Positions 1 to 57,724 of a stretch of 57,724 bases of DNA are shown here, one piece after another. Positions within the stretch are counted from its first letter, which is position 1; every line of letters begins with the position of its first letter. The stretch spans positions 1 to 57,724 of the forward strand of contig JAGVWJ010000015.1 in NCBI GenBank assembly GCA_018304385.1, given 5' to 3'. This stretch comes from Candidatus Micrarchaeota archaeon (GTDB taxonomy: Archaea > Micrarchaeota > Micrarchaeia > Anstonellales > Bilamarchaeaceae). Below the pieces are notes generated by a model. It saw only the letters and a list, made by a program, of their open reading frames with translations. It ran no database searches and was not told the DNA's origin. The position numbers and the translations under genes are program-made.

Positions 1-1
1 C

Positions 2-226
2 ACCATCCTCGCTTTTCTGTCCCAATCTACCTAAAGGACGATATAGCGCTATGCGAATATGCTTGTTATCTATATCCTGCACACGATCGGCTGATTTTAC
101 CATTGGCCCGGGAACATAACTCATGCGTTTTATTTCATCCACAATTTTCGATACAGGTCTGCCTAGCTGGCGGGTTAAGAATTTAGGAAGTTCTTTTTCG
201 ATTACTTTTAGTTTCATGTAAGTCAT
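2..226 (-). CDS. hypothetical protein, N-terminal fragment (gene continues past window start)
   Basis: Minus-strand frame is open from ATG 226 (alt ATG 217) to the window edge: MTYMKLKVIEKELPKFLTRQLGRPVSKIVDEIKRMSYVPGP... It is absent from the ORF track because no stop lies inside the window. No family recognised. Confidence 0.35.
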   Translation of the reverse strand, partial: MTYMKLKVIEKELPKFLTRQLGRPVSKIVDEIKRMSYVPGPMVKSADRVQDIDNKHIRIALYRPLGRLGQKSEDG

Positions 227-435
227 TCCATATTGATTATTTGATTATTTATTGTAATATGTGTTATATTAATTTAATTACTAAAAAACTTTACAAAAAT
301 AGAAATTATCTAATATTTACTTCGTTTTAGACTAACCATAACGTTTTTATATACATTAATTCTACCTCTATAAATTTAAAATAAAGAAAATTTAAGTAAT
401 TTTATCAGTATTTTTTTGTTTTAATAAGATTTAAA

Positions 436-479
436 TTGACAAAACAAAACTTTTTAAGCTTTTTATTTCTTAATACATT
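436..479 (+). promoter_or_regulatory. promoter block conserved between two tandem-wHTH regulator paralogs
   Basis: ttgacaaaacaaaac..ctttttatttcttaatacatt lies directly before ATG 480. It mirrors cttgacaaaataaaaa..gttttttatttaaagttagaat before ATG 44976. The T/A-rich TATA-like run about 20-28 nt before the ATG suggests a leaderless or very short leader. Confidence 0.4.
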
Positions 480-1364
480 ATGGAATTGGACGACACGAAT
501 AGACGGATACTTTTTCTTGAGATGCAACAAAAAGGCATTCTGAGAAGATGTTGTGTTATTGTAAACACTGCCAAGATAGGGTTGTCCTTTTTCAAGTTTT
601 ATCTAAAATACAAAAACGTAAACAAAGAACTGGAAAATGACATGGTAGAATTTTTTGATGCGAACAAAAATGTAGGGCTTGTGAACACCTGTGACGGAAG
701 ATATGATATGTATGTGGGAATATGGGCAAAGGATACTCATGAGCTTTACAATATCTATAAGTCTTTATTCAAAGAATATGGAAAATTCTTTGAAGACATT
801 ACTGTATCTATTGTCGAAACCGCGCTTAACTCGAAGCGAGGTTATCTTATAGGACAGCATACTTCTTCGGAAGTCCCTCTTTTTGGCGGAGAAATCTCTG
901 AAATCAAGATAGATGATATGGATAAAAAATTGCTAGGCCTCCTTTCAAATGACGCGAGAATGAAACTTGTTGATATTGCGAAAGTATTGAAAATAACTCC
1001 GAATGCGGTTAGCTATAGACTAAAACAATTAAAGGCTCAAGGCGTAATCCAGGGTGCAAGAATTGTCCTAGACCGCAACAAGTTTGGGTACCTCACATAC
1101 AAGGTTCTTGTAAAAATAGATTCTTTTGATGAGACTGAGGTTAGAAGATTTATAAGGTACCTAACCCAGCATCCGAATATAATTGACATTGATCTATGCA
1201 TGGGCGAATGGAATATTGAACTTGATGTTGAGATTGAAAATTATCAGGCATTTCACGAGCTTATGATAAAATTGCGTACTGAATTCAGCAAACTGATAAA
1301 GAATTATGATAGCCTGCTCGTTTTCGCAGAGCATACATATACATATTATCCGATTGGGAAATAA
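480..1364 (+). CDS. Lrp/AsnC-like tandem winged-helix regulator, first HTH deleted
   Basis: Full-length paralog of 44976..45959 and 7041..8039. Second HTH is intact (LLGLLSNDARMKLVDIAKVLKITPNAVSYRLKQLKAQGVIQG). About 29 residues covering the first HTH are missing relative to the 44976 copy. Confidence 0.7.
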   Translation: MELDDTNRRILFLEMQQKGILRRCCVIVNTAKIGLSFFKFYLKYKNVNKELENDMVEFFDANKNVGLVNTCDGRYDMYVGIWAKDTHELYNIYKSLFKEYGKFFEDITVSIVETALNSKRGYLIGQHTSSEVPLFGGEISEIKIDDMDKKLLGLLSNDARMKLVDIAKVLKITPNAVSYRLKQLKAQGVIQGARIVLDRNKFGYLTYKVLVKIDSFDETEVRRFIRYLTQHPNIIDIDLCMGEWNIELDVEIENYQAFHELMIKLRTEFSKLIKNYDSLLVFAEHTYTYYPIGK

Positions 1365-1440
1365 TATAAGTGATAAATAGCAAGTAATTAAAAATCTTAT
1401 TATTCATAATTTTATTAAAATTCATAAGAAAGGTGATAAC

Positions 1441-1677
1441 ATGACAAATATATTATCTGTTCCCCTGCCAGAAGAACTAAAGGATGAGATGGGAAGGCAC
1501 AAGGATGTTAAGTGGGTTGAAGTTGCCAGACAAGCCCTATGGGAAAAAGTCAAAGCACTTGAAAAACTAGACGAGATTATGGCTAAAAGCAAGCTTACAG
1601 AAGAAGATGTGGAAAAACATTCCAAAATAGTAAAGGAAAAAGTATGGAATAGGCATAAGAAAGAACTGGGGTTGTAG
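1441..1677 (+). CDS. putative antitoxin of a PIN-type toxin-antitoxin pair
   Basis: 78 aa. SD-like aaaggtga lies upstream. Stop TAG abuts the ATG of the PIN gene (TAGATG). Paralog of 56886..57122 (..VP.ELK......W.EVARQA.W.K...L..L). Confidence 0.5.
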   Translation: MTNILSVPLPEELKDEMGRHKDVKWVEVARQALWEKVKALEKLDEIMAKSKLTEEDVEKHSKIVKEKVWNRHKKELGL

Positions 1678-2097
1678 ATGCCTCTTGAATTAGTTGTAGA
1701 TGCAAACGTGTTGTTTTCTGCTTTGTTAGCGAAGAGCTTTACACGGGATCTTATTTTCAATCCCCAGTTAAAGTTGTACTCACCAGAATATTTGATTAGC
1801 GAACTAAACGAGCACTTGCAATCTGATGAAGAAATTAAAGAAAAATTAAAACAAACTGGCGAGGAAACAGAAAAAGTTATTCATGAATTACTGCACAATA
1901 TAGACATAATACCTATTAGTGAATATAAAACATTTGCCCAGGAGGCAATAGAAATAACTCCAGATGAATTCGATGCTCCATATTTCGCAGTAGCACTTTA
2001 TCTTAAAGTACCAATATGGACAAATGAAAAAAGATTGAAGCGCCAGAATGATGTTAAGGTCCTCAATACACAAGAAATTTTGAGGTTGCTGATTTAG
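1678..2097 (+). CDS. PIN-domain protein (VapC-like toxin)
   Basis: N-terminal LVVDANVLFSAL acidic motif, later DAPYFAVAL and WTNEK. Paralog of 56471..56884 (NP.LKLYSPE conserved). Coupled to the upstream small gene. Confidence 0.65.
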   Translation: MPLELVVDANVLFSALLAKSFTRDLIFNPQLKLYSPEYLISELNEHLQSDEEIKEKLKQTGEETEKVIHELLHNIDIIPISEYKTFAQEAIEITPDEFDAPYFAVALYLKVPIWTNEKRLKRQNDVKVLNTQEILRLLI

Positions 2098-2108
2098 TAG
2101 GTAAGATT

Positions 2109-2765
2109 ATGAAACTCGATTTCCATTGCCATACGCATCATTCAATTGATTCGATAATTAAGCCACGCGAGCTAGCAGCAAAGGCAAAACGGTTAGGTGT
2201 AGTACCAGCTATAACTGACCATAATACACTTTCATCTCATAAGGAATTGAAAACATTAAAAATGCGATTTATTCCAAGCGAAGAGATTAGAACAGTTGAA
2301 GGGGATTTAATTGGATTATACTTACAAGAAGTAATCCCTAAAAAAACTCCATTCTTGGAAGCACTTGACCAAATAAAAGAACAAGGTGGACTCAGCTATT
2401 TACCGCATATGTTTGATAAAACAAGGCATGGGGTAGCTTATCATCAGCTTGCAAGCAAAGTCGATATTATAGAGGTTTTTAACGCACGTTGTCCGTTTCA
2501 AAAATATAATGATGATGCAATGCATTTTGCAAAAAAACATAAGAAACTGATTGCTGCGGGTGGAGATTCGCATTTCTTATTTGAGTTTGGAAGAACTTAT
2601 TTTGAGGTTAGTGCTGAATTTGAAGATATAAGAGATAATCCTAAAGCAATGCTAAAGGCATTAAAAAATGTAAAGATTCATGGAAAAAAAGCACCACTTT
2701 TCGTAAGAGGAAGTACATTAGTTGTGAAATTTGCGAAGCGATTTTTTGCTGGGTTAAAACGTTGA
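2109..2765 (+). CDS. PHP-domain metal-dependent phosphoesterase
   Basis: MKLDFHCHTHHSIDS and ITDHNT histidine motifs typical of the PHP family, plus late GGDSH. Confidence 0.75.
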   Translation: MKLDFHCHTHHSIDSIIKPRELAAKAKRLGVVPAITDHNTLSSHKELKTLKMRFIPSEEIRTVEGDLIGLYLQEVIPKKTPFLEALDQIKEQGGLSYLPHMFDKTRHGVAYHQLASKVDIIEVFNARCPFQKYNDDAMHFAKKHKKLIAAGGDSHFLFEFGRTYFEVSAEFEDIRDNPKAMLKALKNVKIHGKKAPLFVRGSTLVVKFAKRFFAGLKR

Positions 2766-2796
2766 CGTTTATAAATATAGATTAACTAATCAAATA

Positions 2797-3369
2797 ATGA
2801 AATTTATTCTATTAATTTTAATTGGGCTAATTATATTTGGTTGTAGCAACCAGACTAAAGAAACAAAGATAGATGATATGGAACCGAATTTAACCATGAA
2901 AACAGAGGTCAAAACTATGAACGAAACTACTGAAAAAGTAGCAACAGAACCAAAAATAGAAGACACAAGAATAGCAAAAACTGGTGATACTGTATCAGTT
3001 GATTATATTGGAACGCTTGATAATGGAACTATTTTCGATCAAAGCAAAACACCATTTAAATTCAAGGTTGGCTCAGGACAAGTAATAAAAGGATTTGATG
3101 ATGCAGCAACTGGAATGAAAATTAATGAGGAAAAAAATGTGCATATTCCTGTGGAAGATGCTTATGGTTATCCAAGTGAAGAACAAATAATTACTGTTGC
3201 TTTAGAAAAAATAGATGGTGGAAACGTAACTATTGGGCAAACTATATATGCAAATGATGCGCAAGGAGTTGTTACAAAAATAGAAAATGGCCAGGCAACT
3301 ATTGATTTCAATCATCCGCTAGCTGGACAGGCATTGAATTTTAAGATAATTTTGAGAGGGATTGAATAG
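2797..3369 (+). CDS. FKBP-type peptidyl-prolyl cis-trans isomerase, predicted lipoprotein
   Basis: GDTVSVDYIGTLDNGTIFDQS..FKFKVGSGQVIKGFDDA..IDFNHPLAGQALNFKIIL is an FKBP/SlyD-like core with a flap insert. N-terminal signal carries a lipobox-like LIIFGCS. Confidence 0.85.
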   Translation: MKFILLILIGLIIFGCSNQTKETKIDDMEPNLTMKTEVKTMNETTEKVATEPKIEDTRIAKTGDTVSVDYIGTLDNGTIFDQSKTPFKFKVGSGQVIKGFDDAATGMKINEEKNVHIPVEDAYGYPSEEQIITVALEKIDGGNVTIGQTIYANDAQGVVTKIENGQATIDFNHPLAGQALNFKIILRGIE

Positions 3370-3379
3370 CAAAAAAAAG

Positions 3380-3402
3380 AAGATTAAAATATTTTTAATC
3401 TT
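3380..3402. terminator. AT-rich hairpin between convergent genes (candidate bidirectional terminator)
   Basis: aagattaaaa-ta-tttttaatctt is flanked by A/T runs. It lies between the FKBP stop (3369) and the stop of 3419..3775. Confidence 0.35.
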
Positions 3403-3418
3403 ATCGGTTTGTACAATT

Positions 3419-3775
3419 TCATTTTTCAGTTTCTAGCTGTCCGAAAACCGCTTGGCGAAATTGAATCATACCACTAATTTCTCCTTCGCATCTATATCCT
3501 TTCAAAATGCACTCACCTATCATCCGTTTCGCATCATTAAACTGACCCAATTCCACGTAGATTTTAGCTGCATCTGCATATTTTCTCTGTTTTTCTAGTT
3601 GCGTTGCTTCCTGCTCTTTTTTAGCTATTTGATCTGGAGATAAACAACTTGTACGATAGCGATCTGGACACGCCTTAAGCTTTGTAACTTCCTTATTAAT
3701 TTTCTCTTGATTGCATCCAGCTCCTCCACCTATTGCAAGCGCAGTTGCAAGCATCAATCCTCTGGTTCGTTTCAT
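3419..3775 (-). CDS. small predicted lipoprotein with one TPR-like repeat (third gene of orphan operon)
   Basis: MKRTRGLMLATALAIGGGAGC signal/lipobox. YADAAKIYVELGQFNDAKRMIGECI is TPR-like. Start moved to ATG 3775, 5 nt after GAGGTGA; the upstream gene's stop TGA lies inside the SD. Confidence 0.5.
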   Translation of the reverse strand: MKRTRGLMLATALAIGGGAGCNQEKINKEVTKLKACPDRYRTSCLSPDQIAKKEQEATQLEKQRKYADAAKIYVELGQFNDAKRMIGECILKGYRCEGEISGMIQFRQAVFGQLETEK

Positions 3776-3785
3776 AGTCATCACC

Positions 3786-4550
3786 TCATTTTGTTAATTT
3801 CCTCATCTCTGATTTTCTTTCAACAGGTCCTTTTGGTTTTATTGTTGCGCCACCTTCTCTTCTTAGTGAGTTTGTATCTGCTTCGCGTGCTGCTGCTACT
3901 GGATTTTGTGGAGCTTGCGCTAGGGAGTTGCGTTTTTCGATCTCTTCTTCCAAACTAGCTCTAGCTGTTTTAAGTCTCTCCAATTGTCTCTTAGTCTCAG
4001 GAATTTTGTATCTTGTCTCTACTAGCCTACTTACTGTTCCATAATGATAACCAAATCTTCGATCTCGATATTCTAAACTTTCTTTTTCTTGTTCCAGTGC
4101 TCTCACTTCCACTTCGAGATGTCTTATTAGCTCTTCTAAGCGGTATAGTCCATAATGAACTCCCATTTCGCTTGCAAGTGAATCAAGAAAGAATTGTGGA
4201 ATTTCGCATGCTTCTAGAACTCTTAACCAACTTTTTGGCTCAGTTATTTTATCGACAACAAACTTGGTAAAATCTAAAATATCAGGAACCAACATCCCGT
4301 GCTGATGTAAATCGTTTAATAGGATAACCATTTGATTTTCTGTTAGCTCACCTTTGCCAAACATTCTGTATAATTCTAAAAGCACTTCTTTGACTAACTT
4401 GTCCCTTAAATCTTTATTCTTTGTATCTCCTGGATTCCGATCATATGCTGCTTTATAAAATAAGCCACCATCAATCAGGTTACAACTAGTTTTCCCTTCT
4501 TTTATTCCTCTAACCAATTCAATAACCATCTCATAATGTTGGTCTGTCAT
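3786..4550 (-). CDS. hypothetical protein (second gene of orphan operon), coiled-coil C-terminal half
   Basis: Start placed at ATG 4550, preceded by GAGGTGAgaaat. C-terminal motif PQNPVAAAREADTNSLRREG is shared with the upstream protein. No family recognised. Confidence 0.55.
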   Translation of the reverse strand: MTDQHYEMVIELVRGIKEGKTSCNLIDGGLFYKAAYDRNPGDTKNKDLRDKLVKEVLLELYRMFGKGELTENQMVILLNDLHQHGMLVPDILDFTKFVVDKITEPKSWLRVLEACEIPQFFLDSLASEMGVHYGLYRLEELIRHLEVEVRALEQEKESLEYRDRRFGYHYGTVSRLVETRYKIPETKRQLERLKTARASLEEEIEKRNSLAQAPQNPVAAAREADTNSLRREGGATIKPKGPVERKSEMRKLTK

Positions 4551-4560
4551 ATTTCTCACC

Positions 4561-5457
4561 TCATGACTTTAGTTTCAATTTAGCATGTGTAATTTGGCGC
4601 GGCTGAGAAGCGCTAAATTTATGGCCCTCCTTACTAAGTGAAGTTAAATCACGCTCGCGATCTGCAGCAATTGGATTAGCTGGTTTTTGCACAATTGGTT
4701 TAGAATAACGGGTAATCTTCACTGCAGTGGTAATTCGAAAATCGCTGGTTTGGAAGCTAACATCATGGAAATACGCGTTGATAACATCCATTCGTCCCCT
4801 AAGCAGTGTTTGATATACTAATGCATAGCGTCCCTGACACTTGTATGCTACTGAATCACAAAAATTTATAGCACGGGTAAACCCAGCAAGTTCTTTATCA
4901 GCAAGCTCTTGTGCAATCAGCATCCGACAGTTCGCAACTGGATTTCTACCTTCTGACTGAATACTCGATATTGGTCCTGCTGCTGTTACATACGCTTTAC
5001 CTTCAGATGTAATAATTTCAGTGATAAGGCCATCCTTCAATCCTTTCTTCATGCTTGCATTGGAGCGGTTTCTAAGGTTGCTTTCACGGAACAGAATTAT
5101 CTCGCTTTCAGCTACGCAGTATTTCTGCAAGATTTCAAGATATTCTGGAGGCAGGCGGAATGTGCGATTAAATTCTTCGCGCTGACTAGACTGGATAGAA
5201 AAATCAGCCACTAAAAAAGCCAGCGCTACTTTTTTACCTTGCATCTTTGCCTTGGCATAAAGCTGTACTGCTGCCTCAAAAGTAAGTTTGCCTTCAAGTG
5301 TGACATTCGGTTTGGTATGCTGACCAAAACACTCTAGTAAGAAATGACCTCCTTCTATAACTGTTCCATCTATAACATGCGGTAAAAGCATATCTACGAG
5401 CTGATGAATAGTAATTCCTTGTCCTTCTAGCTGGATTAAGGGTGTATTCTCAATCAT
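4561..5457 (-). CDS. hypothetical protein (first gene of orphan operon)
   Basis: Start placed at ATG 5457, preceded by the same 17-mer ATGAGGTGAGAAATATG as the next gene. C-terminal motif PANPIAADRERDLTSLSKEG. No family recognised. Confidence 0.55.
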   Translation of the reverse strand: MIENTPLIQLEGQGITIHQLVDMLLPHVIDGTVIEGGHFLLECFGQHTKPNVTLEGKLTFEAAVQLYAKAKMQGKKVALAFLVADFSIQSSQREEFNRTFRLPPEYLEILQKYCVAESEIILFRESNLRNRSNASMKKGLKDGLITEIITSEGKAYVTAAGPISSIQSEGRNPVANCRMLIAQELADKELAGFTRAINFCDSVAYKCQGRYALVYQTLLRGRMDVINAYFHDVSFQTSDFRITTAVKITRYSKPIVQKPANPIAADRERDLTSLSKEGHKFSASQPRQITHAKLKLKS

Positions 5458-5599
5458 ATTTCTCACCTCATCCACATTTTTTCTGAATTACTAACACATT
5501 CCAACTATTTAAAACTATTTAATAAAATTTTAGCATTTTCGGAATATTTATAAATTTTAGGTAGGATAAGTAAGAATATACTAAAATAATCAAAAAGAA

Positions 5600-5621
5600 G
5601 GAAAGGATTTTAAATCCTTCC
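5600..5621. promoter_or_regulatory. near-perfect palindrome in divergent intergenic region
   Basis: ggaaaggatttt/aaatccttcc has 10-bp arms with one bulged A. It lies between the divergent operon (5457<-) and the ATPase gene (->5654). Confidence 0.3.
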
Positions 5622-5624
5622 AAA

Positions 5625-5647
5625 GATTATCCTATTGTAGGATAATC
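5625..5647. promoter_or_regulatory. perfect 10-bp inverted repeat just upstream of the ATPase start
   Basis: gattatccta-ttg-taggataatc ends 6 nt before GTG 5654. Confidence 0.35.
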
Positions 5648-5653
5648 CTAACG

Positions 5654-7021
5654 GTGGATAACTTGAAGTTTTATAACAGAAAAAATGAACTTATGGTATT
5701 ACAGAGGGCGGTAGACCAAAAAGACTCAGCGATGATTGTCATAAGCGGCAGGCGAAGAGTTGGAAAAAGCAGATTAGTTGACGAATTCTTAAGCAAAAAT
5801 AAAGGTCTAAAGGTTATTATTGTACCTAAAGAAGAGAAACAGGCAGCAGCAGATTTAGCAGAAACTCTTTCTGATGAATTCAAACCTACCTTCAATACTG
5901 TAAAAGAAGCACTCGAATATTTTTTTGCTAAATCAGATCAAAGAGTATTATATATAGACGAATTTCCAAATTTCCTTGAGATCAATAAGTCAATTCCATA
6001 TGAACTACAACGCCTCTGGGAAATTTACAACAATAAAACAAACAAGGTACTCATACTTTCTGGCTCTTATGTCAGCATGATGGATAAAATATTTACAAGG
6101 CAAAAGGCGCCCCTATTCAATAGAGCTACTTTTAAAATTTTATTAGACCCGCTATCATTAGAGGTTGTTTGGGAGATACAGGATTACCTCGGGGTAGAAG
6201 AACCCGTACAAAAAATAACTAACTACTGTGTTTTTGGCGGAATTCCTTATTACTATGTAGTACTAGGAAAATACCAAGATTCTCCTGTATTACCAATCAA
6301 AACACTGTTTTTTGAAGTTGGCCAACTACGAGAAGAAGGACAGGATGTTTTACGACAGGAATTTGGTGCTGCTTATAGAAAATACTTTTCAATACTAGAG
6401 GCTATTGGTTATGGCCTAGTAGCTGCTGGAGAGATAGCAAACAAAATGGGAATCCACCAGACTACTCTGTCAAAGTATATGATATATCTACAGAATGATT
6501 TCAAACTCATAGAACGAGTGGTGCCATTTGATCAAAACAAATATCGTAGTAAAAAAGGAATTTACAGGATAAAGGATAACTTACTTGCATTCTGGTTTAG
6601 CAATGTCTACGGAAAGACAAGACCGCCTTCCAAGGTAGAGTTTGATTTATTTATTAGCAAACGATTTGAATTGTTGAGTATGGATTTCTTTACTAATTGG
6701 CTTGATAAAAAAGGTGAGCAGATTGTGAAAACAGGCAGATGGTGGGGCTCTGTTGAAATTGAAAAAAGAAAGTTCGAACAGCGTGAAATAGACCTGATTG
6801 TAGAAACTGATAAAGCAATTTATATAGGAGAATGCAAATGGACTAACGAGAAATGTGGGGAGAGTGAACTAAATGTTTTAAAACAATCAGCAAAAGCGCT
6901 GACTACTAAAATAAAAAAACCTGTAAAATGGGTTTTATTTTCAAAAAATGGTTTTACAATTAAGGAAAACGAAGATCTGCTGCTTTTTGATGCAAAAAAA
7001 ATAGTTGAATCAACCAGATAA
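5654..7021 (+). CDS. archaeal-type AAA ATPase with C-terminal DUF234-like wHTH/nuclease-like module
   Basis: Walker A ISGRRRVGKSRL and Walker B LYIDEFPN. C-terminal EIDLIVETDKAIYIGECKW is typical of the archaeal ATPase/DUF234 family. GTG start. Confidence 0.75.
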   Translation: MDNLKFYNRKNELMVLQRAVDQKDSAMIVISGRRRVGKSRLVDEFLSKNKGLKVIIVPKEEKQAAADLAETLSDEFKPTFNTVKEALEYFFAKSDQRVLYIDEFPNFLEINKSIPYELQRLWEIYNNKTNKVLILSGSYVSMMDKIFTRQKAPLFNRATFKILLDPLSLEVVWEIQDYLGVEEPVQKITNYCVFGGIPYYYVVLGKYQDSPVLPIKTLFFEVGQLREEGQDVLRQEFGAAYRKYFSILEAIGYGLVAAGEIANKMGIHQTTLSKYMIYLQNDFKLIERVVPFDQNKYRSKKGIYRIKDNLLAFWFSNVYGKTRPPSKVEFDLFISKRFELLSMDFFTNWLDKKGEQIVKTGRWWGSVEIEKRKFEQREIDLIVETDKAIYIGECKWTNEKCGESELNVLKQSAKALTTKIKKPVKWVLFSKNGFTIKENEDLLLFDAKKIVESTR

Positions 7022-7040
7022 AACACTCCGGGCTAAAACC

Positions 7041-8039
7041 ATGGACAAATTGCCAAAACTAGATCTCAAAGACCGCCGCATACTTGCTGCGCTTGATATG
7101 CACGCAAGAATGCCATTGGGAGAGCTTGCTAAACGTGTAGGTGTAAGCAGACAGGTAGCAGCATATAGAACGGATAGAATGAAAAAAGATGGAATTATTC
7201 TAGGAGCGCTCGCAATATTTGATAGTGTTGTCGTAGGTTATAACTGGTTTCGGGTTGTGCTACGCCTAGGCGGTGCTGGTACAAAACAAAAAAATGAAGT
7301 GTTGGATTTCTTATCTAATCACCAGCATGCGCTTTGGGTAGGAGAAGTGGGTGGCAACTGGGATGTTGTAGTTAATTTTGTCACTAAAGATATTTATGAA
7401 TTTAATAATGTATTCGAGGACTTTCTATCTAAATATGGAATATTTGTAAAAGCATATGAAACGCTTGTTTATGTGCATGTGCGTGATTTACCAAGAAATT
7501 ATATCCTAGATAATAAAAAAGAAAAAATAGAATATACAGAATTCGATCATCAAATGAAGTTTAATCCGGCGCTCGAGCTGGACGAAATTGATAAAAAAAT
7601 AATTGCGGTTATATCACGTGATGCCTCGCTTTCGAGTTGGCAAATTGCTGCAAAGGCAGGTGTTTCTGATAAAACAGTTTCAGCGCGTATTAAAAAAATG
7701 GAGGAAAGCAAACTTATACTGGGTTATCGCTTGCTCATCCATCCATCAGCTATAGGTTATGAATCATATATGATATTTTTAGGAGTAAATAACCTGCAGG
7801 CTGAGAGAGAAAACGAACTAATAAACTTCGTGCGATCCGGCCCGAATATAACTTTCCTAGTTAAACATATCGGCAGATGGCGCATAGGAATGGAAATAGA
7901 GGTTAAAAACCGTGTTGAATTCCAGGATTATCTAGTACAACTAAGAGATAAATTTGGTGATATAATCTCTGATTTCGAAACATTCCCAATATTCAAAGAC
8001 CGTGTATTTAATTATTTTCCAGCTGGGAATTTGGATTAA
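7041..8039 (+). CDS. Lrp/AsnC-like tandem winged-helix regulator
   Basis: Two HTH modules (RRILAALDMHARMPLGELAKRVGVSRQVAAYRTDRMKKDGII and KKIIAVISRDASLSSWQIAAKAGVSDKTVSARIKKMEESKLI). Start moved from 7005 to ATG 7041 to avoid overlap with the ATPase gene. Confidence 0.75.
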   Translation: MDKLPKLDLKDRRILAALDMHARMPLGELAKRVGVSRQVAAYRTDRMKKDGIILGALAIFDSVVVGYNWFRVVLRLGGAGTKQKNEVLDFLSNHQHALWVGEVGGNWDVVVNFVTKDIYEFNNVFEDFLSKYGIFVKAYETLVYVHVRDLPRNYILDNKKEKIEYTEFDHQMKFNPALELDEIDKKIIAVISRDASLSSWQIAAKAGVSDKTVSARIKKMEESKLILGYRLLIHPSAIGYESYMIFLGVNNLQAERENELINFVRSGPNITFLVKHIGRWRIGMEIEVKNRVEFQDYLVQLRDKFGDIISDFETFPIFKDRVFNYFPAGNLD

Positions 8040-9076
8040 AACCAATCCCCTAGCTTACTCTGCGCTCCTTTTTCAGTAAATGCCTTTTCTATCTTATCTA
8101 ATGTGCCAGCAATGCGTTCTTCACTAAAATCATGCTCTTTTACAAGAAGTGATTCGACCTTGCTTCTATCTAACTTGCCCCACTCAAACTTTTTATCAAT
8201 TTTATTATAAGGAGGATTAATAAAAAATTCATAAATCTCATTTATATCGGCTTCGAATTCGTATTGATATTTTTCATAAAGATAATGTTCTAGTTCTTTT
8301 AATGTTTTAATTTCTTTAACTATTTTCAACGCAGTTTTTGGTCCAATTCCCTTTACACCTTCATTAAAATCAGTACCAACAAGCATACCCATCATGATTA
8401 GTTTTTCTCTAGTTATACCAAGCGAGCCAAGTGTTTCTTCTAATATAATTTCTTCAGGCTCAATTAGTATATAACGATCTTGACGCGGAATTTTTCTTTT
8501 TCCAGTAATATTTATATTTCTTATAAGAATTGGTGAACCAAATAACAGGGAATCGTAATCTTGTGAACAAGTTGCATGTGCTAAGCCCTGCTTAACCATT
8601 GCACATGCCTGCGCTTCTCCTTCGCTCGGTGCTTGAACAAAGGGAATTCCAATTGCAGTTAGCAATTCCTTGCTCTCTTCCACCATATCCTGTGTTAATC
8701 TTGATGTTGCTTGCGCATATTTTTTTGCGTCATCATAGCGCTCTTCTTCTAGTGCTTTTTTCCATTTTGCTTCTGCTTCTTGTTTATTTTTTGCGCGCTG
8801 TTCACTGGTTTTTCTTTTAAATTTTGGAGGCGTACCATCAAAAACAAAAATAGGTTTTATTCCATTTTCAATAAGCTTCGCAGTTCGATAAAACAAACCG
8901 GATAAATGCGCAGTTATCCTTCCTTTAAAATCCATTAAAGGCGTGCCATCCTCTTGACGAATGCTTGCCAGAAATTGATATAACGTATTAAATGCATCAA
9001 TAGCAATAACTTTCCCAGCTAAGGATTCTAAAGAAATAGTATGTTTAATTGCTAAATCGCCTAAGTCTACTCCCAT
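8036..9076 (-). CDS. fen: flap endonuclease 1
   Basis: MGVDLGDL..IDAFN..LYQFL..GTPL..FVFDG.PP.K is the full-length FEN1/XPG signature with a C-terminal PIP-like tail (QSKLGDWF). Confidence 0.95.
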   Translation of the reverse strand: MGVDLGDLAIKHTISLESLAGKVIAIDAFNTLYQFLASIRQEDGTPLMDFKGRITAHLSGLFYRTAKLIENGIKPIFVFDGTPPKFKRKTSEQRAKNKQEAEAKWKKALEEERYDDAKKYAQATSRLTQDMVEESKELLTAIGIPFVQAPSEGEAQACAMVKQGLAHATCSQDYDSLLFGSPILIRNINITGKRKIPRQDRYILIEPEEIILEETLGSLGITREKLIMMGMLVGTDFNEGVKGIGPKTALKIVKEIKTLKELEHYLYEKYQYEFEADINEIYEFFINPPYNKIDKKFEWGKLDRSKVESLLVKEHDFSEERIAGTLDKIEKAFTEKGAQSKLGDWF

Positions 9077-9140
9077 GCTATGCCCTCATTATGTCTTCTC
9101 ATTCTTACAAAATCGTCGTACTACTTGTGTTTTCTATGGT

Positions 9141-9171
9141 GACGCAGTCTTATGTTCTCTAAGGCTGCGTC
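9141..9171 (-). other. hairpin within the long fen upstream region
   Basis: gacgcag(tc)..(gg)ctgcgtc has a stem of 7-9 bp. It lies between a TATA-like ttttatttatataag (minus sense, about 9190-9205) and the fen ATG (9076). Confidence 0.3.
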
Positions 9172-9208
9172 GGTCGTTTGAGGTATTACTTATATAAATA
9201 AAACAAAT

Positions 9209-9242
9209 GCTCACTGCCCACGGCCTAAGGCTCAAAGCCCAA
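9209..9242 (-). repeat. heptad-periodic GC-rich array R1
   Basis: Minus sense reads gggcttt gagcctt aggccgt gggcagt gagc. It starts 2 nt after stop TAG of 9243..9590. Confidence 0.7.
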
Positions 9243-9590
9243 CTACCTTTTTCTATTCTTGGCCTTTTTCTTCTGGGTAACTTTCTTAGTTTTTCTTTTT
9301 ACTTTTTTGGAGGCTTTCGTCACACTTACGTTCTTAGTCATCTCTGCAATGTCTTGGATTGTTAATTTTGCCTGACTTTTTATTATACCAATATAAGCCT
9401 TAGATGTTTTCTCCTCGTCGCCACCTAATTCAATTGCGGTTTTTTCTGTTTTTATTGATGCACAACGTTTGCAAGCTGCAAGTTCTTCACCATCACGCAC
9501 TACAACATCATGTACTTTACCAACATTACATATATCACAATATGCGCCAAGTTCTTCTTCTATTCTAAATTTTTTTATTCGTGTTTTCAT
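9243..9590 (-). CDS. zinc-ribbon protein with Lys-rich tail
   Basis: CDIC..17 aa..CKRC zinc ribbon resembles the N-terminus of the upstream aMBF1. C-terminal KKVKRKTKKVTQKKKAKNRKR. ATG overlaps the MBF1 stop (TAATG). Confidence 0.5.
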   Translation of the reverse strand: MKTRIKKFRIEEELGAYCDICNVGKVHDVVVRDGEELAACKRCASIKTEKTAIELGGDEEKTSKAYIGIIKSQAKLTIQDIAEMTKNVSVTKASKKVKRKTKKVTQKKKAKNRKR

Positions 9591-10045
9591 TATTTCGACC
9601 TCTTTTTCTCAGTTACAACAAAATCTGCAAGTGTTATACCTTTTGATGCGCTTACTGCTGCAGTTGGCCCAACCTCTTCAACAAGCTTTTCAATGAGCTT
9701 AACACCTAACTCTTTTTCAAGCTTATGTGCAACTTCAAGCGTTGGCTTCATATGACCGCGCTCAATATTCTCCAAATAACTTTCTTTTTCATTTATTCGC
9801 TCTGCAACTACTGGAATGGGTAAACCCATACCTTCACGCTTACTATGGATTAGCTTTGCGTAGTTTTCTACAATGTCTTCTACTTCTTGTGTTTTTGAGC
9901 TTATGGGTTTTTCTTTTTTCGGCTCATCTCTTAAATTATAGATTATTTTACCGTGCGAAGAACAATTTCTACAAGTGTTCATCTTTGCTCCTTCAATTAG
10001 TATAATGGCTACTGATTCGCCTCTGCCGCATATCTCACAATCCAT
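9590..10045 (-). CDS. mbf1: archaeal multiprotein bridging factor 1 (Zn-ribbon + Cro/C1-type HTH)
   Basis: N-terminal CEICG..CRNC ribbon followed by an HTH region (LPIPVVAERINEKESYLENIERGHMKPTLEVAHKLEKELGVKL). Confidence 0.8.
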   Translation of the reverse strand: MDCEICGRGESVAIILIEGAKMNTCRNCSSHGKIIYNLRDEPKKEKPISSKTQEVEDIVENYAKLIHSKREGMGLPIPVVAERINEKESYLENIERGHMKPTLEVAHKLEKELGVKLIEKLVEEVGPTAAVSASKGITLADFVVTEKKRSK

Positions 10046-10076
10046 AAGCTAACCATGAAAGGAAGTATTTTAATTT

Positions 10077-11054
10077 TTATTGAAGTGCTGATCTAGTAAA
10101 CTCTCTAATCAAACTAGCTGTCTCAATAGGTGCTTCCAAAGGAGGAACATGTGCTACACCAGGCAATCGTACAACATGTTCGCAATGCGGCATAATTCTA
10201 GCTAATGGCAATACTTTATCATGTACGATTAACCAATCGAGCTCGCCAGTTATTAGCATTACTGGAACATCAACCTGATCTAGCATAAGCCCATCGGCAC
10301 TTTCTCTTAGCATGGCCCTTAGCGCCAGTGCCCTTGTTTTTTTATCTGTTGCAAGTACCTGTTGCATAAATCTACTGAAAGCAAGATCATCATCGTGTCC
10401 ATTCTTCGCAAGATCCGCCATGGAAGCTATTCTTTTTATACTAGCTATCGCAATCCTGTTCCCAGCCAAGGCATGTGTTGCAAAATTAGTAATAGGATTA
10501 TACTCCAAAAATGAAAGAAGGGCTTTTATTGCAAGCTCTACTGACACGGAGTTACCGAAAGACCATAACTCGAGCGGACTTGAAAGTGCAGGACAAATAA
10601 ATACTATTGCCTCTACCTGATCTCTGAATGCATGGTAAAACTTTACAGCAGATATACCCCACATAGAATGCGCTACAAGAACTGCTTTTTTCACACCTTC
10701 CTCGTCCATAACTGCTTTCAGATCATGCGCAAGATCTGAAAGATATGAATCTACACTACTAGTTCCAAGTGCAGATCTCCAATGACCTCGATTCTCCATT
10801 GTTATGATATCATTTTCTGCATTCAGTGCTGGAATTATTGGGATAAATGCTGCTGGAGAACATGTCCAACCAGCTAATAATGCAAAAACTTTTTTTGCAG
10901 GCTGTGATTTTGCTTCTCTGTATCGATATCTTATTCTTGCGCCTTTAACGCTATCAACATAGCGATCTAAATGTTCTTCAAACAAAACCTCATGTCTAAT
11001 CCTTTTAGAAGCAGTTGATGCATATCGTCCTAAGATAGTGCTAAGTACTACCAT
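10077..11054 (-). CDS. alpha/beta-fold hydrolase
   Basis: Nucleophile elbow VLVAHSMWG, late acidic residue and GVAHVPPLE histidine. Length and order fit the alpha/beta hydrolase fold. Confidence 0.65.
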   Translation of the reverse strand: MVVLSTILGRYASTASKRIRHEVLFEEHLDRYVDSVKGARIRYRYREAKSQPAKKVFALLAGWTCSPAAFIPIIPALNAENDIITMENRGHWRSALGTSSVDSYLSDLAHDLKAVMDEEGVKKAVLVAHSMWGISAVKFYHAFRDQVEAIVFICPALSSPLELWSFGNSVSVELAIKALLSFLEYNPITNFATHALAGNRIAIASIKRIASMADLAKNGHDDDLAFSRFMQQVLATDKKTRALALRAMLRESADGLMLDQVDVPVMLITGELDWLIVHDKVLPLARIMPHCEHVVRLPGVAHVPPLEAPIETASLIREFTRSALQ

Positions 11055-11152
11055 TGATAATTATTTATTATAAAACATTTTTATATCTGCGTTAGGTGCA
11101 AGCCTAAAATAAGGCAAAGATATTTAATTGCGCTCTTCGATAATGGTTTATG

Positions 11153-11185
11153 ATTTGAATTTGTGGCAAAAAAACAAATTCAAAT
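11153..11185. promoter_or_regulatory. 12-bp perfect inverted repeat upstream of the S2P protease gene
   Basis: atttgaatttgt-N9-acaaattcaaat ends 26 nt before ATG 11212. Confidence 0.35.
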
Positions 11186-11211
11186 ATCTCTAAATCACGG
11201 GTGATTTATCA

Positions 11212-12570
11212 ATGATTGTTTTACTTCTAATATTAGCTATAGCTTTTGGTATCTTTTATTCTATACTCACATTAAGTATATCTGGAATTTTCAAATTCTT
11301 CTTAGCTGCAATAGAGATGCTCCTAGTTGGACAATTTTTAATATGGAGATATAAACTTACTGGAGAGCATGGATTAATTTTATTAAAAAGTAAACGCGGG
11401 TTGGAACTAATAAATAAAATCGCTAAACACGAGCAAGTATGGAAATTTTTTAGTGATGCCGGCACAGTAGTTTCATATGGGTTGCTCAGTTTAGTGATCA
11501 CGAAAAAAAATGTTTCTATAAAGGGTTTTGTTAGTGGTATTGCCTTAATCTCAATTTTGTTTTTTGTTGTTGCGCCTTTTGTTTTACCATTTTTAGTTAG
11601 CGTAATTGGGATCAGCGTATTAGAACATGGTGCTGTTCAACAGGTTGGAGATACTAATATACTTGCAATTATATCCATAATTTTATTATACGCAGGTGGG
11701 TTCTTCACATTATTATTGGCAAGTATTATTGGATATGGTACTTTTATTCTATCTGCATTGCTCAGCACGCTGTTGCATGGCACGCAAGCAATTGCAAAAA
11801 CATCGCCAGGTGCTACATTTTTACTGCCTGGAGTGAATATTCCGTTTTGGGAGGGTATTGCAGCATTAGTTGTAATATTAATTGTGCACGAAGGCGCACA
11901 CGCTGTATTGGCAAGAATAGCAAGAATTCCAGTGCTTAGTTCTGGTGTTGTGCTATTTGGAATTCTACCAATAGGCGCATTTGTAGAACCTGATGAAGAA
12001 AAACTAAAAAAACTAGAACAAACAAAGCAAACGCGCGTACTCATAGCTGGATCAATGGCTAATTTGCTGACTTCAATAATTTTCTTTGTACTATTTATAG
12101 GATTGTTTTTTACTACTGCGCAATATCGTGAAGAAGGTTTACTAGTAACGAGTGGAATGGAAAAAAATACTGTTATTCATGCAGTTAATGGCCAGCAGAT
12201 AGATATTAAGAACTTTGAAAAACTAGATTTGCCAAAAAACAGCGAAGTAAAACTTGATACGAATAAAGGCGAGATTACAAGAAAAACAAACGAAGAGGGA
12301 AAATTAGGTATAACAATTAGACCGATAACACGAGATTCGATATTTGGTGTTTATAATTCCGGAGTATTGCAGTTTATCTACATGCTATTAGGTTTAACAT
12401 TCGCATTGAATTTTGTAATTGGTACAGTAAATCTTTTGCCCTTGCCATTTTTTGATGGCTATCGCACATTAGAAATAAACATACAGAATAAGCATATAGT
12501 AAAGAGTCTGATGGCAATAACACTTGCTGCATTCTTAGTTAATTTCTTGCCCTGGTTCTTTAGAGGATAG
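11212..12570 (+). CDS. site-2 protease family (M50) membrane metalloprotease with PDZ-like insert
   Basis: HEGAHAV (HExxH) in a TM segment, NLLPLPFFDGY (NxxPxxxxDG), multiple hydrophobic helices. Confidence 0.85.
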   Translation: MIVLLLILAIAFGIFYSILTLSISGIFKFFLAAIEMLLVGQFLIWRYKLTGEHGLILLKSKRGLELINKIAKHEQVWKFFSDAGTVVSYGLLSLVITKKNVSIKGFVSGIALISILFFVVAPFVLPFLVSVIGISVLEHGAVQQVGDTNILAIISIILLYAGGFFTLLLASIIGYGTFILSALLSTLLHGTQAIAKTSPGATFLLPGVNIPFWEGIAALVVILIVHEGAHAVLARIARIPVLSSGVVLFGILPIGAFVEPDEEKLKKLEQTKQTRVLIAGSMANLLTSIIFFVLFIGLFFTTAQYREEGLLVTSGMEKNTVIHAVNGQQIDIKNFEKLDLPKNSEVKLDTNKGEITRKTNEEGKLGITIRPITRDSIFGVYNSGVLQFIYMLLGLTFALNFVIGTVNLLPLPFFDGYRTLEINIQNKHIVKSLMAITLAAFLVNFLPWFFRG

Positions 12571-12601
12571 CTTTATAATATGTGTTGTGCACTATATTTT
12601 T

Positions 12602-13102
12602 ATGGGGGTATTGTTGCAGTTTCCAACTGAAAGAGTAAGACCTAGTTTGCTAACGCGCAGCCAAAGAAGATTACCTCCTGGCATTGGAAGAGAAGAACAC
12701 GAACATACGTTAAGATTTCTAAGAAGATTAGTAAAAGATGAGCTCAGAGATCAACTAATTGATTATACTAGAAATCAATTATTAATCGCAGGTGCTGGCA
12801 TACCTGTTTTTTATATAGAATACTATCATAGTTTAGGTGGAGACATAAAACCAGTTATACTAGCTGCAAAACAAAGAATTGCAGAGACTACTGATAAAGA
12901 GTATACAAGAAATTTAGTAAGAACATTATTGTTTATTGATAAATTATATCCTGAATCAGTTGATTGGCAAGGACTAGAAAGCCAAAGAGAAGAATTTAGA
13001 TTAGACCCATTGAGAGGCAGGGAATGTTATTCTTATTATACGCACGGATTGAGTACAGATCCGGATAGATTTGTAACTCCTAGAAACATAGCTGGAGTAT
13101 AA
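12602..13102 (+). CDS. hypothetical protein (Arg-rich N-terminus)
   Basis: ORF 12587..13102. ATG 12602 lies about 25 nt after ctttataata, suggesting a leaderless start. No family recognised. Confidence 0.4.
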   Translation: MGVLLQFPTERVRPSLLTRSQRRLPPGIGREEHEHTLRFLRRLVKDELRDQLIDYTRNQLLIAGAGIPVFYIEYYHSLGGDIKPVILAAKQRIAETTDKEYTRNLVRTLLFIDKLYPESVDWQGLESQREEFRLDPLRGRECYSYYTHGLSTDPDRFVTPRNIAGV

Positions 13103-13104
13103 AT

Positions 13105-13382
13105 TGCCGAGGGCGGGATTGACGGCTTTGCTGTCAAATTTTGTCCGACAGGACAAAGCTATCGAAACCGCGACCTCTCGATTTCTCAGAGTGTAAATAT
13201 CATTGTTCTTACGAACTCATCACTCATAGCAAGTATGAGTCGAGCACTCTAAGCCATTACTCCTTTCGCCCTTTTAGTTTCTTATGTCTAACTGACATAA
13301 AAAGGGCGAGCCCCAAAACATGGAGAACCAGTTTTTGGGCTTACCTTTTTTACTAAAAAGGTAAGGACTGAGCTACCCCGGC
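13105..13382 (-). tRNA. tRNA with CAT anticodon (elongator Met or Ile2) carrying three introns
   Basis: Acceptor GCCGGGG/CCTCGGC plus discriminator A. D stem GCTC/GAGT. Anticodon arm CTCGA-CTCATA..A-TCGAG, anticodon at 13235..13237. T arm GCGGT-TTCGA..AT-CCCGC. Inserts lie at about 13256..13364 (D loop), 13183..13233 (canonical 37/38) and 13120..13161 (T loop, about 58/59). G1:C72 argues against an initiator. Confidence 0.75.
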
Positions 13383-13390
13383 GATAAAAA

Positions 13391-14176
13391 CTAATACTTA
13401 AAAATTACGATAGCAGCATCATCTTCTTTTGGAACAAGAATGCCATTATCGATTACTTCTTCTTTTAGCTGCATTCGCTTTTTAATTTCTTCTGCAAGTG
13501 CTTCGCACATAGTTTTAATGTTCTTGCTTTCGAATATTCTCTCTAAATCTTCCTTTCCACTTGTATCAGTGACTATTCCTCCTTCTACCTTAACAAAAAG
13601 ATTATCAACAATACCATCACTAACTGCAAAAATAATCTCGCCTCTATTCAGTTTTCCGTTTCCAGTATCTATGCTAGTAATTAACGAGCCAATGCACTCA
13701 GCTACATAATAGCGACCTTTTATATAAGAAGCGAAACTACTGCTATCTCTGTCATCTTTTGTTATGCGAGTAATTTTATTCTTTGAAATTTTATAAATAT
13801 GAGAATCCCCTATATTAGCGTAATAATAACTTCCATCTTTCAGAATCAATGCAATACTAGCAGTTGTTCCTCCAGCTTGTACAGCATAATTTGCTTCGCT
13901 TATTGCATTTTCTAATAGTTCTTCTACCTTTTTCTTTCCAAAATTTTTTTCTGCATAATTCACAATTGTAATAAGCGCTGTTTCACTCGCTGTGCTTGCA
14001 TTTGGTTGACCACTAACGCCATCGAATACTCCGATTAATGTATACTCATCTTTTATAATCAATAGCGCGCTATCGTCGCATGAATGCTCTTTGCTTTTTT
14101 TAATATAAGCACTGCTAGTATCACTACATTTAATTTCTTCTGATTTTACACTACTGGCTAGAATTGAAAGATTCAT
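13391..14176 (-). CDS. PP2C-family (PPM/SpoIIE-like) Ser/Thr phosphatase
   Basis: GVFDGVSG, GGTTASIALI and VSDGIVDNL motifs appear in PPM order. Confidence 0.7.
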   Translation of the reverse strand: MNLSILASSVKSEEIKCSDTSSAYIKKSKEHSCDDSALLIIKDEYTLIGVFDGVSGQPNASTASETALITIVNYAEKNFGKKKVEELLENAISEANYAVQAGGTTASIALILKDGSYYYANIGDSHIYKISKNKITRITKDDRDSSSFASYIKGRYYVAECIGSLITSIDTGNGKLNRGEIIFAVSDGIVDNLFVKVEGGIVTDTSGKEDLERIFESKNIKTMCEALAEEIKKRMQLKEEVIDNGILVPKEDDAAIVIFKY

Positions 14177-14198
14177 TTATATCACAATAAAAATAAGA

Positions 14199-14404
14199 GA
14201 ATGAGGAGCGTAGTCTGTCTTCTGTATTAAGAGAGATTAGACTTAGCGGCGCAAAGGCCTTGCACGCTCATCGGAACTCAGGATGCCGTTTCAACTGTAA
14301 CCAGTATCGTTTCTGTTCATCCTTTCGTGCCTTAAACACTTGGTTCCTTTTCGTGGACAGAACTTCCTCACTGCATAAGCAGCGAACTCCCCTGCCCCTC
14401 ATTC
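14199..14404 (-). ncRNA. rnpB: RNase P RNA, apparently size-reduced
   Basis: Minus sense has a CR-I-like GAGGAAGUUCUGUCC (14355..14369) and a CR-V-like ACAGAAGACAGACUA (14211..14225). These pair as P4 (AAG-U-UCUGUC / GACAGA-CU) with the conserved bulged U. Terminal helix GAAUGAGGGGC/GCUCCUCAUUC. Short P3 hairpin GCUGC-UUAU-GCAGU. A TATA-like box lies about 25 nt upstream. Ends are approximate. Confidence 0.65.
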
Positions 14405-14425
14405 ACTATAAATGAGTAAGGAAGG

Positions 14426-14437
14426 TTTTTTATAAAG
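14426..14437 (-). promoter_or_regulatory. TATA-like box for the RNase P RNA gene
   Basis: Minus sense ctttataaaaaa lies about 22-33 nt upstream of the proposed 5' end (14404). The tRNA-Phe gene diverges from the same 60-nt spacer. Confidence 0.4.
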
Positions 14438-14465
14438 TACGGTAATAAATTTTATCTTGTTTCAA

Positions 14466-14662
14466 GCCGCGGTAGCTCAGCTCGGGAGAGCACTCGAATT
14501 TCTATTTGATTTTTATTAATTAGAAATAGTGAAGCTGAAGACCGAGGTGTCGCTTGTTCAAAGGCCAACCAGGGGGAAGCGTCCCCCTAGTTTCCCTGGG
14601 ATTCCTAACCCCCTCCAAAACTGGAGACTGGAAACTGTTGACTGGAGTTCAGGCCCGCGGCA
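14466..14662 (+). tRNA. tRNA-Phe (GAA) with two introns
   Basis: Acceptor GCCGCGG/CCGCGGC plus A. D arm GCTC-AGCTCGGGA-GAGC. Removing 14497..14533 gives anticodon arm CTCGG-CTGAAGA-CCGAG (anticodon 14537..14539), so this intron sits at the non-canonical 30/31 position. T arm GCTTG-TTCAAA[14563..14648]T-CAGGC places an intron of about 86 nt near 59/60. Exons sum to 74 nt. Confidence 0.85.
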
Positions 14663-14672
14663 TTAATTTTTT

Positions 14673-14936
14673 CTACTTATAAGCTTTTTCTCTTCTCTCT
14701 AATTCAAAAACGCGTATAATCCCGTTTGTTGTATCAATATAATAAGAAATTCTGTAATCACCTATTCTGATTCTATAACAATCGTTCATTCCGCCTAATT
14801 TTACAAAGTCGTATTCATCTGCTGGATAAGGATGAGTTTCCAAATGTAAAAAAAGATCCTGGAACCTCTTAAAGTATTTTTCATCTAAGTCTTCGTATTT
14901 TTTCTTTACTTTGTTAGTAAGGATTATGGTGTACAT
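14673..14936 (-). CDS. RelE/ParE-family toxin
   Basis: 87 aa. CYRIRIGDYRISYYID..IIRVFELERREKAY is typical of archaeal RelE. It lies 1 nt downstream of a small partner gene. Confidence 0.75.
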   Translation of the reverse strand: MYTIILTNKVKKKYEDLDEKYFKRFQDLFLHLETHPYPADEYDFVKLGGMNDCYRIRIGDYRISYYIDTTNGIIRVFELERREKAYK

Positions 14937-14937
14937 T

Positions 14938-15126
14938 TTATTTCCTTTTTACGTCTCTAAAATTAGTTCCCTTTTCTTTCATAGCTAATGCTAGCTCCTT
15001 TTGAAGCTCAGTTTTTTCTTTTTCTGAGATCTTTTCTTCGCATATGATTGTTTCTTCTATCCGTTTTACATCCTTGCGAAGAGAGGTCAGCTCCTCATAA
15101 ACCATGTTTAAGGTTACGTTTTCCAT
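14938..15126 (-). CDS. putative antitoxin for the RelE-like toxin
   Basis: 62 aa, acidic/coiled, immediately upstream of and co-oriented with the toxin. Confidence 0.5.
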   Translation of the reverse strand: MENVTLNMVYEELTSLRKDVKRIEETIICEEKISEKEKTELQKELALAMKEKGTNFRDVKRK

Positions 15127-15169
15127 AAATACACCAAATAAATATACGCGAGCTTATTTATAAATTTTC

Positions 15170-16492
15170 TTATGAGAGCTTCATACCGCCCAGCTTTCCG
15201 CCTTTCATCATTTTTTCTAATTGTGAGCGGAAGCCGCGATTATGCTTATACATATTAATCATTTTTTCCATTTTCTCAAATTGAGATAAGAACTCACGAA
15301 CTTCGCTTTCTTTTGTTCCACTGCCTTTTGCAATGCGTGCTACGCGAGAGGCTGCTTTCTTAAGCAATAAAGCATCTTTACGTTCTGCAGGCGTCATAGA
15401 ATTTATCATTGCCTCGAATTTTTTCATTTTTTCTTCTCCTTGATGCAACATTTCTTTCGGCACATCAACTGCTCCAAGCATACCAAGCACGCCACTAAGC
15501 GGGCCAAGTTTTTTTGCTTGTTTCAGCTGATCATAAAACATTTGAATAGTGAATTCTTCTTTCTCGAATTTCTTGATATCCTCTTCTGTTGTTATTTTCT
15601 GTACTTTTTCTATTAATCCTGCAATATCTGGCACACCTAATAATTTTCCAACAAACTTATCTGCATTATAAATCTCAAAATCCTCAACCTTCTCGCCTAA
15701 ACCTATAAACGCAGTTTTTGCATTTGTTGCTGAAACAGCACTAAGCGCTCCGCCACCCTTGCCTGAACCATCCATCTTAGTGATAATGACTCCACTTAGT
15801 GGAGAAATTTTATTAAATTCCTCTGCTTGCTTACCAGCAACTTGTCCAATATCTGCACTAACAACAAGATATGTTTCATCTGGTTTAAGCGCAGCATTTA
15901 TTTCTTCTAACTCGCGCACAAGCATATCATCAAATGCGCTTCTTCCAGCAGAATCAACAATTACTATGTCTTCTTTTGCCTGTTTAACGCCAGCAGAAAC
16001 TATTTTTGCTGCATTGAGCTCGCTTTTAATTGTAAAAAAATTAACATTTACTTTTTTCGCTAACTGCTCGAGCTGCTCTTGGGCTGCTGGACGCTCGACA
16101 TCTGCAGCAATAACTAGCACGCTTAATCCTCTAGACTTATAGAAATGCGCAATCTTGCTAACGCTCGTAGTTTTTCCAGACCCGAATAATCCACATAATA
16201 AAATCTTATGTTTATCCAATCTTGGTTCATAAGTCTTTCCAAGCAGTGCAACAAGTTCTTCATAAACAACTTTTAGCACATGCTCCTTAAGCGAGAGTGC
16301 TTCTAGTTTCTTGCTTTTTAATGAACGTTCTTCTATTCTTTTGGAAAGCTCAAAAACTAGTTTAACATTAACATCACTAGCAATAAGCACACGCTGTAAG
16401 TCTTTTATTAAAGCGCGAACTGCATCTTCATCCACGTATGGCTTGCCTGTTAGTTTAGCCAACGCTTCGCGTAGTTTTTTGCCTAGATCCAT
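15170..16492 (-). CDS. srp54: signal recognition particle protein SRP54
   Basis: N domain, GTPase GLFGSGKTTS/DSAGR/TKMDG, Met-rich M domain. Start set at ATG 16492 (ggtgaaaaatATG) rather than GTG 16504. Confidence 0.95.
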   Translation of the reverse strand: MDLGKKLREALAKLTGKPYVDEDAVRALIKDLQRVLIASDVNVKLVFELSKRIEERSLKSKKLEALSLKEHVLKVVYEELVALLGKTYEPRLDKHKILLCGLFGSGKTTSVSKIAHFYKSRGLSVLVIAADVERPAAQEQLEQLAKKVNVNFFTIKSELNAAKIVSAGVKQAKEDIVIVDSAGRSAFDDMLVRELEEINAALKPDETYLVVSADIGQVAGKQAEEFNKISPLSGVIITKMDGSGKGGGALSAVSATNAKTAFIGLGEKVEDFEIYNADKFVGKLLGVPDIAGLIEKVQKITTEEDIKKFEKEEFTIQMFYDQLKQAKKLGPLSGVLGMLGAVDVPKEMLHQGEEKMKKFEAMINSMTPAERKDALLLKKAASRVARIAKGSGTKESEVREFLSQFEKMEKMINMYKHNRGFRSQLEKMMKGGKLGGMKLS

Positions 16493-16595
16493 ATTTTTCA
16501 CCAAAAATGTGGAGATTTGCCAGTTATGGCAAACTGATCCATAGTTATAATCTAGGTAATATTGGTTTTATATAATTATCATATATAAATTAGCT

Positions 16596-17738
16596 ATGGC
16601 AAAGGAGGGGGAAATTCCAATGAAAGAGATTATACCGTTTACAGAATTATTTGGTTCATTGTTTGATAAATACTGGGGACAATTTTATGAAACACACAAA
16701 GCAGAATTTGAAGAATTTTTGAAAGTTAATAAGCTTACTGATGAAAAACTAGCAAAATCGGGAACAAATAAAGAAGAGTTAGGAAAACAGTTCTGCGCAG
16801 TACAGCTTTCTTATTATTTATTTAGATATAGTGGACTACTTAATGTCAGATATACGCGGGTTGAGAACCGAGAAGAAATAAAAGGAAAAATAGAAGTTGC
16901 ATCAGGTCCACCTCTAAAAACAAGCGACATCATGGGTGAAAGGTTCGGATTAATGCTATCAGATATACTAAGCGGAAGAATGTATAAAATGCCTGGTGCT
17001 TTAGACACGTTTAGCACTTTTGGTGATTGCGATGAAACTGCTTTTTTAATAGCCCAAGGTATTGATGCAATAAACAAAGCACATAATCTTGGCATGCAAA
17101 TTAGTTTAGTTCCAATATCTAATCACACAAATGTTGGAATAAAATTCAATGGAGTGAGGGGGGTATTTAGAATTGACCCGACAATGCTTGTTCATGGTAT
17201 AGAAGGTGGAAAATATCCTGAAAAACCATTCACTAAAGAAGATCTTGAAGAAATTGCAATGAACGAAGAGCCGCAAGAAAAAGAGTATAAAGAAAAGATT
17301 ATTCCGCGCCTTAACAGAAAGATAGGACCTATAACAAGTGATACATTAGTACATAGATCGCAAGCCGAAAGAATAGAAAACGCAGTTGCAACTGCGAGTA
17401 CTAACTCTTATTTCAATCTTAATCTCGCATTTGCCTCTATGCGAATCTTAATGAGCAAAAGTGTTAGAGATAAACCTGAAACACTTGCAAAGGTTACAAG
17501 ATATATCGAAAAACTAGAAAATGCTAATCCTGAATTAATAGATATTGTAAATAGATGCCTTGCTGCATTTGATAAAAATTACGGTCAAGCATTAAGCAAA
17601 CTACAAGAAGTTCAAAAAGGATTAACACCAGCACAAAGCCTAGAACTACTAAAAACAGTTGCTAAGGAGATGGCTAAAGGAAAGGATGTTTATGCGGCAA
17701 TTAAACTAGCAGGTCCCAAAATAGCTATGGCTGGTTAA
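16596..17738 (+). CDS. hypothetical protein with transglutaminase-like Cys-His-Asp core
   Basis: GDCDETAFLIAQGI..SNHTNVGI..FRIDPT has the spacing of the transglutaminase-like cysteine protease fold. The rest is unassigned. Confidence 0.45.
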   Translation: MAKEGEIPMKEIIPFTELFGSLFDKYWGQFYETHKAEFEEFLKVNKLTDEKLAKSGTNKEELGKQFCAVQLSYYLFRYSGLLNVRYTRVENREEIKGKIEVASGPPLKTSDIMGERFGLMLSDILSGRMYKMPGALDTFSTFGDCDETAFLIAQGIDAINKAHNLGMQISLVPISNHTNVGIKFNGVRGVFRIDPTMLVHGIEGGKYPEKPFTKEDLEEIAMNEEPQEKEYKEKIIPRLNRKIGPITSDTLVHRSQAERIENAVATASTNSYFNLNLAFASMRILMSKSVRDKPETLAKVTRYIEKLENANPELIDIVNRCLAAFDKNYGQALSKLQEVQKGLTPAQSLELLKTVAKEMAKGKDVYAAIKLAGPKIAMAG

Positions 17739-17746
17739 AACTGGGG

Positions 17747-17771
17747 AAAAATGTTACCTAGTAACATTTTT
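17747..17771 (+). terminator. perfect 11-bp palindrome after gene 16596..17738
   Basis: aaaaatgttac-cta-gtaacattttt lies 9 nt after the stop and carries T runs. Confidence 0.4.
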
Positions 17772-17863
17772 AAACTTTAGTCTATATATAAAAATACGAC
17801 TTTTAGTTGATTTAATAAGCGTAGTATAATTATTCTAAAAAATTGAGACAATTTTGAGGACTA

Positions 17864-17880
17864 TTTGAACAATGTTCAAA
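17864..17880. promoter_or_regulatory. 8+1+8 perfect palindrome upstream of the thermosome gene
   Basis: tttgaaca-a-tgttcaaa lies 34-50 nt before ATG 17914. Confidence 0.35.
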
Positions 17881-17884
17881 AGTT

Positions 17885-17905
17885 CTCGATTTTAAAAAAA
17901 TCGAG
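17885..17905. promoter_or_regulatory. 9+3+9 perfect palindrome overlapping the thermosome SD
   Basis: ctcgatttt-aaa-aaaatcgag; its right arm runs into GAGGTGGAtttATG. Confidence 0.35.
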
Positions 17906-17913
17906 GTGGATTT

Positions 17914-19572
17914 ATGGGTAGACAAGTTAGTGGAGAACAAGTATATGTATTACCAGAAGGCGCACAGCGCGTTTTGGGCAGAGATGCAATGCGTGTTAAT
18001 ATCGCAATAGGCTATGCTGTTGCAAATATAGTAAAAACTACATTAGGTCCAAAGGGTATGGATAAGATGTTAGTAAGCGACTTAGGAGATATTGTAATTA
18101 CAAACGATGGTGCAACAATCTTGGAAGAAATGAATGTTGATCATCCTGCAGCAAAACTAATGGTTGAAATAGCAAAAACACAGGATAAAGAAGTTGGCGA
18201 TGGGACAACTACAAGCGTAGTTATTGCTGGAAATTTACTTAAAAAAGCTGGCGAGATGTTAGACAACAACATTCACCCTACTACGATTGTCAAAGGTTAC
18301 GAATTAGCAGGCAAAAAAGCAGAAGAAATGCTTAACAAACTAGCTGAAAAAGTAGATATAAATGATGTTGAAACATTAGATAAAATTGCATTAGTTGCAA
18401 TGGGCTCAAAGGGCATTGGTACTTCAGAGGAGAAAACAAAAATAGCGAAGCTACTTGTTCATGCAGTAAAACAAGTTGCAGAGAATAAAGACGGAAAAAT
18501 AGTAATAGACCAAGATTTTATAAAACTAGAGAAAAAAGCTGGCGGAGATGTAATGGGTACTGAGCTTATTGAAGGCGTTTTAGTTGACAAAGAGGTAGTA
18601 CATACTGGAATGCCAAAAACAATAAAGGATGCAAAAATTGCATTACTTGATGCTGCATTGGAAATAGAAAAAACAGAAATAGATGCTAAGATAGAAATAA
18701 CATCTCCGGATCAAATGGAAACATTCCTGAAGCAAGAAGAAAAAATGCTAAGAGAAATGGTTGACAAAATTTCGGCAAGCGGCGCAAACGTAGTATTCTG
18801 CCAAAAAGGCATTGATGATTTAGCACAACACTATTTGGCAAAGAAAGGAATTGCAGCTGTACGCAGAGTAAAAAAGAGCGATATGGAAAAACTCTCACGA
18901 GCAACAGGTGCAGCAGTTGCAAGCAGCCTAGAAGACCTTAAGAAAGAGGATTTAGGGTTTGCAGGATTAGTAGAAGAAAAAAGAGTAGGTGGCGAGGCAA
19001 TGACATTTGTACGCCAATGCAAAGATCCAAGAAGCGTTACAATCCTGGTTCGCGGTGGAACAGACCACGTAGTAAGCGAAGTTGAACGCGCAATTGTAGA
19101 TGCACGCGGTGCAGTTTCAAGTGCTTTGATCGATGGTCAATTTGTTGTTGGTGGCGGCAGTGTAGAAATGGAATTAAGCAAAGAGCTTAATGCATATGCT
19201 GTTGAAATTGGCGGACGCGAGCAATTAGCAATACAAGGATTTGCAGAGGCATTAGAATCAATTCCACGTACTTTGGCAGAAAACGCAGGTATGGATGCAA
19301 TTGACACAATTGTTACATTAAAGAACAAACACAAGAAAGAGGACGGCAAACACTTTGGTGTTGACATTTGGAGTGGCAAGGTAGAAGAACTAAGAAGCAA
19401 GGGCATCTACGAGCCAGCCAAGGTCAAAAGACAGGCAATGTCTAGCGCTGTAGAAACTGCAAGATTAATACTAAGAATAGACGACATAATCTCAAGCAGA
19501 GGAAAGGGCGGCGGAATGCCTCCAGGCATGGGCGGTATGCCACCTGGCGGAATGGGCGGAGATATGGAGTAA
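17914..19572 (+). CDS. ths: thermosome subunit (group II chaperonin)
   Basis: Full-length group II chaperonin ([24 protein letters not shown]) with a [17 protein letters not shown] tail. Confidence 0.97.
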
Positions 19573-19601
19573 CTACTGCCTTCGGCAGTGGGCAGTGAGC
19601 C
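19573..19601 (+). repeat. heptad-periodic GC-rich array R2 (with hairpin and T-run)
   Basis: ctgcctt cggcagt gggcagt gagcc starts 1 nt after the thermosome stop. ctgcc-ttc-ggcag can fold. It is followed by ctttttttctttttt, between convergent ths and glnA. Confidence 0.7.
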
Positions 19602-19652
19602 TTTTTTTCTTTTTTATTTATTTTTCTTTTTCTATACTTATATAAGGAAAAA

Positions 19653-21023
19653 CTAGACGTTCCAATACTTTTCCAATTCCCACGGACTTACGCTACGTAA
19701 AGAATCTTGGTGCTCTGATATTTTAAGATCAATATATGCATCTAGGAATTCCTGCGGGATTACTCCTTTTATGTATTTAGGATCAGACTCGAACGATTCC
19801 ATCGCTGCATAGAGCGAATTCGGTAATGCGTTCCATTTCCTTTTCTTAACCTCTTCTCCTTCTTCATCCAATGGATCGCCTGGGTCAATCTTATTCTTTA
19901 TGCCATCTAACCCAGCACTCATTACAACTGCATATGCCAAATAAGGATTAACGCTTGGATCAGCAGCAGTATAAACAATACGCTTGCCTTCCTTGTAATT
20001 CTTACGAACATGTGGCACGTTTACAACAGTTTTCTTATTTAATTTACTCCATGCAACAACACGCGGGTCAACTGCAAGATGTTTATATGAATTTGTAAGT
20101 GGCATTGTAAATAGCGATAGCGAGGCTGCATGCTCAAGCAAACCACCAATAAAATATCTTCCAGTTTGACTTAACTGCGCATACTCATCAGTACCATCAT
20201 AGAATACATTATTATCTGCAGTTTTCCATAAGCTAGTAGAAATATGCAATGAACTACCTCGCTCGCCTTCAATAGGGTAAGGCATAAATGTTGGTGCTGC
20301 ATTAACTGCATTTGCTAAATTACGAACAACAAATTTTAATGTTGAGAATGCATCGCCTGCTGTTTTTACTCCATACTCTTTTATATCAACGCTTTGATGC
20401 GCTGTTTTGCCCTTACCATGACGATGCGAATCAATTGCATAACCAAATGTATCATCTAAGGTTTCTGCTATTTGTACACGGGCTGAATACATGCTATCGT
20501 ATGGCTGTGCTGTTAATGCATTATCAACACTTGAGAGAGGGGATGGAGACCAGAATGATTCACGAGAATCTACTATTGTGCCACTGCCGCGGCCATGTGC
20601 TGTTCGATCTGTTGTTGCAGTATCCATAATATAAAATTCCACAGTAGCGCCAACTCTAGATGTTTTAATACCAAGCGCTTCGAGATTGGTTTGCGCTCTA
20701 TGGGCGATATAACGTGAATCCTTTAAGTAGCGTTCATTATCTATTGCTGTTACAACATCGCATAACAAACGTATTGTTGATGGCTCCCACGGCAATCTAG
20801 CAATTGTTTCATCATCTGGCAATAAAACAAGCTCGCCTTGTTCGCTTTTTCCAAAAACCAGTTCTAAATCTGCTGCTGCAACCCCTTTTGTAAACATATA
20901 TTCTTCAACATCACGATGAGAAATAGTTGCTTTATTTAGAAAACCAGCAACATCAAAGAATTGCAAATCAACCCATTTTATTTCATTAGTAGCAATATAT
21001 TTCAATACTTCTTCTGCAGCCAC
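19653..21023 (-). CDS. glnA: glutamine synthetase (type I-like)
   Basis: N-terminal beta-grasp (IKWVDLQFFDVAGFL) and catalytic-domain motifs over 456 aa. GTG start preceded by ATGAGGTGAttct. Confidence 0.9.
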   Translation of the reverse strand: MAAEEVLKYIATNEIKWVDLQFFDVAGFLNKATISHRDVEEYMFTKGVAAADLELVFGKSEQGELVLLPDDETIARLPWEPSTIRLLCDVVTAIDNERYLKDSRYIAHRAQTNLEALGIKTSRVGATVEFYIMDTATTDRTAHGRGSGTIVDSRESFWSPSPLSSVDNALTAQPYDSMYSARVQIAETLDDTFGYAIDSHRHGKGKTAHQSVDIKEYGVKTAGDAFSTLKFVVRNLANAVNAAPTFMPYPIEGERGSSLHISTSLWKTADNNVFYDGTDEYAQLSQTGRYFIGGLLEHAASLSLFTMPLTNSYKHLAVDPRVVAWSKLNKKTVVNVPHVRKNYKEGKRIVYTAADPSVNPYLAYAVVMSAGLDGIKNKIDPGDPLDEEGEEVKKRKWNALPNSLYAAMESFESDPKYIKGVIPQEFLDAYIDLKISEHQDSLRSVSPWELEKYWNV

Positions 21024-21091
21024 AGAATCACCTCATCCGATAATACACGCGCTAGTTATAAATAAATATGTTTCGCTTTAGAGGCATCATC

Positions 21092-22348
21092 ATGAATTAT
21101 CAAAAAATGCTAAAAGCATATTATGCTAATTGCGAGTTAAATTTACCAATAGAAGAAATAAACCATAGATATTTCAGATTTGATGTTCTTGGAAGATTTG
21201 TTAAGATAAAGAAAAGTATTAAAGACAATGAGGAGCTCGCTAGGATACTTTATCGCTATGCACCTACAAACGCATATTACTCAGTATCAAAATGGCTTAG
21301 CCCAGGAGAAGTTGAACCAACGTATAAAGCAAAAAGCATAATCCAAAGTATGTTTTTAGGAAGTGATATCGCATTTGATATTGATTTCAAACCATTTTCA
21401 ATTGAGAATATTGAACGCGCAAGAATAGAAACTGTTAAGCTGATTGATTTTCTAGAACAAAAAGAAATTAAAATAAAATATATTGCATTTAGCGGTGGAA
21501 AAGGATTTCATGTTTTATGTAAAGATCCGAACCGCTATTTGCATGAACATCCTTTAGAGAGAGAGCGGGCTGCGAAACGGTATAGGATGCTATTGGTGGA
21601 TGATGTCGCTAAGGAGAATATAGAAATAGATACTTCTGTAACAATCGATACAAGGCGCATAATCCGCATACCTGGCACAATTAATGCAAAGACAGGATAT
21701 ATATGCCGTGTGCTTGAGGAAAATGAGATATTAAATAGTGCAAGCGAAATAATTAAAAACACACCTAGAGTAAAACAATCTACCCTCGCGACCGTATGGG
21801 ATGAGGTACAGCTTCGCTGTATTCGTATTATATCTAAGCGAGCAGTGCGATCGAGGGTAAGCCCTGCTCCATTTTATCTTACTACTTTTTTATCAAACAC
21901 TGTGATTGGTCCAAAAGATCGTTGCGTCCCTTTTTTTGTTTATAATAGAAGACTAGAGAAAGTAGAAAGAGAATTATTAGAATTACAAAGTACTTACACA
22001 TTAGGAAATATATACGTACTTAGCTCAGAAAATTCAACATTTGCATTTTCTATTGACTCTTTGCCATTGCGACGTATGGAAAAAATATTAAAGGCAAGCT
22101 CAAGCAGCGGGATAAATAAATTATTAAAATATAAGCAACTTTTCATGCGTATTGAACAGGAAGAAGACAAAGATGGAAAAATACTAAAAGAAAAACCAAA
22201 ACTAGTAAAGATTCTATTTGCAGAATCAAAGCATATTCAAAGCGCTGGCCATGCACAGTTTTTAAAAGATTATTATGGAATATCAGTTGAAGGTAATTTA
22301 CACGGTAACAGTGAGTATAAAATTATTCCTTCTGTGATAAAAATTTAG
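21092..22348 (+). CDS. priS: archaeo-eukaryotic primase (PriS-like) with C-terminal extension
   Basis: AEP motif I IAFDIDF, motif II FSGGKGFHV, motif III IDTSVTIDTRRIIRIPGTINAKTG. ATG 21092 lies about 28 nt after gttataaataaa (leaderless); alternative ATG at 21068. Confidence 0.75.
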   Translation: MNYQKMLKAYYANCELNLPIEEINHRYFRFDVLGRFVKIKKSIKDNEELARILYRYAPTNAYYSVSKWLSPGEVEPTYKAKSIIQSMFLGSDIAFDIDFKPFSIENIERARIETVKLIDFLEQKEIKIKYIAFSGGKGFHVLCKDPNRYLHEHPLERERAAKRYRMLLVDDVAKENIEIDTSVTIDTRRIIRIPGTINAKTGYICRVLEENEILNSASEIIKNTPRVKQSTLATVWDEVQLRCIRIISKRAVRSRVSPAPFYLTTFLSNTVIGPKDRCVPFFVYNRRLEKVERELLELQSTYTLGNIYVLSSENSTFAFSIDSLPLRRMEKILKASSSSGINKLLKYKQLFMRIEQEEDKDGKILKEKPKLVKILFAESKHIQSAGHAQFLKDYYGISVEGNLHGNSEYKIIPSVIKI

Positions 22349-22356
22349 GTGGTAAT

Positions 22357-22614
22357 ATGGGATTCTGGGATTTCTTATTTGGTGGTGGAGGTAGTAGTGG
22401 CAGTTCTGGTGGTGGATTTGGCGGAAATTACGGTTACGATAAACTATTGGGTTGGGCAGAGCGAATAGTCGGACCTTTAAAAAAAGGCATGACTAATATA
22501 GAGATTGAGAATTATATCTCATCAATAAACAAAAAGAAAACAGCCGAAGGCGCTCCATTATCAGAAGAAGCAATAGACGCACTCAGAGATTATATGAAAA
22601 AGAAATTTGGGTAG
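22357..22614 (+). CDS. small Gly-rich hypothetical protein
   Basis: SD aggtggtaatATG. 85 aa with a GGGGSSGSSGGGFGG tract. Confidence 0.4.
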   Translation: MGFWDFLFGGGGSSGSSGGGFGGNYGYDKLLGWAERIVGPLKKGMTNIEIENYISSINKKKTAEGAPLSEEAIDALRDYMKKKFG

Positions 22615-22617
22615 TAA

Positions 22618-23319
22618 TTATTTTCCATATCTTCTCTTTCTCTTTGCATAATCATTTAGTGCAGCAAGAAAATCTTTTTTAGAAAAATCTGGCCAGAGTT
22701 TTTTTGAAAAGTATAATTCACTATAGCATGCCTGCCATGGCAAGAATCCGCTTAGACGTTGCTCGCCAGATGTACGAATAATTAAATCAGGATCAGGTAA
22801 ACTTTTAGTATATACATGCTCGCTTATTGTTTTTTCGTTAATATTATGCAACCCATTCTTTATTATTTTATTAACTGCATCAACTAATTCTTCCCTTCCA
22901 CCATAGCCCAACATTAAATTAAGCTGATATTTACGCTCCGTTCCAGCAGTTATTTCTTCTGCTTTTCTCATCATCTCTTGAATTATTCTTGGAAAAACTT
23001 CTATGCGACCAAAAAAGCGAACTCGCAATTCACGTTTATTAGTATCATCACTATCTATTGCTTCTTTTAGATTTTTTCTAAATAAATCAAATAAAATTGC
23101 AACCTCTTTGTTATCACGCTTCATATTATCAGTGCTGAACCCCCACATTGTAAGCATTGGTACGCCTGCTTCTTTGCACCATTTCAGTACGTCGCCAATG
23201 TGCCTGATGCCTATTGCGTATGCCTCTCTGTAATCCATGCCTTTTTTCTTTGCCCAACGACGATTTCCATCAGGTATAATAGCAATATGACGCGGTAGTA
23301 TATCTAACGTTTTAATCAC
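22618..23319 (-). CDS. uppS: undecaprenyl/di-trans,poly-cis-prenyl diphosphate synthase
   Basis: HIAIIPDGNRRWA, RTSGEQRLSGFLPWQ. GTG start. Confidence 0.92.
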   Translation of the reverse strand: MIKTLDILPRHIAIIPDGNRRWAKKKGMDYREAYAIGIRHIGDVLKWCKEAGVPMLTMWGFSTDNMKRDNKEVAILFDLFRKNLKEAIDSDDTNKRELRVRFFGRIEVFPRIIQEMMRKAEEITAGTERKYQLNLMLGYGGREELVDAVNKIIKNGLHNINEKTISEHVYTKSLPDPDLIIRTSGEQRLSGFLPWQACYSELYFSKKLWPDFSKKDFLAALNDYAKRKRRYGK

Positions 23320-23343
23320 CTGATTTAATTAGATAAAATAAGA

Positions 23344-24384
23344 TTAATAAACAACATCATTCAATTTCCTTTTCTCTTTTGCAATCTTTAATTCGCGCGC
23401 AATTCTACGGCCAGTGCTCATCGGCTCATTATAATAATAAAGCGAATAAGGCGAACCGTTCGGATAAAAATTCGTGCCAGCAACAATCCTTGCGCTAATC
23501 TCAAATGCATAGATATCCAAATCATCAGTAATTATTGTTTCAACACAAAACGGTCCGCTCATGCCATCAAATAAATCAAAACTCGACTCACTTACTTTTC
23601 TGCCAATTTCCATATAATCTGCAAGCAAGCTTTCTCTAAGCACAAGTGGTTCATTGCCCATGACAGTAAAGCTAAGGTTTGGTTTTATGCCTACGCTAAC
23701 AGCGCGTGCAATCTCATCTGCACTGCTTTCAACACGACGATCAAAACCAAGCAGCTCGAGCCGGCCTTGTTTTGTTTTATACCCGATATTACTAAAAGGT
23801 GAGAAGAAAAAATGTGGATAAGCACGCACACCAATTAAAAATTCCTGGATCATGCATTCGCGATTGCCAACGCGCAACTGAAATTCTTCGTATGATTTTA
23901 CAATAAAATATCCTTGGCCTCCTTTTGCACCAGGGAATTTTACAAGCACAGGCCTATCAATTTCTTCTGGTTTAAATATACGTGGTGTGCGCACTTTTGC
24001 TTTATTTAGCCATTCAAACATCTTTTCACGAGAGCGCTCCCAAACAACGCTAGAGCGATTGCCGTATATAGGTACGTTTAATTTTTCAAAATTACTACCC
24101 ATGTACTCGACAAAACTACCGTGTGGAATAATTATTGCTTCGCGCGCAACAAGCTCGCTTTCTGGTAAATCTGCATAATCATCTACTACCAAGAATTCAT
24201 CTGGTCGAGCCAGTGGAAAGCTCTCGTAAAGTTCTTTTTTATCTCTTTTAACTATACCAACTGTCTTTATACCTTCAGCTCGCGCTCCTAAAAATATCTG
24301 TAAAGAAGAATGAGAACAAATAGTTGCGATCTTGAAATTTTTATATCCACTTAGAATTCTATTAATTTTATCTCTCGGTACCAT
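23344..24384 (-). CDS. purP: FAICAR synthetase PurP (ATP-grasp), paralog 1
   Basis: IATICSHSSLQIFLGARAEG, ATP-grasp core, length typical of archaeal PurP. Confidence 0.85.
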   Translation of the reverse strand: MVPRDKINRILSGYKNFKIATICSHSSLQIFLGARAEGIKTVGIVKRDKKELYESFPLARPDEFLVVDDYADLPESELVAREAIIIPHGSFVEYMGSNFEKLNVPIYGNRSSVVWERSREKMFEWLNKAKVRTPRIFKPEEIDRPVLVKFPGAKGGQGYFIVKSYEEFQLRVGNRECMIQEFLIGVRAYPHFFFSPFSNIGYKTKQGRLELLGFDRRVESSADEIARAVSVGIKPNLSFTVMGNEPLVLRESLLADYMEIGRKVSESSFDLFDGMSGPFCVETIITDDLDIYAFEISARIVAGTNFYPNGSPYSLYYYNEPMSTGRRIARELKIAKEKRKLNDVVY

Positions 24385-24423
24385 ATTTTATTATGGGCGC
24401 ATTGGATTTAATAGCTTTCTATA

Positions 24424-25695
24424 CTAGGCTGCCCTTCTATCAACCATTGGTTTCTGTGCAACAATAACTCGAGCAATATCAGAACCTGGATGAATTCTTC
24501 CTTTTGCCTTTTGAATGCCCCAGATAGGAAATCCCTGTAACACGCCCCTTGTTCTTCCTGTTATTAAACGCTCTCTTGATATTTCGTCTCCTGTTGCTAC
24601 CTCTGGGGCACTTGCAAATTCAGGTGTTCCTCTCGTCCTTCTCATTTCTTCTTCAATTCTTTCTCCATAAAATGTTCTCATGATCTCAAGTAGATCTATC
24701 TCTAAACCATTTACCCTGAATTTATCCAATCTTTGCTGACTAGATTCATGGGCTTCAAAAACAGGAGAAGGATCGAGGCCCCTTGTAATAATTAATCTAC
24801 TAAGTTCGCGCCAAAAAGCAATCATCTCTATATTGGCTTGAATTTCCTCTCTTGTTAATTTAGAATTAACATCCGCTACATTGCTAGTTCTAAAAAATGT
24901 ACGAAAATCATGAAGTGCATCTGAACTTGCACCAAGCTGTTCTAAAAAATATGCAACAGTTGCTGGATCGTGCCATATTGTAGTATGATAATCCCCAGCA
25001 ATTACAAAACCACCGGGCCTAAGAACGCGTAATAGTCGTTTTATATACGCACCATCAGGAAAATGATGAAAAACTGCATTTGAAACGACTATGTCGACAC
25101 TATTTTCATCTAAGCTAGATAGCACATCTTTTTCTATTCCGCCAGACGAAATTAATTTGTGTTTTCTCCCAGCAAAAAAACTTTCTAAACTTTTTTCTGC
25201 TCTCTGACGACAATCTGTAGAAGCATCACTTATTCTTAACTCAATCTGTTCATGCAAACTGTCAAAAAATAATGCGCGCATCACTGATACGCTTGTCTCT
25301 CCATCACCACAACCAATATCAATTAATTTATATTCATCGCGTCTAGCTACGTCATTCAGTGTTGATATTATTAATTTAACAAATTCCCCAATTGTTGTGT
25401 TTAATCCCTGGTCAACTCCAACCAAACCAGAACTATGCGCAGCATCTTTTATCGCTCTGATCCAATTAGATGGCGGGTTAGCCCTGCCATCCCCCCATTC
25501 ATTAAGATAGGACATTTTTGCCAGAGTGCGAACTTCTTCTCTTTCTTCTTCAGATGTTAAGACAACACCCCAATTTGGAAGTGCATGTTCTATTATCCTA
25601 GATAATGGACCAAGAACTATTGGTATTCTTAATCTCTTAGAATTATCAAGATCAGAAAGAAATTCACTAACTCTATCGAAATCAACATTAACCAT
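24424..25695 (-). CDS. class I SAM-dependent methyltransferase with long N- and C-terminal extensions
   Basis: Motif I LIDIGCGDGETS, later VSNAVFHHF and LRPGGFVIAGDY. Confidence 0.7.
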   Translation of the reverse strand: MVNVDFDRVSEFLSDLDNSKRLRIPIVLGPLSRIIEHALPNWGVVLTSEEEREEVRTLAKMSYLNEWGDGRANPPSNWIRAIKDAAHSSGLVGVDQGLNTTIGEFVKLIISTLNDVARRDEYKLIDIGCGDGETSVSVMRALFFDSLHEQIELRISDASTDCRQRAEKSLESFFAGRKHKLISSGGIEKDVLSSLDENSVDIVVSNAVFHHFPDGAYIKRLLRVLRPGGFVIAGDYHTTIWHDPATVAYFLEQLGASSDALHDFRTFFRTSNVADVNSKLTREEIQANIEMIAFWRELSRLIITRGLDPSPVFEAHESSQQRLDKFRVNGLEIDLLEIMRTFYGERIEEEMRRTRGTPEFASAPEVATGDEISRERLITGRTRGVLQGFPIWGIQKAKGRIHPGSDIARVIVAQKPMVDRRAA

Positions 25696-25749
25696 ATGTA
25701 TATTCTTTGACGATCTATTTATAAATATTGTGTTTATATAATGTAATAT

Positions 25750-26565
25750 ATGTCAAGAAGGTTTAGGGATATACTCTTAAGGCGAGGGGGAGGCAGTTCT
25801 GATTCTGATACTAGAGAGAGAGATTTTGATAAGAGACTTGAGGGAGCTCTAAGAAAAATAGGTGCGGGAAAAGGAGAAATAGAAGAACTAAAAGCTGGAT
25901 TAGCCTCAGATAAAACACTACTCGTTAGAAGGGCTTTCAAATACTTCGCTCCGTTTTATAGAGGTCATATGGAGCAAACAGGACATTTTAGGGCCCTTAG
26001 AGAAGGATTGGACTTTGCCCTTGAACAAGGTGTTTTTAGAACAGCATCACTATTGGATGCAACAGCTGGCGGTGGCGAGGCAATAAGATATCTAGCAAGT
26101 TATCTACGTTCTGTTGGCGTAGATGTGACAGCAAATGATTTTAGCCCTGAGATGCTAGATATAGCAAGAAAGGCATTAGCCAAGGAAATGAATAAAGGAT
26201 TGGTAGTAAGTTTTACAGATTGTGACATTAAAGATATACCGCCTGATCGTAGATATGAAACTGTGTTAGTTACTTTTAGTGGTCATGACATACCTGAACC
26301 AAAGCAAAACTATTACAGGAGATTAGTTGAGATTACTGGTCGCTATTTAGTTCTTGCTGATGAATGGCCACGCGTAGTCTCAAGCTCAAAGGTTCTTCCA
26401 GGACATGTCGGTGACTTATTAGATTTAGCAGAAACAGAACTTCCAAGGTCTAGATTAAACACAATTATTCAAGATGTTTGTGGTATGAGGCCAGTTATAG
26501 ATAGAACATTCCCGATAGATACTAAGCACAAACTATATATATTAATATTTGAAAAACCACAATAA
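25750..26565 (+). CDS. class I SAM-dependent methyltransferase
   Basis: LLDATAGGGEAIRYL..ANDFSPEMLDIARKAL. Same subfamily pattern as 44206..44880 (NDFS..ML..AR). Confidence 0.65.
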   Translation: MSRRFRDILLRRGGGSSDSDTRERDFDKRLEGALRKIGAGKGEIEELKAGLASDKTLLVRRAFKYFAPFYRGHMEQTGHFRALREGLDFALEQGVFRTASLLDATAGGGEAIRYLASYLRSVGVDVTANDFSPEMLDIARKALAKEMNKGLVVSFTDCDIKDIPPDRRYETVLVTFSGHDIPEPKQNYYRRLVEITGRYLVLADEWPRVVSSSKVLPGHVGDLLDLAETELPRSRLNTIIQDVCGMRPVIDRTFPIDTKHKLYILIFEKPQ

Positions 26566-26608
26566 ATAGTTTGAAAAATACATCGGAACAAATAATAATA
26601 GGGAGAGT

Positions 26609-27457
26609 ATGGTTGTTGAATTAATGGCACGTGCAGGCGCAGGAGCGCAAAGCTCTAGTGGACCCAAAAACACTACTGTAACTAGAAGACCAATGAGGGA
26701 TGTATTAGTAGAATTAGATAGGCTTAGACCTTCAACTGAAAGACTAACTGCGGTTATCGCAGAAATGACGTATGTTGAAAGGATGACAATGTTACATAAA
26801 TTATTATCTAGAAGAACCGAACAAGGGGGTACAAATTATAATGAACTTCTTGTTAGGACTGGTAGAGCTGAAGGAATAAGAAAGATATTACAACAATTTA
26901 GGGACATACTTAAAGCTGGTATTGTAATCTTAGATGTTGCAGCAGTGGATGGAACAGTACTTAGAATAGCATCAGAAGTTGCTTCAGGAGAATTTGGAAC
27001 TGTTCATGCAAATAATCCATTTGTATCTACTTATAGAGCTGTGAAAAGAACTTTGAAGCCACTATTTGAAGATAGACTCATGTGCCCGATACTAAATCCA
27101 TTAGAGGATTTTGCTGGAGTTATTCCTGGGGTTGATGTAGTAATTGTTGCATTAGCAGCACACCATGTAGAGAATGGCGATAAGAAAAAATTATTAATAA
27201 ATGCAGCTAGGGCTGTTAGACCAGGAGGACATTTAATATTAATAGAACCATGGCCAGTTGTTCCATTGAACGGCGGAGCTTGTGATCCAATTATAACTAC
27301 ATTATTTAATTCTTTAACATTTCCAACAAGAGATATGGGTAAGCTTAGAGATATTGTTATTGAAATGGGTGGAATGACAGAACAGAATACTACAGGTACT
27401 AGCGTACCATTGCCAGACGGCAGTAAACTATATGGTGCTGATTTTCAAAAAATATAA
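26609..27457 (+). CDS. methyltransferase-like protein (degenerate motif I)
   Basis: ILDVAAVDGTVLRI (glycines of motif I replaced), VVIVALAAHHV, VRPGGHLILIEPW. Confidence 0.5.
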   Translation: MVVELMARAGAGAQSSSGPKNTTVTRRPMRDVLVELDRLRPSTERLTAVIAEMTYVERMTMLHKLLSRRTEQGGTNYNELLVRTGRAEGIRKILQQFRDILKAGIVILDVAAVDGTVLRIASEVASGEFGTVHANNPFVSTYRAVKRTLKPLFEDRLMCPILNPLEDFAGVIPGVDVVIVALAAHHVENGDKKKLLINAARAVRPGGHLILIEPWPVVPLNGGACDPIITTLFNSLTFPTRDMGKLRDIVIEMGGMTEQNTTGTSVPLPDGSKLYGADFQKI

Positions 27458-27471
27458 TAAGCATTGCATTA

Positions 27472-27942
27472 TTACAGTGGATTATAATCGCTAGGTCTCT
27501 TGAAAGTACTTAGTACAATCTGAGTATTTGTTTTAGATATCATCATATTTTGTTGCATTTTTTTTAGTACTTCAACTAGTTGCTCTCTGCTCTTTACACG
27601 AATAATAGCTATTGCATCAAACTGACCTGTGATAGTGTATAATGCTTCTAGTTCAGGTATCTTTTTTATGTCATCAAACTCCCACATACTTTCAGCAATC
27701 TTTGATTTTTTAGTTCTTATCATTGAAACACCATGATAGTCATAACCAAGCTTGCGGTAATCAATGTCAGCGTAATACCCAATTATAACCTTCTCCTTCT
27801 CTAATTTCTTTATACGTTGCATAAGCGTATTCGGGTGTATGCCAAGCTTGGTCGCAAGCGCCCTGTAGCTTTGTTTGCAATCATTCTTTAACTCGCGCAA
27901 TATCGCAACATCGACGACATCCATATTGTTTTTATGCTCCAT
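27472..27942 (-). CDS. Lrp/AsnC family transcriptional regulator (single HTH + RAM domain)
   Basis: DVAILRELKNDCKQSYRALATKLGIHPNTLMQRIKKLEKEKVI plus a C-terminal ligand-binding domain. Confidence 0.9.
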   Translation of the reverse strand: MEHKNNMDVVDVAILRELKNDCKQSYRALATKLGIHPNTLMQRIKKLEKEKVIIGYYADIDYRKLGYDYHGVSMIRTKKSKIAESMWEFDDIKKIPELEALYTITGQFDAIAIIRVKSREQLVEVLKKMQQNMMISKTNTQIVLSTFKRPSDYNPL

Positions 27943-27996
27943 AATTTCACCTCTACGTCAATTGACTATAGTAAAAAGCTAATTTTAAGTAAAAAC

Positions 27997-28040
27997 AATG
28001 TATATTTGTATGAAACATTTTTAAATTTAATGTATATTTG
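27997..28040. promoter_or_regulatory. two direct copies of aatgtatatttg in the Lrp divergent promoter region
   Basis: Copies at 27997..28008 and 28029..28040, 32 bp start to start, between lrp-like (27942<-) and ->28103. Confidence 0.4.
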
Positions 28041-28102
28041 CACAGCTTTTTCTGCGAAACATATATTAACAACCTAATTTCAATACCCACTAGGGGGTAA
28101 TT

Positions 28103-28411
28103 ATGATGGATGTTTTGAAATCTATATTTGGTGAAGAAGATCCATACGTAATGAAAAAAGAATTTTTCTCTCTCACATCAGAATTCGAGAAAAGCGTTAC
28201 AACTGAGGTTAAAGAAGATGTTGTGGATATGGCATTACGACTTCGAAACATGCTTCGTGGAAATATAAAACTCAACAGATCTGAGAAAATAAGAATATTA
28301 AAAGTAATAAACCGCGCAAAGGTGCGCGCGTTATTGGCAGGTACTGATGATGGAACCAGAATATTCAGAGATCTTGATTCTGTAGGAAGCGATATACTAA
28401 AACTTATGTGA
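28103..28411 (+). CDS. hypothetical protein
   Basis: SD gggggtaattATG. 102 aa. The antisense ORF 28090..28491 is low-complexity and rejected. Confidence 0.4.
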   Translation: MMDVLKSIFGEEDPYVMKKEFFSLTSEFEKSVTTEVKEDVVDMALRLRNMLRGNIKLNRSEKIRILKVINRAKVRALLAGTDDGTRIFRDLDSVGSDILKLM

Positions 28412-28438
28412 TTTAAAAAATAAAACGAGGTGGAAGAT

Positions 28439-28858
28439 ATGAAATCAGTAACAGTAGTTGCGGAAGATAGGGTTGGTTTATTAGCAGACATATCTTACAT
28501 TCTAGGAAAGTCTAGTATTAATATTGATGCTCTAAGTGTTGATGTTGTTGGAAAGAAGGCAATAATTGCATTAACTGTGAAAGATCCAAAACACGCTGGC
28601 TCAGTGCTAGAAAAAAATGGATTCGGAATAGCGGAAATGGATTCAATAGTAATAAAATTGCCTAATAAGCCGGGCGAGATAAACCGCATTGCAGATAGAT
28701 TAAATGAAGAGAAAGTAAGCATTGAGAATATGCACATATTGAGCACTGACATGAATGGTGGTGTGTTTGCGCTAAACGTTGATAAACCGCGTAAGGCTGT
28801 GCGCTTGCTGAATGAATTTGTCATTAGCCCAGAGAGTAATAACAATATGGGATATTGA
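28439..28858 (+). CDS. ACT-domain protein (two ACT repeats)
   Basis: VTVVAEDRVGLLADISYILGKSSINIDALSV and a second IVIKLPNKPGEINRIADRLNEEKVSIENM. Start at ATG 28439 after GAGGTGGA. Confidence 0.75.
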   Translation: MKSVTVVAEDRVGLLADISYILGKSSINIDALSVDVVGKKAIIALTVKDPKHAGSVLEKNGFGIAEMDSIVIKLPNKPGEINRIADRLNEEKVSIENMHILSTDMNGGVFALNVDKPRKAVRLLNEFVISPESNNNMGY

Positions 28859-28932
28859 CTACTGCAATCAGCATTGGGCCATCGGCAATGAGCAAACGTT
28901 TGACTCATGGCTGACGGCTGAATGCTCAAAGC
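28859..28932. repeat. heptad-periodic array R3: two inverted half-arrays
   Basis: ctgcaat cagcatt gggccat cggcaat gagcaaa | cgtt | then the reverse complement of gagcatt cagccgt cagccat gagtca. It begins 1 nt after the ACT gene stop. Confidence 0.7.
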
Positions 28933-28956
28933 ATCATACTGTTATGTGTGGTATTA

Positions 28957-28995
28957 CCTACATAGTGTAGGCGTGGGGGGCGCAAGCTCCCCACG
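28957..28995 (+). other. two adjacent GC-rich hairpins in an AT-rich spacer
   Basis: cctaca-tag-tgtagg (28957..28971) and cgtgggg-N10-ccccacg (28972..28995). Confidence 0.4.
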
Positions 28996-29054
28996 AAAAT
29001 ATTTCTAAGCCGTTAGCACTCATTTATAAACATTTATTAACATATAATAGAAAT

Positions 29055-29873
29055 ATGGAACTCGTTAGTAGAATTGCTAGAAAAGCTGAAGGGCATAAAA
29101 TTTATCTAAGGGCAAGGTGGCAACTTGGAAAAATTAAAAGCGAACCAGTTATGCTAGGTATTACACATAGTGACGAAATGCTGCCACATGTTAAGAGAAT
29201 ATTAAAATTTTTAAAAGACAGGGGCCGCACAAGATTAGGAATAGAATTACCTGAAAACTACATAGAAGAAAGTTTAAAAATAAGATTTTTTTCGCAGATT
29301 ACAGAATATGCCCAAAAACTAGGTTATTCCATAATTCCTTTAGTAGTTGCATTACACAATGATGAATTTAATACGAGAAGGGAGGGGAGTGGTAATGCAC
29401 TTGATATGCTATCAATTAACGATTGGGATAGCAACAAAGCGTCATTGCATGTAAGGCACGAATTAAAAGCAGTCCTCGCGCGTATAGCAATACTTGTGCA
29501 AGTAAAAGTAAGCGGTATTGAAACGATAAGGTATATGCCACCTGAGATTACTGCAGGTATTTTTACCGAGGAGATAGCACGAGACTTAAGTTCTGTTAGT
29601 GCACGTGATATTACACTTGCTGAAGCAAGACTTATGCGATGGTGCTCTTCTCTTCAATATGCGATTTATTTAATAGAAAATAAAAGTGTGGATGAAATAA
29701 AAGAAATTTTCAGAAGTGCAAATGAAGAACTTGATGCGTATATGGTAGCTACAATAAAAAGGGAACTACCTAATCTAGTCGTAATTGGAGACGGGCATGC
29801 AAGGGCAATTAACCATCAAATAGGCTATGCGCATGTTCAGATGTCTATTTCAAACTTAACCTGGAATATGTAA
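29055..29873 (+). CDS. hypothetical protein, possibly TraB/Tiki/ChaN-superfamily-like
   Basis: N-terminal LGITHSDE..RLGIELPENY and C-terminal VVIGDGHARAI resemble the GxxH..E..GxxH layout of TraB/Tiki-type proteins. Weak, motif level only. Confidence 0.4.
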   Translation: MELVSRIARKAEGHKIYLRARWQLGKIKSEPVMLGITHSDEMLPHVKRILKFLKDRGRTRLGIELPENYIEESLKIRFFSQITEYAQKLGYSIIPLVVALHNDEFNTRREGSGNALDMLSINDWDSNKASLHVRHELKAVLARIAILVQVKVSGIETIRYMPPEITAGIFTEEIARDLSSVSARDITLAEARLMRWCSSLQYAIYLIENKSVDEIKEIFRSANEELDAYMVATIKRELPNLVVIGDGHARAINHQIGYAHVQMSISNLTWNM

Positions 29874-29874
29874 G

Positions 29875-30969
29875 CTACGTAATAATTTTTTCTATTTTTT
29901 TCATCTTTATTGCATCGTTTAGCTCGATTGCGATTCTTCTTCCAAAGCTTATTCCTTCGCCAAATAGATAATGAGAATAAGGTGTGAATCTCGTACCGGG
30001 CGAGCCTGGCATTCTAAATGAAACATCAAATGTTGTAAACTGCTCTTTACCATCTCGCTCTTCAATTGCGCCTTGCAATGCGAATGGCCCAATTATACCA
30101 GGTGCATATTCTTTTTGTACTGTTGCAACAAATTTCTCTGCCTGTGTAAAAACATCTTCTAATAGGCTTTCACGTACTGTGCATGCAACATGACCAACTT
30201 CAATATTGTTCGGTTCTCTGCTTTTAAGCGCTTCTAATTGAATATCAGCAGGCATTCTTAGATAACCATCCAATGTTGTTTGCCTGCGCATATCTATACC
30301 CAATAGCTCGAGTTCCTCGTGCAATGGAGAATAAAAGAAATTAAAATTAAAATGCGCGCCAATTACAAATTCTTCTATCTGCGCTTTTTTCAAATCAGCT
30401 TCTGTGATTTTGCCATTGGCTATTAGCTTTTGGCTTTTGGCTAGATATTCATCATAAGAACTTGCAACAAAAAATGCACGTTCATATTTGCGCTTTGCCT
30501 CATTCACCTTTATAACTGCCAATTGATCTATTTTTTCTGGTGTGCTTATTATGCAGGGCGCATTTATATTTGCTTTTTTTAATAAATCATACTGATTATT
30601 TTGCGCGTTTCGCTCTTCAGCACGCAATAGATGGCGATTACCAAAAATAGGAATATGAAAATTCTTTTCGATATTATCATAGCCAACATAAACTGCAAAG
30701 CTGCGATTTGGAACGAAAATTGCGTTGCGCTTTTTCAAATGAGAGATTACATTTGAATTAATCATCTCACTAAATTTATTTACTAGAACAACCTCATCAA
30801 CGCAGCCTACTGGCTTACCAGAACGCTTTCGCGTTTTATAATAAGATAGATATGTTTTTTCTCTACCGCGCTGCGCAACAACTAAATTAGCAATGCCTTC
30901 TTGCCTCGCGCCATTACAAACATCTAATGCAGAATGAGACCCTAATGTTGCGATTGTATATTTGACCAT
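29875..30969 (-). CDS. PurP-family ATP-grasp protein, paralog 2
   Basis: IATLGSHSALDVCNGARQEG and collinear similarity to 23344..24384. Confidence 0.8.
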   Translation of the reverse strand: MVKYTIATLGSHSALDVCNGARQEGIANLVVAQRGREKTYLSYYKTRKRSGKPVGCVDEVVLVNKFSEMINSNVISHLKKRNAIFVPNRSFAVYVGYDNIEKNFHIPIFGNRHLLRAEERNAQNNQYDLLKKANINAPCIISTPEKIDQLAVIKVNEAKRKYERAFFVASSYDEYLAKSQKLIANGKITEADLKKAQIEEFVIGAHFNFNFFYSPLHEELELLGIDMRRQTTLDGYLRMPADIQLEALKSREPNNIEVGHVACTVRESLLEDVFTQAEKFVATVQKEYAPGIIGPFALQGAIEERDGKEQFTTFDVSFRMPGSPGTRFTPYSHYLFGEGISFGRRIAIELNDAIKMKKIEKIIT

Positions 30970-31008
30970 GCTATATAATGAATAAAAAATAATAAAAAGA
31001 AATCGGAA

Positions 31009-31821
31009 TTAGAATAATGCAACATTAAGACTTGCATGCATAGTGTAAGCTGCGCCAACACCTTGCCTACTTTGAGCAAGAGCTGTACAATGTACCTCAT
31101 CGCGAGCTAACAGGCCAATGTATGCATTAGTAATTCTAAGAAAAGATCTGGTGTCTAATGTTTGCGGTACTCGCTCACCTATTGGAATTCCAGTTTTGGC
31201 ATCTGTGAGATACCAACCGCCACCGTCTGAAATATGGGTAATTAAATGTATATTTTCTGCTGCGATTAGTTCGTATCTATTATCGCCTAGATTAACAACG
31301 CTGAAATCTGGGTGTTCAACAACTAGTGCAGCATTTTCTAATCCCCTAAACCGTTGCGGAACTTTAAATAGTATAAAACAATTTACATCATCATAAGGAT
31401 CCTTGGAGTTAAAAACTACTTCCTCTCCAAAAGGCGTATCTGGCTTTTCGTAAATAATTAGCGTGCCTGTCCATGTCCATGTCAAACTATAATGCAACTG
31501 TTCTATAGTTTCTATATCTGCATTCATTAAAATCCTATCATGGACATCATTTGGAACAAGTATTTTGCCTTCTTTTTGCGCTAATGCTAAGGCTTCAAAC
31601 AAGTTCAACCTTTGATAAAAATGAATTGCCTGTAATGCTTGTTCTGGAGTCATTTCTCTAAGCATTTGTCTTCTTGCGCGTAAGCGTTCTAGTTCGCTGC
31701 CTTCTAGTTGTTGGCTTCTTACTTCGTGCTTTTCCTCTGGTTTAAATCTTCTGAATATATCGTTTGCGCGTAATCGTTGGCCCATTGCACATTGCTCAAG
31801 GCCCATTGCTAATCTTCTCAT
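31009..31821 (-). CDS. orphan family protein (paralog of 40798..41613)
   Basis: Shares RAND.F.RFKPE..HEVR..ELERLRARRQMLR.MTPEQ..FEALALA..EGK..VPNDV and TGTLI.YEK.D.PFGE.VV..VP.RFRG with the paralog. The 5' codons are built from heptad array R4. Confidence 0.6.
   Translation of the reverse strand: MRRLAMGLEQCAMGQRLRANDIFRRFKPEEKHEVRSQQLEGSELERLRARRQMLREMTPEQALQAIHFYQRLNLFEALALAQKEGKILVPNDVHDRILMNADIETIEQLHYSLTWTWTGTLIIYEKPDTPFGEEVVFNSKDPYDDVNCFILFKVPQRFRGLENAALVVEHPDFSVVNLGDNRYELIAAENIHLITHISDGGGWYLTDAKTGIPIGERVPQTLDTRSFLRITNAYIGLLARDEVHCTALAQSRQGVGAAYTMHASLNVALF
31777..31811 (-). repeat. heptad-periodic array R4 (inside 5' coding end)
   Basis: Minus sense reads tagcaat gggcctt gagcaat gtgcaat gggccaa, encoding LAMGLEQCAMGQ. 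Confidence 0.65.
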
Positions 31822-31852
31822 GTCATAAAATTAGTATCTATGTGTTTATAAC
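31822..31852 (-). promoter_or_regulatory. conserved leaderless promoter of the orphan family (copy 1)
   Basis: Minus sense ttataaacacatagatactaattttatgacATG versus attaaaaacacatatctactaattatatcacATG at 41614..41644. The TATA-like box is centred about 26-27 nt before the ATG. Confidence 0.5.
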
Positions 31853-32197
31853 TTTTCCTATAACGTGGTCTAGCATAGAAAAGTAAGCGCAAGTAATCTC
31901 TCTATTGGTTAGGTAAAAACCTTTTCATAAAAGTTTTATTAAAAGGGAAAGCTACGTGATTGTTTTGGTGATAAACATGCGTAACATAAAAAACATCGTA
32001 GCGGTTTATAATCTATCAATAAAGATGCTTGAGGTTCAAGACAATATGGGTAGATCTAGGCCTATTAATACTGATGAATTTGCACTATCGTTTGACTTTA
32101 AGCCAAAACTACCTAAAAATATAGAAGCAAAACAAACAGATTCTAGGTTTAGGTAGCCGGGCATACGTATTTATTCTCTTTTTTCTATTTTTTATTC

Positions 32198-32797
32198 ATG
32201 AGTAAATTTTACGGAATATTTACAGCAATAATGGCTATATTAGTGTTTCTCATTTTTTACACACCATATCTTGCATTAGCTGGCAATGCATTTGCAGATT
32301 GGCTTTACAATCCAGGTTTCTCCTGGGCATGCCATCAAAAGATTTCACGATCTTTATGCATGTTCAAAGATTCGAATGGGAATTATTTTATTGCTGATTG
32401 CATAAAACAGACTAGCAGTTACGTCCAGAATGATAATAGAATTATCAGAACTACAAACGAACGCGGAGAAGTAGGTTATAAAATGCCTGTGTGCTCCAGA
32501 GATATTGCAATTTATGGAGCTATGCTAATTGCTGCTGTAATCTATCCATTTATGCGAAAACTAGATGATAAAAATGTACCACCCAGCATGTATTTATTGC
32601 TTGCACTTGTACCAATTGGGTTGGATGGAGGACTACAACTTTTATCAGAGCTAGGCATTCAAATGTTTGGAGCATATGAAAGCACGAATTTAATACGAAT
32701 GGTTACTGGTGCAATAGCTGGCTTTGAATTACCATTTTATATATTTCCATTGTGGAATTACTACAGAACGAAGAAAAAGGATAAAAAGAAGAACTGA
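32198..32797 (+). CDS. DUF2085-like integral membrane protein
   Basis: CHQKISRS and PVCSRDIAIYG motifs in the order seen in DUF2085. 4-5 hydrophobic helices. Confidence 0.6.
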   Translation: MSKFYGIFTAIMAILVFLIFYTPYLALAGNAFADWLYNPGFSWACHQKISRSLCMFKDSNGNYFIADCIKQTSSYVQNDNRIIRTTNERGEVGYKMPVCSRDIAIYGAMLIAAVIYPFMRKLDDKNVPPSMYLLLALVPIGLDGGLQLLSELGIQMFGAYESTNLIRMVTGAIAGFELPFYIFPLWNYYRTKKKDKKKN

Positions 32798-32808
32798 GGA
32801 ATAACATT

Positions 32809-32970
32809 ATGTTAAATAAAACAAATATCGCGACTGGCGCTGCAATGATTCTTGGTGGTGCTGGTGAGATAATTGCTACGGGTGGCGCATTCTGTCCGCT
32901 TTGCATAGGGGCGATTACTAGTGGCACTGGTATAATTGCTAATGAGTTTGGTTTGAGGATTAATAAATAA
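32809..32970 (+). CDS. small Gly-rich hydrophobic peptide with CPLC motif (not in ORF track)
   Basis: ATG 32809 follows GAGGA. Sequence MLNKTNIATGAAMILGGAGEIIATGGAFCPLCIGAITSGTGIIANEFGLRINK. It fills the gap to the cca stop; the competing antisense ORF 32703..32927 looks spurious. Confidence 0.4.
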   Translation: MLNKTNIATGAAMILGGAGEIIATGGAFCPLCIGAITSGTGIIANEFGLRINK

Positions 32971-34224
32971 TTATGTTCTACTTATTTTTACACTTTTCTT
33001 ATCCAAATGACTAGGCAACTCAATAGTTCTAAAAAACATCCGCAATGCCTCCTCTGCATTTCTGATATCTCGCTTAACAAATGCGCAAACTTTTTTGTTT
33101 TTTATAATGAACTTGGCGCCTTTATGTGCCAATTTGAATTTCTTCACATTATCCTTAAGTTTTAATGGTGGGCCAAGAATCAGCCTTTTATTTGGAAGCA
33201 CATTTTGCTTTAGATTAATAGCAATCTTAATTTCATCTTCTGCTTCATCAATAATATTTTTAATTTCAAAATCGTGCTTCTTTAAGAAGTCAACTAAGAG
33301 GCGTTCCATTTTCCTTATCTGACCCCAAAGCACATCATCCACTACGTCAGGTTTCTTCAATATTATCAAATATTTTAGTTTCTTTACTTTATCATAAAAA
33401 GAAATTGGTGAACCAAAAAACTGGTCGTTGGGATTTTGCAGAAATTTCTTTGCTAGTGTTGCAAATTGCTTATTATTCTCAACGCTAACTGCTGCTGCAA
33501 CATTGCGATTTTGATCAGTTGGATCAATAACAACAAGCGAACTATGGAATTTTTTAATCGCATCCACGATTTCATTTTTCTTATAGTATTTTTTCAAATC
33601 TATAAACACAGGCAGTTCCCATTTGCTAGCTGCCTTAAGCAAATTAACAAAGCCTTTGTAATATAAGATAAGTAATTCACAAAGATATCCTGAAAAGCCT
33701 TGAATACGGATTTCGGCTCCGTATAGCGCGTTGCTCTTTAAGAATTTCTTGAGTAAAAGCACATCATCTATTTGTTTTTTCTTCAAATTAGCAAGTATAA
33801 ACTTAGTATGCAAAACACTCCTGTCCACTGCGCTCTTTAGCTGCTTTGCATTTGTTATTTTATATGCTGGGACAACATCAATGCGCCTTCCAGCTAAATG
33901 CAATCTAACATAAGGATGCTCTGCATAGCTAATAACATAATGTTGTTTAGGAAACGCCTTTGTGACAGCGCTCTTAGCTAATGATTCGAATCTTTCCTTT
34001 GGAACTGTTTGCTTAAAGAGCAAGAATATGTCCAAATCTTTGCTCTCTTTTAAAAATGTGCCTTTGGCAATGCTTCCTGTGACAGTTATTTCGGCATTAG
34101 ATTGTTTTTTCAACCTTGATACGATGTCTTTTGCAAAGTCTCTCTCTTCTTTTAGCTGTTGTAAACTTGGCTTTATGCCTTGCAAAACACTTTTTAGCAG
34201 CTTTTTTAACTTCGAATTCACCAT
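32971..34224 (-). CDS. cca: CCA-adding enzyme (archaeal class I tRNA nucleotidyltransferase)
   Basis: GSIAKGTFLKESKDLDIFLLF nucleotidyltransferase motif, length and downstream domains. Confidence 0.9.
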   Translation of the reverse strand: MVNSKLKKLLKSVLQGIKPSLQQLKEERDFAKDIVSRLKKQSNAEITVTGSIAKGTFLKESKDLDIFLLFKQTVPKERFESLAKSAVTKAFPKQHYVISYAEHPYVRLHLAGRRIDVVPAYKITNAKQLKSAVDRSVLHTKFILANLKKKQIDDVLLLKKFLKSNALYGAEIRIQGFSGYLCELLILYYKGFVNLLKAASKWELPVFIDLKKYYKKNEIVDAIKKFHSSLVVIDPTDQNRNVAAAVSVENNKQFATLAKKFLQNPNDQFFGSPISFYDKVKKLKYLIILKKPDVVDDVLWGQIRKMERLLVDFLKKHDFEIKNIIDEAEDEIKIAINLKQNVLPNKRLILGPPLKLKDNVKKFKLAHKGAKFIIKNKKVCAFVKRDIRNAEEALRMFFRTIELPSHLDKKSVKISRT

Positions 34225-34238
34225 AAATAATCTTTTAA

Positions 34239-36503
34239 ATGAAAACTAATAAAGGTTTGGTTATGCGAAAGATCATTATCCTACTATTAGCATTAATTAT
34301 ATTCGGATGTATTTCTGAGAAAGATGCTTCAGCACTCAAGAATGAAGAGATTGCAATACCAGAAGAAATGGACATAAATGAGGATGGACAGATAGACTTT
34401 GCGAGTTATAAGTTTTTTACTGTAGAAAAAGAAGGAATAAAAACAACCAGGGTTGTTAATGTTTATGTTGAGAATGATGCAATCATAGAGGATTTTAATG
34501 AATTCACTGATGTTGATCTAATAAACATGCATGACAGTTTATCAGAATTTACAAAAAATTATGAGAGTACTGATGATGAGTGTTCAACAAACCTTGGACT
34601 ACTTGCAGTAAGCTGCCCTGATCAAAAGACATGTGCAAACATTTGCTCATCAAACTCTGCAAAATGCAAAAAGCTTGTTGAAGGCTCACCTGAGGCAATT
34701 GGCCATTCTGTATTTCTATATGCAAGAGATAACAACGAAATAAGGAGTGCACTTAGGGACTTGAATAAAGAACTACCTACAATAAACGATGCAACACAAA
34801 ATCAAAAAATAGATTTCTTAAAAAATGGAGAAAAAATAGTTACAAAATTAGCTTCTGTAGGAGCTAACCCAATATACAAACAATTTGAATTATGCGAGTA
34901 TGGTGATTATCAGGCAGCAAAACTTATAAGTGTAACAAAAAAACTAGCCACATATTCGGTCCAACCAAAGAAGTTTAACTATCGTATAACAATAGGTGTT
35001 GAGCTTCCGGCAAAAAAAACAGGAGAGAAACTAAGTTTTAATGACCTAATAGCAAAGGATGGTTTACCAACTAGTTTAGGGGTTACAGAAAATTCTATTT
35101 CTTCTCCACAAGAGATAACACTATCAGCTGTTGCATCAAAGATACAGGTGCAATGGCCTGCATTTAGATCATCAAATGAACGATTTGTTTTACTTTACGA
35201 ATTTGCTACTACCGCACCTCCAAATCAAGTATTAACGCAACTTATCAGTCCCACCATAACATTAAAGGTATTAAATATAGAATTCTTACAGCTAACGCTC
35301 TCACTCTATGGAATGTTATATAGTGCAACTAAAAACTTCTATATATCTTTTGCCTCAGCATTTGCCATAACTGTAATTGTAATTCTTTTACTCTTTAACA
35401 TAATTGTAATTTTATACAAAATAATAAGAGCAAAAATGGCAAAAGAAACAGCCTCACAGGGCATATTCATGGCGTTGCGTAAAACACGCATAAAATGGAA
35501 AAGCGATATAGTGGCTTCAGTAGTTTCCTTTATTGTTGGTTTTGCAGCTATGAGTATGTTTGCAAAAGATGTCAAAACCCAATTAAACCTAACGGAAACC
35601 ATTGATTTTATGATTAGTGAACCTGCTGGTTTTCTTGCTGTCGCAGGAATATTTTTTGGGATTGTGTTCTTATATTCTACAATAGAGAACCGCATTAAGA
35701 TATATGCATTAGAGCAAAGATATGGCAGGAAATTCAAAGATGAAAAAGCACTATTTATTGCAAGTGGTAATGAACTAAAAACAAAAATAGATGAACTAAA
35801 GAAATTGGTTGCGACACTGAGCAGCGAGAATTTTGAGGTTGGCGCAGAGCATGATTTTGCATCATCAATATCAAGTCAACGCATAGACGAAATAATGAAA
35901 AAGACTGATCCACAGCATAAGAGAGAAGTAGAGGATTATTTAACTAAAGTAGATGAGGCATTAAGCAGATTGCACGAGTTAAAGAAATTGTCAGAGCAAA
36001 ACTGGACTGTATGGAATGATTACATTGCTAAATTGCTTGGTGAAACAGATGAGGTTTATTTATCCGGGCTGGTAACTATTCCAGCATCACTGCGAAGCTG
36101 GGCGCTTAATAAATTTGTTAAAGAACATCCTGATTATGGGTTAACGTTTGAAGGTGAATTGATACGAAGGAGAGAGGTTTCACCTGATAAGATTGCGCGC
36201 GCTATGATTGAGAGAAAGCTATTGCATGGTGTTGTAATTGTAAAGGATGGAAAGGTTAGTTTCTCGAAATGTGAGGGTGCTGGCGCAACTATTGTTGGTG
36301 CATTAACTGCTAAAATGCTAAGCTACTTGAGTTCAGCTGTAAAGAACGTCGGGCAGCATGATTATAATAGCGTTGCTACCATAGGTGACAAATTATTATT
36401 AGTTTTATTAAAGCATCACACAATGGAAGCCCTACTTATAATGGAAAAAGAGAAATTTAAGGAAGCAATAGAAGAATGGAAAAATAAATTGAAGAATGTT
36501 TGA
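34239..36503 (+). CDS. large lipoprotein-anchored multi-pass membrane protein with Roadblock/LC7-like C-terminus
   Basis: Signal/lipobox MRKIIILLLALIIFGC (alt start 34263), Cys-rich ectodomain, 3-4 TM helices (about residues 370-500), coiled coil. C-terminal GVVIVKDGKVSFSKCEGAGATIVGALTAKML..LLLVLL resembles Roadblock/LC7. Confidence 0.55.
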   Translation: MKTNKGLVMRKIIILLLALIIFGCISEKDASALKNEEIAIPEEMDINEDGQIDFASYKFFTVEKEGIKTTRVVNVYVENDAIIEDFNEFTDVDLINMHDSLSEFTKNYESTDDECSTNLGLLAVSCPDQKTCANICSSNSAKCKKLVEGSPEAIGHSVFLYARDNNEIRSALRDLNKELPTINDATQNQKIDFLKNGEKIVTKLASVGANPIYKQFELCEYGDYQAAKLISVTKKLATYSVQPKKFNYRITIGVELPAKKTGEKLSFNDLIAKDGLPTSLGVTENSISSPQEITLSAVASKIQVQWPAFRSSNERFVLLYEFATTAPPNQVLTQLISPTITLKVLNIEFLQLTLSLYGMLYSATKNFYISFASAFAITVIVILLLFNIIVILYKIIRAKMAKETASQGIFMALRKTRIKWKSDIVASVVSFIVGFAAMSMFAKDVKTQLNLTETIDFMISEPAGFLAVAGIFFGIVFLYSTIENRIKIYALEQRYGRKFKDEKALFIASGNELKTKIDELKKLVATLSSENFEVGAEHDFASSISSQRIDEIMKKTDPQHKREVEDYLTKVDEALSRLHELKKLSEQNWTVWNDYIAKLLGETDEVYLSGLVTIPASLRSWALNKFVKEHPDYGLTFEGELIRRREVSPDKIARAMIERKLLHGVVIVKDGKVSFSKCEGAGATIVGALTAKMLSYLSSAVKNVGQHDYNSVATIGDKLLLVLLKHHTMEALLIMEKEKFKEAIEEWKNKLKNV

Positions 36504-36520
36504 TTAGCTTACAAAAGGAC

Positions 36521-37030
36521 TTAACTAGTTGCTTTTTGTTTTCGCGGCAAAAACTCCAGACTAACAATGATTTGCTGGCCCTCGAAAATTACACGGCTCA
36601 GAATAAAATGATCTTTAAAGCGAGGTTCACGTGAACTCTCATTCCAAAAATTTACACTATTTTGAAAAGCCTTTCTTATCTCCTTAAGAGCTCTTTCTCT
36701 TTTTTCTGGATCATTTTCTCTAACTGTAGATGAAAATGAAGAACGCGATCCTATGAACTGAGTTGGGGAGGCATAAATATCAAGCATATCCTTAAAGAAT
36801 GTTGGGCGTAAACCTAGAATATCACTTGCTTCTGCAAGTGCTAAGGCATTGCGCTGATACCATGGGATAGCTCTGGTATCCTGGAGTGGAGGATTTCGAT
36901 ATATCTCAAGTAGTTTATCCGCAACACTTGAATCAGCCCCTATATGTAGAAGAGCATTTCTAAATCGTTGTTCATCTCCAGATAATCTTACTGGACGAAC
37001 TCCTCGAACTTCTTTTTTATCATCAGTCAT
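36521..37030 (-). CDS. hypothetical protein co-transcribed with the subtilase
   Basis: SD gggggatacaaaATG lies 30 nt after the protease stop. No family recognised. Confidence 0.5.
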   Translation of the reverse strand: MTDDKKEVRGVRPVRLSGDEQRFRNALLHIGADSSVADKLLEIYRNPPLQDTRAIPWYQRNALALAEASDILGLRPTFFKDMLDIYASPTQFIGSRSSFSSTVRENDPEKRERALKEIRKAFQNSVNFWNESSREPRFKDHFILSRVIFEGQQIIVSLEFLPRKQKATS

Positions 37031-37060
37031 TTTGTATCCCCCATAAAAGTTCTATAACTA

Positions 37061-39256
37061 CTATTTATTCTGCCCTGGTGCACTCCCTGAATTACCCGGA
37101 CTTCCACCACTAGATCCACCACCTTGTCCTCCACCTTGACCGCCAGACTGGCCAGGTGCTGTACCTGATTGACCTGGGGCAGTGCCACTTCTACCTGGTG
37201 ATGAACTTGCAACATCTGGTGCGGATTTTTCTATTTGCCTTTCAATAGCAGATTCCTTATCTGAAACCTTTCTTTTTTCTACTAATGTATTTTTCATTAC
37301 ATTTCCAATTCTTTCCTTTACTAAGGTTTTGTCTTCTGCTTTTTCATAACTAGTTAGGAGCACCTCTAAATGCTTTGGGCTGTTTTCAGCTAATAAATCA
37401 TTGAAATTTTTCATGTCCTTTCCAAATTTCTTACCAGCATCAGCACTGCTTATCGCTTTCTTGAGCAAGCGTTCGTATTCCTTAAGTTTTTTCTCAGCAT
37501 CGAATATTTTTCCTTGTTCTGTAAGTTCAGCAGCGCTGTTTAGATAGTCTTCGGCTAACCTTAGATTAAGCTCAGCTGAATTGCCTGGCTCGCGCGCCTC
37601 TATTTTTGCAACAATATTATCATGTCCTTTTCTACTTGCCTGCAATGCGTTTTCGAGCGCGCGCTTTGCATTCTCAGGTACTTTGTCTTTTACTTCTTCA
37701 AGCACATCCAAATGCTTGGCAGTTTTCAATGCAGCATTTACCAATCCTTTTTCATCATATTCTTTTGTATCTTGTAGTATGTCATCGCATGCTGCAATGT
37801 CTGATTTATAATCACGAAGTAGGCTATCTGCGTATTCATCGCCTTCTTTCTCGATCATTACCTTTAGCTCGCCTAAACGCAAATCAGCATGATTAAGATA
37901 ACGCTCGCATTTTTTTAGCTGACCTAATGTTGTGAACATCCTGATGTTTTCAAAGAATCGCTTAAATCCGTAAGCACTGGAATCTGGTAATAGACCAATA
38001 TTTTTTGTCATGTTCTTTTTTAACAAACCTGGAGGGATCTTTATTCTTTTTGTTCTATTTGTCTCGTTTAAACTCTCATTAAGTATTGGTTCAGGAAGTT
38101 TTGGAATTACTGTAAACCATGCATTATATGCATCTACACGACCAGCACCTTGTGAATTGATGTCATAACCAATATTAATTGCTGTTGATTGAATAACGCG
38201 CTTTACATCAGCTGGCGTAAGCGTATTATTTGTTCCAAGCATTAATGCGACTACGCCGCTAACATGGGGTGTTGCCATGCTTGTTCCGCTGAATGTTGTA
38301 AACCCGTTGCCTAAATAAGTAGATGTTATGTAATAACCTGGTGCAACAATATCTGGTTTTATTCTTCCATCTCCTGTTGGACCGCGCGAGGAAAACCAAA
38401 CTACTGCATCATTATCATCAGTTGCTCCAACTGTTAATGCATCACGCGCACAGCCAGGAGATAAAATAGTACTGCCATCTGGACCGCTATTACCAGCTGC
38501 AACTACTACTACCTTGCCCTTTGCAACTGCACTATCAACTGCTAAAGACATTGCATCTGTGCCATCACACGGATAAACATAACAGCCAAGCGACATACTG
38601 ATTACTTCTGCGCCATTATTAACTGAATATTCTATACCTGCAACTACATCGCTTTCATAGCCCCAACCATATTGGTTAAGCACTTTTACGTTCATTATGC
38701 GCGTGCCTGGTGCAACACCTTTATACGTTGCATCATTACTTGCAATTATACCAGAAACATGTGTTCCGTGGCCATAGTAGTCCTGCGGGTTTCCATCTGT
38801 TGAAAAATCAATATCAGAAACAACAGTATATGCTGAATGATGATAAACACCTGTATCAATAACGGCTACATCAATATTGCTAACAGTTGCATTTGGCCAA
38901 ACCTTGTTTGCGCCAATCTTATAAGAACTTACATCTAATGAAACATTTGTAACGTGGTCAAGCTGCACGCGTTTCACATGACCTTTTTCTGAGAATTTTT
39001 TTATCAGGCCTTTTGGCAAATCAGCTGAGGCAGCATCAATTATGCTAAAGCTTCGTTTTATTTTAGCACCCTCGCTTTTCATCACATCTAAAACTTCTTT
39101 TGGCTGCTTGCCATTAAATATAAAAATTACTTTTACGCTTTCGTTATCGCCAAGCTTTTCAATATGCTTCTGCAAGCCGGGGTGGATCTCTCCGGAAAAA
39201 ACAAAATTCACAAAAAATAAAAATACTATTCCTGTTACAATAATTTTAGATTTCAT
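37061..39256 (-). CDS. secreted subtilisin-like (S8) serine protease with helical C-terminal extension and Gly/Ser/Pro tail
   Basis: Signal peptide, catalytic VAVIDTGV / HGTHVSGI / SGTSMATPHVSG, tail GTAPGQSGTAPGQSGGQGGGQGGG. Confidence 0.9.
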   Translation of the reverse strand: MKSKIIVTGIVFLFFVNFVFSGEIHPGLQKHIEKLGDNESVKVIFIFNGKQPKEVLDVMKSEGAKIKRSFSIIDAASADLPKGLIKKFSEKGHVKRVQLDHVTNVSLDVSSYKIGANKVWPNATVSNIDVAVIDTGVYHHSAYTVVSDIDFSTDGNPQDYYGHGTHVSGIIASNDATYKGVAPGTRIMNVKVLNQYGWGYESDVVAGIEYSVNNGAEVISMSLGCYVYPCDGTDAMSLAVDSAVAKGKVVVVAAGNSGPDGSTILSPGCARDALTVGATDDNDAVVWFSSRGPTGDGRIKPDIVAPGYYITSTYLGNGFTTFSGTSMATPHVSGVVALMLGTNNTLTPADVKRVIQSTAINIGYDINSQGAGRVDAYNAWFTVIPKLPEPILNESLNETNRTKRIKIPPGLLKKNMTKNIGLLPDSSAYGFKRFFENIRMFTTLGQLKKCERYLNHADLRLGELKVMIEKEGDEYADSLLRDYKSDIAACDDILQDTKEYDEKGLVNAALKTAKHLDVLEEVKDKVPENAKRALENALQASRKGHDNIVAKIEAREPGNSAELNLRLAEDYLNSAAELTEQGKIFDAEKKLKEYERLLKKAISSADAGKKFGKDMKNFNDLLAENSPKHLEVLLTSYEKAEDKTLVKERIGNVMKNTLVEKRKVSDKESAIERQIEKSAPDVASSSPGRSGTAPGQSGTAPGQSGGQGGGQGGGSSGGSPGNSGSAPGQNK

Positions 39257-39296
39257 AAATGTATTTCACTGCAAATTATTAAAAATACGTTAGGAA

Positions 39297-39334
39297 GTGG
39301 CTCATTGCCCACTGCCAAAGGCTCACAGCAGCAG
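39297..39334 (-). repeat. heptad-periodic array R5 (relic of an orphan-family 5' end?)
   Basis: Plus strand gtggctcattgcccactgccaaaggctcacag aligns with R6 gtggctcactgcacactgcccactgcccaaggctcg. The minus-sense ATGAGC..frame stops after 8 codons. Confidence 0.65.
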
Positions 39335-39465
39335 TTTTGTGACGCTCATTTATAAATATTTCGCTGCATAATAAATACTTAATAGACCAGTATTCACAAC
39401 GACCATGAAAAATATACTGTTGCGGATAGCTGGAATAATAAAAATTTAAAAAAAAATTGAGGTGA

Positions 39466-39783
39466 ATGAAATGGCAAAAGTTGGTGAAGCACTTTTGGGC
39501 AATAAAGGGTGGTGCGAAATCCAGTAGTGACAAAGTAGTAGTTAAAGATGCGGTATTGTTAGGTGAATCTAATTCTGTTAAAGACCCACGATTTAAAAAG
39601 AAAAAGTTTGTCTCTGAAGTTGGAAGACCAAACTCTTTAGATGTAAACAAATTGAAAGAACTGCTTAGACTGTACTATAGCTATCCATATAGCTTTAGAG
39701 AGTTAGCAGACATGTTTGGTGTTTCGAGAATGACTGTATGGCGCGCAGTGCAAACCACGCAAGCGCTAGTAACAACGAGGTGA
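39466..39783 (+). CDS. small HTH protein (resolvase/transposase-type HTH), start uncertain
   Basis: GRPNSLDVNKLKELLRLYYSYPYSFRELADMFGVSRMTVWRAV. ATG 39466 abuts the SD with zero spacing, so the true start is uncertain. Confidence 0.5.
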   Translation: MKWQKLVKHFWAIKGGAKSSSDKVVVKDAVLLGESNSVKDPRFKKKKFVSEVGRPNSLDVNKLKELLRLYYSYPYSFRELADMFGVSRMTVWRAVQTTQALVTTR

Positions 39784-39787
39784 AAAT

Positions 39788-40264
39788 ATGCAAGCAGTAC
39801 CACACACAACAGAAAGAGGGGGCAATGGTGCAAGAGCAGCACCTAGATTTATGCAACCAACAATGCATGCGCCAGCTTCGCGTGTTGGCGAGGTTTTTAG
39901 ATTGCACAATGATGCATTGCAAAAGGTAACGAAACCACAGGTTGCAGATGCAAAATCAAGTGAGGTATTCTTATTGTGCGTCAGCACTGAAACTGCAAAA
40001 CAATGTGCTGGTAATATGGTTGTACCAGCAGACGAGGGACAGCACAGGACATTTAAAGGATTGGTAGAAGCCGAAGGTAGTACAATGAGATTCTATGTAG
40101 TGCATGATGGAGAAACTGGAAACTCAGTAAAATTCGGTACAAAAATGTGGAGCGAGCGAGTAAATGGTATGGGTCAAAGTAGCTTAATGGAAGGTTTTGT
40201 TCCACATGCAGATAGATACTATGTAGGGGTGAGTGCTTCACATGCAGTAAAAGAAATGCAATGA
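39788..40264 (+). CDS. hypothetical protein (G+C-rich islet)
   Basis: GAGGTGAaaatATG, with the upstream stop TGA inside the SD. 158 aa, no family recognised. Confidence 0.5.
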   Translation: MQAVPHTTERGGNGARAAPRFMQPTMHAPASRVGEVFRLHNDALQKVTKPQVADAKSSEVFLLCVSTETAKQCAGNMVVPADEGQHRTFKGLVEAEGSTMRFYVVHDGETGNSVKFGTKMWSERVNGMGQSSLMEGFVPHADRYYVGVSASHAVKEMQ

Positions 40265-40292
40265 GTTTGTGTGAATAAATTAGGTGGTGGCA

Positions 40293-40574
40293 ATGGCGAC
40301 CTTACGAAATTATATCCTCCCATTAGAGAGAGATGCACTTAGAAAAAGGGCACAAATGCGTAGTGCTGCGAGCAGTTTTTCTGCTGCAGCTACAAGTGGT
40401 GGACAGGATACAATGAAATGGTTTGGGGTTGCACAAAAAGGAGGTAATGGAAATGGCAAACCTTATGGTCCGCAACCAGCCCCAAAACCAGTATCGCAAC
40501 CGAAACAACATACTAAAAGATTTGAGGTTGTGGGTGGTTGGCCTGGGGTAAAAGGAAAGGTTTACTTAGATTAA
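40293..40574 (+). CDS. hypothetical protein (G+C-rich islet)
   Basis: AGGTGGtggcaATG. 93 aa, Ala/Ser/Gly/Pro-rich. Confidence 0.45.
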   Translation: MATLRNYILPLERDALRKRAQMRSAASSFSAAATSGGQDTMKWFGVAQKGGNGNGKPYGPQPAPKPVSQPKQHTKRFEVVGGWPGVKGKVYLD

Positions 40575-40753
40575 CCTGTGGCTGATAGATTCGGAGAAAT
40601 AATTGTAGTCTATCGTGATGGACAAAATGGGTACTTAAAATCTAGAGTAATTGGTAATGTTCCAAGAGAAACGGAAAAAAGAAGAAGTATATTTGATTGA
40701 ACTATTTTTGATAGATGGGTTGTGCTACTAATCTTATCAAAAATGATCAGATT

Positions 40754-40784
40754 GGTTACTGGGAACTGGTTGCTGGCAACTCGA
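40754..40784 (-). repeat. degenerate heptad-periodic tract R9
   Basis: ggttact gggaact ggttgct ggcaact lies just downstream of the 40798 gene stop. It resembles the antisense form (GCNCACT) only weakly. Confidence 0.35.
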
Positions 40785-40797
40785 AACGATCAACGGA

Positions 40798-41613
40798 TCA
40801 GTATACTGCTATAACCCCTCCGCCATAATACCAGTCATGGTGTTCCAATTCGCTTCTGAATGCGAAATCATAGTAGTCTCTACTAACCGGAATTATTCCT
40901 GCGCCATATTGCCCACCCCATAACTGTCCTGTATCTGCAGTTCTGGGAGATTTTTCTATCAAGCGGAGATTGTTTTCATCAGCTACTTCTAAGTTAAATC
41001 TATTAATCCCTACATTAATTAATTTGAAATCCTGCGCCCAAGGATCGCTAGCACTAGGTTTTTTGGGAAATGAACGCCATGTTCTAAGAACTCTAAAAAT
41101 TTCAAAATCAGGATAATTCACTAATAAAATACAATCCACCTTACCCCTGAATCGCTCCGGAACTGTAAAGGAAATGGAATAATAGAATTCACCGTGTTTC
41201 CAATTTGCTACAACCTGTTCTCCAAAGGGTTGATCTTGTTTTTCATAAACAATCAAAGTACCTGTTCGGACACCAAGTCTGCAAACTTGTTGCAGGTATT
41301 TCTCATCCCTCTTTTGTTTTAGGATTGTGTGGAGAACATCATTCGGAACAATGAGTTTTCCTTCTCTTTTGGCTAAAGCAAGTGCTTCGAAAAAATTTAA
41401 ATCTCTATAAAATTCTATCACTTGCAATACCTGTTCTGGTGTCATATCTCTTAGCATTTGTCTTCTTGCGCGTAAGCGTTCTAGCTCTGTTCCTGTAACT
41501 TCTAGTTCTCTTACTTCGTGCGTTGGTTCTGGTTTGAATCTTTTGAACTGATCGTTTGCGCGTAAAGCGTGGCTCACTGCACACTGCCCACTGCCCAAGG
41601 CTCGTTTTCTCAT
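40798..41613 (-). CDS. orphan family protein (paralog of 31009..31821)
   Basis: See 31009..31821. It contains a 32-nt run (41453..41484) and a 15-nt run (41551..41565) identical to the paralog. Confidence 0.6.
   Translation of the reverse strand: MRKRALGSGQCAVSHALRANDQFKRFKPEPTHEVRELEVTGTELERLRARRQMLRDMTPEQVLQVIEFYRDLNFFEALALAKREGKLIVPNDVLHTILKQKRDEKYLQQVCRLGVRTGTLIVYEKQDQPFGEQVVANWKHGEFYYSISFTVPERFRGKVDCILLVNYPDFEIFRVLRTWRSFPKKPSASDPWAQDFKLINVGINRFNLEVADENNLRLIEKSPRTADTGQLWGGQYGAGIIPVSRDYYDFAFRSELEHHDWYYGGGVIAVY
41569..41604 (-). repeat. heptad-periodic array R6 (inside 5' coding end)
   Basis: Minus sense reads gagcctt gggcagt gggcagt gtgcagt gagccac, encoding ALGSGQCAVSH. Confidence 0.7.
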
Positions 41614-41644
41614 GTGATATAATTAGTAGATATGTGTTTTTAAT
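41614..41644 (-). promoter_or_regulatory. conserved leaderless promoter of the orphan family (copy 2)
   Basis: See 31822..31852. Confidence 0.5.
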
Positions 41645-41661
41645 ATTTACGCTATAGAAGA

Positions 41662-44103
41662 TTATAGTGCTTTGTTCTCCCCATTTTCTTTATGCACAAC
41701 TGCAAAGCTAGCTACTTTTTCTTTTGATTCATCTAATTTGATTACACGAACACCTTGTGTATTTCTTCCAATAACTGAGATATCTTTTACTGGAACACGA
41801 ATTGCCTGCCCCCCAGTAGTCATGAGAATAATTTCATCATTATCCTCCACTGCATGTACTGCAACAACATTGCCATTACGACCTTCTGTTTTAATATTAA
41901 TTACACCGCTTCCGCCACGACCTTGCGGACGATACTCATCTATATGCGTTCTCTTTCCATATCCATTTTCTGTAATTGTTAATATTGTTGGCTTTTTACA
42001 AATCGCTAAACTAATTACTTCATCTTTTTCATCCATGCGAATACCGATTACACCTTGGCCTGTTCTACCTAGCTCGCGTGTTTCTTCTTCGCTAAAGCGT
42101 ATTGCCTGACCAAATTTGGTTGCAATAAGCACTGTTTGCTTGCCATCTGTTTTCGCAACATCAACCAGCTGATCTTTATCCTTAAGCGTAATAGCAATTA
42201 CACCATTTTTTCTAGGATTGTTAAAGTTTGATAAACTCGTGCGTTTAACTATTCCGTTTTTTGTAGCCATGACTAAGAATTCATCCTCTTTGAACTCTGG
42301 TACGCTTATCCAAGATGTGATCTTCTCTTCCTTTAGATCAAGCAGGTTAACAATTGTCTTGCCTGTTGCATACCTGCCTGCCTCTGGAATCTGATATGCC
42401 TTAAGCCAGAATACGCGTCCGTAATCAGTAAAGAACAGCATGTGATTATGATTCTTAGTAACAACCAGATCATTAACAAAATCTTCCTCTTTGGTTTCTG
42501 CACCAATCACTCCCTTTCCACCGCGGTGTTGCGCGTGGTATTCATTTAATGAAATACGTTTGATATAGCCACGTTGCGTGATAATAACTACTACTTCATC
42601 ATTTGGTATCAGCTCTTCAATTGTTATTTCGTTTTCAATATCTAATATTGCTGTGCGTCTTGCATCGCCATATTTTTGTTTTATTTCAAGTAGCTCGTCC
42701 TTAATTATTTTTAATATCTTATTAATATCTGCGAGAACTTCCTTAAGCCATACAATTGTTTTTTGCAATTCCTTATGCTCATCTTCTATTTTCTGGCGCT
42801 CTAATGCAATCAATCTTTGCAGTTTCATATCTAATATTGCGTTTGCTTGTTTTTCGCTTAATGTATATTTAGCAATTAATCCTGCACGCGCTTCAGCTAC
42901 ATCCTTGCTTGCTTTTAAGAATGTGACAATACTATCTATTTGACCTAATGCCTTAAGCAACCCTTCCAGTATATGCGAACGTTCTTCTGCAATTTTTAAT
43001 TCAAATATGCTTCGCTTTCGCACAATCTCTTTTCTAAATTCTATGAATTCAGTTATCATACTCTGTAAGCCTAATACCTTTGGCTCTTTTCCAACTAAAA
43101 CAAGATTAATTATACCAAATGTACTTTCCAAAGGTGTGTGCGCATAAAGTTGGTTTAGCACCACTTCAGGATTTGCATCGCGCGACAGTTCGATTACTAC
43201 TTCAATTCCTTCGCGATCACTGCGATCATGTACGCCCCGCACGCCCTCAATGCGCTTATCACGAACTGCATTTGCTATTGCCTCGATTATTGTGGTTTTT
43301 ATTACCTGGTATGGAATTTCTCTTATGATTATTGCATGTCTCTTGGTGTCTGTTTCGCATTTTCCGCGAATCTTTATTATTCCACGGCCAGTTTTATATG
43401 CAGCATAAATGCCCGCGCGCCCAACGATCTCACCACCAGTTGGAAAATCTGGACCTTTAACAATACTAAATAGCTGCTCTTCACTTGCGCCATCTATTAC
43501 GGCAATTAATCCATCAACAATTTCGTTTAGATTATGTGGCGGCATATTAGTTGCCATACCAACTGCAATGCCTGAGCTTCCGTTTATTAAGAGATTTGGC
43601 ACCTTACTTGGAAGCACAACTGGCTCTTTTAGCGTTCCGTCAAAATTTGGTGTAAAATCAACTGTTTCTTTATCAATATCCTGGAGCATTTCTTCTGCAA
43701 TTTTCATTAGCCTGCATTCTGTATATCGCATTGCTGCTGCATTGTCTGCATCGATTGACCCAAAATTTCCTTGTCCATCCACAAGCATATAACGCAATGA
43801 AAATGATTGGGCCATCCTAACAAGTGAATCATAAACTGCCTGATCCCCATGTGGATGATATTTACCTAGAATTTCACCGACTATTCTTGCGCATTTTTTA
43901 AATGGTTTATCGTGATAGTTCGCAAGCTCTTTCATTGCAAAAAGAATTCTTCTATGCACTGGCTTTAATCCATCTCGCAGATCAGGTATTGCTCGCCCAA
44001 CGATTACGCTCATTGCATAGTCAAGATAGCTTTCTTTTAGGTCTTGTTCGATTGTTCTTTCAACGATTGTTTCTGGCATAGATACACCTAAATAAGTAGT
44101 CAT
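41662..44103 (-). CDS. gyrA: DNA gyrase subunit A
   Basis: [23 protein letters not shown], the catalytic Tyr region (AAMRYTE) and a C-terminal beta-pinwheel over the full length. Alternative start at ATG 44079. Confidence 0.97.
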
Positions 44104-44168
44104 TCCATATTCATAAAATTGATAATATTATTATGCAAAAAAGGGCTTAAAAGGGTATGTGTTTGATG

Positions 44169-44204
44169 CCTGCAATGAGCCTTGAGCAATGGGCAGTGAG
44201 CAAG
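44169..44204 (+). repeat. heptad-periodic array R7
   Basis: ctgcaat gagcctt gagcaat gggcagt gagcaag closely resembles the 5' end of 31009..31821 in sense orientation. It abuts the stop of 44206..44880 on the opposite strand. Confidence 0.7.
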
Positions 44205-44205
44205 A

Positions 44206-44880
44206 CTAAACCCGCTTAAACACCAAACCATACATATCATGATTATCATCAATCTTTTCTATGACCAAATCTACAAAAACAAGACCAGTAGAACGAAAGA
44301 TGCGAATAAGTTCATCGAGCCCATTAAGCTTGGTTTTACCCACTGTATTCGCAATCATTTTCTTAACATCTCTTGGCATATGCTTGCTTCCATTAATTAA
44401 AAGAGGAAATTCCTCTAGTGATATGAGCGTACCTTCTGGAACCAAAACTCTTCGAAATTCTTGCGCCACTCTTTCTTTATCAGTAAACCAGTGGAATGTA
44501 TAGGAACAAAAAACCGTGCCTATTGTTGCGCTAGCCAATCGTACATCTTCGGCGTCAAATGTTGTTAATAATGTGCCACTATTTCTAAGTTTTATTCTTG
44601 CATGTGCTAGCATACCGTCTGAAAAATCATTCCCTATCAGCAATCGTGCATCAGCGCCAAACATGTCCAATAGCATCTTCAGTGCTTCACCAGTGCCGCA
44701 TGTTGGATCCAAAATCCGGCCATTGAAATAACTACGCAACTGGCGCATTATTTTTTGCATTGTCACGTAATGATTCGTTGCACGCATATGCTGATCGTAG
44801 TTTTTAGAAAAGTATTTGTCATAAAGTCTTTTGATGTTCTCTTGATCAGGGCTACAAACCCTTTTTCTTACCAAATGCAT
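44206..44880 (-). CDS. class I SAM-dependent methyltransferase
   Basis: ILDPTCGTGEALKML..GNDFSDGMLAHARIKL..VLVPEGTLISLEEF. Confidence 0.75.
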   Translation of the reverse strand: MHLVRKRVCSPDQENIKRLYDKYFSKNYDQHMRATNHYVTMQKIMRQLRSYFNGRILDPTCGTGEALKMLLDMFGADARLLIGNDFSDGMLAHARIKLRNSGTLLTTFDAEDVRLASATIGTVFCSYTFHWFTDKERVAQEFRRVLVPEGTLISLEEFPLLINGSKHMPRDVKKMIANTVGKTKLNGLDELIRIFRSTGLVFVDLVIEKIDDNHDMYGLVFKRV

Positions 44881-44928
44881 GTATAGATTATGTTTATTTA
44901 TGGATAATATAGTTTTTCATTAAAAAAC

Positions 44929-44975
44929 TTGACAAAATAAAAAAATATTTAAAGTTTTTTATTTAAAGTTAGAAT
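44929..44975 (+). promoter_or_regulatory. promoter block conserved with 436..479
   Basis: See 436..479. Confidence 0.4.
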
Positions 44976-45959
44976 ATGATTATAGATGAAAAAGACAAAA
45001 AGATTCTTTATTATCTTGATGAAGATGCATTTCAGCCATTTTCTGCAATAGCAAAGAAAACAAGATTATCAAAACAAGTAGTGGCATACAGAATAGAAGA
45101 ACTTAAACGAAAAGGAATTCTCATAAAAACATGCGCCATAGTAAATCTAGCCAAGCTAGGTTACGAATTCTTTAAATTTTATATAAAGTATGAAGCTATA
45201 ACAAAAGAAAAAGAAACAGAGGTACTAAGAAAATTAGATGCGCACCCTAGAGTAGGGTATATGTGTGTATGCGATGGGCGATTCGATCTTTTTATTGGTG
45301 TCTGGGCAACAGATATTCATGATTTATATTCAATAAGTAAAGAAATTTTCAATAGATATAAAACAAATTTCAAGGAAATAGTGGTATCTGCAGTGGAAGT
45401 TGCATTCAACTCAAAGAGGGGCTATCTTATCAATCTAGAAACCAAAGGAGAGGCACCGTTATTTGGGGGCAAGGTTGGTAAAATAGAATTGGATAATACG
45501 GATAAATCAATAATTCGCCTGCTTACAGAGGACGCGAGAATAAAATATGTTGATATCGCACAAAAAACTGGGATTACCCCTGCTGCAGTAGCATACCGTA
45601 TAAAAAATATGAAAAAGAACGGGATAATAGAAGGGGCAAGAATTGTTCTGGATAAATCAAAAATAGGATATTTGACATTTAAGGTGCTAATTAAGACCGG
45701 GCCAGTGGATGAAAAAGATGTTGGTAGGTTCATAAAATACGCTTCAGAAGATAAAAACATTGTAGACATTGATCTTACCCTTGGAGATTGGGATATTGAA
45801 TTAGACATAGAAGTAGAGAACCACGAGAAGTTTCATCAAATAATGCTCGAACTAAGAACAGCATTCCCAAATGTAATACATAGCTACGACAGTCTTTTGG
45901 TTTTTAGAGAGCATACTTACGATTATTTCCCGATTGGTAAGGAAACTAAAGGCATTTAA
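44976..45959 (+). CDS. Lrp/AsnC-like tandem winged-helix regulator (complete form)
   Basis: Two HTH modules (KKILYYLDEDAFQPFSAIAKKTRLSKQVVAYRIEELKRKGIL and KSIIRLLTEDARIKYVDIAQKTGITPAAVAYRIKNMKKNGII), each followed by an effector-like domain. Confidence 0.8.
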   Translation: MIIDEKDKKILYYLDEDAFQPFSAIAKKTRLSKQVVAYRIEELKRKGILIKTCAIVNLAKLGYEFFKFYIKYEAITKEKETEVLRKLDAHPRVGYMCVCDGRFDLFIGVWATDIHDLYSISKEIFNRYKTNFKEIVVSAVEVAFNSKRGYLINLETKGEAPLFGGKVGKIELDNTDKSIIRLLTEDARIKYVDIAQKTGITPAAVAYRIKNMKKNGIIEGARIVLDKSKIGYLTFKVLIKTGPVDEKDVGRFIKYASEDKNIVDIDLTLGDWDIELDIEVENHEKFHQIMLELRTAFPNVIHSYDSLLVFREHTYDYFPIGKETKGI

Positions 45960-45983
45960 AATAATTTACAATAAACTGATATC

Positions 45984-46892
45984 ATGAATATACTAGTAAC
46001 TGGTGGCGCAGGCTTCATTGGAAGTCACATTGCTGATAAACTAATCGAAAAAAGCGAAGATGTCACGATTATTGATAATCTCAGCAACGGCAATCTAAAA
46101 AATGTAAATAAAAAAGCGCGTTTTATTAAAAAGGATATAAATAACATTGCTGCTGGAGATTTAAAAAATATTGAAACTGTTTTTCATCTTGCTGCAGATC
46201 CTGAAGTAAGAATAAGCGCAGATAACCCTGAAAGTAGTTTTAAAAATAATGTAACTGCTACTTTTCGCTTATTAGAGGCATGTAGACAAGCAGACATTAA
46301 ACAGTTGGTGTTCACTTCTACATCAACAGTTTATGGTGATGCTATTGTCCCAACCCCAGAGGGATGTCCTTGCGAACCAATAAGCAATTATGGCGCAAGC
46401 AAACTAGCCTGTGAGGGGTATTGTGCAAGCTATGCTCATTCTTATGGTATAAAAACAACTGTTCTGCGCTATGCAAATATATTTGGAGAACGCTCTAACC
46501 ACGGGGTTATGTATGATTTTTTCCAAAAATTAAAAAAGAACGAAAAAGAACTGGAAATTCTTGGAAATGGAAAACAAGAGAAATCATATTTGCATGTTTC
46601 TGATTGTGTAAATGCGACATTGCTTGCGAGCGAAAAGCAAAATAAGATTTATGATGTCTTTAATGTTGGAAGCGATGATAAGTATAATGTTGATTATGTT
46701 GCGAAATTAGTTTGTAAATTGCTTAAGGTTAATCCTAAATTTAGATACACTGGAACTGAACGCGGTTGGGTTGGAGATGTTAAAATAATGCAGCTTTCAG
46801 TTAACAAACTGAAAAAATTAGGTTGGAAACAAAAAATTAGTTTTGAGGAAGGGGTTAAAAAATATATTAATTGGCTCAAGGCCCAAGGCTGA
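45984..46892 (+). CDS. NAD-dependent nucleotide-sugar epimerase/dehydratase (SDR)
   Basis: ILVTGGAGFIGSH, YGASK (YxxxK), extended-SDR length. Confidence 0.9.
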   Translation: MNILVTGGAGFIGSHIADKLIEKSEDVTIIDNLSNGNLKNVNKKARFIKKDINNIAAGDLKNIETVFHLAADPEVRISADNPESSFKNNVTATFRLLEACRQADIKQLVFTSTSTVYGDAIVPTPEGCPCEPISNYGASKLACEGYCASYAHSYGIKTTVLRYANIFGERSNHGVMYDFFQKLKKNEKELEILGNGKQEKSYLHVSDCVNATLLASEKQNKIYDVFNVGSDDKYNVDYVAKLVCKLLKVNPKFRYTGTERGWVGDVKIMQLSVNKLKKLGWKQKISFEEGVKKYINWLKAQG

Positions 46893-46906
46893 CGGCTCAC
46901 TGCTTC
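46872..46906 (-). repeat. heptad-periodic array R8 spanning two convergent stop codons
   Basis: Minus sense reads aagcagt gagccgt cagcctt gggcctt gagccaa. It covers the last codons and stops of the epimerase (46890..46892) and the nitrilase-like gene (46897..46899). Confidence 0.7.
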
Positions 46907-47679
46907 GTTATATCATCCCTTATCTTATAAACCTCATTAGCCCTTTTTAGTATATCTAAATTAACATCTACAACTATCATCTTTTCCTTATTGTGATTTA
47001 ACCTGGCAATTGCGCCTTTTATTGGGACTACAACTTGGGAGTGCCCAATTAATTCATCATTTTTTGCTCGCTTGCCCGCAGCATTAGCATATGCTATTAC
47101 TAACTCATTCTCCAAAGCACGCGCATGACAAAGGGCATTTATATTATTTTTTTCAATTTCAAAATTACTTATGCCTGCAGAGCTCCAATAACTGGGGCAA
47201 TAAACTATTTGTACTCGTTTTTTTGCCATTGTCCTGAATATTAACGGGTTTACAAGGTCCCAACAAATTGCTATGCTTACTTTTCCATATTTTGTATTAA
47301 ATGCAATAACATCCTGGCCAGAATTTACATGTTCTCTTTCAGAAAGCCAAAGGTTTATTTTTCTATATCTCGCAATAGTTCGACCGTTTGCATCTATATA
47401 ATAGCACGTGTTGTAATTATTTCCATTTGTTTCTATAAAAGAACCAGTAACAATATCAATTTTATATTTTTTTGCTAGATTTTGAAAGAATCGCTTGTGC
47501 TTACCATTGCGATCAATTAGATCTGATCTATTGCGAACACTGCCTGTTAAACAGTCCTCTGGAAAAACAATTACATGTACTTTTTTTGCCTTTGCACTTT
47601 TGATAAACAGCTCTATCTTTTTCCTATTCTTTTCAGGTTGCTGTTGTGCAATCTCCATTTGAACTAATGCTAATTTCAT
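46897..47679 (-). CDS. carbon-nitrogen hydrolase (nitrilase superfamily)
   Basis: Glu-Lys-Cys triad contexts VIVFPE, YRKINLW, IAICWD. Confidence 0.85.
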   Translation of the reverse strand: MKLALVQMEIAQQQPEKNRKKIELFIKSAKAKKVHVIVFPEDCLTGSVRNRSDLIDRNGKHKRFFQNLAKKYKIDIVTGSFIETNGNNYNTCYYIDANGRTIARYRKINLWLSEREHVNSGQDVIAFNTKYGKVSIAICWDLVNPLIFRTMAKKRVQIVYCPSYWSSAGISNFEIEKNNINALCHARALENELVIAYANAAGKRAKNDELIGHSQVVVPIKGAIARLNHNKEKMIVVDVNLDILKRANEVYKIRDDITKQ

Positions 47680-47741
47680 GGTAAATACCAGACATGTGCA
47701 GATTTATAAGGAAACTGGTTTTTTCATCTTGTACACAAATG

Positions 47742-48638
47742 CTAACTTATAAAATTTGGGATAAACCAAACTTTTGTATCTCTAAATGCAGCTTGATCAT
47801 CTCCTTTATCTTTAAATAAAGAACTTGCGGCCAATGTTCCGCAATTTTGCATGCCAGCACGTATACAGCAAATCTGCAAACCAGGAACATCTGCGCGCGC
47901 TTCTGCATAAATTATTGGATTAATATCCTGGTTAGCTATTTCAACAACATGGCGAGCCATCAATGGGACAAGTAAAAGACCGTCTTTTTTACTAACAACA
48001 TTAACAAAATCAAAAAATGTAAGTGGAGTACGATACTCTAAATTAAAGGAGGCTCTATCTGCCATAAATACTGCGGTTAGTTCTTCGCCTTCGTAAGCAG
48101 CCATAACTATGTGACCTTGAGGCATTTCCCTGATTGCTGACGGATTAATATCAACTGGATAAACATCAAACATAGACGCAAATAATACTGAAAACTTTTC
48201 TGCTGTTTCATCATTCATTTCTTTTATTTGCATTATTTTATATTGAGTTGTTTGTCTTTCTAATTCCTCTCTAGCCATAGGATCTGATCTTTTCCTGGAT
48301 ATGCTAACTATACTCCTCAGTCCCTCATTTGAAGCTCTTTGTGGTTTATTATAACTCACATAAGCAACCCAACAACCTGAAATAATATGACTTATTGGGA
48401 ATGCAGCCTCGATGTGAATGCCTCCCATGTTGCGATTAACCATTTGTACTAATACTGCCATTGGAATAACAGCTCTTATAGAAACGCGTGTAACTTCAGG
48501 GTGCGAACTTTGTTCTCTTATGCTATCCAACAAAGGCCCTACTTTTTTATTTCGAACTATCCAAGGATAAAAACCCTTAATTCGCCTGTTTTTTTCATCA
48601 TAAACCGGCGGCCAAACTAATGCTTGTCTTTGTGCCAT
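47742..48638 (-). CDS. hypothetical protein
   Basis: 298 aa ORF. The C-terminal half is vaguely acyltransferase-like but no diagnostic motif was found. Confidence 0.4.
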   Translation of the reverse strand: MAQRQALVWPPVYDEKNRRIKGFYPWIVRNKKVGPLLDSIREQSSHPEVTRVSIRAVIPMAVLVQMVNRNMGGIHIEAAFPISHIISGCWVAYVSYNKPQRASNEGLRSIVSISRKRSDPMAREELERQTTQYKIMQIKEMNDETAEKFSVLFASMFDVYPVDINPSAIREMPQGHIVMAAYEGEELTAVFMADRASFNLEYRTPLTFFDFVNVVSKKDGLLLVPLMARHVVEIANQDINPIIYAEARADVPGLQICCIRAGMQNCGTLAASSLFKDKGDDQAAFRDTKVWFIPNFIS

Positions 48639-48663
48639 AAAATCAGACCATGAATATGATTAA

Positions 48664-49209
48664 TCAAACACTTTTTAAAACTAATTCAAGAATAAGCTCG
48701 TATTTGTTAAATCCACTTTCAATATCAATATGGCCTGCGTTTTTTTCAATAATAAAGTCTGCATTTAAATTTTCAGCGAGTTTTTGACCTTCTGAAATTG
48801 GCAAGTATGGGTCATTATCACTTGAGATTACAGTAAATCTTTTACTATTCCTTCTTATTTTATCCCAATTAAATGGAGTTTTAAAAAAATCTAATATAAT
48901 TTTAACTCCGAAGCTTTGCGTGAAACCAGCAACTAATATCGTGGCAATAATTTTTTTCTGATCTTTTAAGTTCTCTAAAAATCTTAAAGCAGCAATTGTA
49001 CCGAGACTATGGCCAACAATAACTAAATCACGATTAACTTCAATTGTTTGGTTTATTTTTTCAAGCCATTTAACTTGATTTGGAAGGGTGTTGTTTGGCA
49101 AATCTGGACAATAAACAGTAATACCTTTTGCTTCGAGTTCTTTTTTTAGCCAAGGAAACCAATTGTCTTTGCTATCACTATTCAAACCATGCAAAATTAG
49201 AACTTGCAT
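48664..49209 (-). CDS. small alpha/beta serine hydrolase (YdeN/RBBP9-like)
   Basis: VIVGHSLGT, SSDNDPY, NAGHI in a protein of about 180 aa. Confidence 0.7.
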   Translation of the reverse strand: MQVLILHGLNSDSKDNWFPWLKKELEAKGITVYCPDLPNNTLPNQVKWLEKINQTIEVNRDLVIVGHSLGTIAALRFLENLKDQKKIIATILVAGFTQSFGVKIILDFFKTPFNWDKIRRNSKRFTVISSDNDPYLPISEGQKLAENLNADFIIEKNAGHIDIESGFNKYELILELVLKSV

Positions 49210-49223
49210 AAATCACACCTAAT

Positions 49224-51155
<1,932 letters not shown>

Positions 51156-51202
51156 TTATCGTCGATAGATATATTGTATGAAGGGGTTTAAATTAGTATG
51201 TT

Positions 51203-52108
51203 CTACGCGTGCAAAGCAGCTGGTTGGATGGGCACTACAGAAATGTTATCAATGCCTGTTTGTAAAAGAAGTGACCTAAAACTTCTACTATTAGAATGAT
51301 TTTCACCTACATTCAGAATCCCAATATCAAATGATTCTCTAACTACACAATAAGCAAGGTATATCTCTCGATACATTCCTATTATGTCCACCATAGGGTT
51401 AAGTAATGCACTAAAGGCAAGTGGGTTGCCTGTTTCAGCTGCTGCGGTCAATCTATCTAAATCTGTAGTATCTATGCCTTGAGTAGGACAAACATTTGTA
51501 TTAAAATTTTGCAAAAAGAAATCATTCGCAGTTTTGAATGCCATTCTTATTCTCTCAATTATTGCATCATCCCGAGCGTTTTTCAGTACTCGATCAATTA
51601 ATGCTTTAAAAGAAGGGGGGATACCACAAATAGAATCCATGTCTCCCAATATTGTGTTGAGCTCTTCAACCTCTACTTCTAATCCAACTCCCCTAGCTAA
51701 AGCAAGCGTATGGAAAATCTCTGTTCTCTCGAAATTTTGAATTGCAATAAACTCATGAATGCCATAGTTATCTCCAGGCTCAATCTGTGCACCTGAATAA
51801 AGTTTAATAAATTCATATACAAATAAACGGGATTGCTCATCATCTCTTTTAAGAGCATCCATAAATGCATTATACCATGAAAGTGAATAAAGTAAGGTAA
51901 GTTTTACAGCAGGAAGCATTTCCTCTGCCTCAGTCTCACAGACTTGGAAGCCTAGTTTCCCGCTCTCTTTTGCAACATCGTTTGTAGCAGTTCCTTCCAC
52001 AAATAGCTTTACATCGCCTTGCCTTGATAATAGTCTTGCTAACTGTGCTGCCTCTTGCCTTCTGCTCTGAGAGTGCCTTTCAGGGATAAAAATAAGGGTT
52101 TTTGCCAT
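51203..52108 (-). CDS. hypothetical protein, possibly ChaN/Tiki-superfamily-like
   Basis: N-terminal IFIPERHSQS..KLFVEG and C-terminal ILNVGENHSNS echo the layout noted for 29055..29873. Weak. Confidence 0.35.
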   Translation of the reverse strand: MAKTLIFIPERHSQSRRQEAAQLARLLSRQGDVKLFVEGTATNDVAKESGKLGFQVCETEAEEMLPAVKLTLLYSLSWYNAFMDALKRDDEQSRLFVYEFIKLYSGAQIEPGDNYGIHEFIAIQNFERTEIFHTLALARGVGLEVEVEELNTILGDMDSICGIPPSFKALIDRVLKNARDDAIIERIRMAFKTANDFFLQNFNTNVCPTQGIDTTDLDRLTAAAETGNPLAFSALLNPMVDIIGMYREIYLAYCVVRESFDIGILNVGENHSNSRSFRSLLLQTGIDNISVVPIQPAALHA

Positions 52109-52192
52109 ATTTATTTATGTTAGGTAGGGTTTAAAAATGTTACTTTTTATGGAAAGAAAGGTTTATAAGGAGAACTACACAAAGTTGTAAAT

Positions 52193-53032
52193 ATGAAGAA
52201 ATTAATGACACCACTAGCCGAAGCACCATATCGCAAGTTCAGAAAGCCTATTGTCGGATTAGCTCTTGGTGCAGCAGCATTGGCAACTGTATTTATGCTA
52301 TTTAAAGGTAAAGAACCAATGACAGAGCAAATGCAAAGTGCTCAAACGCAACCTCAAGCTAGAGATAATTTAGAACAAACTGTTTTGCCAAAAAAACACA
52401 GGAAACCCTCAAAGAAAATTGGATTTTTAGATAGGTTAAAAGCTGCTAATGAAAAAGGAAAGGAAGAGGAATTAGTTAGAAGAACAAATGAGCTATTAGA
52501 CGGAAGTGAGGATACGTTGCATCGTAAAATAGAATCATTTGATTTTTATTTAGACAGGTACAATAAGGATCAACAAAATATTAGAATAATAGAAGTAACC
52601 TTGAGAATTACGCACGGAAGCAGTAATAGCGATCTTATAGAATCAAATAGTGACTCAATATATTTTCTGGTTGGAGAGATTTTCAGAGGTTCTGAAGGCG
52701 TCCCAGACCATTTACGTGCATCAAGGGGCGAATTATTTATAAACGCGGAAGTGGTTCGTAGTTTAATAGCTGAGTTAGATCCACAAAATCTTGCCTTAGC
52801 AGATCTAAGATTACGCGCTTCAGAGCTTCTCCAAGAAATGGAAGGCTGCATGAGTGACTTAGAAGGGTTAGTAGATAGTATTGGGGAACAATTAACTGAT
52901 TTAAGAAGATTAGAGCTCATAACAAGAAAGATATGTAAGGGAAAAGATTACAGTGAAGAAGTAATAAATCCATTATATGTAGATGCATTAGCAGGGGTAG
53001 AAGAACGAGGACGTGGATTGGGTATAAATTAA
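52193..53032 (+). CDS. membrane-anchored hypothetical protein
   Basis: Single N-terminal TM (IVGLALGAAALATVFMLF). The rest is unassigned. Confidence 0.45.
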   Translation: MKKLMTPLAEAPYRKFRKPIVGLALGAAALATVFMLFKGKEPMTEQMQSAQTQPQARDNLEQTVLPKKHRKPSKKIGFLDRLKAANEKGKEEELVRRTNELLDGSEDTLHRKIESFDFYLDRYNKDQQNIRIIEVTLRITHGSSNSDLIESNSDSIYFLVGEIFRGSEGVPDHLRASRGELFINAEVVRSLIAELDPQNLALADLRLRASELLQEMEGCMSDLEGLVDSIGEQLTDLRRLELITRKICKGKDYSEEVINPLYVDALAGVEERGRGLGIN

Positions 53033-53057
53033 AATGCACCAGTTAAATTTAATCCTA

Positions 53058-53987
53058 CTAGAAAGATTGTAAGGGTTTAGATTGGTTTTTATTTAAGCGT
53101 TCTAAAACCTCTTTTCCCTGCATTATGATTTCTTTTACAAGGGGCAAATTATGGTATGATACTGATTCAACATTAAGAGAGATAGGTACAGAAATATTAT
53201 TTTCTAGCACAAAAGAAACAATATCCGAAAAGAGCTCTTTTGCAAGTTCAATAGAAGCATATCCAATGTTGCTACTGTTCCTTAATCTAGATTCTATAGC
53301 TTCAGGAACGTGCGCGCCCAACCATTTCAAAAGATATAAATCCTGCTCATCGTATACAGGAGCAAAGCTTAGGAAAAATACTGCTGGTTTTATCCTCAAG
53401 CTTTTGCATAAGAAGTCATATATTTTAAGCGTCTGTTTAATTTTTTCAGTTTGTAGTATAATCTGCGTAGTGAAAAAAGAGCAATTATTTGAGGTTTTTA
53501 CTATTAGTTTTTCAAACTCATTTTTTCTATCAGGAATAGCTATATTTCCAACAATAAAACCAAGGTTTTTTGCGAGCGAGTTTGCATCGATAACACCTGG
53601 ACCATTATAAGAAATAGCGCTGCTATTCCCTCCTACAAAAACCAAGTGTCTGAGTTTGTATATCCCAATTGCATCTTTAAGCCAGCTATTGAGATCAGTG
53701 AGAGATTTAAGATGTACTGTAACCTTGTTGACTATTATCTCCTTTCTAGTTTTCTCATATAGAATAGAACCAAAAATACGCGGATCTAGGTTTTTGTATA
53801 ATGGCATTCCAGTTCTATTTTCTTCAATTATTTCAGGAATATTTATGAAATCAACACAATTAACTTGATCGATTAATTCTGATATATTAGTTGTAACTTT
53901 TGACAAATATTCAGCAGAGGTCCTTCTGGCAGGGGGAGTAACTTCTAACATTATCTTGTTTTCAAGCAATTTAAACACCTGCAGCAC
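53058..53987 (-). CDS. methylenetetrahydrofolate reductase-like protein
   Basis: LEVTPPA near the N-terminus and FFTTQIILQ, as in the MTHFR family (E..PP, FxxTQ). It overlaps the upstream MetE-like gene by 17 nt. Confidence 0.5.
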   Translation of the reverse strand: MLQVFKLLENKIMLEVTPPARRTSAEYLSKVTTNISELIDQVNCVDFINIPEIIEENRTGMPLYKNLDPRIFGSILYEKTRKEIIVNKVTVHLKSLTDLNSWLKDAIGIYKLRHLVFVGGNSSAISYNGPGVIDANSLAKNLGFIVGNIAIPDRKNEFEKLIVKTSNNCSFFTTQIILQTEKIKQTLKIYDFLCKSLRIKPAVFFLSFAPVYDEQDLYLLKWLGAHVPEAIESRLRNSSNIGYASIELAKELFSDIVSFVLENNISVPISLNVESVSYHNLPLVKEIIMQGKEVLERLNKNQSKPLQSF

Positions 53988-55110
53988 GCGCTAGTTCTGC
54001 GCCTTTGACCATGTTTTGTAGTTTTGCGTAAGCAATGTTCCACTGCCTGGTGCGAAGCCCACAATCAGGATTTACCTGAACCCTGGAAGCATTACCTATG
54101 ATAGTTTTAGCATACAACAACCGATCCCTAACTACCTCTGGTGTCTCGATTAAATCAGAATGAACATCAATCACACCAACGCCAATGGTTACATCCATTT
54201 TATGCTCTTTGAAAAGCTCGATCATTCTAAATGCTTCTTTGCTAACTACGCTGCTAGATGCATGGTTTGTGAACTCTATAAGATAGCTATCTGCCTTGCA
54301 AGATGCAAGCGAAGGAAAAAGCGCTGGATAGTTACTATAACAAAGATGAACTGCTTTTTCAATATTGCGAGCACCTTCAAAACAAGCATTTATTGCATCA
54401 ACAAAAAAATCAGACTCTTGCTCTTTTGTAGCTGCTGCAGGTTCATCTATTTGTATTACAGTTGCGCCTGCTTCTACTAGCTGAAGCACTATTGGATTAA
54501 GGACATTTCTAGCAAAGTCTAGTGTTGCATCCCTTCTTCCAAAAGCTATTGCATCCTTAGGTGCTAAGCCTTTCTTTTCGTAAATATTTCTATAATGTTC
54601 AACATAAGACCAATCCATCATAGTATAAGGTCCAGTTAAACATGGTTTTACAATTTTTTTTGTATGTTTTTTTACAAACTCGAATTCATTTACAAAAAAA
54701 CTAATTCTATCTTCCTTAACAGAAACTATATCAGTTATTATTCCTTTTCTGAAATAATTCGCATCAAAAGAGTTAAGCACACCTGCAGTAGATATTCCAT
54801 TTGTATGCTTTGCAAGAAAATCGTACATCTCAGTTCTTGTCTGTTCACCGTTATAAATTCGATCCAGACCTGCATGCTCAAGCATTTTTATTACATACAA
54901 TGAAGAAATTTCAATTATTCTTTCCTTTTCTTCTGAGGTTCTCTCTTTCTTTCGTAATATATTCGCAAGCTCATTTTTTTCTTCAACATTTAATTTCTCG
55001 CCCCATTCAAGGGCTGATGCTATCCACTCTTCATTTGGAGGCGCGTCTAATTTCTGGCGCCATAGTGGTCTTTGGATACTTCCTATTTCTTGGGTAATAA
55101 AATCAGTCAT
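53971..55110 (-). CDS. cobalamin-independent methionine synthase catalytic-domain protein (MetE C-terminal type)
   Basis: IQIDEPA, VHLCYSNY (His/Cys Zn ligands), NPDCGLRTR. Confidence 0.8.
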   Translation of the reverse strand: MTDFITQEIGSIQRPLWRQKLDAPPNEEWIASALEWGEKLNVEEKNELANILRKKERTSEEKERIIEISSLYVIKMLEHAGLDRIYNGEQTRTEMYDFLAKHTNGISTAGVLNSFDANYFRKGIITDIVSVKEDRISFFVNEFEFVKKHTKKIVKPCLTGPYTMMDWSYVEHYRNIYEKKGLAPKDAIAFGRRDATLDFARNVLNPIVLQLVEAGATVIQIDEPAAATKEQESDFFVDAINACFEGARNIEKAVHLCYSNYPALFPSLASCKADSYLIEFTNHASSSVVSKEAFRMIELFKEHKMDVTIGVGVIDVHSDLIETPEVVRDRLLYAKTIIGNASRVQVNPDCGLRTRQWNIAYAKLQNMVKGAELARAAGV

Positions 55111-56014
55111 TAGTTCTCACCTTAGAAAATTCATTAAGCGCATTAATTTTTTGTAGCGCAATATCAAACGGAACATCAAAAAGTCGGTCGTTTGTTCCAA
55201 TGTAATAACCAGAGAATTTCGCCTTTTCCAGTAGTTTTACCTGTTTTCTGATATAATCTACGGACTCAACTGCTGCACGTGCACCATCAACAATACCTAA
55301 AAGAACATCTTTTTCAGTTTTTATAGAACTAAGATTAGTGTAAAGTGCATCAATACCTATGAAATCAATTTTGCTATCGTCGAAAAAACGTAAAATGCTT
55401 GATGAATCAATAAGCGGGAAATGCACACCAACTTTTATATTTTTTATTTGTTCTAGTGCATCATTTAGCCAAATTATAGGGCTTACATATTCAACAAAAA
55501 GCAGACATTTGTAGTTTTTCTCTTTTAATTTTTCTACGCTCTTTGACAATGCTTTCACATAATCAATAGCAATTTCTGCCTGATCGTTGTAATGAGAATT
55601 ATCAACTAATTTTACAAATGTATGGGGCCCTGGAACGAAGACAACTCCATTGTTAATGATAGGAATTGATTCTGCAAGCTCTTGGCCATTGCAATTTATT
55701 TTTCCAATTACAGTTGGTCTTCTATAGAATGAATTTGTTCTAAACCATCTTGTTACTGGCCAGGTAGCTTTGCTAAAACCATGAAAAGATAGAGCAATAG
55801 GTCTAAGTATATCCAACCAATCGCTTTGACCAGCTGAAACAAATGCAAAATGCTGCTGGTTACTTAAAATTAGCTCTTGGTCTTGTTTTATTGCTTTTGT
55901 AAAATCTTCTGCAGTAGCCTGTCCATCTCTTAAGAGCCTGTGCACAGCTGCTGTTTTAGCTGATCTAGAAACCTGACCAGTAAGTAATGTTCCTTTGAAG
56001 TTTTCATCTGCCAT
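55103..56014 (-). CDS. MetE N-terminal-domain-like protein
   Basis: VTRWFRTNSFYRRP resembles the KWFDTNYHY(I/L)VPE motif of the MetE N-terminal domain. It overlaps the downstream catalytic gene by 8 nt. Confidence 0.6.
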   Translation of the reverse strand: MADENFKGTLLTGQVSRSAKTAAVHRLLRDGQATAEDFTKAIKQDQELILSNQQHFAFVSAGQSDWLDILRPIALSFHGFSKATWPVTRWFRTNSFYRRPTVIGKINCNGQELAESIPIINNGVVFVPGPHTFVKLVDNSHYNDQAEIAIDYVKALSKSVEKLKEKNYKCLLFVEYVSPIIWLNDALEQIKNIKVGVHFPLIDSSSILRFFDDSKIDFIGIDALYTNLSSIKTEKDVLLGIVDGARAAVESVDYIRKQVKLLEKAKFSGYYIGTNDRLFDVPFDIALQKINALNEFSKVRTND

Positions 56015-56149
56015 GATATAAAATAACCAATAAGATTAATAAATATTCCTTAAGTAATATTTTTAGAATAAAAAATTCTAAAAGGAATAATAATCTAAAT
56101 TCCTGGTTTTAACCAAAACTGAATACTGAAAACTCGAAACATAATAAAA

Positions 56150-56404
56150 TGCGCCCGCCGGGATTCGAACCCGGGTCAATAGCTTTCCGCCTTTTAGGAA
56201 AAGGCGGCCCAAAACCGCCAATTCAAAAAAATGGAAGGCTATGATCCTACCATTGTCCGTTGAAGCCCTTTATAATCACGTCTTTTTCTAAGATCAAAAG
56301 GGCTCTTCATCCCAAACAAGAAAACCCTGTTTTGGGGTTGCGCTAGCCCTTTTTCCTTGATGCTTCATAGGATTGTAAAAGGGCTGGCACTAGACTACAG
56401 GCGC
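56150..56404 (-). tRNA. tRNA-Gly (TCC) with two introns
   Basis: Acceptor GCGCCTG/CGGGCGC plus A. Anticodon arm ATAGC-CTTCCA[56185..56231]A-GCTAT, anticodon at 56233..56235. T arm CCGGG-TTCGAAT-CCCGG. D arm GTCT-AGTG[about 56252..56387]GGTA-GGAT. Exons sum to 72 nt. Confidence 0.85.
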
Positions 56405-56470
56405 GTAAAATTAGATATTACTAAGCTTGTTTTTTTAAATAATTGCTTAATGCTAAAGAGATGTGCACTT

Positions 56471-56884
56471 TCACTCACTTAAAATTTTTATCAGATCAGA
56501 AATTGAGATTACTTTTACCTTATTCTGGCCTTCCATTAAGTCTGGATCATTTGACCAGATTGTGAGGTGCAACTTCAATGCAAGCGCTATAAAAGGCCAA
56601 TCACTTTCATCCCTTTTACATATCTCCTTTGCAACTAGTTCTTTTTCTACATATTCTTCAAATGGGATTATTTCTATTTGTTTTAGTACTAATGTCAAAG
56701 ACTCATGAAATTGCTCTTCAGTTAGTCTACCACATTCCTTAAATTTCTCTTTATTCTTTAATATTTCAGGCTCTAGCCTTTCCGGAGAATAAAGCTTTAG
56801 AAGTGGATTAAAAACAAGATTTCTTGTGGAGCCGTCTTTAAGAACAGCGGCAACCACTACACTTGTGTCAACCACTAATTCCAT
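56471..56884 (-). CDS. PIN-domain protein (VapC-like toxin), paralog of 1678..2097
   Basis: MELVVDTSVVVAAVL, NPLLKLYSPE, DESDWPFIALAL, IWSNDPDL. Confidence 0.65.
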   Translation of the reverse strand: MELVVDTSVVVAAVLKDGSTRNLVFNPLLKLYSPERLEPEILKNKEKFKECGRLTEEQFHESLTLVLKQIEIIPFEEYVEKELVAKEICKRDESDWPFIALALKLHLTIWSNDPDLMEGQNKVKVISISDLIKILSE

Positions 56885-56885
56885 T

Positions 56886-57122
56886 TTAAGACCTACTAAC
56901 CTGCTCGTTATGCCACTCTGCCATACCTTTCTTAATTAATTTTGCAAGATCAAGCACATCTTTATCACTAGCCTTGCTTGTCTTTGTTAGTTTATTTAAT
57001 AATTCTAATTCCCGTGCTTTCTGCCACCAAGCTTGCCTTGCTACCTCGCTCCAGTTTATTTCTGGGTGGGCATCGATTAGTTTTTTTAATTCCCCCGGAA
57101 CTGCGATTGTCATGTTTACCAT
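56886..57122 (-). CDS. putative antitoxin, paralog of 1441..1677
   Basis: MVNMTIAVPGELKK..INWSEVARQAWWQKARELELL. Start at ATG 57122 or 57113; the paralog alignment favours 57113. The track start 57170 is unlikely. Confidence 0.5.
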   Translation of the reverse strand: MVNMTIAVPGELKKLIDAHPEINWSEVARQAWWQKARELELLNKLTKTSKASDKDVLDLAKLIKKGMAEWHNEQVSRS

Positions 57123-57163
57123 ATTAATCACGTATAAATATGTGTAATAAGGTCTTATAAATG

Positions 57164-57724
57164 TTAGCAATTCTGATAACTTGCTTTAAAAACCTCAAAC
57201 AATTTCGGGCAAATAGCTGCATTCTCTTGGAATGTGTTGAGCGTACCATCATCATAACTTGTTCCACCCATAACTTCATTACATTTCTCAGTACCAAAAT
57301 GATCGTAATTGCCATGTTCTCCAAAATGATGCATCAGCTCGTGAACAGTAGACGCTGCAAGGAAATTGTATTTATTCTGATTATAGAATGAGTTCAAAGA
57401 TTCATTATCATTACATTGATAGTAATTTAATTCACTATTAAAAATGCATGCAGTTCCAGGTCTATTTCTACATTCTCCGTCTATTGATACATTATTTATA
57501 TGTACTGGATTTTTTGGATCACTGGAATCATATCCGCAGCTTGAATACATGTGTTTCCAATCCATTAGTCCGCCGTAAACACGATTTGTTTTACCATCCT
57601 GAGGATCCTTATATCTATTACAAACTCCTGCAAGATCAATGCCAATTGCATAGCCACCATAAGTTGCAGAGGTATCGTCTGCCCTTAAAAATATAAAAAA
57701 TTCGGGTGGATCTTCGCTTTCGTA
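57164..57724 (-). CDS. zinc-metalloprotease-like protein, C-terminal part (5' end outside window)
   Basis: HELMHHFGEH (HExxH). The frame stays open from 57565 to the window end (..YGGYAIGIDLAGVCNRYKDPQDGKTNRVYGGLMDWKH..), so the track's Met 57565 is internal. Confidence 0.55.
   Translation of the reverse strand, partial: YESEDPPEFFIFLRADDTSATYGGYAIGIDLAGVCNRYKDPQDGKTNRVYGGLMDWKHMYSSCGYDSSDPKNPVHINNVSIDGECRNRPGTACIFNSELNYYQCNDNESLNSFYNQNKYNFLAASTVHELMHHFGEHGNYDHFGTEKCNEVMGGTSYDDGTLNTFQENAAICPKLFEVFKASYQNC

Follow-up and report, generated by a model that had tools for sequence, protein, structure and literature searches.

The window, by which we mean the whole stretch of 57,724 nt analyzed here, comes from the genome of a Candidatus Micrarchaeota, a tiny groundwater archaeon (36.5% GC). 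It carries nine arms at eight loci, each built of 4–5 tandem heptamers whose unit reads GCYCANN on one strand and NNTGRGC (the G-form) on the other. An earlier note on this DNA had listed arrays R1 to R8, and re-reading the window recovered all of them at the same coordinates. R1 (9209–9242; G-form on the minus strand), with five heptamers scoring 33.8 bits, lies directly behind the TAG stop of a 115-aa ORF (9243–9590, minus) and precedes a T-rich stretch. R2 (19573–19601, plus), with the four heptamers CTACTGC, CTTCGGC, AGTGGGC, and AGTGAGC, sits directly behind the TAA stop of the thermosome gene, followed by T7CT6. R3 is an inverted pair: its left arm (28859–28893, plus) consists of five G-form heptamers directly behind the TGA stop of an ACT-domain gene (28430–28858, plus), its right arm (28903–28932, minus) is an inverted copy of the left, and the arms and their palindromic spacer, CAAACGTTTG, fold into a hairpin of −34 kcal/mol. 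R7 (44169–44204, plus; four to five heptamers) is 1 nt behind the stop of a methyltransferase gene (44206–44880, minus) and is identical at 30/30 positions to an array at the 3′ end of grpE in L005/L134. R8 (46872–46906, minus; five heptamers) covers both stops of a convergent gene pair (45984–46892, plus; 46897–47679, minus), while R5 (39297–39334, minus; five heptamers) occupies the divergent intergenic region between a subtilase gene (start 39256, minus) and an HTH gene (start 39466, plus). The earlier descriptions of R1, R2, R3, and R7 as starting 0–2 nt behind a stop, of CTACTGC as the first heptamer of both R2 and R3, of R8 as spanning two stops, and of R5 as lying between divergent genes thus agree with the coordinates. 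R4 (31777–31814, minus; G-form in the mRNA) and R6 (41569–41606, minus) lie inside two genes of an orphan family, gene 1 (31009–31821, minus; 270 aa) and gene 2 (40798–41613, minus; 271 aa; directly downstream of gyrA).

The 7-nt periodicity, previously proposed to be real and not of the coding type, was borne out in two ways. Four or more tandem (GC..A..) units occurred eight times in the window, compared to expectations of 0.005 and 0 from order-1 and order-3 Markov shuffles (200 each), and a motif-free lag-7 autocorrelation scan returned nine period-7 regions, while periods 8, 9, and 11 gave none and periods 10 and 12 gave one each. The excess is therefore limited to period 7. With a heptamer position weight matrix (PWM), the nine arms scored 28–40 bits against a null maximum of 15, a comparison that is partly circular because the matrix was trained on the same arms. 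Within the unit, G1, C2, and A5 are fixed at 89–96%, and positions 6 and 7 are free. Since the arrays were recovered in independent ENA, JGI, NCBI, and Logan assemblies, they are not an assembly artifact.

We then examined how the arrays are placed relative to genes. Although coding sequence fills ~92% of the window, about 7/9 arms are noncoding (binomial p = 7e-7), and across the window and related loci array starts range from −21 to +5 nt from a stop codon, in line with the concentration at gene ends noticed earlier. The G-form is the mRNA sense strand at 10/12 independent sites in the window and related loci (p = 0.04), with genes in the related loci called crudely as the longest ORFs; the exceptions are R7 and L140a, which carry the C-form in the gene's sense strand.

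The two orphan genes follow a different arrangement. R4 and R6 had been assigned to the first 12 or so codons of these genes; this agrees with the sequence, where they encode codons 5–15 of two paralogous ORFs. Neither ORF has a Pfam match, and gene 1 also matches nothing in PHROG or the PDB. When four orphan paralogs (~70% DNA identity) were aligned, the heptamer-defining columns were invariant at 17/19 positions, compared to 2/14 of the other columns (p = 3e-5). These invariant columns are spread over all three codon positions, as where CTT/AGT/CAT/CGT encode L/S/H/R with the third-position T fixed, and the array-coded residues are disordered in an AF2 model. The constraint on the orphan arrays is therefore position-specific and acts at the nucleotide level within coding sequence. 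These arrays are inherited coding 5′ ends in which heptamer positions stay fixed and amino acids vary. Gene 1 and its flanks (~30970–31860) are missing in the related genomes L171 and L172, and two Logan contigs terminate within R6.

Folding calculations separated the inverted pair from all other arrays. The predicted folds of the eight single arrays are no more stable than those of their shuffles (z −0.9 to +1.1), and only the R3 pair forms a strong hairpin (z = −4.46); [G-form, C-form] inverted pairs also occur in L138, L140, L163, and bacterial loci. No covariation for a common fold was visible in the arrays compared. No array of this archaeal family contains four G-runs, which makes a G-quadruplex impossible, and only 1/14 arrays places stops in all three frames.

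Comparison with close relatives revealed fast turnover. At R8, strain L155 (99.74% identical) lacks 21 nt, i.e., three units, and at the same place scaffold L153 is interrupted by an N-gap; most of the differences between two 99.7%-identical strains are concentrated in a 70-nt patch that includes the array. At the thermosome site, the window has four units and L162 (thermosome protein 92% identical) has three, with T..GC retained. Between L171 and L172 (97–99% identical), the arrays at the site equivalent to R3 are unrelated; there, the DNA directly behind the ACT-gene stop has been exchanged, and GT replaces GC in every unit of the L171 array. Such a wholesale swap resembles insertion or conversion more than it does slippage in small steps. 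The variant contig L004 matches the window at 99.85% identity through the final base of R2 and is unrelated to it from there on (diverging at 19600). Arrays are absent from 21 kb of L160 (thermosome protein 83% identical), from L173, and from L174. Array position is not conserved beyond close relatives, and any role must therefore be dispensable.

The same repeat was also found in bacteria by scanning 185,579 genomes for (GCYCAYT)n arrays, so that the choice of loci depended on the pattern. Among the matches listed, such arrays occur in >10 bacterial phyla, and those 0–30 nt behind a stop have the G-form in the sense strand in 23 cases and the C-form in 2 (p = 2e-5), the ratio being 8:0 in loci below 50% GC and 15:2 above. 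Median distances among these matches are 7 nt from the upstream stop and 53 nt to the next start. The rule of placement and orientation is thus common to two domains. In the bacterial arrays, identical units follow one another in long runs, with C/T variants among them, and no gene family recurs beside them in the 116 bacterial loci among the matches listed. With at least four units, G-quadruplex formation would be possible for bacterial (AGTGGGC)n arrays.

The earlier note had not recognized the arrays as any known class. A search of Rfam gave no match, but their features match those of bacterial intergenic heptanucleotide repeats (PMC4692102, PMC4679880). They very probably belong to the heptanucleotide-repeat class, which, according to Mrazek 2007 as cited in PMC4679880 and PMC4692102, is the most abundant class of long SSRs in prokaryotes and is blamed on polymerase slippage. 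The closest systems are the Xanthomonas (GGGAATC/GGGANTN) and Nostoc (GGGGAYT) repeats (Rehm et al. 2015, PMC4692102), which share with our arrays the tandem 7-nt units with fixed and free positions, a modal length of four units (4–5 here), a mostly intergenic location (~90% there) close to the upstream ORF (~28 nt there) with the G-rich strand as coding strand, frequent inverted convergent pairs, and strong variation in length and sequence among close relatives; they are transcribed, and no function was found for them (PMC4692102). In contrast, the unit here is NNTGRGC rather than GGGANTN, the host is archaeal, the G-quadruplex proposed there is impossible here, and some arrays are themselves coding, at the 5′ end of genes of one family. 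The cyanobacterial STRR (short tandemly repeated repetitive) sequences of Calothrix and Anabaena likewise consist of heptanucleotides in tandem, scattered through non-coding DNA and assigned no function in the account cited (PMC4692102), but they are long and homogeneous, whereas our main family has another unit in short, heterogeneous arrays. Sets of 2–6 heptamers, mostly intergenic and with a unit common to distant phyla, are also formed by the TAACTGA direct repeats that marine Beggiatoaceae share with cyanobacteria and Bacteroidetes (PMC4679880) and by heptamers close to start codons in Nostoc (bioRxiv 10.1101/2022.06.06.494920). For both, a single-strand-binding (S1/Csp/Csr) reader was proposed but not identified (PMC4679880, bioRxiv 10.1101/2022.06.06.494920); they lie just upstream of starts, while our arrays, except at R5 and the orphan genes, lie just downstream of stops. 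Enterobacterial REP/BIME elements are similarly GC-rich, dispersed, extragenic, ~35 nt long, and single or in inverted pairs, often ≤15 nt from a stop codon, and affect translation and mRNA decay (PMC12306157). However, each REP is an imperfect palindrome without 7-nt periodicity, whereas our single arrays are not palindromic, and none of the array loci showed a RAYT-type transposase. Our literature search returned no report of such repeats in archaea or of the NNTGRGC/GCYCANN unit. The arrays are an archaeal counterpart of the bacterial intergenic heptamer repeats, with a new unit.

Our tentative reading, which we hold at somewhat less than an even chance, is that slippage-made arrays are retained as strand-specific, single-stranded platforms in 3′ UTRs. 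It starts from what is observed, namely the identity of the arrays, their position-specific constraint, the rule of placement and orientation, and the rapid turnover. Arrays would be built and rebuilt one unit at a time where they stand, through replication slippage or through gene conversion between copies, for which we count the unit-wise changes at R8, at the thermosome site, and in the L171 array. They persist almost only at the first bases behind a stop with the G-rich strand in the mRNA or, in a second form, as a [G-form, C-form] inverted pair forming a hairpin. The single-stranded reading is natural because the arrays lack intrinsic structure: once transcribed, an array might serve as an unstructured platform on which one 7-nt unit, roughly what one OB-fold or cold-shock-type domain covers, provides one binding site, and one cold-shock domain does bind one heptanucleotide, with the consensus GTCTTTG/T (PMC1904285). 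Bound in four or five copies, a single-strand-binding factor could in this way mark the 3′ end of the transcript or protect it, and in the leaderless orphan mRNAs the same role may be played at the 5′ end. The window holds no cold-shock-domain gene, and no binding factor for the arrays was identified; we consider the platform function itself possible but rather doubtful.

It is also conceivable, though on balance unlikely, that the arrays are purely mutational or selfish, functionless repeats, slippage-prone heptamers arising and spreading but being tolerated only just behind the stops of a 92%-coding genome, and only in the orientation that keeps the C-rich strand out of the mRNA. The very fast turnover and presence/absence polymorphism, the related Micrarchaeota without arrays, and the lack of a recurring neighbor family at the bacterial loci all fit this explanation; identical-unit runs with C/T variants are what slippage plus point mutation should produce, and prokaryotic heptanucleotide repeats are abundant and ascribed to slippage (Mrazek 2007, as cited in PMC4679880 and PMC4692102). 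Yet random decay should hit all seven positions, and three stay fixed across arrays, orphan paralogs, and phyla; nor does functionless slippage predict the modal 4–5 units or one heptamer in the archaeon and in >10 phyla among the matches listed. As for orientation, a C-rich, G-poor, unstructured tract in mRNA would be a loading site for Rho in bacteria, or a series of CA cleavage sites for the archaeal termination/cleavage factor, and may be selected against. The bias could thus arise because C-rich transcripts are disfavored, with no positive function of the arrays involved.

The remaining explanations account for less of the pattern. Recombination at sites bounding exchangeable gene cassettes, proposed earlier as hot spots, seems improbable: the break of L004 at the end of R2, the variable patch around R8, the swap behind the ACT-gene stop in L171/L172, and the presence or absence of array-bearing orphan genes among related genomes point that way, but only a handful of junctions was seen, neither the 12568 junction nor the ends of the orphan-1 insertion coincide with an array, no recombinase or transposase is nearby, and the strand rule relative to genes is left unexplained. 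Contig ends are weak evidence here, since metagenome contigs break at any repeat. Even less probable is a role at 3′ ends as structured RNAs or hairpin terminators, also suggested before, for which the R3 hairpin, the same-order pairs elsewhere, and the long T-run behind R2 speak, while the shuffle-level folding of the single arrays, the unpaired state of most arrays, and the lack of an Rfam match speak against it; to our knowledge, archaeal termination does not need hairpins. Least credible is some special property of the sequence. TGA does occur inside the G-form unit AGTGAGC, suggesting three-frame fail-safe stops; bacterial (AGTGGGC)n arrays of four or more units might form a G-quadruplex; and arrays at the start of orphan genes suggested that the others are decayed orphan 5′ ends. 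For this lineage, the counts of G-runs and closed frames contradict the first two, and the flank comparison contradicts the third, dispersed arrays and orphan genes having no flank similarity and most orphan paralogs in another MAG, GCA_023247345.1, having no array.

Outside the GCYCANN family, the window contains a second heptamer type, (ACTGGNN)x4, at 14620–14647 (plus), 25 nt behind the stop of a ParE-toxin gene (14673–14936, minus) and missing from the earlier note. The weak R9 (40754–40784, plus), 13 nt behind the stop of orphan gene 2, had been counted with the main arrays; it is 7-periodic, but its unit, CTGGNNA, belongs to this second type. Read as NNCCAGT, the array at 14620–14647 presumably resembles the STRR units CCCCAGT and CAACAGT. 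A weak, near-threshold heptamer copy at 30407–30441 lies inside an ORF.

The window (57.7 kb, 36.5% GC) has a coding share of about 92% by longest-ORF tiling and carries genes for a group II chaperonin, DNA gyrase A and B, FEN1, SRP54, primase and PurP-type enzymes. The nearest named homologues of its thermosome all belong to Candidatus Micrarchaeota, and the DNA was sampled from groundwater, in metagenomes of the Rifle type. A motif-free autocorrelation scan found nine period-7 regions in it, none with a period of 8, 9 or 11, and one each with periods of 10 and 12. The pattern (GC..A..) repeated at least four times was observed 8 times, while only 0.005 occurrences were expected from Markov shuffles. 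Using a heptamer position weight matrix (PWM) trained on them, nine arms at eight loci scored 28–40 bits, where the null reached at most 15; no additional copy was detected in the window. Each array was found where the earlier note had placed it (R1, 9209–9242; R2, 19573–19601; R3, an inverted pair, 28859–28932; R4, 31777–31811; R5, 39297–39334; R6, 41569–41604; R7, 44169–44204; R8, 46872–46906), and its account of how they lie relative to stop codons and genes proved correct throughout. Its weak array R9 (40754–40784) is indeed a weak 7-nt repeat, but not one of the R1–R8 family, since its unit, CTGGNNA, is a different heptamer type; an array of that type at 14620–14647 had been overlooked. 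This second type (ACTGGNN on the + strand, NNCCAGT on the − strand) lies at 14620–14647, behind a ParE-toxin gene, and at 40754–40784, behind orphan gene 2 (40798–41613, −), and its units CTCCAGT and CAACAGT presumably resemble cyanobacterial STRR units.

We then describe the unit itself. In the C-form, GCYCANN, the PWM gave G1 at 94%, C2 at 96%, Y3 at 86%, C4 at 68% and A5 at 89%, with positions 6 and 7 free; the complementary strand, or G-form, reads NNTGRGC. Arrays in the lineage have 3–5 units and span 28–37 nt. The unit AGTGAGC was the distal one in five of its six occurrences (p = 0.003). Overall unit order was only marginally conserved, 25 of 500 shuffles reaching the observed value, and a common origin as copies of one master element, sought through this order, thus found marginal support only. 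R7 was identical at 30/30 positions to an array at the 3′ end of grpE on another contig (L005a), and no similarity was found between the flanks of the two.

Placement was analyzed in the window together with L005, L127, L134, L138, L140, L162, L163, L171 and L172, which are loci from the same or related genomes. In this small sample, with crude gene calls at the related loci, arrays started between −21 and +5 nt relative to the stop codon, which in several cases was supplied by the array itself, and of 12 independent sites, 10 had the G-rich strand as sense (p = 0.04) and two, R7 and L140a, had the opposite orientation. Seven of the nine window arms were non-coding (p = 7e-7). Arrays occur in both orientations on the + strand of the window, so that their orientation tracks gene direction and not a fixed DNA strand, which, provided that a single replichore contains the whole window, counts against an orientation set by replication.

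The arrays also turn over between close relatives. Over 12.7 kb, contig L155 matched the window at 99.74% identity, the sole gap being 21 nt (three units) inside R8, with most substitutions falling within 70 nt around that array; in a Rifle scaffold, R8 coincides with a gap of 100 N, and contig L004 departs from the window sequence at the last base of R2. At the thermosome site, where the window has four units, a relative with a 92%-identical thermosome protein has three (ACTCTGC CATAGGC AATATGC), in which the T..GC positions are retained and the rest altered; relatives with 83% and 81% identical proteins have no array there. At the ACT-gene site, three genomes have three different arrays, i.e., the R3 pair in the window, GCTATGG GCAGTGA GCAATGG in L172 and GTTTTGG GTTCTGG GTCTTGA GTTTTGA in L171, the flanking genes of L171 and L172 being 97–99% identical. 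As read from these sequences, the GC-to-GT substitution in every L171 unit points to concerted change within the array.

The repeat is not confined to this lineage. A scan of 185,579 genomes, one per species, with GCTCAYTGCCCAYTGCNNANNGC returned at least 116 loci, while about 17 were estimated by chance for the whole collection; in 2.9 million viral contigs just 4 matches were found, close to a rough chance estimate. Among the matches listed, the unit GCYCAYT/ARTGRGC recurs in more than 10 bacterial phyla. The carriers include Acidobacteriota (many Pyrinomonadaceae), Chitinophagales, Flavobacteriales, Cytophagales, Chloroflexota, Planctomycetota, Verrucomicrobiota, cyanobacteria, Proteobacteria, Saccharibacteria and others, with isolates and closed chromosomes represented, array-rich organisms such as those of CP065003.1 (Acidobacteriota) and OY970389.1 (Pyrinomonadaceae), arrays of up to 39 units of GCYCACT or GCYCATT, and a mean density above one array per 8-kb locus. 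Although these bacterial loci were chosen via the pattern itself, the arrays among the matches listed lay a median of 7 nt from the upstream stop vs 53 nt to the next start, and in 42 of 55 codirectional contexts the sense strand carried the G-form, as it did for 23 of the 25 arrays located 0–30 nt past a stop. All-against-all BLASTP of the ORFs flanking the 116 bacterial arrays listed revealed no recurrent neighbor gene, only repeat translations clustering. L058 (CAXQOB010000064.1), a contig labeled Nitrosopumilus sp., has 51% GC and an array, (GCYCACT)5, of the bacterial type; its assignment to that MAG is probably a binning error, and it was left out of the archaeal count.

Heptanucleotide repeats have been known in prokaryotes since the cyanobacterial STRRs, and to our knowledge neither a function nor a reader has been established for them. 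According to Mrazek 2007, as relayed in PMC4679880 and PMC4692102, they are the most abundant class of long SSRs in prokaryotes, with polymerase slippage as the proposed cause. Of these, (GGGANTN)n of Xanthomonas and (GGGGAYT)n of Nostoc agree with the present arrays in almost all respects. They most often have four units, in which some positions are fixed and others free, are about 90% intergenic, and follow the upstream ORF at a distance of about 28 nt; downstream of ORFs, their G-rich strand is the coding strand. They also form inverted pairs, vary between close relatives and are transcribed, and no role was found (PMC4692102). Like them, the arrays studied here consist of exact head-to-tail 7-nt units far above chance and specific to period 7, are biased toward non-coding DNA, closer to the upstream stop than to the next start and with the G-rich strand as the coding one, are heterogeneous arrays of 3–5 units with fixed and free positions, form inverted pairs (R3, L138, L140 and L163, plus five bacterial loci, always G-form then C-form), and vary among close relatives (the R8 indel, the thermosome site and the ACT site). 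Unlike the subclass of Rehm et al., they have no G-quadruplex potential, which requires four G3 tracts; since the quadruplex is a trait of that subclass, failing it spares membership of the wider class. Unlike REP/BIME, each of which is an imperfect palindrome with a stable stem-loop, single arrays folded with z scores of −0.9 to +1.1 relative to shuffles on both strands, i.e., with no extra stability. The lineage DNA covered, about 250 kb, showed no RAYT (IS200/IS605-like) transposase, the kind of gene with which REP/BIME are associated. We are confident that the arrays belong to the heptanucleotide-repeat class. The earlier note had recognized no known archaeal repeat class in them and had proposed a search of Rfam and Dfam; the Rfam search found no family, and the claim of an unknown class is qualified by this assignment. 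In the searchable literature we found no report of such repeats in archaea, of heptamers in DPANN or Micrarchaeota, or of the ARTGRGC/GCYCAYT unit, and the arrays add an archaeal (DPANN) case. They also give evidence that the Xanthomonas/Nostoc placement rule, a position right after the stop with the G-rich strand in sense, extends across domains and to arrays incapable of forming G-quadruplexes, which removes the sole structural explanation proposed to date.

What the arrays do was considered against several readings. The earlier note had suggested a terminator or other 3′-end RNA element, and this does not sit well with single arrays showing no excess of folding or with the window giving nothing at gathering thresholds with the Rfam 15 covariance models (a permissive search, E up to 1, gave a chance-level match near R3 only); the R3 pair alone, joined by the palindrome CAAACGTTTG, is stable (−34 kcal/mol, z = −4.5). 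A hairpin-type intrinsic terminator is poorly supported, as single arrays have no stable stem and R3 has a stem and no T-run; a long T-run directly behind an array was present at R2 only. G-quadruplex formation is ruled out by the G-run counts, which were 0–3 GGG runs per archaeal array and never four. A role as fail-safe stops in all frames is rejected by the stop-codon counts, only 1 of 14 arrays closing all three. These readings, together with those of the arrays as recombination sites or as decayed genes, are weak or contradicted.

Two accounts are left, both of them tentative. The arrays may be products of slippage, the cause proposed for the class at large, tolerated only behind stops and only where the C-rich tract stays out of the mRNA; we regard this, the main rival of the account that follows, as possible and on the doubtful side. 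Alternatively, the arrays would provide a single-stranded platform at transcript ends, with one binding site per unit. This reading, given no more weight than its rival, is the one favored by the constraint on particular unit positions, the preference for a certain array length, the strand rule found in both domains and the lack of structure. Further members of the class are the TAACTGA repeats of Beggiatoaceae (PMC4679880) and heptamer repeats near Nostoc start codons (bioRxiv 10.1101/2022.06.06.494920), for both of which a single-strand-binding reader was proposed and not identified; one cold-shock domain binds one heptanucleotide (PMC1904285). Some of the bacterial carriers can be cultivated, among them Flavobacterium subsaxonicum DSM 21790, Flavobacterium zepuense and Algoriphagus kandeliae, which makes the placement rule accessible to experiment. 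In annotating these MAGs, the arrays explain why contigs break, why C- and N-termini vary and why spurious short ORFs turn up where genes end.

R4 and R6 lie within orphan gene 1 (31009–31821, −) and orphan gene 2, members of a family of about 49 clusters that is expanding, variable and lineage-specific. The window and L127 have two copies each, L003 and L005 a single one, and MAG GCA_023247345.1 has tandem sets of five and two (L165 8001–12176 and L166 7014–8674, where paralog stop and start codons overlap). In four orphan paralogs, 17 of 19 heptamer-defining columns of the array were invariant, but only 2 of the 14 others (p = 3e-5); this invariance extends over all three codon positions and the encoded residues change radically, which indicates constraint or homogenization at the nucleotide level. 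The earlier note had also raised the idea that the dispersed arrays are decayed orphan 5′ ends. However, dispersed arrays and orphan genes have no flank in common and most paralogs in GCA_023247345.1 have no such array, so that the dispersed arrays do not derive from such ends; rather, one orphan subfamily carries an inherited array.

The orphan proteins matched no Pfam, PHROG or PDB-sequence profile. Their AF2 models (pLDDT 79 and 72) are confident except at a disordered N-terminus that includes the array-coded residues, and Foldseek against PDB and BFVD gave nothing significant (best E 0.05–0.09, TM up to 0.26), these weak top matches being nearly all OB-fold DNA/RNA binders (HIN, RPA, MCM10, AspRS-N, CST, Teb1). 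It is conceivable, and in our judgment quite improbable, that (NNTGRGC)n is a cross-domain, strand-specific gene-end signal read in single-stranded form with one unit per OB-fold-type domain, the orphan family being the reader in Micrarchaeota; the orphan beta-domain would be weakly OB-like, and leaderless orphan mRNAs would start with the array, making autoregulation possible. If true, the long-standing puzzle of the prokaryotic heptanucleotide repeats (STRRs) would be answered by a function and a molecule that reads them.

Several further observations concern these genes. Window ~30970–31860 (orphan gene 1, its promoter and 39 nt of 3′ flank) is absent from L171 and L172, which have 33 nt instead with no evident target-site duplication; a separate 272-aa ORF (29055–29873), with no relationship to the orphan family, is also absent there. 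At window 12568, a population structural variant (L003 1–650; L002 start) replaces the M50 peptidase gene with a third orphan-family gene, that of L003; the junction falls at the peptidase stop codon, and another contig begins exactly there. Orphan homologs P0004, P0017, P0025 and P0046 have, at differing positions, a low-complexity insert of 40–50 residues (EERSSPDCSDRTMGILSPRATSLLGDR...), apparently the in-frame translation of a further repeated DNA element. Composite arrays of (RGCNNNA)n followed by (CCCTAAA)n, the latter the complement of the plant-type telomere repeat TTTAGGG, lie at L165 14684–14783 and L164 5436–5560, inside the 5′ coding regions of one unrelated gene and one orphan paralog.

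Other elements were found near the arrays. Just past R3 is a GC-rich 72-nt element (28933–29004, +; CTGTTATGTGTGGTA...GGGGGGCGCAAGCTCCCC...AAAATATTT), with copies at L171 8614–8706 and L172 5736–5828 and a partial one at L173 1175–1250. It is about 92% conserved while neighboring intergenic DNA cannot be aligned, folds into three hairpins (−31.8 kcal/mol, one compensatory pair) and matches nothing in Rfam. It probably represents a small RNA gene that has escaped annotation. A tRNA/tmRNA scan of the window found no gene. A second dispersed element of about 110 nt opens with AAACGACCGACG and a hairpin and closes near CGACGRCTTTGTAAGAATGAGA; it occurs at window 9076–9179 (−), L138 ~7495 (−), L140 9762 (−) and 10610 (+), L171 8483/8540 and L172 5657/5717. 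A promoter-like box, TATAAG(T/A)A, lies about 10 nt upstream of it, and in four cases (R1 in the window) a heptamer array lies directly upstream of the box. The ParE-type toxin gene (14673–14936, −), between the PP2C phosphatase and SRP54 genes, has a 62-aa ORF upstream, with which it probably forms a toxin–antitoxin pair.
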